Below, in pieces: positions 1-56,059 of a stretch of DNA of 56,059 nt. Where the stretch lies: contig JAHLTZ010000071.1 in assembly GCA_025786725.1 (NCBI GenBank), forward strand, positions 1 to 56,059, given 5' to 3'. The number at the start of each line of letters is the position of its first letter. Position 1 is the first letter of the stretch. Source of the stretch: Syncephalis fuscata S228 (taxonomy: Eukaryota; Fungi; Zoopagomycota). Under the pieces are notes generated by a model. It ran no database searches and was not told the origin of the DNA. It saw only the letters and a program-made list of their open reading frames with translations. The translations under genes were made by a program, and so were the position numbers.

Positions 1-738
1 GCGTGCGATATGTAGTTTTAGTCGTTTGTATTCTTTCCTTTCTCTTGCGATTATTTCTCGTTTGTCCTTTTTTTGCCTAACTGCGCTTCATTCGTTGTAC
101 GACAGTTACTTTCTATACTCTATGCACTGCTGTATAGTGTATTGCTTGTACTGTCATCTTTATTAATGTTTTTGAATTTAGTATTAGTAAAGTTGGACCA
201 TGCAATAGCTTTATATAAGTTGTTGTTTGTCCGTGCAAACAGTTAATTAGAAAAGTGTCTATTATGATTATTGGCCATTACAACAAGTATGTAGTTAACA
301 ATTAGTCATATTAAATAAATAAAAAGTGTTGGAAATACAAAATATTACTAACGTTAATTAAATAATAATTTTATTACTTTGTTGCTTTTTGCTATTATTA
401 TTAATTCATTACAATTGATTAAATAAAACTGTTGGATATACAAATACTATTAATGCTAATTAGCAATGTTGTTGATTTATTGCTTTTACCACTATTATTA
501 ATTCATTACAATTGATTAAACAATAGATATGGCAGCTAATTACCTCTGCTGTTCTATATATACAATCTTATCTAAAACATGCTGTGAAATACTATATAGT
601 TATTTATTACCTCCGATTATCGGTTACACGACCGCGCTATAGAATATTAATTCGTAAGGGACAACTTATACCCACGCACCCACCGCTTTCTTTTATTTGT
701 CTGCTTATAGTTATTGTTTATTCTACATTCAACTAACT

Positions 739-2748
739 ATGCGTCCAGGAGTTTCTTATTCGAATGTGATAGCCAACTATATTAATGGCCAGGAAGTACC
801 ACCACTAGACGGCGAATACATTGATAGTTTTGAGCCGGCTACAGGTTTGGTAAGAAATACTAAAGTGAGAAATGCAATTGCGTATATTAATATTAACACT
901 ATTGCAGCCATATCTCCAAGTGCCCAACTCTTCTGAGGCCGACGTCGAACTAGCAGTTAAAGCAGCGAGTGCCGCTTTTCCCGCCTGGTCTCGTACATCG
1001 CCTATTGAGCGTGCGCGACTACTTGACCGTTTAGCGGACCTGCTAGAAGCAAATCTAGATAAATTCGTGGCTGCAGAGTCGCGCGACCAAGGTAAACCAG
1101 AAAGCTTGGCAAGACTTGTTGATATCCCACGGTCTGTTCGTAATTTCCGCTATTTTGCCGATGAATGTCGTAGTAGCTGGTCACAAGACGAGGCACGTCG
1201 TCTCCCCCCTGCCAATGGCAATCCCGGCCTGTTAAGCTATACACAACGCTGGCCTATTGGTGTGGCTGCTTTAATTAGCCCATGGAACTTGTAAGAAATT
1301 AATACTTTTTACGTAAATAGTTGGCTAAATGTAATATAGACCACTTTATTTACTAACGTGGAAGATTGCACCGTGCATTGCTTGTAAGTCTACAGCAACA
1401 CTAGCAATAATCAATTAATGTTTGCTCTAGCTGGATGTACATGCGTATGTAAACCAAGTGAAATAACTAGCATGACGGCCAGTAGTAAGTATATTACAAT
1501 AACGATATTCAATAACATGCTTTAACTAGTATGGCAGTGTTATGTTCGTTGATTAAAGAAGCCGGTATTCCAGATGGCGTTGTAAATATGGTATTTGGCA
1601 CAGGCAAGTAGAATCAATGACAATAATTTATTTAATTAATTGTATATCTGCAGGCCCCAAGGCTGGCAATGCACTAGTTACTCATCCACGCGTTCCACTT
1701 GTTTCATTCACGGGCAGTATGTAGCATGAGTATAGAAATAGCATAATGCTAATAGACAATTTATGAATAGGCACCGTTACAGGTCAACACATTACACGAG
1801 AAAGTGCATCGTTTTGTAAAAAATTATCACTTGAATTGGGTAAGAGAGCTTATGAACTATCCAATTAATCACTAATAACAATTTATTAAAGGTGGTAAAA
1901 ATGCCAATATTATATTTGATGACTGCGACTTTGAGTCGGCGTTATCAACAACGGTACGCTCGTCTTTTAGTAACCAAGGAGAAATCTGTCTATGCGGATC
2001 GCGTATTTTTATTTCAAAGAGGCATTTATGATCGCTTTTTAACCGGTCTAATTGAACGTGCAAAGGCATTAACGGTGGGCGATCCAGTTGAAGCAAGCTC
2101 ACAGCTTGGTGCATTGGTTAGCAAAGAGCATATGGACAAAGTGTTATACTACATTCAACTAGCACGTGAAGAAGGAGGCATTATTCATTGTGGCGGTGAA
2201 CGATCAAATATCGATGTATGTGAAGCACAGATGGTTGGTTTGTGCAGCCCACGATTATTACAAAGTGAGTCTATCACTCAGTTAATTAAAGTAAAATATA
2301 ATAATGTCTATTTAGTGTATCGCCCAAGGGCCGTGTGATGCAAGAAGAAATATTTGGACCGGTAAATACAACTAAATGGATTTGGATAATCACGGTTATT
2401 AGGATGTTGACCATAGAATTAGGTAGTAACAGTAACACCATTCGACACCGAAGATGAAGCTATCGAATTAGCAAATGATAATGCTTACGGATTATCGGCT
2501 TCATTATGGACAGAGAATGGACGGCGTCAACGTCGAGTAGCAGAGTCTCTACAAGTTGGTACCGTGTGGGTAAATACATGGATGGCAAGAGACCTTCATT
2601 TACCTTTTGGTGGATCCAAGCAATCAGGGTAGGTGGTTAATATGAGTTAATACATGTACTAACTGATAGCAATAGTATTGGAAGAGAGGGTGGAAAATAC
2701 AGCCTCGAGTTTTACACTGAAATCAAAGCTATAAGCTTAGCAGATTAG
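739..2748 (+). CDS. Aldehyde dehydrogenase, ALDH8A1/2-aminomuconic semialdehyde dehydrogenase-like, multi-exon; this copy has +1 (~2012) and -1 (~2222) indels
   Basis: Exons give NYING..FEPATG, ESRDQGKP..VDIPR, ISPWNLPL, FTGST, ELGGKN, NQGEICLCG (catalytic Cys), EEIFGP, PFGGSKQSG. Short GT-AG introns. Indels seen against the right-arm copy. Confidence 0.9.
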
Positions 2749-2905
2749 ATCTCATCTATGAATAATAAAGCTATCCATTGATTGTTCAATGTTGTGCAGG
2801 ATTAATTAAAATACTAGTCAAGTTGGATGATCAATAATTAGTTTTAATACTAAAGAATTTAGCGTGTTTTTATTGTAATGCGTTTTAATAATAGCGTTAA
2901 AACAT

Positions 2906-4084
2906 TTACAGTTGATTGTAAAGTAATTTGTTGGCTGATCCATTGCCAAGTCTGGATAGAACATTGGGCGTGGCATTATCAACGAGTGCTTGATAAAGCT
3001 GATTAATACTATTGAAGTTGCGGGCAGACAAATAAAGAGCTGCAACTCCTGCAACATGTGGTGCAGACATAGATGTACCCGACATAGTATCTGTGCCACC
3101 GCCAGGCTTAAGCGAAACAATATCGGTACCAGGAGCGTATAGGCGAGTGCATGAGCCGTAGTTGGAAAAGTCGGATTCACGATCTCTTGAATCACTTGAG
3201 GCCACTGTAAACGCACCAGATGCACTGGCTGGTGATTCGCGACAGGCATTGACATGATCATTGCCAGCTGCAACAATAACAGCAATGCCAGCTCTTGCCG
3301 CCGCATTAACAGCATCGTTTAAGGCACGCGACTTTGTGCCGCCAAGAGATAGGTTCATGACGGCCTTGTTACGTTTGCTCATACGAGTAGCATATTGGAT
3401 AGCGCCAATAATACCGGCATCGGCACCAGAGCCGCTTTTGTCAAAGACTTTGAGACCTATAATAGCTGCTTTCTTGGCAACACCATACGTGCTGGACCCA
3501 ATGGTGCCGGCCACATGTGTGCCATGACCATCTAGATCAGCATTAGGCTCGTAGCGAATAAAGTTTTTCTGTTGGGAGGCTCGACCACCAAAATCGGGAT
3601 GTTTTGTATCTATGCCACCATCAATTACCCAAACGGTAATACCTTCACCTGCGGTGTCAGGATAGTTGTACGCTGGACTTCCACTGCGTTGCCGGCTAGA
3701 GATACGTGAAAGTCCCCAGCTAGGCGCGTTAGACTGTTGACCCATAGTGTGCATAATTGTTTGCGGCTCAATATACTCGACACGCTCATCGTTTTGCAAA
3801 CGTTCAACCTCTTCCTCCGTCAATTTACCGGCAAATCCTTCAAAACCGCCCACATTGTACATGTGTTCAATTTGATCACTACCATCAAGTAGGCTGCGAC
3901 TTTGGGCAACAAAATGATTGGCCTGGAATCCAGAACGTAGTTTTACAATGTAGCCATTATTGATTTGATCCAACAATTCCGATGTAACATTCTCTGATCT
4001 TCTTACATGACCGTTTGATATGGCACCGTTAACTGCTGCTGTAGAATGTAGAATTATTGAGGCTATTAGCAAAATGGACTTCAT
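2906..4084 (-). CDS. Secreted subtilisin-like serine protease (S8A proteinase K type, I9 propeptide), paralog B
   Basis: Signal peptide, YIVKL prodomain, catalytic VIDGG / GHGTH / AAGN / GTSM; intronless 392 aa. Confidence 0.96.
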   Translation of the reverse strand: MKSILLIASIILHSTAAVNGAISNGHVRRSENVTSELLDQINNGYIVKLRSGFQANHFVAQSRSLLDGSDQIEHMYNVGGFEGFAGKLTEEEVERLQNDERVEYIEPQTIMHTMGQQSNAPSWGLSRISSRQRSGSPAYNYPDTAGEGITVWVIDGGIDTKHPDFGGRASQQKNFIRYEPNADLDGHGTHVAGTIGSSTYGVAKKAAIIGLKVFDKSGSGADAGIIGAIQYATRMSKRNKAVMNLSLGGTKSRALNDAVNAAARAGIAVIVAAGNDHVNACRESPASASGAFTVASSDSRDRESDFSNYGSCTRLYAPGTDIVSLKPGGGTDTMSGTSMSAPHVAGVAALYLSARNFNSINQLYQALVDNATPNVLSRLGNGSANKLLYNQL

Positions 4085-5227
4085 ACTGAATATTAAATAA
4101 TAGTGCGTTGTTCGTAAAGTATGTTGAATAATGTGCGTGTGTTTGGATTTGTTATTAAATGATGTGCTTATGATGGAGTTTGTTGTCGAATATAATGATA
4201 ATTGCCAATTAAAGCGTTCTATTTATTGTAAATTTTAAACATTCGGATCTTGCGTAATATATCCGTTCAATTACTGGTTTACTCTATTTCTCAGTTAATG
4301 TGCGTATAAGTTTCCCAATGTGTCGACAATATTACTATTGTTAGTATACATCGATCTAGGCCTTAAACGTTTATGATGTACACGCCTTGATGTTAATTCA
4401 CACATCTGCTGTTTGTAATGTCATTCAATATACTAAATATAAAGTGTCCTTGTGTTGTAAAACCTAATACGCTAAAGGTACTTATTATTTTGTCATTGGA
4501 CCATCGCTAAGGAGCTAGTATCACGCCACCTTGGAAATATACAAAAGGGTAAATAGCAAATATGGAATGGCCAAACCAGGCTATAGCGTGCATCGATCAT
4601 TTACCATAATTATAGTAACAATTTAATCATCGCCATTTTACAAGTATAATTACAATCGTGATGTTAGATATTAGCGAATAAATGTATATTGTATTAAATG
4701 TTTGCCAGTGCGACGGTTGTCAACAATTCATTATTGACTGTACAACACAAATCATGTTGATGGGCCTATTTTTCGCCTTGTTTACTGTTTCGCCAGTTCT
4801 ATACTATGTACGCAGCAAGTTAAGTCGTCATTGAGCAAATATTTGTCTAATTCAATATACTTTCGGATGTTAAATAAGCCGCTACTTGGATATTTTACAG
4901 TATAATACTAATAACACGTTATGTGTTATAATAGGACACAAGTTGGTTAATTCATACGACTGTACCGTATAGAACAATACTGTTTTATAGCAATATTGTA
5001 CAGCTTTATATTTATGCTAATATATTATTTATGCAACAATAGCACACTTTATTATACCCAGCGCAAATACACATTTAACTAAAAATATTTACATGTTGTT
5101 TTTATGTAAACAAAATATCACTGTATATTAAATGATTTAAATATGTAGCCATGTATTTGCAAATAATTTAATTTATTAGTTGCAGCATATATGTTTGACC
5201 ATTTGTAATCTTTAAGCGCTAATCCAA

Positions 5228-6406
5228 TTATGGCTGATTATATACTAGTTTGTTAGGTGTGCCCTGACTTACACCAGATACAACATTTGGCGTAGCATTG
5301 TTGACAAGAGCACTGTAAAGTTCATCAACGTTGCTATAGCTACGAGCAGACAAATAAAGTGCCGCGACACCAGCAACATGTGGTGAAGACATAGATGTGC
5401 CCGACATGCTGGTAGTGCCGCCATTGGGTGCCAAAGAACGAATGCCAGAACCAGGGGCGTATAAACGAGCACACGGTCCGTAGTTGGAAAACGATGATTG
5501 GCGGTCATTTCTGTCGCTAGATGCAACCGCAAATGCGCGAGATGAACCAGCTGGCGACTCACGGCAAGCATTGGCGTGATCATTACCAGCAGCAACAATA
5601 ACAGCAACGCCAGCGTTTGCGGCCGCACTAACAGCATCATCCAATGCGCGTGATTTGCTTCCACCAAGCGACATGTTAATGACCGTCTTGCCACGACGGG
5701 CCGCACGAGTAACGTACTGAACAGCAGCAACAATATCACTTATGGCACCGCTACCTTTTCGATTCAAAACCTTAAGACCATATATCTTTGCCCTTTTAGC
5801 GACACCATAGGTATTGGATCCAATAGTTCCGGCAACGTGAGTACCATGGCCCGCTAGATCGGCATTGGCCTCACCGCGCACAAAGCTTTTGACTTGTTGG
5901 GCTCGTCCACCAAATTCACGATGTCCCGCGTCTACGCCTGTATCAATTACCCAAACGTCAATGCCTTCACCTGCAGAATCAGGATATGTATAAATTTGAC
6001 TGTTGCCATTTCGTCGGCTAGAAATACGTGAAAGCCCCCAGCTAGGCACGTTAGACTGTTGGCCCATAGTGTGCATAATTGTTTGCGGCTCAATATACTC
6101 GACACGCTCATCGTTTTGCAAACGTTCAACTTCTTTCTCCGTCAATTTACCGGCAAATCCTTCAAATCCACCTGCGTTGTATGTATGTTCGATTTGATCA
6201 TTATCACCAACTAGGCTGCGGCTTTGGGCGATAAAACTATTGACTTGAACTCCAGGACGCAATTTAACAATGTAGCCATTATTGACTTGATCCAGCAGCT
6301 CCGATGTAGCATTAGTAGTTGCTTGGAAGTTTTCACCATCAACGACACCGTTAACTGCGGTAGTAGAAAGTAAAATTGCAAAAAATATCAATAAAGTGCA
6401 CTTCAT
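5228..6406 (-). CDS. Secreted subtilisin-like serine protease (S8A proteinase K type), paralog A
   Basis: Signal peptide, I9 prodomain, VIDTG / GHGTH / AAGN / GTSM; 392 aa. Confidence 0.96.
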   Translation of the reverse strand: MKCTLLIFFAILLSTTAVNGVVDGENFQATTNATSELLDQVNNGYIVKLRPGVQVNSFIAQSRSLVGDNDQIEHTYNAGGFEGFAGKLTEKEVERLQNDERVEYIEPQTIMHTMGQQSNVPSWGLSRISSRRNGNSQIYTYPDSAGEGIDVWVIDTGVDAGHREFGGRAQQVKSFVRGEANADLAGHGTHVAGTIGSNTYGVAKRAKIYGLKVLNRKGSGAISDIVAAVQYVTRAARRGKTVINMSLGGSKSRALDDAVSAAANAGVAVIVAAGNDHANACRESPAGSSRAFAVASSDRNDRQSSFSNYGPCARLYAPGSGIRSLAPNGGTTSMSGTSMSSPHVAGVAALYLSARSYSNVDELYSALVNNATPNVVSGVSQGTPNKLVYNQP

Positions 6407-8499
6407 GGTGATAAGCGAAACAATTCGTTATAGTAAAAAAAATTGTGGTAATGGTTGGTTGATTTATGAATAGATGTGTTGATGCTGATTGAAGTTGTTG
6501 CAAATCTGCCATGCTATTTATTGTATAGATCAAAGTAAGAGCAACATATGTACAAGGTTATTGTTTTGCATTAAATTCATGCTATTTCATTGAATAGATA
6601 CTGTACAAACCATTGATACATTGCAACATCGATGCTATTCAAGTTATGTTACATTAAGTCCAAAACACGTTTGATGTACACGCCTTACTAGTAATTTGCG
6701 TATCTCTCTACTTAGCGCTTTTTCAATAAACAATCAACCTAGACTTAATACTGGAAATCTGACAAAAACATGTTATTTACTACCTAGAGGGTACTTATCA
6801 TAACATGTTTAGGTGTAACAACCAAGCAATTATGGTATCACACCACCTTGGAAAACTAGTAAACAATACACGTGTTAGATACCAGGTGATTTATAGTACA
6901 ACCGTAACTGAAGTACGACCAGCTACATAATGATTATTGATTTAATTGACTAGAAGTTATTAATTGCTATTTGTTTTTGTAATTCTAACCAAGAAGCTAT
7001 CTAAACACAATAAACTGTCGGTTATGCCTTTTTTACCAGTTTCTAATATGCATACATATGTCGTGTTAGTTTAATTTGAATAGCCTTGTAAAGTCATACC
7101 TTGTGTTTCAGCCCAAACTTAAAGAATAAAGTGCGTTGTTGCTTCGAACCTTTTGCGTGCATCAGCTACCCGGGCACTGTACTACGTGACTCTTGTTTCT
7201 TAACCTCCCTCTTTCTTGTTTTCAGTAAATTTCATTTGTTTTTTGTTAACAATGAATACAAGCTACCTTGCTAACTTTTGTCACTTGTTTGTAAATTATC
7301 TAGTTAATAAATAAACACCCCATTTCAGTAACAGCGATGCGCAATCTGGATAGATAATTTAGAAAATAAGAAGCCTTTAATATTATTTACAGAGCGTAAC
7401 GTTTTTAAGTACTGATTGAATTGTTATCCTGTTGTTAGGGAAACATTAATTGTCATTTTTTCTGCTATTGCAGTACACAAAAGTTCAGCTACATTATAAT
7501 ATTTAATTGTCACTAGTATGATGTTATGTATAGCATGCAATATCTACATGTAGCAATATATTAATAACAAATAAATACTATTAACATCATTGTTTATTTA
7601 TTATTTAAACATATTTCACCTATACTATAGTACCAATAACCAATATAACATTTAGATGAGCTCAGTAATAATAATAACAATTTTTCTTCAATTTTATATA
7701 GATATACATATTATTTAATTAAAAACATTTGCTTTTAGTTTACATATCTCATTGTGGCATTTCAATAACTTTGTACTACAACCAATGTATATGACTACAC
7801 TAGCATTGCTATAATGGCGTAAATTTAATGATATTGCTGCAATAGCATTAAATAATAAAATAAATTTACTTTTTAGTTTCTATGTTTAGTTGGTTACTTA
7901 ATAACAATTAAAACAGCAATTTGTAAAAGGGCAACACACACACACACACATGAGCTAGGAAAAGAGAAAAGTGGGCAAATATAGGTAGATGACCTTACGA
8001 ATTATAAGATTGCTACGCAAACATTTAGACAGTAAAAATAAATAATAAGTTAATTAGATGATAAAACTGGTCACACTTGTATGTATGTTATAACTCTCTC
8101 AAAACGTTTAAGACAAGTTCAAGAATGTTACTATAAATATACAAAAAAATAAACGTTTCATTATAAGTTTGTGTACAAATTATATAGTTTATATAGCTTT
8201 AAAGCAGTATAATGTTTAAATACGCTGTTTAAACTAATAGTTGGATTTTTAGTAAAATTGAAAACCTAATAAAGATAAGGGAATATTCGTCAATTAATAG
8301 TACAAAATGAGTAATTAAGCAGTATATTGCTACTTGCCATGTAATAATATAACTACTATTTAGGTTAATAAATAATTAATGGTTGTATTAGAACAAGAAT
8401 TGCCTTATTAATAGGTACTTTTAGTAATGTACATTAGAAATTACATTGCTGTGGTATAAAATAACGTGTAAAAAATGTAAATTTGATTACAATCGTAAA

Positions 8500-10018
8500 A
8501 TAATTTTATGTAAAATGAAGCAAATTGTACGATATTTCGCACAAGTATGCGTATAACATGTAAGTAGCTATTGGCAAAATATACCGCTATTGTATTGTGT
8601 GATGGTGTAGTACTTATGATAATACGCTAATAAATGTGTAAAAATAACAGTTTTTTGCCAATTATGGCTCGTATAAACAAAATACAGCAAAATGATTGCC
8701 GGATTCGAGTTCTCCATGCCTAGTTATACAGATTGGCATAAGAAATAGAACATTGATTTTTGCAACAAAAGTTAGTCAAAAATGTAATTTACGTATTTGT
8801 AATATATCTAATAAATTGTTGCTAAAATACGTATAACTTAATGTATAATAAAGCAAATTGTATGATATTTTGCACAAGTATGCATATAATATGTAAGTAG
8901 CTATTGGCAAAGTATACCGCTATTGTGTTGTGTGATGGTGTAGTATTTATAATAATACGCTAATAAATGTGTAAAAATAGCAGTTTTTTACGGATTATGG
9001 CTTGTATAAGTAAACTACAGCAAAATGATTGCCGGATTCGAGTTCTCCATACTTAAATAATTAGATTAGCATAAGAAATAGAACATTAATTTTTGCAGCA
9101 AAAGCTAGTCAAAAATGCAATTTATGCGTAAATAGTTAACAGTGTTTTATATTGTATGTAAATGTATGGCATAAATTGTTAATTTACATGTAAATATTTA
9201 TTGAAAAAATGATAAAAATTTATGATTTTGGAAAATAAATAGTAAAAATATATTTAGTTCAAGGAAGACTTAAGTTCTCTAAAGTACTAAGGCAATCGTA
9301 ATAGCAATTTAGTATACAGAAATACTGATGTAAATTAACAATTTATGCCATACATTTACATACAATATAAAACACTGTCAACTATTTACACATAAATTGC
9401 ATTTTTGGCTAACTTTTGTTGCAAAAATTAATGTTTTATTTCTTATGCTAATCTAATTATTTAAGTATGGAGAACTCGAATCCGGCAATCATTTTGCTGT
9501 AGTTTACTTATACAAGCCATAATCCGTAAAAAACTGCTATTTTTACACATTTATTAGCGTATTATTATAAATACTACACCATCACACAACACAATAGCGG
9601 TATACTTTGCCAATAGTTACTTACATATTATACGCATACTTGTGCGAAATATCAGACAATTTGCTTTATTATACATTAAGTTATACGTATTTTAGCAACA
9701 ATTTATTAGATATATTACAAATACGTAAATTACATTTTTGACTAACTTTTGCTGCAAAAATTAATGTTTTATTTCTTATGCTAATCTAATTATCTAAGTA
9801 TGGAGAACTCGAACCCGGCAATCATTTTTCTGTATTTTGTTTATACGAGTCATAATTGGCAAAAAAACTGTTATTTTTGTACATTTATTAGCGTATTATC
9901 ATAAGTACTACACCATCACACAATACAATAGCGGTATATTTTGCCAATAGCTACTTACATGTTATACGCATACTTGTGCAAAATATCATACAATTTGCTT
10001 CATTTTACATAAAATTAT
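8500..10018. mobile_element. Foldback-type element: ~690-bp inverted arms, each of ~2 tandem 333-bp units, around a 138-bp core
   Basis: Arms 8500-9189 and 9328-10018 are reverse complements. Unit starts aagcaaattgta at 8518 and 8851. No ORF. Transposon identity is inferred. Confidence 0.75.
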
Positions 10019-11532
10019 AAATAATCTTAGTAACGGTTTATTAACTAAACTATCATTATTGTTTTTATTACCTTTTAGCATTTAATTGCACTAAAATAGC
10101 TTTTATAACGCTTCTGTATATTGGCATAGTATCGGAACAATAATTTCAAAGTGTAAACTGATGTTTTATTGGTCTTTTAGTATAGCATAAATAAGATATT
10201 TTGTTGTTAGCATGGCTATTAGAAATAGAATATTACACCTACAATGATAGTATTGTTATTATTTCGATATTAGTATCATATTGTTATGATGAAATGACTA
10301 ATGAATGTACCATGTAATCAAATGATTTATTAAGCTCGGATGTGATCAGTCGCAAAAATAATACATATATTAAATACTAGCACCAATTAATAGTAATAAA
10401 TCACTATCACAAGGATATGGCGAGTAGCTATTTGTTAATTGCGAACATGTGAGCAGACATATAAATTGACATGTTGTGGTAATGATAAAATAATATAAAG
10501 CATATAAATTTGAATATTAGTTATTTTTATTATAACTGAAAGCTTTATTCAATAGAAATAGAAATAATTAATTCTTAGTCTTATCACATTTATACTTAAT
10601 GTCATACAAGTTACCTAATCTACTATAGTTAAACTGTAATAATTAAGCACCAATAAAGAACAAGTTTATTAGCAAAGTAATATTGACCGATTAACATATT
10701 TTATTCTAAGCGTTAAAGTTTGGTCAATTTCATAAACTGTCGTTGTAAAATAATGCTGGGATAAATGTTGCTTGGTCATCTAGACTGCGATTTATTTAAC
10801 CAAAATTGTAGTAATATGTTGCAGTTAAACATTATTGTTGGTAAGAATGGGTGCGGATGAGTATGTAAGTATAATAGAAAAAAGTGAGCAAGCGGTTATA
10901 TTACCACTTGCCCATATGGCAGCATAATTACTATTTGGGTTGCTAAATAATTGCATTAGGACTACACATCGCTGTTTTTATAAAAGCGTATAGACTAACA
11001 CGTAAAAGCTAGCGCAACATGTTAACAGTGGCGAGTGTACTATTGCTCATCACTGTTGTGTATGACAATACGTAAAACTACCACACAATGTGTTAACAGT
11101 GATGTGTACCACAGTACTCACAATTGTGGCAGCTATTGCTTCACTTTCTTTTTTTCCTATGGCCTTACGAACATTCAGACAATTAGACATATAAAATAAT
11201 AAAGAAACAAAAAAATATCTTGTTGAAAAATAACGAAAAGAAGTAATAGAACAATCATATCGATCGTGAATAGTAAATGATCATATTATGACGACTATTA
11301 CACCGTAAATAAATACCTTAGTGGTATGTAATAATCATCATAGCACTACTGGGCAAAAATACTAGGAAGGGATGTGTAAGATAGTATCATGTATTAATAT
11401 ACCCATCACATTAATGTCGTAATAATGTGTAAAATTGGACACATTCGTGACAGTGTTGTCACACCTGTAAGTAATTTGTCAGGCAAAATTTCAAAGTCCG
11501 ACACTGACAAAAAAGTAATTTTAGCAAAAATA

Positions 11533-11614
11533 TGATCAGGGTGGGGTTCGAACCCACGCCTCCGAAGAGATTACGGCCTAAACGTAACGCCTTAGACCAC
11601 TCGGCCACCTGACC
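11533..11614 (-). tRNA. tRNA-Leu (anticodon UAG)
   Basis: Reverse strand GGTCAGG-TG-GCCGAGTGGTCTAAGGC-G-TTACG-TT[TAG]GC-CGTAA-long variable arm-GTGGG-TTCGAAC-CCCAC-CCTGATC-A folds as a class II cloverleaf. Confidence 0.96.
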
Positions 11615-12347
11615 ACCGATAAAGTTTTAAACAGTAAATACTATATATTTCTATTTTTAAATTTGCAAAAATTTATTTGTTTTTAGGTATTGGTTGAACA
11701 TAAAATACGGTTATGCATTGTATTTGTGCAATTAAATTACTGGAGTATAAATAGCATATAATGCAGTATTCATTTATATTGTTTTTACTATTTTTTATTA
11801 TCGTATTATTATGATTACCATATTAAATAGCTAATTGATTCAGATTTAATTAATTTTACTATAACAGCTACTTTAAATTATTATTTCTATAAGTGCACAA
11901 ACTATATATAATTGCGTATTTATTAGTAATAAAATATACTTGCAAAAGAAGTATTTATAATTATATGAAGTGAAAAAACTAGGCAAACAATTTAAACTAT
12001 CATATTTAATGTATTTAATTAATATGTAGGTTATAGATATAAATAATGCACTATTGTATTGATATATCTACTATTTGGCTGCACACTTATTCATTTAATA
12101 CAACTATAACTACGCTAACTATTTGATTAATTATTTTAATATAAGCATTACCACTTTTATTAATAAATATAGAATAAAAAGCAACTTGCTTACGAATATA
12201 CCAATATGTTCGATATTAAAGCATTAACTTTTTGAAAACAATTGAAGTTAACTATTATAAACAATATAAATGAACAATATTTTTTAATTAGAACATTCCA
12301 GCATACATTTTATTCTGTTTGTGTATATATGCTTATTCATTGCCTGT

Positions 12348-13384
12348 TTAATGCTTCCAAATAGGCGCAGTTATAGCCTGTGCAAGTGCCAGCAACGAGT
12401 TGACTTGGTGTTCAGTCACACCAATGTTTTGAGCACCTTTTACATGGCTATGCAACTGTTTAGGCATTTGCATTGTGTGTAAAACACCGATTGCCACTAG
12501 TTCTGTCTCTCTTTCGTCTAATAAACGAGTGTCCGACAATATTTTGCCATACATATCTACGAGTGTAAATTACAACGAAAGCGTTAAATAGGCGGTACCT
12601 ACCTTGTAAAATTACTTCAATCAAATCTGGATAAGCATGATTCAATTTATTAACTACTTTCTGACCTATAATATGTTTGTTTATTAATAAAAGCCATTAG
12701 ATTATTATCAATACCGCTTACTGTGCTGTACATAAATTCGATCAAAGAATTGCTGGCCACGTTCACGCCACGCTTTTATTTGGGAAAAGTCGGTCGCCAC
12801 GCTATAAAGCACGTAAATATAGCTACGACCATCGTTTGATCGTTCTCAGCTACTTACCGATGCGGCGTTGTAGGCAGCGTATCTAAAACCTCTGGATCTA
12901 CCGTATTCACACACGCGTTCATCGCGTCGATTGTCTAGAAGACAGCGTAGAACAGCATTAGAAACCAATAGGCATTCCGCCAAGCGACCTGCTTACTCGG
13001 GGAACACCGCACAGCGGCAGTGCTTTCATCAACGCCTCTCGAATTGTTTCCACCATACGCGCTTTGGCCGGTATATCTGGTTGTGATTGCAAGGCACGGT
13101 GTACAATAAATTCAATCTGTTCTGACTGATTAGCCGCAGCAAGCACTGCTACCTACAAATATGTGTGGCATGAATAAATAGTATACTCCTTGCTGTAGAT
13201 TCATTCTAGCTACCGTGACGGCCGTTGCAAATGGCTGAGGAAATGGCTTGGAAAGCTCCTCCCATGTCTTTAAATCTTGCGAGGTGTATGGCGTAACTGC
13301 TTTAAAGGTCTCCATGTTTCTGACACGAGCTAAATACACATAGTTTAAAGAATGACGACGAAAGGAATTAAAAAATAGCGACAT
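12348..13384 (-). CDS. AhpD-like / carboxymuconolactone decarboxylase family protein, multi-exon, possible mitochondrial presequence
   Basis: Exons: IREALMKALPLCGVPR, RERGQQFFDRIY, MYGKILSD..ETELVAIGVL..QLHSHVKGAQNIG. Alternative start at 13315. Confidence 0.8.
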
Positions 13385-13854
13385 TGAAACAAGAAAAAAA
13401 TGGCATTATTTTCAGTTTTCAATTAATATCAAACTCAATACCTTGTAACAATAGTATGTGACAGCGCTGAGTTTTATTAATGATCAAAGAGCTACTTCCC
13501 TTTGAGTCCCTAGCTTCAAACTGGACAAAAAGATCCGTAACTCGAATAGTAAACCGTCAATCAGTTTTTACTACTGAGAAGTGGTTTGTTGTAGTGCCAC
13601 ATTAACTCCAATTAAATTAATCAGTGTCAATTAATCAGCACAATTTTCAATATCCAACATCAGTGTTAATAAATGTTAAATAGTATTTCATGTTACTTAC
13701 AATAAAATACTACATTTGCCTCATCAATGGTCGGCAAAGCATTTGCACTTACTAAGTTGATACGAAGAATGCCTAAGGCAATGATGAACATTAGAAATGG
13801 TAGTCGCCCTACCTTTTTGTCACCATAAATGAGTATCTTACATTGCAAATATAC

Positions 13855-15146
13855 CCAAAATGCAACAGTAGAAGATTGGAAATAGAAGAGACCATTTAGG
13901 CGCAATAATCCATGCTGTACATAAATACAACAACAACAAATGTGAAACGACATGGAACCGCAAGCATATGGTTTTTATTAATATTCAACCAATCTTTCTA
14001 CGGATGGCTAACAACAACAACAATCGGCCTCAAATGTTTTAAATAAATCAAATAGTATATTACATTGTTTATTTAAATGCTTAAAATTATTACTAATACA
14101 ATATTCTGTTACATTTAACTATATTTTATGGAAATGATAATGTTATTATATTACATTAATATTTATTGTGGATGATCATTTAAACACAATTTAATTTACT
14201 CAACTCATTACAATCGATTGCGTAAAAAAATTTACTTCATATGGCCAACTAATTACAGGTAGTGGTTGACTTTCAGGCTAGATCATTCGCTATTTTAGCA
14301 ACCTAATTCACTTATCTAAAGAAATCACATAGTTAATGACAAAATAAATTGTCACTATTATCGTTATTAATAAACAGCACTATAATATTGATAATAAAAC
14401 TTTATATATTATAATTTTTATAAGCAGTATAGTAACTATATTTTTTACACTTTATCAATGATAAATTGACAAGTTTTTATACCACTTGTCAATCTTTGCC
14501 CTTGTTAGTGTCATATGAAAGTTACGATATTTAATCTAAATATAACATATTTTAATTCAATTTGTCTAACTTTACTATTTATTATAGGTGCACACACCAG
14601 ATATTGTTAAATATCCGATGCAAGCTATGTCAAGGCAAACAGTTGAATTAGAACATGGTGTTTGCCTCTTGATTGCTTTAATGCTTGCCATAGGTTATTG
14701 TTGATAAACCATAGACGAGCAGGTCATAACAGTTTTATTGGCACAGTACTTATTAAAAATGGATGACAGAACATACGTTTGTTTATATTCAAACAATATT
14801 ACTGGTTAAATTGTATCTTGAGCCTTTTAAAGCAAAATTCATTCCAATCAGAGTCATGCCATTATTAGGTACAACATAGTTATATTACTTCCTATTAAGA
14901 TGTTGTTAATAAAATGGCTTAAATAAATGATGTAACACACTATTTGATTTCTTTAAAACATTTGAGGCCAATGATTGTTATTGTTAGTCATGTGTAGAAA
15001 AATTAATCGAATATTAATAAAAGCCATATAATCGATTCCATATCGTTTTGCATTTGTTGTTGTTGCATCTACGTACAGCATGGGTTATTGCATTTGAATG
15101 ATCTATTCTATTTTCTAATATTGTAATATTGTAATATTGTATTTTG
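13855..15146. mobile_element. Non-autonomous long-TIR element (MULE/foldback-like), degenerate ~220-bp TIRs
   Basis: ~13855-14080 is an imperfect reverse complement of ~14915-15146, e.g. ggcctcaaatgttttaaa / tttaaaacatttgaggcc and catgctgtac / gtacagcatg. Confidence 0.7.
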
Positions 15147-15633
15147 AACAATTAATATCATAATGACAATATATATATATTAAAGAAATAATAAAAATAA
15201 TCAATTAATTATACATAGATTAATCAATGTTATATGTAATATTGTACATGGAATAGTGATGAATAAGTGTTTAGTTGTGCCTAAAAGTATTAAGAAAGTG
15301 AAGTGAAATAGGCAAATAAAATATATGAAAGCACAATAGCTTTATATTATTAAATGTATTTCAATCCGCACTAATTAAATTCGCTTTGGTTCAATTTCAA
15401 AATTCGACCAATAATTAGAAAGCACGTTTGATGTTTATTACCGTCACCGTCATTGATATGACCGCCGAAGATACGCCATCAACTGCTTCAAGTACATCTT
15501 ACTTCAATTACTTTCCAATCTTCTTCGCTTTCCGGCATTGTGGAAGGACATTGGTCTTGCCACCTGTTTTTATTGTAAAGGCGCACTCTGATTACGCGTC
15601 TGTTGATTATCATCAATAAGATTATTGCCGCGT

Positions 15634-18600
15634 ATGCCGCTAAAATCTATTCAACGGACGGCCACTGTAGCGTGGTCTCCGGCCAATCCCAACGATCCAC
15701 TGCTAGCTACCGGTACTGTGGCTGGTGCGCTAGATGATTCCTTTTCCAACACTACCGAGCTGGAGATTTTCCGTCTTGGTCTGGATAACAAAGACACCAC
15801 CGAATTGTCAAAGCCAATTGGTGTTGTGTCTAGCAATGCGCGGTTAGTACAGATATAGCCTTGCTAAATGGTTAAAACAGCTACTTACATTGGTATTGTT
15901 GTAATAGATTCAACCGATTGAGCTGGGGCGGTGCTACTGCTGACCGTCCTCTAGGTGTTATTGCCGGTGGCTTAGAAAATGGCGAACTTATGCTCTGGAA
16001 TCCAGATGCGATTATCAATGGCAATACGTATGTAGTAAACTAAAATATTATGCAGTATTTATCGTTAATAACGCATAAATACACTTTAGTGAAGGTGCAG
16101 AGCTATTTCGATCAAATAATCACAGTGGTGCTGTGTGTGGATTAGATTTTAATCCATTTCAAAATAATTTACTTGCATCGGCTGGTGGAAATGGAGAGGT
16201 AAGTAGTAACGAGATGTTAAATTAAATGTGAAGGGTGCTTATTGAGTAAATGTAATAGATATTTGTATGGGATTTAGCCAATCTAAGTAAACCATATTCA
16301 CCCGGCCCACGTTCATCAAAGCTGGAAGATATTACGTGTCTGGCATGGAATCGACAGGTGCAGCATATTATGGCTACTTCATCAGGTACCGGCTATACTG
16401 TTGTGTGGGATTTAAAGAATCGCCGTGAAGTATTACACCTCAACTATGGCGGTGCTACTTCTGGCGGAGGAGCAACAGGTCTAGGTCGACGTGGTGTTAC
16501 TGCTGTTGCTTGGAATCCAGATGGTGTAAGTAGTGTTTAAATAGTTATTTAGTATCAATTATTTACAAATATACGCATGTCTATATTATTCATATACGTA
16601 TTTATAATAGGCTACTCAATTAGTTACAGCCTCGGAAGATGATGGCAATCCTGTCATTCTTACTTGGGATTTACGTAATGCTCGTGCACCAGAAAAGGTA
16701 AATAATGATAGAAATAGTGATATTAGTTGTTTATTTAATTACTTATTAGATTCTACGAGGCCATTCAATGGGTATATTGGGACTATCGTGGTGTCGCATG
16801 GACTCTAATCTATTGCTAAGTGCTGGTAAGGATAATCGAGTACTTTGCTGGAATCCACGCGATGGTGAAATTGTCGGGGAGGTAAGTGTTACAATATTAT
16901 TTTGTTATTATGGCTAATTGCTTTCTATTAAAGCTACCACCAAGTAACAACTGGGCATTTGATGTTCAATGGTGCCCACGCAATCCAAATCTGCTTAGTG
17001 TGGCATCATTTGATGGCAAGGTAATGATTAGTGGATTATTGTTACAGCCAGTATTCTAATTAATTAATTTTGGTCCAATTAGGTCGATGTTTACTCTGTT
17101 CAATCGGACCAAGCTGTTTCAGCTAGCCAAGCATCGGCTGTGGCGGCTATTGGCACCAATGTGGATGATCCGTTCAATCTGAGTGCTTCTGTGTCATCAG
17201 GTGCTACAGCTTTGACGCTAAAGACACCGCCAAAATGGCTACGTCGTCCTGTTGGTGCCACGTTTGGTTTGGCGGTAAATTGGTTACCTTTGGCTATACA
17301 CCAGCAACCGCGCCAACAGCTGCACCCGGTGCACCTAATGCTGCTGTAGCCACTACTCCTCGTGCTACTGTAACTCTTCGTAAAGCAGTTACTGAACCAA
17401 CCTTGGTATCACGTTCGCATGAGCTGGAGCAGGCAATTGAATCTAAAAGCCTCCACGCATACTGCGAAGCTCGTCAAAAGGAAGCAGCCGGTAACGCAGA
17501 AGAAGAGGCAGCGTGGAAGATTATTGCCGTTTTATTTGATGGCGATGCACGCGATCGTTTAGTAAAAATACTAGGTAGAGACCGGGACCACGTTTTGCCT
17601 GAATTAAAGAGCAAATTGGAACAAACATTACCGCCAACGACTGTTGCCACTGAACAAGTAGCCGTCGACGACAATACACCATCAGAAACGCCAGCTGCAT
17701 CAACAGAAACAGCACCAGTCAGTGGAGCTGGAGGCGATGCACTTAGTGGCTATTTTCCCGAAAGTGCTACAGCTGAATCTGACTTTTTCAGCGGTACGAG
17801 CGAAACAGCAGCTACAGAAGAGACGGGTACTACCGATATTACGGCAGCAATTACTTCAACTGCTACTTCAACTACCAACAATGCTGCCGCAGCAACTTTC
17901 CACATTTTGCCAGCCGATGCTAGTTTGGTCGACACATTAGTCACACGCGCTGTACAGTTAGGCGATTTTGACACTGCTGTACGTGCCTGTTTGGATGCCG
18001 ATCGATTGGCCGATGCTCTTTTATTGGCCGTTTGTGGTGGCAACGAATTACTAGCACGTACAAGACAAGCTTATTTCGAACGTCGTGCAAATGCCACACC
18101 ATATCTTCGTTTGCTGCGCAGTGTTATAGGCGGTAATCTTGCCGATGTTGCCAGTCAGGGTGATTTAGCTCAATGGGACGAAATTCTTGTCGTATTATGC
18201 ACTTATGCACGCGGCGAAGAGTTCTCTGGACTATGTGCACAATTGGGCGATCGTTTAGTCGCACAATGGCATGCTCAAAATAACTGTCAAGCGCGTCAAA
18301 ATGCCGTTCTTTGCTATTTGGCAGCTGGCGATCTAGCCAAGGTAGCACAATTATGGATTGCTACCGAATCTGAGGTTGAAGAGCGCGGTTTGGCTGTTGG
18401 TAATTTATCAGCCAGTTCAGTCCATGCGCTGGCTTTACAATCGTTGATGGAGAAGGTTGCAGTTTTACGTCAAGCAATTGATCATGTTGACGATGCAGTC
18501 GAGGCACCATTGGACTCACGTACCGATACAGCAATTACTAATTCAAATGATGCTAAATTTAAGCTTTCTGCACTATACGACAGATATTGTGAATACGCTG

Positions 18601-20255
18601 AATTGTTGGCATCACAGGGCGAGTTGAACACAGCTGCTTACTACGCCAGTCGTACGCCAGCAGACTATCAAGTAAAACAAGAAGGTGGTGTCGATGCTTT
18701 GGCCATTATTAAGGATCGTCTACGTCAGTGCGGACAGGAAGTCAATAGTATTACGCGTCCATTTGAAGTTACACCTATAGGTAAGGCAGAAGCGCCAGCA
18801 CCGGCACCAGTTGCGACGACAGCAACAACGAATGCCACTACGTACGGCAATGCAGGCTACGGCACAACAGGCTATGGCACAACAGGCTATAATGCTACCA
18901 GTTACTCGACTACTACTACTGCACAGACAGGTTATGGCGGCTACGGTACAAGTGCTGCTACTACTGCAACGACTGGCTATGGCAATACAACAGGCTACGG
19001 TTATAATACCAACACAGGATATGACCAATCTTATGGCGGTGCTCAGACTACTAACTATGGCTATGGTAGTACACAGGCACACCAGGCACAGCAGCCAACT
19101 ATGCCATCTATTCCTGCACCAATGACGGCAACTATGACGGCTGCCGGTGCCGGTACAGCTGCTGGCGCTTATGGCGGATACACGCCAGCTAATAATTATG
19201 GCGGCGTACCACCAGCACCACCAGCCACCGATAGCACTGCTGTCCATTCACCACCTGCATCGCAGCGAAATGACATTCCTGGCTGGAATGATCCACCTCC
19301 AATGGCTGCGTCTACTAAACGAAATAACGCTGTTTATGGCATGACTCCATTGACTACACCTTTCCCGGGCGCTTCTGTAACTCAGCCCAATATGCCATCT
19401 AGTAGTGGAGCAGCAGTACCGCCACCACCACAAAACGCTACTGCACCTGGATCATTATACTCTCGCGCACCAAATCAATTGGCACAAGCACCACCGCAAA
19501 ATCCATATGGCAGTGCCAATGTATCAGCACCACCAACTCAACAACAACAACAACAACAACAGCCTATGGGCGGTCCTTATGGAGGAGCAATGGGCTACGG
19601 CGGAGTACAACAGCCATCGCACATGCAACAAGCATCTGTGGCTCCATCGCCACCACCACAGCCACCGGTGCCTGCAGCAGCACCTACACCGCCGGTTAAG
19701 CAGCGACATCGTAAGTATAATATTAGGTTGAATACATTTAGACATTAATACGTTTTATAATAGCTATGGGAGATCGCTCACATATTCCAGCCAATTATCT
19801 ACCAATTGCCGATATACTGACAGCACAGTATGTTAAATTGGAACAAATGTCACCGGTAAGCAACACCATTTAGTACTACATAATAGTATAACTTATACAA
19901 TTTTATAGCCCAACCAAAAGCGTTATGTAGATGATATGAAAAAACGTTTGGATATGTTGATTGACGCGCTGAATAACGAAGAAGTAGCGAGCCCTATTGC
20001 CGACCAACTATTGCAAGTGGTACAAGGTAAGTTGAGCAAACATAATGATGATAATAACAAGTATAATAACTACTAATTTATTATTATATTATTATAGCAA
20101 TGGAGGCACAAAACTTTGCTGGCGCACGAGAAATCATGCAAGATTTGTTTACAAAATCTGGTGGCGGTGTCTGGATGGTCGGTGTCCGTCGTTTGGTCGA
20201 TACTATGGCAGTATTCATGGCCAGTAGAGTATCTGTAATGATCAAACAATATTGA
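15634..20255 (+). CDS. SEC31: COPII outer coat protein Sec31, multi-exon; apparent -1 indel near 17270; 3' end approximate
   Basis: N-terminal [28 protein letters not shown]40 propeller, [14 protein letters not shown](F)GGKLV, ACE1 helical region, Pro-rich region, C-terminal helical domain ([12 protein letters not shown]). Confidence 0.93.
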
Positions 20256-21421
20256 ATAAACGAGATGAATAGTTTATAAGTTAACGTTTTGTTTTTGTAA
20301 ATTTTAAAATGATTAGCAACAATATTAGTATTATTTATTATTATATATTAGCAAAACAATCATTAAAGTGTATTTAACTGTAATGAATATTACAGCAATA
20401 GTTTATTGATAAAAATATGTGTATATACAATATCATAATACAATTAAAAAACTGAATGGCATGTAACATATCGGTTTAATAAACGGAATGAATGAAATAA
20501 GTAGAGTTTATAAATAATTTTGCTAGTGTCAAATAAACAACAATTTAGAATAAAGTGAAACCAAAAGAACATAAAATGATATACAATATAATACATATAC
20601 AATGACAAGAATATAAGCAACGATGTTAAAATCATAGTATATATAACTTGATATGTAAAATAATTAAAGTATAGTAAAATATATAATGAATAAAATGTAG
20701 TTAATATACTAGAGAATGGTATAATGGGAATGATATAGATGGGTAGAGGTATACCCACCGACTACATTAATATATACAAACATACCATAGCTCTTATAAC
20801 ATAAAATAACGAATATTGATGTTGCCAAACGATGAAGCCATTACAGGCCGACTTAACAATAAAGTGACTACAATAAGCTACCTAACGTGTATCTACATCA
20901 ATAACAATACCATACGCTAATTACAGTATACTTATTAAAAAGGTACTTTTGAAGCCAAGTTTCAGTATGAATTTGTTGTATAAACCATTAAGATTACTTA
21001 TGACTGTTAAATATACTGGAATGGCAATCAACCAAATGAATAAGCAAAACAATAGTACAAATAGTTTATATAAATATCACTTATATTATTACAGCTGGAT
21101 GTATTGTTTAAATGGTCTGTTGTTGTTTCAGTCGATACGCGTTATTAATGCGCGATAATCATGGTGGTGGTGGTGGTGTTTTTATGAAAAGTAAACACAA
21201 CATCACGTGTTGTGCGCTATTTGCTGTTGTGATCACGCCATCCAGTTCATCGGACTATTTACCGGTTTAGCAAGGTGTACACGGACCATTTGATATTCAT
21301 GTCCGATGCAGGCCTGTTTTGGCTAGTGAAATCGTATTGAGCTGCACAAGACGATAGCGATACTACAAATTGTATATACAAGCGCTTTATTACAAATAAA
21401 TAACAATGCAAACTACTACTA

Positions 21422-21445
21422 GTGTGTGTGTGTGTGTGTGTGTGT
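21422..21445. repeat. (GT)n microsatellite, mirrored as (AC)n at ~28906-28929
   Basis: Direct reading. Confidence 0.9.
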
Positions 21446-21873
21446 AAATAATTGAGTGAATTCGTAAGTGGCTATTTACTGTGTAAAAAGTCGCGCAAGA
21501 ATAATTTGTAGAGCTTTATAACGCTTTCTACTTTGTTTGTTTTTATTACTCTGCCTTCTCCATCCACTACATCATTGTAGTTTTTTGTCTTAACAAATCG
21601 TTATAAAGGTAAGCAAGTGCTGCGTTTGCGTTTGTCTGTGGATAGTGTTATGACTGCTGCGCCAGGTTGTCTTGTCGCGTAACACTTTGCGTTGCGTCTG
21701 TGTTTGCTTTGTTTAACCGCGCAGTGCGTCCTTGGTGTTTGCTTAAAACTATCAATCCGTTTAAACTGAATGGCTTGTTTGGTTATGCTGTGTTTGAATC
21801 TGCAGTATACATGCTATTTACACGATGTTAATTGTATGTTTTTGCGTGTTGCTATAGTGTAAAATAGTCAACG

Positions 21874-22437
21874 ATGACTACAACAATCGTTTTTACCCGT
21901 AGTATTATTTATGCTACAATGCCGCCACCTGTTGTTCAGAAACGCCTGTTTTCTGAGACAGACATGGAGGTGGGCGGCAATCCAGCCTTGAAGAAGGCCA
22001 AGTTGCTAGAGCTTGTGTCGGTTGCGACACAAGCTCTATTGCCGCCACAAATCCGCTGCGTAGGTACGCAAGCGAAGGCTGCTACGCGCAGCGTTGGTGT
22101 TCAAACTGAAAAGGTCTTGAGCAGCAACAAAACCACAGGCACTGCGACTGCCATGTTTGGGTTTACATTCAGTAGTAATTACTACTCTCCCTCCTCCTCC
22201 TCCAACCAAGCAACACCTATGGAGGGAGTGGAGTTTACCGGTGCCCTCGAATTGGCATCGGTACAACAAGCTGAGGCTACTGTCGCCCACGACAGTATGT
22301 CTTCTAACGCGGGAAGTGTCGATAACACTTATCGCGCAATTCCGCGGGATGAGGAGCCTCGCCGAATTGCGGTTCCAAGACCGCGCCGTCGCACGGCCGT
22401 GCACGACGCCAACAATCAGGAGCGCTCGCGCCATTAG
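21874..22437 (+). CDS. Orphan 187-aa, probably disordered protein (NLS-like, LC8-like QT motifs, importin-alpha-binding-like motif), copy 1
   Basis: GC-rich ORF in AT-rich background. Candidate 5'UTR intron (gtaagc 21609 to ag 21857/21867). TACTAAC+AG downstream. AATAAA near 22679. Confidence 0.7.
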   Translation: MTTTIVFTRSIIYATMPPPVVQKRLFSETDMEVGGNPALKKAKLLELVSVATQALLPPQIRCVGTQAKAATRSVGVQTEKVLSSNKTTGTATAMFGFTFSSNYYSPSSSSNQATPMEGVEFTGALELASVQQAEATVAHDSMSSNAGSVDNTYRAIPRDEEPRRIAVPRPRRRTAVHDANNQERSRH

Positions 22438-22840
22438 ACGCAAGTGATTCTATCTTGTATATCATGGCAAGTTAATGTAAAACCAACTGCAACAGTACTA
22501 ACTTTATTTTAGGCACTTTTACACCAGGCGGGACCGCTAAAGCAGGTAACGCTATACACCGGGCTCTGCCGTCCCAATATGGAACTGGGCAGGGACTGGA
22601 AACAGCAGTTACTTGCTTTTAATGGGCTAGCCATACTTGCCGTATTATTAGTTTTTGTATTTGTCTATGTTTTGTTACAATAAATTTATTTTATAATTAT
22701 TAGCAATTAGCACAATTTAGTACAAATACTGATCTTTAAACAGCATGATATTTTATTAATAAAATAAATAATAGCTTTTCTTTCTTACTTTAATATTCCT
22801 ATTATACTAATAAGCGTGCGCTGTGTATCATCTCACAATT

Positions 22841-23770
22841 ATTATGTATTTGATATTTTGTTAACCAATTATCACATTCATTGTGATTTAGGTGTAAATG
22901 ATTATATTTGATAACATTTGGATTCAAATTTATTAGCTTGAGACAACGGTCCGTAGGACCTAACCGCGCATTTGCAGCATTTGCCTGCCACCCCTGATTA
23001 TATTTGATAACATTCAATCTGTTGAACATAATGATGGGTGGTAAGTAGTATTAAAGTTTAAAATACTCATTATCGTAGATTTATTATCCAGTATGCATGT
23101 ACCATTTCATGCTATATTGAATACATTATATTGTTATAAGTTTCAATCAAATATAGTTTAATAAATGGCTGAGTTGAATAAGTTGACATCTATTAATAAT
23201 AAAGTTAGAACTAAAAAAACAACTGCAATAGCTAGCGCGTATTTATTAAACAATATAACAGTATACAATATAATGAATATACAATATTGAGTACTGATTA
23301 GTAGTGTTGGCGTTAATGAGTATATATACATGGGCAGTTGAGCGACATTAGTCAACATTTATTAATAATAAAGCTAAAGCAAAAATACAACCAGTTTCGA
23401 ATAAAGCAAGACTAAACAGGTATAGAATGATATAGAATAGTATGAATATTGGTGTTGAGGTTATAGTGTATATAACGCAATGAGTGGAGTGAGTAAAGTG
23501 TATTGGGACATATAAACAATAGAATGTGTTCAGTATAACATAGAACGATATACAGTAGTATGGAACAGTATGAGAATGATATAGGTAAATAGTGGATATA
23601 TGTATACTGGATAATGAATCTACAATGATGAGTATTTAATGATTGATGTCACTCACCACTCATCATCATGGTCAATAGATTAAATGTTTAATTTAAATGT
23701 GTAAATAATCAGTATAGTTATTTGGTCACGAAATCACACTAAATCAATATTATTATTTATTGCAATTGTA
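22841..23770 (-). mobile_element. ~930-bp long-TIR repeat element, copy in left inner arm
   Basis: Mirror of 26581-27510. Confidence 0.65.
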
Positions 23771-24060
23771 AGCTATCCACTATACAATTACATATGTAAT
23801 TTGTCATATACTATTATAATATAGATTCAACAAAGCAACGTATAAAACATTTGTATCATTTTATCGATCTTTATATACTTAATTACTAGACTTTAATTCA
23901 TAATGATATAAAATTTATACACTATTCGATTGGTAAAAGCATTATCCTTTATTTTATATTCTATAATTCATGTTGTCCCGATCTTAATTGCAGTATCTAT
24001 CTCAAACAAATACTATAAAAAATCATTAATATTGAGTAATTGTTATTGTTATTACTGCTG

Positions 24061-25500
24061 TTACTGGTGTTGTTCTGCCAAAAGACAGGCCAAGGCCGCG
24101 CCAATAACACTGCCATCTTTTGTTAGAGACAGTACAACTTTATGATCTGTTTTCAAATGGTGTTTTAAAGCCGTAGTCATTCGATCGGCGTAATGCGGAT
24201 ACCATTCAAATAAACTGCCATCAATACCAACGGCAATACGATTAGAGGTATTAGTAGTATTGTTGGTGATAAGGTCAGGCCGAAGACTAATAAGTGCGGC
24301 AAGTCCAGTTGCGCATAATCGAGCTGATCGCGTCGATATTAGCGTACAGATATGTTGTACAAGACGACGTTCTGCAAGTGTACTTTTACCAGCTGGCAAT
24401 CCTATGACCGCTTCAAGTACGTGCTGAGTTTGTGTTAGTTCATCTGTTGTATCTCCTTCTATCATGCTTAAATACTTGGTATCCAGTGATAATGGTCGAT
24501 TCAAACTGTCGGATGAATGACCGTCAAATAATAAACGACGATCAATAAAGTCAAGTAAAACAAGACGAAGTAATTCTCCAAGATACTGACCACCAACCAT
24601 CTTTTCAAATGGCTGTTTAAACGGATGTGGTGACATTCGATCAACACGTACATCAAATCGTGTTTGTGGCAGTATTTTACGCTCTGTATCAAATGCGCCC
24701 CATTCAGTATTAATGATCATTTCTTCATTACTATGGCTATCATTTAGTTTTCCAATACGAGATACGCGTTCGTAGTAAGCGGCATTATTCCCTGTACCGA
24801 TGATAATGCCAGCCTGGGCCGTTGGATCACGATACGCATGTGCGAGTAAACAGCCAGCTGTATCGTTAATAAGTGCCTTTACTTTGACCGGCAGATTATG
24901 GCGGTACAAGGCCGATTGAAGTAGTTGCGCAACATCTTTATCAACAACATCCGGTAAATTAAATCCTTTGGTCCACGTAATTAATGTACCTCGATCAATT
25001 GCCAGCTGATGTACAGGATAAGAAAATGTAAAGCCGAGTGAGTAAAATGCGCCTGGTTTAAGTGTAGGCAGCGATGTCTCCTCGTCGATAAATTGACGAA
25101 TACATTTTGCAAGGTAATCAAATAGAACTTTACCAGTTGAATTTGTTTTATAATTATCAGGCACGGTAAATTTGCGTGAGCAAAGGTCTAGCTTGCCACA
25201 ACCTTGTAAATGAATAGCACAAATACGCAAATGAGTGCCGCCTAAATCAAGTGCTAGGTAAGTGCCTACTTCATTACCGGTAATTCTTCCAACAACATAG
25301 ACCGGAATCATAGCTATTGTATTGCCATAAGCTGCTAAGCCATTAGCCATTGCGGCCGACTGTGCCGCCAATATAGTATCTAGCTGTTCATTACTAACGG
25401 TAAATGCCTCAGTAATTCTATCTAACTGAGCTTGTTGCTTGTCAGTTAGTAAGTTTTTGGAAGGCACCTTTAGCAAAGTATTGTTGGAATGAATAGTCAT
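24061..25500 (-). CDS. Hexokinase/glucokinase family protein, intronless (ORF open upstream to 25629)
   Basis: LALDLGGT, LGFTFSYPV, WTKGF, INDT, GTGNNAAYYE, INTEWG, FEKM..G.YLGE, GIDGSL, DGSVIGAA motifs. Confidence 0.95.
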   Translation of the reverse strand: MTIHSNNTLLKVPSKNLLTDKQQAQLDRITEAFTVSNEQLDTILAAQSAAMANGLAAYGNTIAMIPVYVVGRITGNEVGTYLALDLGGTHLRICAIHLQGCGKLDLCSRKFTVPDNYKTNSTGKVLFDYLAKCIRQFIDEETSLPTLKPGAFYSLGFTFSYPVHQLAIDRGTLITWTKGFNLPDVVDKDVAQLLQSALYRHNLPVKVKALINDTAGCLLAHAYRDPTAQAGIIIGTGNNAAYYERVSRIGKLNDSHSNEEMIINTEWGAFDTERKILPQTRFDVRVDRMSPHPFKQPFEKMVGGQYLGELLRLVLLDFIDRRLLFDGHSSDSLNRPLSLDTKYLSMIEGDTTDELTQTQHVLEAVIGLPAGKSTLAERRLVQHICTLISTRSARLCATGLAALISLRPDLITNNTTNTSNRIAVGIDGSLFEWYPHYADRMTTALKHHLKTDHKVVLSLTKDGSVIGAALACLLAEQHQ

Positions 25501-26580
25501 GGTAGACAGACAAGCAATGATAGTGTTGCGAAAAAATAACTGAAAAGGATAAAGCTGTAGCAGAACAAACCTTATTTGTGCAGTAAAACAAAAAATAAGC
25601 TTTTCCTTCCTTTCGTTTGCCGCAGACATTACATGTGATGGTATTCACTAACTCCGTCACAGGGCAATATATCGTCACAACGGTATACTCTTATTCATTC
25701 ATTCATTTGTTTATTTAAAACTAAGGATCGGCGCTTTAATTTCTTGGTTATAAGCAATGCTTTTTAGCACCATGTCAGCATAGGATTTCATGGTATCGAG
25801 CTTGACCATCACATTTTTATATAAGCTTGTATAGGAGTAGTATCGGTAATTTACATAGTTGAGCATTTTTGTTTATTCATGCTAATATCATTATGCTGTA
25901 AATGTGTGTTGTGCTATTTTGTTCAACTTTTAAAAGTATGTAAATTTTGAAATTTATTTATCAAATTAAAATGTATTAATTCTATTGTCGTGTGTTGCTA
26001 CTGGCCACAGACCTTTAAAACATACGTTACCTTTATATTCGTACTAAAAAAATAACATATTCCAATATAACTACAAACACAATTGCTTATTTTTAATAAA
26101 ATATTAATTTATTCTATTCTTATTCTATTCTTATATAGTTTGCTTTTTATGACAATATTGTTACCATTGCCTAAATTACATGATTCAGCAAACTTCAATT
26201 TAGACTTTGTTGTACTTCAATTAAGGTTTTCCCCATCAGGGTCCATTGCATTTACTCTCCATTTTAACTGCTGACAGTATTATAAATACTTAATACTGCC
26301 GGCCAAACATATAATAAATAACTTTTTCTACTTCCAATTTCTTTTAGCTTACTTTCAGGTTTATACAGTTGAGACTTCTGTTTTAAATTACTGAATAAAG
26401 TTATTGTTTATAATAAAAGTTATTAAAATACTACTTTGATAATATTTATTAACTTAAGTAATTAACATTTGACTAAACCACCTTCCACTCCTACTTTATT
26501 TGGTTGCTTAGCAAACCTTACATAACCATAAATCTGGTTTTGTAACAATATAATATGCCGTGTATCATTTAACATTATTA

Positions 26581-27510
26581 TACAATTGCAATAAATAATA
26601 ATATTGATTTAGTGTGATTTCGTGACCAAATAACTATACTGATTATTTACACATTTAAATTAAACATTTAATCTATTGACCATGATGATGAGTGGTGAGT
26701 GACATCAATCATTAAATACTCATCATTGTAGATTCATTATCCAGTATACATATATCCACTATTTACCTATATCATTCTCATACTGTTCCATACTACTGTA
26801 TATCGTTCTATGTTATACTGAACACATTCTATTGTTTATATGTCCCAATACACTTTACTCACTCCACTCATTGCGTTATATACACTATAACCTCAACACC
26901 AATATTCATACTATTCTATATCATTCTATACCTGTTTAGTCTTGCTTTATTCGAAACTGGTTGTATTTTTGCTTTAGCTTTATTATTAATAAATGTTGAC
27001 TAATGTCGCTCAACTGCCCATGTATATATACTCATTAACGCCAACACTACTAATCAGTACTCAATATTGTATATTCATTATATTGTATACTGTTATATTG
27101 TTTAATAAATACGCGCTAGCTATTGCAGTTGTTTTTTTAGTTCTAACTTTATTATTAATAGATGTCAACTTATTCAACTCAGCCATTTATTAAACTATAT
27201 TTGATTGAAACTTATAACAATATAATGTATTCAATATAGCATGAAATGGTACATGCATACTGGATAATAAATCTACGATAATGAGTATTTTAAACTTTAA
27301 TACTACTTACCACCCATCATTATGTTCAACAGATTGAATGTTATCAAATATAATCAGGGGTGGCAGGCAAATGCTGCAAATGCGCGGTTAGGTCCTACGG
27401 ACCGTTGTCTCAAGCTAATAAATTTGAATCCAAATGTTATCAAATATAATCATTTACACCTAAATCACAATGAATGTGATAATTGGTTAACAAAATATCA
27501 AATACATAAT
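26581..27510 (+). mobile_element. ~930-bp long-TIR repeat element (MITE/MULE-like)
   Basis: 26712-26746 (ttaaatactcatcattgtagattcattatccagta) pairs with 27258-27293, and the degenerate pairing extends outward. Near-identical dispersed copy at ~50580-51424. Confidence 0.65.
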
Positions 27511-27913
27511 AATTGTGAGATGATACACAGCGCACGCTTATTAGTATAATAGGAATATTAAAGTAAGAAAGAAAAGCTATTATTTATTTTATTAATAAAA
27601 TATCATGCTGTTTAAAGATCAGTATTTGTACTAAATTGTGCTAATTGCTAATAATTATAAAATAAATTTATTGTAACAAAACATAGACAAATACAAAAAC
27701 TAATAATACGGCAAGTATGGCTAGCCCATTAAAAGCAAGTAACTGCTGTTTCCAGTCCCTGCCCAGTTCCATATTGGGACGGCAGAGCCCGGTGTATAGC
27801 GTTACCTGCTTTAGCGGTCCCGCCTGGTGTAAAAGTGCCTAAAATAAAGTTAGTACTGTTGCAGTTGGTTTTACATTAACTTGCCATGATATACAAGATA
27901 GAATCACTTGCGT

Positions 27914-28477
27914 CTAATGGCGCGAGCGCTCCTGATTGTTGGCGTCGTGCACGGCCGTGCGACGGCGCGGTCTTGGAACCGCAATTCGGCGAGGCTCCTC
28001 ATCCCGCGGAATTGCGCGATAAGTGTTATCGACACTTCCCGCGTTAGAAGACATACTGTCGTGGGCGACAGTAGCCTCAGCTTGTTGTACCGATGCCAAT
28101 TCGAGGGCACCGGTAAACTCCACTCCCTCCATAGGTGTTGCTTGGTTGGAGGAGGAGGAGGGAGAGTAGTAATTACTACTGAATGTAAACCCAAACATGG
28201 CAGTCGCAGTGCCTGTGGTTTTGTTGCTGCTCAAGACCTTTTCAGTTTGAACACCAACGCTGCGCGTAGCAGCCTTCGCTTGCGTACCTACGCAGCGGAT
28301 TTGTGGCGGCAATAGAGCTTGTGTCGCAACCGACACAAGCTCTAGCAACTTGGCCTTCTTCAAGGCTGGATTGCCGCCCACCTCCATGTCTGTCTCAGAA
28401 AACAGGCGTTTCTGAACAACAGGTGGCGGCATTGTAGCATAAATAATACTACGGGTAAAAACGATTGTTGTAGTCAT
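27914..28477 (-). CDS. Orphan 187-aa protein, copy 2 (identical protein)
   Basis: Identical translation to 21874..22437. Confidence 0.7.
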   Translation of the reverse strand: MTTTIVFTRSIIYATMPPPVVQKRLFSETDMEVGGNPALKKAKLLELVSVATQALLPPQIRCVGTQAKAATRSVGVQTEKVLSSNKTTGTATAMFGFTFSSNYYSPSSSSNQATPMEGVEFTGALELASVQQAEATVAHDSMSSNAGSVDNTYRAIPRDEEPRRIAVPRPRRRTAVHDANNQERSRH

Positions 28478-31249
28478 CGTTGACTATTTTACACTATAGC
28501 AACACGCAAAAACATACAATTAACATCGTGTAAATAGCATGTATACTGCAGATTCAAACACAGCATAACCAAACAAGCCATTCAGTTTAAACGGATTGAT
28601 AGTTTTAAGCAAACACCAAGGACGCACTGCGCGGTTAAACAAAGCAAACACAGACGCAACGCAAAGTGTTACGCGACAAGACAACCTGGCGCAGCAGTCA
28701 TAACACTATCCACAGACAAACGCAAACGCAGCACTTGCTTACCTTTATAACGATTTGTTAAGACAAAAAACTACAATGATGTAGTGGATGGAGAAGGCAG
28801 AGTAATAAAAACAAACAAAGTAGAAAGCGTTATAAAGCTCTACAAATTATTCTTGCGCGACTTTTTACACAGTAAATAGCCACTTACGAATTCACTCAAT
28901 TATTTACACACACACACACACACACACACTAGTAGTAGTTTGCATTGTTATTTATTTGTAATAAAGCGCTTGTATATACAATTTGTAGTATCGCTATCGT
29001 CTTGTGCAGCTCAATACGATTTCACTAGCCAAAACAGGCCTGCATCGGACATGAATATCAAATGGTCCGTGTACACCTTGCTAAACCGGTAAATAGTCCG
29101 ATGAACTGGATGGCGTGATCACAACAGCAAATAGCGCACAACACGTGATGTTGTGTTTACTTTTCATAAAAACACCACCACCACCACCATGATTATCGCG
29201 CATTAATAACGCGTATCGACTGAAACAACAACAGACCATTTAAACAATACATCCAGCTGTAATAATATAAGTGATATTTATATAAACTATTTGTACTATT
29301 GTTTTGCTTATTCATTTGGTTGATTGCCATTCCAGTATATTTAACAGTCATAAGTAATCTTAATGGTTTATACAACAAATTCATACTGAAACTTGGCTTC
29401 AAAAGTACCTTTTTAATAAGTATACTGTAATTAGCGTATGGTATTGTTATTGATGTAGATACACGTTAGGTAGCTTATTGTAGTCACTTTATTGTTAAGT
29501 CGGCCTGTAATGGCTTCATCGTTTGGCAACATCAATATTCGTTATTTTATGTTATAAGAGCTATGGTATGTTTGTATATATTAATGTAGTCGGTGGGTAT
29601 GGTTGTAGTTTATTTAATATACTAGATATGAGATTGAAGAAATACTTGGCAGAATAATGAGGTATATACAAATACTTGCACTCAATATTAGTATTAGTAT
29701 TGTTCTATTTGTTTAAAGCGTTGTGGCATCGGTTATGCGTTGTTTGGCTATCAGTAACTTATTGGCGTATTAATGATTCAATTGCTTGACTGTGCTGAAT
29801 TTGGATTGATTGATAGATACTATATCAAATGTCAACTTGCTTATATTTCCCAACGTTAATATTGTATCCTAACCAGCATATGTTGATATTTTATTTATAG
29901 TATGATATTATGTAAATGTGTATTTAGTTGTTTACCGTAATGTTATAAATTTAATAGATATGCCGTATCATGGCCGTTGTTATTGATATTATCTTGCTAT
30001 TATGTTATAGTTTGTTTTATTACTTAAGTAACTATAACCACATCATAATTCTCTTATAATAAACAATGTTTATAACATTTTTAACCAATATCCACCTTGT
30101 GATAGTAAGGTTTTCTTTAACTAATAATGGATATAAGTTGATTTTTGGTCTGGTGTATAGTGTTACACTATATTAGTATTAGTAAGCAATGAAAAGATCA
30201 GAATATTAGCGAGGAAGTTGCCGTTATATGCGTAATGAGCAATAAAAGTGATCTAAGTCAAGTTTTCAAACAAATACAATTAGTGAAAACAGGCAAATTT
30301 TGAAAATAAAACGTGGTTACTAAAATATGCAATAGTGCAGGTAGAACAAATAGAAAAAACAATGTTTATGAATAGTAATATTAATATTATAGCGTATGTA
30401 TATATGCATGAACAAATGAGCAAAAGTAAGTTGCAATTTTTAAATAAGAAATCTGGATTTAAATAAAGCGTTGTTGTTAGATGATTAATGATATACAATG
30501 GACAAGTATACGTTAGAAAGGCACAAACAAGTTGTTAAGATATGTATATAAAACAATGAATGGACTGAATGAAGTTTATTAAAACATATAACAATAAAAT
30601 GTGTCTAATATATTATATAGTGATATATAATGGTATGGAATATAATAGTAAGCTATATACATGTATACTGAATAATAAATCTATGATAAAGACTGCTGTT
30701 AATTAATTAGTTACTACTGATCTAGTGTAATTATTGTGATTATGTGTGAAAATGGAAACTGCCAAATGCGAGAAACAACTAGGACGAATCCACCACCACC
30801 ACCCGCAATTGGGTCTGCCTCTTTCCACTCTGTCTCAACGTGCTCCCATCTGCAGGCGTAGGTAAGCGGCATTGATTATAGACTTGCGTACATGTCGATG
30901 ATGATATATCTATAAATATTTATATAAATATATGATGGATGGATATATGATGAATGAATTGATAATATAATACTGTTTGTAAATACATGGATATACTGGA
31001 GTATATACTATTAAGCAGTAATAGCGCGGATGGATGGATATATGGATTGCTACATACTCGATAGCAATAATGTCTATCAATCATTTATTGAATCAGTCGA
31101 TAAATTTATAAGCGACCGGATAGATACATAGATGGATGGATGGATATACAAAGGGGATTATTTATAGTGTTTATAGCCGTGAAAATACTGATATTTATTA
31201 TGTATACTAACCATATATTTGTTTGTAGCCGTTCGATTGAATTTACGTC

Positions 31250-32401
31250 ATGGGTGCTTACAAGTACATTGAGGAGCTTTACAAGAAGAAGCAGTCGGAT
31301 GTGCTTCGCTTTTTGCTGCGTGTCCGCTGCTGGGAGTACCGGTAAGCAATTGAGCGTATAATATAAACACTTGTATATTTTCTGCCTACCTGGCTGTCTT
31401 GTCTATCTTTTGCTAACCAAGGCAGGCAGATAGACAGAAAAAATGCGAGCACGCGCTGTTCAAAAGTAATATTGCGCTCTTTTGAATAGACTATAATATT
31501 GATTTGGACAGCGTGTGTATTTCCTTGTGGCGGTTCGTCTTAGGCGGTCCGTCGAGCGTGCTGCATGGCGTCGACCTGCCTGGTCGTCATTATTGATAAT
31601 GTTGTTTAACGACAACAAGTCAATAATGCGCATACTGTTTCTTATGAAGCAGTTTGTGGCTGCAACCCTCGAGCGTGCACAAACGCCAATGATCATTTGA
31701 CGAATAGTCGCTTACTTTTTCTTTTTTTTTGCTGCTTGTTTATGTTCGATTTTGGCGGGTCTTGCTATATTTAAATGGCGCTTATATATGGATTTAATTT
31801 GCGGCACAATCATTAGCCAGTTGAATGTTATTCACCGTGCCTCTCGCCCATCCCGCCCAGACAAGGCACGTCGCCTCGGCTATAAGGTAAATTATTATAT
31901 ATGCTACTGCCAAATAATTATATATTTATTAATTGCTATATTAATTTAGGCCAAACAAGGCTACGTGATCTACCGCATTCGCGTTCGTCGTGGTGGTCGC
32001 AAGCGCCCAGTTGCTAAGGGTGCCACTTTTGGTAAGCCCCACTCCATGGGTATCAACGAGCTCAAGTACCAGCACTCCCACGCTACACTGCCGAGAACCG
32101 TATCGGCCGTCGTTGCCCCAACTTGCGCGTTCTTAACAGCTACTGGGTCAACCAAGACTCGACCTACAAGTACTTTGAGGTCATTCTTGTCGACCCAAGC
32201 CACAAGGTCATCCGCTCTGACCCACGCATCAACTGGATCGTCAACTCTGTCCACAAGCACCGCGAAGCTCGTGGTCTTACCTCCATCGGTCGCAAGAACC
32301 GTGGTGTTGGCAAAGGTCACGGATTCAACAAGTTCATCGGTGGCAGTCGTCGTGCCGCTTGGCGCCGCAACAACACCTTGTCCCTCCGTCGCTACCGCTA
32401 A
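31250..32401 (+). CDS. RPL15: 60S ribosomal protein L15 (eL15); exons 31250-31341, 31817-31886, 31950-32401; apparent -1 indel near 32080
   Basis: [95 protein letters not shown]. Candidate 5'UTR intron 30862-31228. Confidence 0.97.
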
Positions 32402-33557
32402 ACAACAATTGCACTGGCGATGCACTGCGGCAATACTATTGGCATTCTGGCAGATTTACACGACCTTTATGGCCTATCGCGTCCAATGTCATTTGTTTTC
32501 TGCTGCAATGTTTGCTCGGATACCAATATGTGTCTATTATGCATAAAGGCATTCAACTCGTTTGATATTATTTATATTTGCAAACAAACATGTGATCGAA
32601 TTAATGTTAAAAAATGTGAATTTACGTTTATTTAAAGAGAACTGGTATTATCAAAGCTTTGATATAGTATTTCATGGTAACTTATTAGCGAATTGCCACT
32701 GATTACAATTTGGAAAACCGAATTAATCAAATACTATCAAATTAATAATAATTTTACAATAGACATAGCAAAGTATATTACTATAGATACAGACAATAAT
32801 ATTAATATTTTGTATTTAATTTTCTACACTAAAACAGCCATAAAAGTATTTGCTAAACAATAGCAAACTAAGATAAAAAAGAATACATGGTTATTGTATG
32901 ACAGTTTAGCCTAAAATTAGCTGTCTGTGCTACTATTAGGCAAATAACGATAAGAACACACATGGCCATTTACGATATTTCTTGTGCTTACAAAACATAA
33001 TGAATTTATTAAAGTAATGAATGTAATAAAATAATGGATATCATTTGAAAGCAAAGACAATTGTAATGATATGTCTATCATTGGTTTATCGGTAAATACA
33101 TAATTAAATTGAATTTTACTTTTACACTAAATCTCTTCATCATAAATACGTTATTGATAAATCAATAAAGTACGCCGGCGTCCCATAATAGATAAAGTGA
33201 CAATCCATTAGCTTGCATAAATAAATATGCGTTTGATAAATTCATTTCTAGCAATTCGGTATAGTTATATACAATATAATATCTTATTGTAAGCAATGTG
33301 AGTATATTCGTTATAAATACAATATGTTTGAATAGACAGCCACCTACTATAATAGATATTAAAAATGGTATGGCATGGCTTAGTATTTGCTTAACTTAAA
33401 CGGAGTCGACACAGCATCGTACCAACAAATTGTACATTCCAGTAATAGAGATTGCTGATAATTTAGCATAAGTAACGATTAGACGGCACATTACACAAAA
33501 ATAATAAAGAAAAGCATAAATACTTGTATTAAATTAAATAATTAACAAAAATCAGAA

Positions 33558-35637
33558 TCAGAATCTGCTTGTATACCTACAGATTAATGGAATAACCTGT
33601 TTTATATCACCTTTTAAACCAAAATAAGGGACACGTACTGCTTCACGGGAAATATTATTTGGATCAAAAGATCCAGGATCAGCAACAATATAGCCGGAAT
33701 AAACCCAATTTTCTTTGTAAAGTAGCGAATATGGTTGACCAATACTCACGGTGATAGTACGCGTACTTTCAGGCGGTATAGATATCTTTTTGATTGGTAT
33801 ATAAACATCAGCAAATCCGTCACTGTGTTCAGGTGGAAAGTTGGGCATATTAGCCCAATTGTATCCACGGATTGATGCTGAAGGTTGGTGCGATATTGTG
33901 TAAGTCTTGGCCTGCTTACTACCATTGATAATGTGTATTTGCCGTTCTACCACATTACGGTGTTGTTTACCTCGTGATTCCGTATCTTTGAGTTCTATCA
34001 CCGGTGGCATTACACGTGACTTATCGTAGATGGCCCGTTCTACATTAATAAAGCCGGCCCCTTGGTGGGCTATTGATCCCAAAAGCGCACTGTCACTAGC
34101 TACAACAGGTGTCGCTGTGCTTTGAAATGCCATCTTTAGTGCGGCCACGTCAGCTTTGGTTTGTTTGTGCACTTCCAAATACAGCGCTACTGCACCGGCA
34201 ACGTAGCCTGTTGCCATTGATGTGCCATCTTTGTATTCGTATCGGCTGGTCGTAGAGATCGATGTTGTCATTATTTTTATTCCAGGTGCGCTAATGTCTG
34301 AATTAGATGTAAGCCATGGTGTTGGTCCCCAATTAGAAGAATTATCGATGCAAATATCGTCCAATAGTTCGAATTGTCCAGACTTGGTAGCAAATTTCAA
34401 ATGGCTTAAAGGCTCATGTGTTAGTTTTCGCATTACTAACTTGCTGTACTCTTTCGATATTATATATAGCGGTACGCTACACTGTGTCGAATCTGGGGCC
34501 GAGATTGATGTGATAATGCCAAGCGCGCCTCCCTTTTTGGCTGCATCTAGTAGGTGTTCAATTTTGCATTGGCCTGATGTTACAAACATCAGCTTATTGC
34601 GAAAACTACCTTCAATAAGGCAGGAAAACCATTTAGCTTTTACAGTAACCATGGCAATAAGTGTTTTTCTGTTGGTATTGCTAAAGCACTACATGGAGTG
34701 ACATAGGGAATATCTACACTATGTCTTCCCAATAGTCTAAACGATCGCATCATTTTGGTAGGAACATGGGCTGCAGCAACAGATATTACCGATGGAGATA
34801 CGGCAGGACTACGTGCTTGCCACATTAAGCCTGCGCGATCATTACCTGCTGCAGCAACTACAATGATACCTTGTTCAGTCATCTTTTCAACCATGTCTAT
34901 GACTATATCGCTGTTCTTATAGGCTACTGATGACAGCGACACATTAATAATACTCATATCATCTTTCAAAGCCATTTCTAGTGCGCTTTTTATAAGAGAC
35001 GACCATGTTTCACCATTACATCCTACAATACGATAAGCGCCCAGTATAGCCTCAGGAACAACTCCAACAAGTGTTGTTGTTTTGGCAGCAATGATACCCG
35101 CTACAGCAGTACCATGGCCGGAACATTCGTCCTTTGGATCGTTGTCTGGCACGGGCTCGCGAATACCATCAAAGTCATTGCCAACAAAGTCATAGCCATA
35201 AGCTACTTTGCAGCCATCTCCAAAGCAACCACCAAGTGCTGGATGTGTATAGTCAATACCAGAATCAAGTACAGCGATTTTAATGCCTTGTCCAAAGTGT
35301 CCTTGTTTATGAAGAGTCTTGACATGAGTAGTTAGATGTGGATCGGCTATTTTGACATTAAGGCGCTGTGCTGCAACACTTAAATCCGGTCCTAGGGGTA
35401 TTTGGGCCTGTATTGTTGCTGCAGCATTACTTGCACGTTTACGTAATTTTTTAGATAATATAAATGGCACTTGGTAAGCATCGTTTTTGTAATTTTTTGC
35501 GAGTAAGCTGATAATATGCGCTTATTAGCTGTAAATGACTGAATTGAATTTGATTTTAATAACACCGGAGTAGCATATGCCGCTACATAGCGAGTAATCG
35601 AAGTTAATAGCAATGTCGCAATTATAAATAATATCAT
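33558..35637 (-). CDS. Secreted Vpr/pyrolysin-like S8 protease (PA and Fn3-like regions) split by two frameshifts (~35495, ~34665): sequencing error or pseudogene
   Basis: Signal peptide MILFIIATLLL, LDSGIDYTHPALGGCFG, GHGTAVAG, AAGN, DISAPG, GTSMA, HQGAGFIN, YSGYI, VPYFG spread over three frames. Confidence 0.85.
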
Positions 35638-36510
35638 TATTTGCTCGTCAAATTTGACATAAATGATTTTCAACTGATAAAAAGTAAAAGGGAAAGATAT
35701 TTTAAGACTGTATCTAAAAATCCCATGCTATTTAACGAACAACAAGTCGGCTAATATTTTTTATTGAGCAGTCCATGAAATACACAAATATAAATGGCAG
35801 TACAGATCAATTTAGAGATAAATTCACGTGTGTTAGTTAAATGGGTCCGCACAAGGGTCAAAACATAGCCAGTTTTCCAATAATGGTATGATAACATGTG
35901 TAAGCTATAAATAGTAAATAATATCTAAAGATAATCAAATGTAATACTAATATCGTTATTATAATAAAAAATGTATTAGTAAAACTCATCTCTCTTTCTC
36001 TAGAGCTTTATTATTTGAAGCAAGGTATAGCGATACGAATTTGAACGACAGTGTTAACAGCTAAAAAGTGATTTAAATGCTATTTTTTGGTGTTAATATC
36101 GACTTTCTACTTTAAGCAATTTTCCACGATTTTTTGAATACATAAAAGCATGTACTAATGCATATTCACTATACGGGAATAAAAATAAGATTACATATGT
36201 TAAGAATAATGTGCTATTTATGTGTATCGGGTGTTTTATTAATATTAATGATTGTGTATATTAAACATAAACAACATCATTGATAAATTGTATAATTATG
36301 CAAGATGGCTATTATATACTATAAAGCTCTATAGTCATTGAAGACGAAATTGGAAGTGTTATTGGTTGTCGTTATGTTATACAATTAATAGTGAATATCA
36401 ATTTACACTAGCTGTGGCCGTATTAAAAGCTATTTTAGTGCAATTAGGTGCTAAAAGGTAATAAAAACAATAATGATAGTTTAGTTAATAAAACGTTACT
36501 AAAATTATTT

Positions 36511-37969
36511 ATAATTTTATGTAAAATGAAGCAAATTGTATGATATTTTGCACAAGTATGCGTATAACATGTAAGTAGCTATTGGCAAAGTATACCGCTA
36601 TTGTGTTGTGTGATGGTGTAGTACTTATGATAATACGCTAATAAATGTGTAAAAATAACAGTTTTTTGCCAATTATGGCTCGTATAAACAAAATACAGCA
36701 AAATGATTGCCGGATTCGAGTTCTCCATGCCTAGTTATACAGATTGGCATAAGAAATAGAACATTGATTTTTGCAACAAAAGTTAGTCAAAAATGTAATT
36801 TACGTATTTGTAATATATCTAATAAATTGTTGCTAAAATACGTATAACTTAATGTATAATAAAGCAAATTGTATGATATTTTGCACAAGTATGCATATAA
36901 TATGTAAGTAGCCATTGGCAAAGTATACCGCTATTGTGTTGTGTGATGGTGTAGTATTTATAATAATACGCTAATAAATGTGTAAAAATAGCAGTTTTTT
37001 ACGGATTATGGCTTGTATAAGTAAACTACAGCAAAATGATTGCCGGATTCGAGTTCTCCATACTTAAATAATTAGATTAGCATAAGAAATAGAACATTGA
37101 TTTTTGCAACAAAAGTTAGCCAAAAATGCAATTTACATGTAAATATTTATTGAAAAAATGATAAAAATTTATGATTTTGAAAAATAAATAGTAAAAATAT
37201 ATTTAGTTCAAGGAAGACTTAAAGTTCTCTAAAGTACTAAGGCAATCGTAATAGCAATTTAGTATACAGAAATACTGATGTAAATTAACAATTTATGCCA
37301 TACATTTACATACAATATAAAACACTGTCAACTATTTACGCATAAATTGCATTTTTGGCTAACTTTTGTTGCAAAAATTAATGTTTTATTTCTTATGCTA
37401 ATCTAATTATTTAAGTATGGAGAACTCGAATCCGGCAATCATTTTGCTGTATTTTGTTTATACGAGCCATAATTGGCAAAAAAACTGCTATTTTTGTACA
37501 TTTATTAGCGTATTATCATAAGTACTACACCATCACACAACACAATAGCGGTATACTTTGCCAATAGCTACTTACATATTATATGCATACTTGTGCGAAA
37601 TATCATACAATTTGCTTTATTATACGTTAAGTTATACGTATTTTTAGCAACAATTTATTAGATATATTACAAATACGTAAATTACATTTTTGACTAGCTT
37701 TTGCTGCAAAAATCAATGTTCTATTTCTTATGCTAATCTAATTATCTAAGTATGGAGAACTCGAATCCGGCAATCATTTTGCTGTAGTTTACTTATACAA
37801 GCCATAATCCGTAAAAAACTGCTATTTTTACACATTTATTAGCGTATTATCATAAGTACTACACCATCACACAATACAATAGCGGTATATTTTGCCAATA
37901 GCTACTTACATGTTATACGCATACTTGTGCGAAATATCGTACAATTTGCTTCATTTTACATAAAATTAT
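36511..37969. mobile_element. Second copy of the 333-bp-unit foldback element; ~60-bp deletion at the inner end of its left arm
   Basis: Same units and same core as 8500-10018. Confidence 0.75.
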
Positions 37970-40062
37970 TTTACGATTGTAATCAAATTTACATTTTTTA
38001 CACGTTATTTTATACCACAGCAATGTAATTTCTAATGTACATTACTAAAAGTACCTATTAATAAGGCAATTCTCGTTCTAATACAACCATTAATTATTTA
38101 TTAACCTAAATAGTAGTTATATTATTACATGGCAAGTAGCAATATACTGCTTAATTACTCATTTTGTACTATTAATTGACGAATATTCCCTTATCTTTAT
38201 TAGGTTTTCAATTTTACTAAAAATCCAACTATTAGTTTAAACAGCGTATTTAAACATTATACTGCTTTAAAGCTATATAAACTATATAATTTGTACACAA
38301 ACTTATAATGAAACGTTTATTTTTTGTATATTTATAGTAACATTCTTGAACTTGTCTTAAACGTTTTGAGAGAGTTATAACATACATACAAGTGTGACCA
38401 GTTTTATCATCTAATTAACTTATTATTTATTTTTACTGTCTAAATGTTTGCGTAGCAATCTTATAATTCGTAAGGTCATCTACCTATATTTGCCCACTTT
38501 TCTCTTTTCCTAGCTCATGTGTGTGTGTGTGTGTTGCCCTTTTACAAATTGCTGTTTTAATTGTTATTAAGTAACCAACTAAACATAGAAACTAAAAAGT
38601 AAATTTATTTTATTATTTAATGCTATTGCAGCAATATCATTAAATTTACGCCATTATAGCAATGCTAGTGTAGTCATATACATTGGTTGTAGTACAAAGT
38701 TATTGAAATGCCACAATGAGATATGTAAACTAAAAGCAAATGTTTTTAATTAAATAATATGTATATCTATATAAAATTGAAGAAAAATTGTTATTATTAT
38801 TACTGAGCTCATCTAAATGTTATATTGGTTATTGGTACTATAGTATAGGTGAAATATGTTTAAATAATAAATAAACAATGATGTTAATAGTATTTATTTG
38901 TTATTAATATATTGCTACATTTAGATATTGCATGCTATACATAACATCATACTAGTGACAATTAAATATTATAATGTAGCTGAACTTTTGTGTACTGCAA
39001 TAGCAGAAAAAATGACAATTAATGTTTCCCTAACAACAGGATAACAATTCAATCAGTACTTAAAAACGTTACGCTCTGTAAATAATATTAAAGGCTTCTT
39101 ATTTTCTAAATTATCTATCCAGATTGCGCATCGCTGTTACTGAAATGGGGTGTTTATTTATTAACTAGATAATTTACAAACAAGTGACAAAAGTTAGCAA
39201 GGTAGCTTGTATTCATTGTTAACAAAAAACAAATGAAATTTACTGAAAACAAGAAAGAGGGAGGTTAAGAAACAAGAGTCACGTAGTACAGTGCCCGGGT
39301 AGCTGATGCACGCAAAAGGTTCGAAGCAACAACGCACTTTATTCTTTAAGTTTGGGCTGAAACACGAGGTATGACTTTACAAGGCTATTCAAATTAAACT
39401 AACACGACATATGTATGCATATTAGAAACTGGTAAAAAAGGCATAACCGACAGTTTATTGTGTTTAGATAGCTTCTTGGTTAGAATTACAAAAACAAATA
39501 GCAATTAATAACTTCTAGTCAATTAAATCAATAATCATTATGTAGCTGGTCGTACTTCAGTTACGGTTGTACTATAAATCACCTGGTATCTAACACGTGT
39601 ATTGTTTACTAGTTTTCCAAGGTGGTGTGATACCATAATTGCTTGGTTGTTACACCTAAACATGTTATGATAAGTACCCTCTAGGTAGTAAATAACATGT
39701 TTTTGTCAGATTTCCAGTATTAAGTCTAGGTTGATTGTTTATTGAAAAAGCGCTAAGTAGAGAGATACGCAAATTACTAGTAAGGCGTGTACATCAAACG
39801 TGTTTTGGACTTAATGTAACATAACTTGAATAGCATCGATGTTGCAATGTATCAATGGTTTGTACAGTATCTATTCAATGAAATAGCATGAATTTAATGC
39901 AAAACAATAACCTTGTACATATGTTGCTCTTACTTTGATCTATACAATAAATAGCATGGCAGATTTGCAACAACTTCAATCAGCATCAACACATCTATTC
40001 ATGAATCAACCAACCATTACCACAATTTTTTTTTACTATAACGAATTGTTTCGCTTATCACC

Positions 40063-41241
40063 ATGAAGTGCACTTTATTGATATTTTTTGCAATCTTACT
40101 TTCTACTACCGCAGTTAACGGTGTCGTTGATGATGAAAACTTCCAAGCAACTACTAATGCTACATCGGAGCTGCTGGATCAAGTCAATAATGGCTACATT
40201 GTTAAATTGCGTCCTGGAGTTCAAGTCAATAGTTTTATCGCCCAAAGCCGCAGCCTAGTTGGTGATAATGATCAAATCGAACATACATACAACGCAGGTG
40301 GATTTGAAGGATTTGCCGGTAAATTGACGGAGGAAGAGGTTGAACGTTTGCAAAACGATGAGCGTGTCGAGTATATTGAGCCGCAAACAATTATGCACAC
40401 TATGGGCCAACAGTCTAACGTGCCTAGCTGGGGGCTTTCACGTATTTCTAGCCGACGAAATGGCAACAGTCAAATTTATACATATCCTGATTCTGCAGGT
40501 GAAGGCATTGACGTTTGGGTAATTGATACAGGCGTAGACGCGGGACATCGTGAATTTGGTGGACGAGCCCAACAAGTCAAAAGCTTTGTGCGCGGTGAGG
40601 CCAATGCCGATCTAGCGGGCCATGGTACTCACGTTGCCGGAACTATTGGATCCAATACCTATGGTGTCGCTAAAAGGGCAAAGATATATGGTCTTAAGGT
40701 TTTGAATCGAAAAGGTAGCGGTGCCATAAGTGATATTGTTGCTGCTGTTCAGTACGTTACTCGTGCGGCCCGTCGTGGCAAGACGGTCATTAACATGTCG
40801 CTTGGTGGAAGCAAATCACGCGCATTGGATGATGCTGTTAGTGCGGCCGCAAACGCTGGCGTTGCTGTTATTGTTGCTGCTGGTAATGATCACGCCAATG
40901 CTTGCCGTGAGTCGCCAGCTGGTTCATCTCGCGCATTTGCGGTTGCATCTAGCGACAGAAATGACCGCCAATCATCGTTTTCCAACTACGGACCGTGTGC
41001 TCGTTTATACGCCCCTGGTTCTGGCATTCGTTCTTTGGCACCCAATGGCGGCACTACCAGCATGTCGGGCACATCTATGTCTTCACCACATGTTGCTGGT
41101 GTCGCGGCACTTTATTTGTCTGCTCGTAGCTATAGCAACGTTGATGAACTTTACAGTGCTCTTGTCAACAATGCTACGCCAAATGTTGTATCTGGTGTAA
41201 GTCAGGGCACACCTAACAAACTAGTATATAATCAGCCATAA
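40063..41241 (+). CDS. Secreted S8A protease paralog A, right-arm copy
   Basis: Differs from 5228..6406 by two residues (VDG/VDD, TEK/TEE). Confidence 0.96.
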   Translation: MKCTLLIFFAILLSTTAVNGVVDDENFQATTNATSELLDQVNNGYIVKLRPGVQVNSFIAQSRSLVGDNDQIEHTYNAGGFEGFAGKLTEEEVERLQNDERVEYIEPQTIMHTMGQQSNVPSWGLSRISSRRNGNSQIYTYPDSAGEGIDVWVIDTGVDAGHREFGGRAQQVKSFVRGEANADLAGHGTHVAGTIGSNTYGVAKRAKIYGLKVLNRKGSGAISDIVAAVQYVTRAARRGKTVINMSLGGSKSRALDDAVSAAANAGVAVIVAAGNDHANACRESPAGSSRAFAVASSDRNDRQSSFSNYGPCARLYAPGSGIRSLAPNGGTTSMSGTSMSSPHVAGVAALYLSARSYSNVDELYSALVNNATPNVVSGVSQGTPNKLVYNQP

Positions 41242-42384
41242 TTGGATTAGCGCTTAAAGATTACAAATGGTCAAACATATATGCTGCAACTAATAAATTA
41301 AATTATTTGCAAATACATGGCTACATATTTAAATCATTTAATATACAGTGATATTTTGTTTACATAAAAACAACATGTAAATATTTTTAGTTAAATGTGT
41401 ATTTGCGCTGGGTATAATAAAGTGTGCTATTGTTGCATAAATAATATATTAGCATAAATATAAAGCTGTACAATATTGCTATAAAACAGTATTGTTCTAT
41501 ACGGTACAGTCGTATGAATTAACCAACTTGTGTCCTATTATAACACATAACGTGTTATTAGTATTATACTGTAAAATATCCAAGTAGCGGCTTATTTAAC
41601 ATCCGAAAGTATATTGAATTAGACAAATATTTGCTCAATGACGACTTAACTTGCTGCGTACATAGTATAGAACTGGCGAAACAGTAAACAAGGCGAAAAA
41701 TAGGCCCATCAACATGATTTGTGTTGTACAGTCAATAATGAATTGTTGACAACTGTCGCACTGGCAAACATTTAATACAATATACATTTATTCGCTAATA
41801 TCTAACATCACGATTGTAATTATACTTGTAAAATGGCGATGATTAAATTGTTACTATAATTATGGTAAATGATCGATGCACGCTATAGCCTGGTTTGGCC
41901 ATTCCATATTTGCTATTTACCCTTTTGTATATTTCCAAGGTGGCGTGATACTAGCTCCTTAGCGATGGTCCAATGACAAAATAATAAGTACCTTTAGCGT
42001 ATTAGGTTTTACAACACAAGGACACTTTATATTTAGTATATTGAATGACATTACAAACAGCAGATGTGTGAATTAACATCAAGGCGTGTACATCATAAAC
42101 GTTTAAGGCCTAGATCGATGTATACTAACAATAGTAATATTGTCGACACATTGGGAAACTTATACGCACATTAACTGAGAAATAGAGTAAACCAGTAATT
42201 GAACGGATATATTACGCAAGATCCGAATGTTTAAAATTTACAATAAATAGAACGCTTTAATTGGCAATTATCATTATATTCGACAACAAACTCCATCATA
42301 AGCACATCATTTAATAACAAATCCAAACATACGCACATTATTCAACATACTTTACGAACAACGCACTATTATTTAATATTCAGT

Positions 42385-43563
42385 ATGAAGTCCATTTTGC
42401 TAATAGCCTCAATAATTCTACATTCTACAGCAGCAGTTAACGGTGCCATATCAAACGGTCATGTAAGAAGATCAGAGAATGTTACATCGGAATTGTTGGA
42501 TCAAATCAATAATGGCTACATTGTAAAACTACGTTCTGGATTCCAGGCCAATCATTTTGTTGCCCAAAGTCGCAGCCTACTTGATGGTAGTGATCAAATT
42601 GAACACATGTACAATGTGGGCGGTTTTGAAGGATTTGCCGGTAAATTGACGGAGGAAGAGGTTGAACGTTTGCAAAACGATGAGCGTGTCGAGTATATTG
42701 AGCCGCAAACAATTATGCACACTATGGGTCAACAGTCTAACGCGCCTAGCTGGGGACTTTCACGTATCTCTAGCCGGCAACGCAGTGGAAGTCCAGCGTA
42801 CAACTATCCTGACACCGCAGGTGAAGGTATTACCGTTTGGGTAATTGATGGTGGCATAGATACAAAACATCCCGATTTTGGTGGTCGAGCCTCCCAACAG
42901 AAAAACTTTATTCGCTACGAGCCTAATGCTGATCTAGATGGTCATGGCACACATGTGGCCGGCACCATTGGGTCCAGCACGTATGGTGTTGCCAAGAAAG
43001 CAGCTATTATAGGTCTCAAAGTCTTTGACAAAAGCGGCTCTGGTGCCGATGCCGGTATTATTGGCGCTATCCAATATGCTACTCGTATGAGCAAACGTAA
43101 CAAGGCCGTCATGAACCTATCTCTTGGCGGCACAAAGTCGCGTGCCTTAAACGATGCTGTTAATGCGGCGGCAAGAGCTGGCATTGCTGTTATTGTTGCA
43201 GCTGGCAATGATCATGTCAATGCCTGTCGCGAATCACCAGCCAGTGCATCTGGTGCGTTTACAGTGGCCTCAAGTGATTCAAGAGATCGTGAATCCGACT
43301 TTTCCAACTACGGCTCATGCACTCGCCTATACGCTCCTGGTACCGATATTGTTTCGCTTAAGCCTGGCGGTGGCACAGATACTATGTCGGGTACATCTAT
43401 GTCTGCACCACATGTTGCAGGAGTTGCAGCTCTTTATTTGTCTGCCCGCAACTTCAATAGTATTAATCAGCTTTATCAAGCACTCGTTGATAATGCCACG
43501 CCCAATGTTCTATCCAGACTTGGCAATGGATCAGCCAACAAATTACTTTACAATCAACTGTAA
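42385..43563 (+). CDS. Secreted S8A protease paralog B, right-arm copy
   Basis: Protein identical to 2906..4084. Confidence 0.96.
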   Translation: MKSILLIASIILHSTAAVNGAISNGHVRRSENVTSELLDQINNGYIVKLRSGFQANHFVAQSRSLLDGSDQIEHMYNVGGFEGFAGKLTEEEVERLQNDERVEYIEPQTIMHTMGQQSNAPSWGLSRISSRQRSGSPAYNYPDTAGEGITVWVIDGGIDTKHPDFGGRASQQKNFIRYEPNADLDGHGTHVAGTIGSSTYGVAKKAAIIGLKVFDKSGSGADAGIIGAIQYATRMSKRNKAVMNLSLGGTKSRALNDAVNAAARAGIAVIVAAGNDHVNACRESPASASGAFTVASSDSRDRESDFSNYGSCTRLYAPGTDIVSLKPGGGTDTMSGTSMSAPHVAGVAALYLSARNFNSINQLYQALVDNATPNVLSRLGNGSANKLLYNQL

Positions 43564-43721
43564 ATGTTTTAACGCTATTATTAAAACGCATTACAATAAA
43601 AACACGCTAAATTCTTTAGTATTAAAACTAATTATTGATCATCCAACTTGACTAGTATTTCTAATTAATCCTGCACAACATTGAACAATCAATGGATAGC
43701 TTTATTATTCATAGATGAAAT

Positions 43722-45731
43722 CTAATCTGCTAAGCTTATAGCTTTGATTTCAGTGTAAAACTCGAGGCTGTATTTTCCACCCTCTCTTCCAATACTATTG
43801 CTATCAGTTAGTACATGTATTAACTCATATTAACCACCTACCCTGATTGCTTGGATCCACCAAAAGGTAAATGAAGGTCTCTTGCCATCCATGTATTTAC
43901 CCACACGGTACCAACTTGTAGAGACTCTGCTACTCGACGTTGACGCCGTCCATTCTCTGTCCATAATGAAGCCGATAATCCGTAAGCATTATCATTTGCT
44001 AATTCGATAGCTTCATCTTCGGTGTCGAATGGTGTTACTGTTACTACCTAATTCTATGGTCAACATCCTAATAACCGTGATTATCCAAATCCATTTAGTT
44101 GTATTTACCGGTCCAAATATTTCTTCTTGCATCACACGGCCCTTGGGCGATACACTAAATAGACATTATTATATTTTACTTTAATTAACTGAGTGATAGA
44201 CTCACTTTGTAATAATCGTGGGCTGCACAAACCAACCATCTGTGCTTCCACATACATCGATATTTGATCGTTCACCGCCACAATGAATAATGCCTCCTTC
44301 TTCACGTGCTAGTTGAATGTAGTATAACACTTTGTCCATATGCTCTTTGCTAACCAATGCACCAAGCTGTGAGCTTGCTTCAACTGGATCGCCCACCGTT
44401 AATGCCTTTGCACGTTCAATTAGACCGGTTAAAAAGCGATCATAAATGCCTCTTTGAATAAAAATACGCGATCCGCATAGACAGATTTCTCCTTGGTTAC
44501 TAAAAGACGAGCGTACCGTTGTTGATAACGCCGACTCAAAGTCGCAGTCATCAAATATAATATTGGCATTTTTACCACCTTTAATAAATTGTTATTAGTG
44601 ATTAATTGGATAGTTCATAAGCTCTCTTACCCAATTCAAGTGATAATTTTTTACAAAACGATGCACTTTCTCGTGTAATGTGTTGACCTGTAACGGTGCC
44701 TATTCATAAATTGTCTATTAGCATTATGCTATTTCTATACTCATGCTACATACTGCCCGTGAATGAAACAAGTGGAACGCGTGGATGAGTAACTAGTGCA
44801 TTGCCAGCCTTGGGGCCTGCAGATATACAATTAATTAAATAAATTATTGTCATTGATTCTACTTGCCTGTGCCAAATACCATATTTACAACGCCATCTGG
44901 AATACCGGCTTCTTTAATCAACGAACATAACACTGCCATACTAGTTAAAGCATGTTATTGAATATCGTTATTGTAATATACTTACTACTGGCCGTCATGC
45001 TAGTTATTTCACTTGGTTTACATACGCATGTACATCCAGCTAGAGCAAACATTAATTGATTATTGCTAGTGTTGCTGTAGACTTACAAGCAATGCACGGT
45101 GCAATCTTCCACGTTAGTAAATAAAGTGGTCTATATTACATTTAGCCAACTATTTACGTAAAAAGTATTAATTTCTTACAAGTTCCATGGGCTAATTAAA
45201 GCAGCCACACCAATAGGCCAGCGTTGTGTATAGCTTAACAGGCCGGGATTGCCATTGGCAGGGGGGAGACGACGTGCCTCGTCTTGTGACCAGCTACTAC
45301 GACATTCATCGGCAAAATAGCGGAAATTACGAACAGACCGTGGGATATCAACAAGTCTTGCCAAGCTTTCTGGTTTACCTTGGTCGCGCGACTCTGCAGC
45401 CACGAATTTATCTAGATTTGCTTCTAGCAGGTCCGCTAAACGGTCAAGTAGTCGCGCACGCTCAATAGGCGATGTACGAGACCAGGCGGGAAAAGCGGCA
45501 CTCGCTGCTTTAACTGCTAGTTCGACGTCGGCCTCAGAAGAGTTGGGCACTTGGAGATATGGCTGCAATAGTGTTAATATTAATATACGCAATTGCATTT
45601 CTCACTTTAGTATTTCTTACCAAACCTGTAGCCGGCTCAAAACTATCAATGTATTCGCCGTCTAGTGGTGGTACTTCCTGGCCATTAATATAGTTGGCTA
45701 TCACATTCGAATAAGAAACTCCTGGACGCAT
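43722..45731 (-). CDS. ALDH8A1-like aldehyde dehydrogenase, right-arm copy (intact at both indel sites)
   Basis: Mirror of 739..2748; reads SRIFIQRG and IDVCGSTDGWFVQPT in frame. Confidence 0.92.
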
Positions 45732-46662
45732 AGTTAGTTGAATGTAGAATAAACAATAACTATAAGCAGACAAATAAAAGAAAGCGGTGGGTGCGTGGGT
45801 ATAAGTTGTCCCTTACGAATTAATATTCTATAGCGCGGTCGTGTAACCGATAATCGGAGGTAATAAATAACTATATAGTATTTCACAGCATGTTTTAGAT
45901 AAGATTGTATATATAGAACAGCAGAGGTAATTAGCTGCCATATCTATTGTTTAATCAATTGTAATGAATTAATAATAGTGGTAAAAGCAATAAATCAACA
46001 ACATTGCTAATTAGCATTAATAGTATTTGTATATCCAACAGTTTTATTTAATCAATTGTAATGAATTAATAATAATAGCAAAAAGCAACAAAGTAATAAA
46101 ATTATTATTTAATTAACGTTAGTAATATTTTGTATTTCCAACACTTTTTATTTATTTAATATGACTAATTGTTAACTACATACTTGTTGTAATGGCCAAT
46201 AATCATAATAGACACTTTTCTAATTAACTGTTTGCACGGACAAACAACAACTTATATAAAGCTATTGCATGGTCCAACTTTACTAATACTAAATTCAAAA
46301 ACATTAATAAAGATGACAGTACAAGCAATACACTATACAGCAGTGCATAGAGTATAGAAAGTAACTGTCGTACAACGAATGAAGCGCAGTTAGGCAAAAA
46401 AAGGACAAACGAGAAATAATCGCAAGAGAAAGGAAAGAATACAAACGACTAAAACTACATATCGCACGCTGTGTAGACAGACAAAAGCTCACAAAGTCTG
46501 TGCACATAGTCATACAAATGCATTGCTGTTTTGTCGTTCGTGTAATTGAACGTAGACATAATAACGATAATAATCGATTATTATAAAGCAAGCGCTCATT
46601 TGAATTGACTGCGCTAATAACTATCTCGATGTCGCACTTATTAACGTAGTACACAGGGCAAT

Positions 46663-48174
46663 TTACTCGGTTACTGCGTCAATTAGCTTGGCAAGGAAGA
46701 CGTTGTATTGGCCGCAGAGTACTAATTCTACATAATCGACACTCTGTTTGACTTCGCGCATATTGGCGACGACAAACCGAATACACGAATGTTGTAGACG
46801 TTCGTCGGAAAAGTCGTAGGCTACACGCACTACTTGCATGACATTGTCTACGGCTAATTCCTCGATCCAACGATCGGCCACTCGACGTTTAAGCCCATCT
46901 ACCTGGTATTTGTCGGCCAAGGCAAATAGAGCACGTCGTCGAGCAAACACCACTGGCTCGCGCCGGTGCATACTCTCGCTTAGTGGCCGGTGGTCGTCTT
47001 CGTCCTCTTCACCCGAAGAAAGTCCTTCAGCATCCGAAGCAGTACTTGTGCGTTCGAAAAAGTCGGTTGGATCACCTTCTTCAAAGTGGCCCGTGTAGAG
47101 GTAACGAAGTAATACATGTGCAAATAGCTGAGCTGATTCATCGACGGTAAACTCATGAACGACGCCACGAGCACTGGCTGCGTCCGATTCAGGCCGTGAT
47201 GTACTATCACGATCGCTACCAGCGAACAGCTCTTCAAAATATTTGCTACGTGATGCTAATATAGCACGATGAACTGGCACATCACGATCTTGTAGACGAA
47301 GAATGGCATCTGCGTGCGTGCCTTCTTTTAGCAATCGTTCAAACTCAGGCGTTGTTGTGATAGAGCGCGAGTCGGCTGGCCATTCAATCTCCACGTCTAC
47401 TACTAAAGTATCATCTGCTGCTAGACGTGGATCGGAGGTAAGTTCCGGTAGGCGACACACATCTTTCCAGCACCAGTTGGTCTCAGCTTCAAATACATCG
47501 CTAAGACTGGTGTGGAATAGAACCATATTGGCTGTGTTGCGTAGCCATACATTAACGTAGACATCCTTTGATGTCATAGCCATTTCACGCTCCTTTTCGC
47601 GCTGCCGAATCGCCTGGAGAGCGGCAGCTGACGAAGCAGTAGACGCGGAACGGCCATGGCCAAGCATGCCGGTGGGTTTTAGATTACCATTGTTGTTTTC
47701 TTGCGTATTTTGATGATCAGGGAAGTTCCAGATGTAAAAGTCAATAGTGCGATCTGCATCTTCTCTGATACTAAGGCCCATACGCCATGGATGACGGACA
47801 CATCCAAAAAGTTCACTCACAAGTGTGCGGCCAACGTTGTGAGAAATACCTGGCTGCGTAAAAGTGCACTGAACAGTAACTTTACGGCTACAGCAGGTAG
47901 TTACGCCTTGACGAGGCGGTGCAAGCATAGCCATGTTAGGAGCACCGGTAGGACTTGCGTAGGCGTTAACGTGCGTGTTTACCGTACTTAACGAGGCCGG
48001 TGACAAAGGTGGACTTTGGTCGCGAACGGCGTTACCAGAAAGAGCCGCAAGACTACGGCTATCAATGTCGGTGGAGGCTCTATCTTGTTCTGGTATAACG
48101 CCAACCGAATGCTTTTTGAAAAACTCTTTAACTTTGCCGTAGTGCGAGTCACGACGATTCATTTGCGTCGCCAT
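46663..48174 (-). CDS. BTB/POZ protein with MATH-like N-terminal region (SPOP-like Cullin-3 adaptor)
   Basis: HADAIL..VPVHRAILASRSKYFEELF, LLRYLYTG, LFALADKYQVDGLK, DDTLVVDVEI. Confidence 0.88.
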   Translation of the reverse strand: MATQMNRRDSHYGKVKEFFKKHSVGVIPEQDRASTDIDSRSLAALSGNAVRDQSPPLSPASLSTVNTHVNAYASPTGAPNMAMLAPPRQGVTTCCSRKVTVQCTFTQPGISHNVGRTLVSELFGCVRHPWRMGLSIREDADRTIDFYIWNFPDHQNTQENNNGNLKPTGMLGHGRSASTASSAAALQAIRQREKEREMAMTSKDVYVNVWLRNTANMVLFHTSLSDVFEAETNWCWKDVCRLPELTSDPRLAADDTLVVDVEIEWPADSRSITTTPEFERLLKEGTHADAILRLQDRDVPVHRAILASRSKYFEELFAGSDRDSTSRPESDAASARGVVHEFTVDESAQLFAHVLLRYLYTGHFEEGDPTDFFERTSTASDAEGLSSGEEDEDDHRPLSESMHRREPVVFARRRALFALADKYQVDGLKRRVADRWIEELAVDNVMQVVRVAYDFSDERLQHSCIRFVVANMREVKQSVDYVELVLCGQYNVFLAKLIDAVTE

Positions 48175-50579
48175 AGTAAACAGCGGCTAAGATAAAGAGT
48201 AGAAAAGAGGGAAAGGTAAGAGATGAGTCTGTCGTTTGCGGATGAACAACAGAAAGCGGAGTTTTATACAGCTGTGGATTTCCACTACGATATTACCATA
48301 TTAGTATGGCCACGATTGGTATAAGTCGCGCAGAGCGATTTCCAACTCACCTATTGGCGTATATATGGGTCGACAATGGTCGCCGATAGCAGATAAGGCA
48401 ATGAGAACAGTGTCACCTTACACAAGTGACGAATTGTGGATTTGTGAAGGAGAATGAGTGGGGATGAATTCACGTAAGTGCCGTATGTACACACACATAC
48501 ATACAAAGCGAATAATAACAAGAGATGTTAACAAAATGTTGGTTGGTTGAGCGACCAAGACAGGATCGAAATAGCAAGCGAAAGATATGAGAAAGAGTTG
48601 CAGATATGAAATAAAAGATGAAAGGGCGATGAAGTGCTGCACGAAAGCGGCAGATGTAAAGCAATCCAAGGGCCAAGGAGCCAATAAAAAGCGATATATG
48701 AATAATGTAGAATTGCGTTTAGATAAACAATGCACTCCCAATAAAGCAAGTACAAATAAACAGTTACTATCGATCAGGTGTTATTGCTATTAGTAATACT
48801 ACTAATAATAATATTAATAATGACAAAACAACACAGTAAAATAGCAATAAAAATGGGCGAACTAGCCTGCACTCACACACAAGACAGGTAGAATAGCAAT
48901 AAATGTAAGTAGAGCAGTGGATAGAGTACGGCGACTACAACAGCATCAGTTGCAGAGGGCGCGCGCACAGCGAGAACCGGATGCAATAATTTGTCCAGTG
49001 ACAAATCGTCCAAGAAACAGTTGCTGAAGTGTTAATACTATATAAAAAATGTTTAAAGAATGAACCGGGGCTTGCAGGCAAAAAGGCAGCTGCAAGTGGG
49101 TCCACGTGGATATACAGTGCAGCAAGTGCGATTTAAAAGAAACAGAGCCGTAGTATAGAACCAAACAACTCCGTTTACCTTAAAGAAGAAAGCCAGAAAA
49201 AAGAAAAGATAAAAGATAATGAGGAGGAGTGCAAGTATGATCTGGTGACATGGGATTGTTTTTATGTACGGCGGCGATACAGACGAGCCACACATATGGA
49301 CACACAAACAGATGGACACGCGCTACCATTGTCCGGATGTGAATTACTTGCGTTGTGGAAGGAAAGATGTACAAGGGTCACAATAGGCTAGTTACATGTG
49401 ATGCAGTGGTGAACATGCATTTCGGTGTGTAAACGCGCCAGGACCACCAAATTCCTTAGACTTGCCATGAAGCGTGGATAGTGGCTGCATCGTCGAACGG
49501 GCTAGTAGTTTGAAGTAACTACAATAGGAGAAGATTGGCATTCAAGGATATGAATTGCTTTGTTTAATTTGGTTCATTATTTTGTTTACTCCTACTCCTC
49601 TAAACATGCTTGTGTCATGTTTATCACGTGTTATAGTGCGTTTTGGCTGGATCCGTCTACGGCAAACAGGCTGATTACTGGGGTCCCGTGACCATAGTGC
49701 TATCAGGGAGTGTCTTATTGTATTGTGTCGGCCATTTGATATAAGCATTGTCATGCGAAGGACTATGAAAAGTGTTGGCTAATTCATAGAGCTGAGACAC
49801 TTGGCGGTCACACCATATACGAAACAGCAAAGCACAGCCGACGAACCGGTCGGGGGTGGCGGACAGGGTGTGTTATACGACGCCATGCGATAAGATCTAT
49901 GGCCACGTTGCTGACCGTTAATAGGCCAAGGAACTTTAGAATAGCGACCTCAACCAACCGATGCAATGGAAAATGTCCGGCATAACAAATAATAGTGACG
50001 CTACTGCAATGCGGTAGCGCTAGTACACATGAGTGCACGTGCTGGCAAAGCCGCCATCTCGTGAACTTATATTCAAGGCCATTTTCAATAAATGTGTTTT
50101 TTGGTTATGCATATAATAAAAATGATTTACATGCTACATATTTAATTATACAAATAAAATAATTTATTCAACAAATATTTAATGCTTTAACCTGTATAGA
50201 AGTGTCGTTATTTTATTGTTGAACATTTCAAAATAGCAGTTAAGCAATGTTATATTGTAATGATAGTGTTGTAATAGCAAATACTGGTGCTAGTCAGCAT
50301 GATATGCAAGGTTATACATGTGCATTTCTTAGTGTAGGATAATTATGTTGCACTATATATAGTTGTTTTATTTATATCATTGTTATTACAGTAATATTAA
50401 ACAATTTGTTAGTCATTTAATGTGATTTGGTGATCAAATAACTAAATTTAATAACATCTGCGTAATTGAAGTACACACTTGTTCTATTGAATATGAAGCC
50501 GATGATGAGTTTTATTAAATAATTAAATAACCATATTATACTGTTTGTTTTGTGATCAAATGACTCCATTCAATGACAT

Positions 50580-51424
50580 CCAATCTACTGAACATGAGGA
50601 TGGATGGAGAGTGACATCAATAATCAAAATACTCATCATTGTAGATTCATTATCCAGTACACATATATCCACTATTTACCTATATCATTCTCATACTGTT
50701 CCATACTACTGTATATCGTTCTATGTTATACTGAACACATTCTATTGTTTATATGTTCCAATACACTTTACTCACTCCACTCATTGCGTTATATACATTA
50801 TAACTTCAACACCAATATTCATACTATTCTATATCATTCTATACCTGTTTAGTCTTGCTTTATTCGAAACTGGTTGTATTTTTGCTTTAGCTTTATTATT
50901 AATAAATGTTGACTAATGTCGCTCAACTGCCCATGTATATATACTCATTAACGCCAACACTACTAATCAGTACTCAATATTGTATATTCATTATATTGTA
51001 TACTGTTATATTGTTTAATAAATACGCGCTAGCTATTGCAGTTGTTTTTTTTAGTTCTAACTTTATTATTAATAGATGTCAACTTATTCAACTCAGCCAT
51101 TTATTAAACTATATTTGATTGAAACTTATAACAATATAATGTATTCAATATAGCATGAAATGGTACATGCATACTGGATAATAAATCTACGATAATGAGT
51201 ATTTTAAACTTTAATACTACTTACCACCCATCATTATGTTCAACAGATTGAATGTTATCAAATATAATCAGGGGTGGCAGGCAAATGCTGCAAATGCGCG
51301 GTTAGGTCCTACGGACCGTTGTCTCAAGCTAATAAATTTGAATCCAAATGTTATCAAATATAATCATTTACACCTAAATCACAATGAATGTGATAATTGG
51401 TTAACAAAATATTAAATACATAAT
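50580..51424 (+). mobile_element. Third, slightly diverged copy of the ~930-bp element; degenerate end-like sequence at ~50415-50580
   Basis: Matches ~26670-27510 with offset ~23913. Confidence 0.8.
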
Positions 51425-52341
51425 CAAATGTCTTATTTATTTATGCGATTATTATTGTTACGGTATATAATTTGGCGTGACTGCATTTAATTCAACTAAC
51501 TGTGGTATGCCAATAAGCTAGTATAAATCAAGTTACAATGTAATCATATGTATAGAAAGACTATGTATATATCTTTATTGTAAGTAAAAACATTTATGCT
51601 GTTATATGGCAATGGCATTTTTACAAAAGCTACAACCTTATACAATTGGTCATTTTTAAACCAATGACACAGTGTAACGCGGAATTAACGACTGTTTAAA
51701 ATACTGCCTTTTATTTTGTGCCCAATATGATCCGTAGCCGTACCATAGAGCTCTAACTATTTATAATACAACCGAATTTACATAATACTGAACAATATTA
51801 CGTTTGTTTGCTCAAACATAGTATATATTGTATGCAAATATAAACGTGTAGAGCAATGTGTATACTTACAATATAATGATTGTCAAAATATATATGATAT
51901 TATTATGTTAAGTTAAAATATAATATTGAAATTTATTGAGTTTAAAGGCCAAAAAATGATCACCCAATGCAAAATGGTAGTATATTTATTTCCTTTGATG
52001 TCTGCGGTAAGACGTGGTGGTTAATTGATTGTTTAGTGATTTCGAGTACACATGGTGTTTCTGATACAAAAAGCGTTTTGCCTCATTCTATAAATTTCTA
52101 AATTGAGAAAATCTATTTCTACATCCAACATGTTTATTTCTTTTTTAGTCTAAAATAGAAGCATTCTTGTCGTGCATTAGACATATATATATATATACGG
52201 ACGGGGCATTGGACGAGCCAATGTAAATTTACTTTTCCTTCGCACTTTCCTCGCAAATAGTAGCTTTTACTATACAATTTACTTCTAATTCACGATAGTA
52301 ATAGATATAACGCAGCTGTAGCGTGATTTATCACCTACACG

Positions 52342-53025
52342 ATGAAGATCTATTTCTCCTATATAGCCTTAGGAGCACTTACTCAAACAGGCCTTACGTT
52401 TGGTACAAAAGTAATTAACCAAAATATTAACCAGTTGGTTGGTCCTGGCCTTGACTGTGGTGTAGTCAATGACGTTAGCTATTCATGTATACCTCAACAG
52501 AATTTGAAATGTATGAGAGTGCCGAACCACCAACAATCAAAATGCGTCTATGTTGCTCCGGTCGCAGATCCTTGCGATAACAACCATATTGTGTGTGACA
52601 AAGGACTTTCTTGCGCCAAAGTACCTGGTAGTAGACTGGGCCAGTGTGTTGATCCACAGCGCAGCGCCTTGACACGTCGTGCCGATGTTGCGACATCCAA
52701 TGAAGCCATCTATTACAAAAGATACAAAAATGAACTGTATGGCAGTGATGGATCGTATTTTGTACTAAAAAACGGCGAATTCTACTTTTCCGATTGCAAA
52801 TATCTCTATCAAGACAGCTTGGCGCCGCCTTATACAGCAGACAAAGACCCCAACGACCGTAGTATCATTTATGTTTCATGCAACGGTGGCCTAAAGAAAT
52901 ACCGTCAAGATCAACCACTACCAAAGAAAGATTATGAAACCTCACTCATCGCTACTGCTGCTGCAAAGGCTCGCTCTGCTAAAACTTGGGTACGCTCTCT
53001 TGTGTGCAATTGGTTTTCATGTTAG
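52342..53025 (+). CDS. Small secreted cysteine-rich protein of unknown function
   Basis: Hydrophobic N-terminus, Cys-rich region followed by dibasic TRR/YKR sites; intronless 227 aa. Confidence 0.75.
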   Translation: MKIYFSYIALGALTQTGLTFGTKVINQNINQLVGPGLDCGVVNDVSYSCIPQQNLKCMRVPNHQQSKCVYVAPVADPCDNNHIVCDKGLSCAKVPGSRLGQCVDPQRSALTRRADVATSNEAIYYKRYKNELYGSDGSYFVLKNGEFYFSDCKYLYQDSLAPPYTADKDPNDRSIIYVSCNGGLKKYRQDQPLPKKDYETSLIATAAAKARSAKTWVRSLVCNWFSC

Positions 53026-53455
53026 TTTAATATCATTGCTTTTTAAATAAACGTGGTAAAAATATATACTATACCATCAAGATGGCTACCAACGCTTATC
53101 GAGATGAACAATAATGATTCAACCCTTTGTTCGTCATTGTTACAAGTGACTGCCCTTTGCGGTATATGCCCCTAGTAGCTATTCTTTTATAGATCCATGC
53201 GTCACTATGTGTAGGTCTGAGTGTAAGTGTAATTGTATGGCTGACTTGTTCTTATGCATGCTTGTGTGCGTGTGCGTGTACGAATGTATTTAAACAATTA
53301 AATACCATCACCATTACACACATGATCTTCAAATTGTGTATCTTGCGTATCCTGTCCTTTCTATTTCTACTTAACATTACGAAGCAACAACAGTCAATCT
53401 TTTTTCTTTAGGCTTCTTTCTTTCGCACGTATCGTTTATAGTATCATTCTACACT

Positions 53456-54238
53456 ATGGCCAACAAAGCATTACGACGCATCACCAAGGTAAGCTGTTTA
53501 GTTTCCCTGCATCTGTTATATGCTATAGCTATGACGATAGGAGCTGGCCAATTGTCATGCCAATCCAGTTCCTGGTCTTGCAGTAGATCCTGTGAGTGAT
53601 GAGACTTTATTCCACTGGCGAGGTAAGCGTTACTGAAGCGATACGAATGCTGCACTTACGCGTCTCCACTCATTGTACTAATACATTGTGTTTGTTCTCC
53701 TTATCCGTTAGGCGTTCTTCGAGGCTCGGTTAGTATATTTGGTCCCACTATACTGTATAATAGATTAACAAGTCATTCTAGTCTGATGGTCCCTATAAGA
53801 ACGGCAACTTTAAGCTAGATATTCGATTCCCAGAGGACTTTCCTTTTAAGCCTCCAGCTGTAAGTCGATTGCATGCTTGTAAGTCCCGTGATGTCTAATT
53901 ATCGATGCTATTATAGATTAAATTTGCTACACGGGTCTATCATCCTAACATCGATGAAGAAGGCGCAATCTGTATGGATTTATTGAAGCCTGATAGCTGG
54001 AAACCTGCTACTCCTATACTTGATGGTAATTAAACACATATCCATTGACTGTACATGTATTTACTCATGGTTACTCTCTTCATATCTTTTAGTATTGGCG
54101 GCAGTGGCCACTTTATTGGAGCATCCAAATCCAGATGATCCATTAGAAGCAGAGATTGCCGAACAGTATCGATCTGATATTAGCAAGTTTAACAAAACGG
54201 CCAAAGAATGGACCAAAAAATACGCAATGGCTAAATAA
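53456..54238 (+). CDS. Ubiquitin-conjugating enzyme E2 (UBC4/5- or UBE2L3-like), 6 exons including a 17-nt microexon at 53712-53728
   Basis: MANKALRRITKEL..FHWRG..GPY..FPFKPP..YHPNIDEEGAIC..WKPAT..PNPDDPL..AKEWTKKYA. Confidence 0.93.
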
Positions 54239-54384
54239 GCGCTTTTCTAACTATTTCATTTTGTTGTCCTTTCAGTATCATTCTAATTTGTTATCAAAAT
54301 AAACTATGCGTCTATACTAATTGCTATAGGGATGATCATTAATGCTGGCAGTATTTATTTAATAAACAATAATTATATTTATAT

Positions 54385-55584
54385 TTATAATAAAAGTAGG
54401 TTCGAAGTAGACCATGGAGGTAGGCCAGTTAATACAGGTGAAAGTTGGAACCAAATGCCTTTGGATACTGACGGAGTAGCGTCTTCAGCTTGTTCAACCT
54501 TTTCTTCTTCTTCTTCATAACCATTCTGGCCATCTAATATAATTGATTTATACATAATACGAGGACGATTTCGGATTAGTTCTGGTTGGAATGTTCTACG
54601 TAGCAGTGCACTTGGAGGCAATTGATCATCATCAGATCTTGATTTCATTAATAAGTAAAGCTTTCCCAATCCTATATCACATTGAGTTACTAATCTAATT
54701 ATACATATACATATAAATATACATACCTGGTGAAATAGATTGCGTCAATGTATTCATTAATGCACCGATCAGTCTACGTTCACATTGTATTAACTGGCGT
54801 TCTGTTGGTTCTTCGTCATTCTTGTTGGATTGCTGCTCGCTACCTAAAATACGTATATGATAAACTTCTTTCGGTGAACTAAGAAAGCCCAATACGATAC
54901 ATAGCTCAATTGGATCTTGTGATGATTTGATTACTGAAGTCTGTTGAGGTGAATAATAGCTTGTTGCTGTTACATATTGTTGAATGGCTGCAAACCATGT
55001 TTCTGCACCTTGTACAAACTATATTTATTAATACAGCTTAATTTAATTAATATAATACATGACATTTTATTTACCTGTTCGGCTTTACGGTATTGTGGCG
55101 GTAGTATTGATCGATTCATTTCCTCGAATGGATCTGTCTTTTAATTTGATTAAACATTAATAGTATCTAATAATAATTACTTACTGAATTGCGGCGTAGT
55201 TCATCTAGAATATAGGTCCATATACTATAGAACAATAAACATACATTAATCGATGAGCTTAACAAGAGATAGCCGTTACCATGGCATTTGACCTCGTAGA
55301 TGTAATAGTGTCTTGATCAATGCAGATACAAGGCGAATAGTGACGCGCGACGTCAGTTCAATAGGTGCCATAAACGTGAACGTTTCATGGCTACAAGGCT
55401 CGTTCTCTTTGTCTTGTACGCTCTCTTCAATAGCTCTACTATCTACAGCGGTGGAAGACGTAGTGGTTGCGATGACTGGTGTACTTATTGCCATTCTCGA
55501 TAATTGAGCACATGGACTCATTGTAGGTGTACTGGCCATACTGTGATTGTCACTGGTACTACTGCTTGCATTTGTAGTAACCAT
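54385..55584 (-). CDS. Probable MAD2L1-binding protein (p31comet)-like HORMA-fold protein, multi-exon
   Basis: LIKTLLHLRGQMP and LCIVLGFLSSPKEVYHI resemble the p31comet blocks LLKHIMYQRQQLP and ILLGG..SPKEFYEL, compared from memory. Confidence 0.55.
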
Positions 55585-56059
55585 AGTCCCAATTCACGAC
55601 AGTAACCACCACAACGACAAGTAGAGTAACGAACTGATAGGCAAAGAGAATGCAAAACTCAACAAGAAAGTCAATCGACAATACCTATTTAAACAAGAAA
55701 AATAAACTACATACCGGTCATATGGTTAAACTATTCGCTTATTTTGTTCTACTTTTGTTTATTCTGGTTATTCAGCTACTTGATACTATGGTGTGCACAC
55801 ATATATAGATATATATAGATATAGTTGTTTGTTTTATGTTTATTAATGCTGTATTGTGATAGGGAGCGGGTACAGCTTTACTAGCCGTTGGGCTTATGCT
55901 CTTTGTTGTGGTGGTCATTATCCTACTACTAGGACCTTCGCCTAAATTCAAGTAAGTATTACTGGCAAGCTGTCTCAAGCTTGCACCATTAACTCGACCG
56001 ACTCATCTAGAGATACATTGATGGAGGATGCCCATACATTTCTGTTAGATCAGCTACCT

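Follow-up and report, generated by a model that had tools for sequence, protein, structure and literature searches.

Nested inverted repeats in a Syncephalis fuscata contig that may reflect a heterozygous inversion assembled as a hairpin

In Syncephalis fuscata S228, a 56,059-bp contig, C341, one of 371 in the assembly and analysed here over its whole length as the window, carries inverted repeats at two levels, and a preliminary description proposed that it might be a chromosome region able to flip reversibly. The locus raises the question of whether these repeats drive inversion or owe their apparent form to the way in which the region was assembled. Judging from the assembled sequence, the best explanation, with a probability of about one half, is that the 26.3-kb middle segment is inverted between two haplotypes and that the assembler walked along one arm, across the middle and along the other arm, which would make this an ordinary repeat-driven inversion and not a genetic switch.

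The outer arms (1–10105 and 36424–46469), enclosing 26,318 bp within one assembled contig, and the inner pair of 3,020 bp, which shows 0 differences, were recovered at the coordinates first given for them, and the gene content (ALDH, two subtilases, a Sec31/Sec16-like ORF and an RPL15 exon) was confirmed. The features of the window, with reference to three other contigs that bear on the locus (C90, C136 and C268), are the following.

1–8143: left arm, unique part, with ALDH exons at about 872–2338 (+), subtilase A at 2906–4084 (-) and subtilase B at 5228–6406 (-)
8144–8499: 356-bp segment accompanying the fold-back core, present with some other copies of the family (72–74% identity elsewhere) and near-identical between the two arms
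8500–10018 (+): left fold-back core, 1,519 bp, with a perfect 30-bp terminal inverted repeat and ~720-bp arms that are 93.7% complementary, each consisting of two ~330-bp units
10019–10105: outer terminal repeat on the inner side of the left fold-back copy, 87 bp, with 4 differences from the right copy
10106–20750: left part of the middle, single-copy in the assembly, with the Sec31/Sec16-like ORF at 17235–19748 (+)
20751–23770 (+): left inner repeat (3,020 bp), composed of sequences from dispersed repeat families and containing an orphan ORF of 187 aa without a Pfam match
23771–26580: inner spacer, 2,810 bp, with an intronless hexokinase gene at 24061–25629 (-)
26581–29600 (-): right inner repeat, with no differences from the left one in the window
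29601–36423: right part of the middle, with the RPL15 exon at 31965–32546 (+) and a subtilase with an fn3_5 domain at 33558–35470 (-)
36424–36510: terminal repeat on the inner side of the right fold-back copy, 87 bp, with 1 difference from the C268 copy
36511–37969 (-): right fold-back core, 1,459 bp, with an identical copy in C136 and one differing by 4% in C268
37970–46469: right arm, with the accompanying 356-bp segment and mirror copies of subtilase B, subtilase A and ALDH
46470–56059: right 'flank', an alternative version of the final 9.6 kb of C90, with a BTB-domain gene at 46663–48174 (-) and an incomplete inner-repeat copy at 50576–51431

The first indication of the nature of the outer arms comes from their outer ends. 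The left arm begins at base 1 of the contig and abuts the last base of C90 (503,866 bp); that base matches window position 46470 and window base 1 matches position 46469, so that the two contigs tile exactly. The last 9,590 bp of the window, up to its final base, are 99.3% alike to the last 9.6 kb of C90, from which they differ by 23 substitutions (0.24%) and by indels that include runs of 16 and 10 bp, and the C90 sequence just inside the point that matches 46470 is single-copy. Both ends of the window connect to one and the same end of C90. Extension to the left of position 1 leads to that C90 end, which is the same locus as the right flank, and reaches no repeat boundary. The assembly contains no second outer flank for the 10-kb arms, whose outer edge is a contig end beyond which the homology runs on into C90. 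The proposal that the arms form a true inverted repeat driving flips is not supported by this comparison, as the outer copies do not have two different unique flanks and their divergence rises in a step within a transposon. Most likely, the assembler traversed one single-copy flank, carrying ALDH and two subtilases, twice, and so produced the '10-kb inverted repeat'.

The pattern of differences between the arms is not uniform. Over positions 1–8499 they differ by 11 substitutions, 10 of them transitions, and by 5 one-base indels, with 0 substitutions in the outer 2.7 kb and an overall divergence of 0.13% up to about position 8646; from about 8647, some 147 bp into the fold-back core, identity falls stepwise, the divergence changing from 0.13% to 7–10%. 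The 'about a dozen' mostly transition SNPs noted at the outset are borne out for 1–8499 and do not describe the arms beyond it. The count of 4 differences in the innermost 87 bp (4.6%) was correct, but these 87 bp are the terminal repeat of a fold-back transposon, and the divergence rises as a step inside the core of that element rather than as the decaying edge of a homogenised repeat. In the right arm, a short tract of subtilase B has been converted to the subtilase A sequence. Over the middle, the window differs from C268 at 15 sites in 9.8 kb (0.15%), and the differing sites in the arm, middle and flank comparisons are transition-rich and all biallelic. The similar divergences (0.13%, 0.15% and 0.24%), the biallelic sites and the conversion tract would fit two haplotypes. 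The window also behaves as a haplotype fold-back contig does, both of its ends leading to the same neighbour and its arms diverging by 0.13% as against 0.15–0.24% elsewhere at the locus.

The elements at the outer breakpoints are of the Foldback type, with long inverted arms built of subrepeats, terminal inverted repeats and many dispersed copies. Their arms of ~720 bp are 89–94% complementary, the ~330-bp units are 88.9% alike, the family has more than 100 matches in the genome at 70–80%, and the right core folds as single-stranded DNA at a computed -632 kcal/mol; Tandem Repeats Finder detected nothing. On C268 (284,972 bp), the right end of the middle is joined to unrelated single-copy DNA via a complete element of this kind, with perfect 86-bp terminal repeats on both sides; its flanks are AT-rich, and no clear target-site duplication was found at this copy. 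Because the matching terminal repeats suggest an unrearranged element, the adjacency seen in C268 is probably ancestral. The left and right cores of the window are 89.5% alike in the inverted-repeat frame and 92.8% alike when one is flipped. The outermost ~150 bp of the right core match the left core in the inverted-repeat frame and its interior (about 550–1350) matches the reverse complement of the left core, the core interior being flipped between the copies. Positions 151–300 of the right core match neither the left core nor the C268 core, and the rest differs by 1–3% from either.

Three types of outer junction are assembled, namely flank with the left end of the middle, flank with the right end (in the window and in C136), and unrelated DNA with the right end (in C268). 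The assembly lacks the fourth junction predicted by an inversion, in which unrelated DNA would be followed by a fold-back element and the left end of the middle. The versions of the flank at the flank/left-end and flank/right-end junctions differ right up to the element, at 7102, 7547 and 8395. Both flank junctions are likely to be real DNA, because each has its own version of the flank and because the right core is identical in the window and C136. At the flank/right-end junction, the outer end of the element and its flank correspond to those at the flank/left-end junction, and its inner 87 bp and flank correspond to those at the C268 junction, as would be expected if two transposon copies had recombined. 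We infer that the two flank junctions lie on different molecules and that recombination between fold-back copies was the cause of the inversion.

At the inner level, both spacer orientations are assembled, the hexokinase spacer lying one way in the window and the opposite way in C136 and C268, which also contain the right part of the middle (29601–36423; at the end of the contig in C268). The inner repeat version of C136 and C268 differs from that of the window at 5 shared sites. At repeat position 2709, both copies in the window have G, both copies in C136 have A, and C268 has A. Spacer orientation goes with the repeat alleles, by a single site in the case of the far repeat copy, and this linkage would fit a fixed difference between two haplotypes better than a continuing flip-flop. 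Contig C136 carries C268-like alleles to about 30020 and window-like alleles from about 31490, and its 12 private sites fall into three clusters, which makes it either a mosaic or a recombinant, or else a third version. Inverted homologous repeats are present at the breakpoints of both levels (fold-back elements at 8500–10105 and 36424–37969, and the 3,020-bp repeats at 20751–23770 and 26581–29600), and the recombining repeats are likely to be these 1.5-kb fold-back elements and 3-kb inner repeats. The suggestion that the locus may exist as several isomers is supported insofar as alternative arrangements are assembled at the outer and inner levels, but not by way of the 10-kb arms.

A perfect repeat of 3,020 bp is long enough for an assembler to set the orientation of the spacer wrongly.

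A sequence of events that would account for the window starts from the ancestral order C90, flank, middle and C268. Homologous recombination between the two fold-back copies that bound the middle would have inverted it in one haplotype (or nuclear type) of two, and the sampled DNA would hold the middle attached to the flank by either end, which would make a hairpin walk possible. The assembled path would then run from the C90 end through the flank, across the 26.3-kb middle, and back along the same flank into the second version of the C90 end. The hexokinase segment, boxed by its identical 3,020-bp repeats, would also lie in opposite orientations in the two haplotypes. A dedicated recombinase would not be involved, and no expression switch is expected because complete genes move with their own upstream DNA. 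Two haplotypes that are about 0.15% diverged and differ by nested inversions appear to be present in the sequenced culture, a point that bears on ploidy in Zoopagomycota. Members of this group have been reported to be frequently diploid-dominant (PMC9457484), in keeping with two haplotypes.

Some observations count against an inversion, namely the absent fourth junction, a right core that is not a clean hybrid, the mixed alleles of C136, and the length of the perfect 3,020-bp repeat, which could have misled the assembler on spacer orientation.

An unlikely alternative is that flank, middle and inverted flank lie on one molecule as a true inverted duplication, in at least some of the nuclei. 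The arms of such a palindrome would be at least 19.7 kb long, comprising the flank and the last 9.6 kb of C90; its origin would lie in fold-back copies, on sister chromatids or on homologues, that recombined or underwent template switching, and C268 would represent the unrearranged haplotype. The window is continuous through exactly this arrangement, both flank junctions look real with their own flank versions, and the first ~150 bp of the right core resemble those of the left core, as they would in a recombinant. However, a second flank or junction is not assembled and the right arm merges back into C90 sequence. In addition, the simplest product would be isodicentric or acentric and would lack the C268 side, its persistence at high frequency being improbable, and the divergence between the arms equals that between haplotypes at the locus, which would be a coincidence if they were duplicates.

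It is quite improbable that the structure is an assembly artefact throughout, with only the linear order C90, flank, middle and C268 and a single spacer orientation existing, and the flank/right-end junction and the second spacer orientation being due to false repeat overlaps or chimeric molecules. A contig that folds back onto its neighbour and tiles exactly at a contig end is what such errors could leave, the extra contigs have an indel-rich consensus of low quality, and overlaps inside the perfect 3,020-bp repeat are ambiguous. Nevertheless, the right core is distinct (4% from the C268 core and 7–10% from the left core) and is contiguous with unique flank and unique middle in two contigs that differ elsewhere. 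Beyond the unique DNA, the two flank junctions share only ~527 bp of identical sequence, rather little for a false overlap of long reads, and the flank versions differ by real, transition-biased changes and by the conversion tract.

It is very doubtful that three nested units (the fold-back interior, the hexokinase cassette and the 26-kb block) keep inverting by general recombination, with fold-back transposons acting as inversion hinges genome-wide; if this were true, the locus would be a population of isomers per haplotype within one mycelium of a mycoparasitic, zygomycete-grade fungus. Such an active, recurrent flip-flop has in its favour the flipped core interior, the identity of the inner repeat copies within a contig, which frequent exchange would maintain, and three assembled combinations (orientation A with the flank in the window, B with the flank in C136, and B with unrelated DNA in C268), one more than two fixed haplotypes allow unless some contig is a mosaic, but is very unlikely given that spacer orientation tracks repeat alleles, that the single allele switch in C136 is consistent with a mosaic contig, that outer repeats ~90–96% alike are a poor substrate for frequent exchange, that no recombinase, MAT or HMG gene was found on the contig, and that inversion moves whole genes together with their upstream DNA, so that nothing would be switched.

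With regard to such genes, the ORFs of the window are metabolic, protease or housekeeping genes, and searches of ORFs and domains (for recombinases, the tyrosine type and domains in the ORFs) agreed with the earlier remark that no MAT/HMG gene or recombinase is visible. An HMG-box search of the assembly gave 8 matches, 0 on this contig and all on others; no recombinase domain was found in the ORFs of the window, and tyrosine-recombinase domains occur on other contigs only, the nearest at C90:125599, 378 kb from the C90 end. A mating-type flip-flop of the Ogataea/Komagataella type finds no support, there being no MAT (HMG) gene in or beside the segment, nor does a site-specific invertase system (Flp/2-micron, Hin/Gin or Crypton-type), the tyrosine-recombinase domain not being at or near it.

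The main value of a heterozygous inversion assembled in this manner is one of caution, since a nested 10-kb 'inverted repeat' without a second flank may best be read as an unphased assembler crossing such an inversion. Gene counts would be affected, ALDH and the two subtilases probably having been counted twice, as would claims of invertible switches in this assembly. With its more than 100 copies, the fold-back family seems to be a marker of inversion breakpoints in a fungal lineage that has been little studied.

Among known systems, the mating-type flip-flops of Ogataea and Komagataella resemble the locus in having a segment of tens of kilobases between inverted repeats and two orientations produced by general homologous recombination, whereas the window has no MAT or HMG gene, its orientation appears haplotype-linked, and there is no sign of a silencing position effect or of induced switching. 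As in plastid and herpesvirus genomes, nested unique segments between inverted repeats could give 2^n isomers; the repeats of those genomes, however, have boundaries against two different unique regions and double depth, whereas the outer repeat here is without a second flank. Palindromes of the human Y chromosome mediate the formation of isodicentric chromosomes, products that are unstable and from which the distal chromosome is lost. Sister-chromatid recombination between inverted repeats would likewise give the mirror structure of the window, which here is seen in an assembled contig only. Inversions by non-allelic homologous recombination between inverted transposon copies are exemplified by Drosophila FB elements and by Ty-bounded inversions in yeast. 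The window is similar in that its breakpoints lie in two oppositely oriented copies of one family, whole genes are carried, the element at one junction matches one copy at its outer end and the other copy at its inner end, and no dedicated recombinase was found; it differs in that only three of the four junctions have been assembled, the recombinant core is no simple hybrid of two copies, and the elements are long hairpins with flipping interiors. Finally, haplotype fold-back (hairpin) contigs occur in unphased long-read assemblies of heterozygous genomes, and the window shares with them the attachment of both ends to one end of a neighbour, exact tiling, arm differences like those of other redundant copies, and a small leftover contig (C136) that covers the alternative path. 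Unlike in such contigs, the fold-back is made not at a point but through a 26-kb segment, for which a real or apparent inversion is needed.

C341 is one whole contig (56,059 bp) of an assembly comprising 29.36 Mb in 371 contigs. Its outer arms, at 1-10105 and 36424-46469, enclose 26,318 bp (the middle) as previously described, but they are not uniform, and no second flank adjoins them. Over 1-8499, they differ by 11 substitutions (10 transitions), which bears out the earlier count of about a dozen mostly transition SNPs, and by five one-base indels besides; the outer 2.7 kb contains no differences. This near-identity extends only up to ~8646, where identity falls in one step that lies ~147 bp inside the core of a fold-back transposon, copies of which are found at both borders of the middle.

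Fold-back transposon cores in C341
8500-10018, left fold-back core
36511-37969, right fold-back core

The fold-back core, with over 100 genomic relatives of 70-80% identity, carries a perfect 30-bp terminal inverted repeat and arms of ~720 bp that are 89-94% complementary, with a loop of ~140-190 bp. Each of these arms consists of two ~330-bp units, which are evident by pairwise alignment but were not reported by Tandem Repeats Finder. The left and right cores are 89.5% alike in the inverted-repeat frame and 92.8% alike with one of them flipped. A test of the right core as a clean hybrid had an ambiguous outcome, in that its outermost ~150 bp equal those of the left core, most of its interior (~550-1350) equals the left core's reverse complement, and positions 151-300 match nothing compared. 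The innermost 87 bp of the C341 arms had been regarded as the edge of a repeat homogenized by recombination; they lie instead outside the core and constitute the outer terminal repeat of the full fold-back element. Another contig, C268, holds this terminal repeat on both sides of its own fold-back copy, as a perfect 86-bp inverted repeat, so the inner arm ends are alike because each border of the middle has a copy from one and the same transposon family. Immediately beyond the fold-back elements, the DNA on the left side of the middle (10300-10800) and on the C268 side (C268:272700-273200) belongs to further dispersed repeat families with many copies at ~70-74%, and the breakpoints thus sit in transposon nests. 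No clear target-site duplication was found when one was sought to tell which junctions are ancestral.

The gene content described earlier was recovered, with ALDH and two tandem subtilases in each arm and a Sec31/Sec16-like ORF and an RPL15 exon in the middle. The assembly search placed the arm genes only on C341, in two copies. The middle also holds a third subtilase, while a BTB-domain gene sits to the right of the right arm. The second inverted repeat was likewise confirmed at 20751-23770 and 26581-29600 (3,020 bp, 0 differences), with a 2,810-bp spacer filled by an intronless hexokinase. This hexokinase (24061-25629, 522 aa, both hexokinase domains) is the sole gene between the perfect repeats, and ~950 bp of its upstream DNA also lies inside the spacer, so inversion should not part the gene from its promoter. 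The 3,020-bp unit is a composite, in which positions 55-1992 and 2091-2937 correspond to distinct dispersed families found in other parts of the genome; a third partial copy (~850 bp, 98%) is located at 50576-51431 in the DNA right of the right arm and also at C90:498939-499786. The 187-aa ORF in each copy (21874-22437, 27914-28477) has no Pfam match. Neither subtilase A nor the hexokinase had a match in exact-product look-ups, the source genome's own records possibly being outside the set searched.

Extension to the left of base 1 leads to no second flank but to contig C90 (503,866 bp). The last base of C90 corresponds to position 46470 and base 1 of C341 to position 46469, so the two contigs tile with neither gap nor overlap. 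The supposedly unique right flank (46470-56059) is in turn a 99.3% copy of the last 9.6 kb of C90, matching to the final base of C341. The first 246 bp of this copy are identical, beyond which the two versions are separated by 23 substitutions, of which 17 are transitions, by 19 one-base indels and by two longer runs, of 16 and 10 bp; just inside its last 9.6 kb, C90 is single-copy. C341 is thus joined at either end to one and the same end of C90: it exits C90, traverses the middle and returns by its outward route. Telomere repeats are present at neither end of C341, which, together with its housekeeping genes, dismisses a linear plasmid or telomeric hairpin. A palindromic read with a missed adapter was also rejected, since such palindromes have no spacer and here 26 kb separates the arms.

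Alternative ARRANGEMENTS exist within the same assembly, in contigs C268 and C136. The end of C268 (284,972 bp) is formed by the right part of the middle, matching 37969 down to 26581 at 99.1%, and then by the 3,020-bp repeat plus 196 bp of spacer; on the far side of its complete fold-back element lies unrelated, single-copy DNA rather than arm. C136 (15,237 bp) consists, in order, of spacer, repeat, the right-hand portion of the middle, a fold-back core with the same sequence as the right core of C341 and 503 bp of arm. In both contigs the spacer is inverted relative to C341, the last 196 bases of C268 scoring 189/196 against the left end of the spacer and 9 against the other end; both orientations of the inner spacer are therefore assembled. 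Taken together, the three layouts define three types of outer junction: arm with the left end of the middle, arm with its right end (seen on two contigs), and its right end with unrelated DNA. These junctions, like the contig geometry and the steps in divergence, are directly observed. The fourth junction, of unrelated DNA with the left end, was not assembled according to genome self-searches with shorter queries. Queries of at least 10,000 bases return not even their own place, and absences were accordingly taken from the shorter ones.

In the right part of the middle, all sites that vary among C341, C136 and C268 are biallelic. Between C341 and C268, 15 sites differ over 9.8 kb (0.15%), a value similar to that between the arms (0.13%) and near that between C90 and the right flank (0.24%), and the differences are transition-rich and hence not random consensus error. 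The alleles of C136 follow C268 to ~30020 and C341 from ~31490. C136 also has 12 private sites in three tight clusters (28610-28845, 30249-30284 and 33083-33735), which could represent a third version of the sequence, conversion patches derived from other copies of the repeat or local errors in the consensus. At position 2709 of the inner repeat, both copies in C341 have G, both copies in C136 have A and C268 has A, so the orientation of the spacer goes with the repeat version. These differences fit two haplotypes, and a reading with three was rejected because, with every site biallelic, two haplotypes and a mosaic consensus are enough. The arm versions of subtilase B (5228-6406 / 40063-41241) differ at 6131, 6136, 6336 and 6374, and at three of these four sites the right-arm base is the one found in the tandem paralogue, subtilase A, a pattern suggestive of a short gene-conversion tract from subtilase A in one version of subtilase B only. 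According to a published survey, Zoopagomycota are frequently diploid-dominant (PMC9457484); a literature search found no assembly description for this genome and no ploidy for the species.

The reading we favour, with a probability of roughly one half, is that the 26.3-kb middle is inverted between two haplotypes and was walked out and back by the assembler. The ancestral order would have been C90, flank (the arm DNA), fold-back, middle, fold-back, C268, and the identical terminal repeats on both sides of the C268 element argue for the C268 adjacency as the unrearranged state. In one haplotype, homologous recombination between the two fold-back copies may have inverted the middle, yielding the junction of flank with right end, where the element would have the outer end of one parental copy and the inner end of the other. 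An unphased assembler, faced with haplotypes that differ by only ~0.15% and a middle that exceeds the read length, could not choose an exit and would have produced the walk flank, middle, inverted flank; C268 would have broken off within the middle, and C136 would have remained as a leftover route. The two flank junctions would then lie on different molecules, and the outer repeat probably does not exist as an inverted repeat in the genome itself. The hexokinase cassette may represent a further inversion, nested in the first, by which these two haplotypes differ. The inversion model is weakened by the lack of a fourth junction in the assembly, by a recombinant core that is not tidy and by the mosaic nature of C136.

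The same contig could also come from a true inverted duplication carried by a single molecule, but this is unlikely, since it needs an unstable mirror chromosome or one further unseen junction and turns the equality of arm and haplotype divergence into a coincidence. Still less probable is a pure artefact from DNA without any inversion, given that the right core is distinct and common to two contigs, that the identical non-unique sequence connecting the flank junctions amounts to only ~527 bp and that the two flank versions are genuinely different. The multi-level invertible locus of the preliminary description stands insofar as alternative outer junctions and both inner orientations are assembled; active, recurrent flipping, at which the three orientation/junction combinations and the flipped core interior hint, is the least probable of these alternatives, as orientation is linked to allele and the outer repeats are poorly alike.

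Among known systems, the locus does not belong to the yeast mating-type flip-flop class: as noted previously, C341 has no MAT/HMG gene, and the eight matches of an HMG-box search are all on other contigs. Nor is it a site-specific invertase system, since no recombinase domain was found in the C341 ORFs, in keeping with the earlier description, and tyrosine-recombinase domains occur only on other contigs. There, open frames of ~985 aa with such a domain (Phage_integrase) are found at C34:6043-6534, C201:365965-366456 and C344:44838-45329, and also at C90:125599 and on C312 and C314; they fall into two sets of identically scoring copies, none near the C341 locus, and may be Crypton- or DIRS-like mobile elements. 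Inverted repeats of the plastid or herpesvirus type are defined by two distinct unique regions abutting the repeat, a feature the C341 locus lacks. What underlies the contig is most likely an ordinary polymorphism of nested inversions with repeats as their hinges: in its workings the locus resembles transposon-bounded inversion polymorphisms, and in its appearance the fold-back contigs produced at such sites by unphased assemblies.
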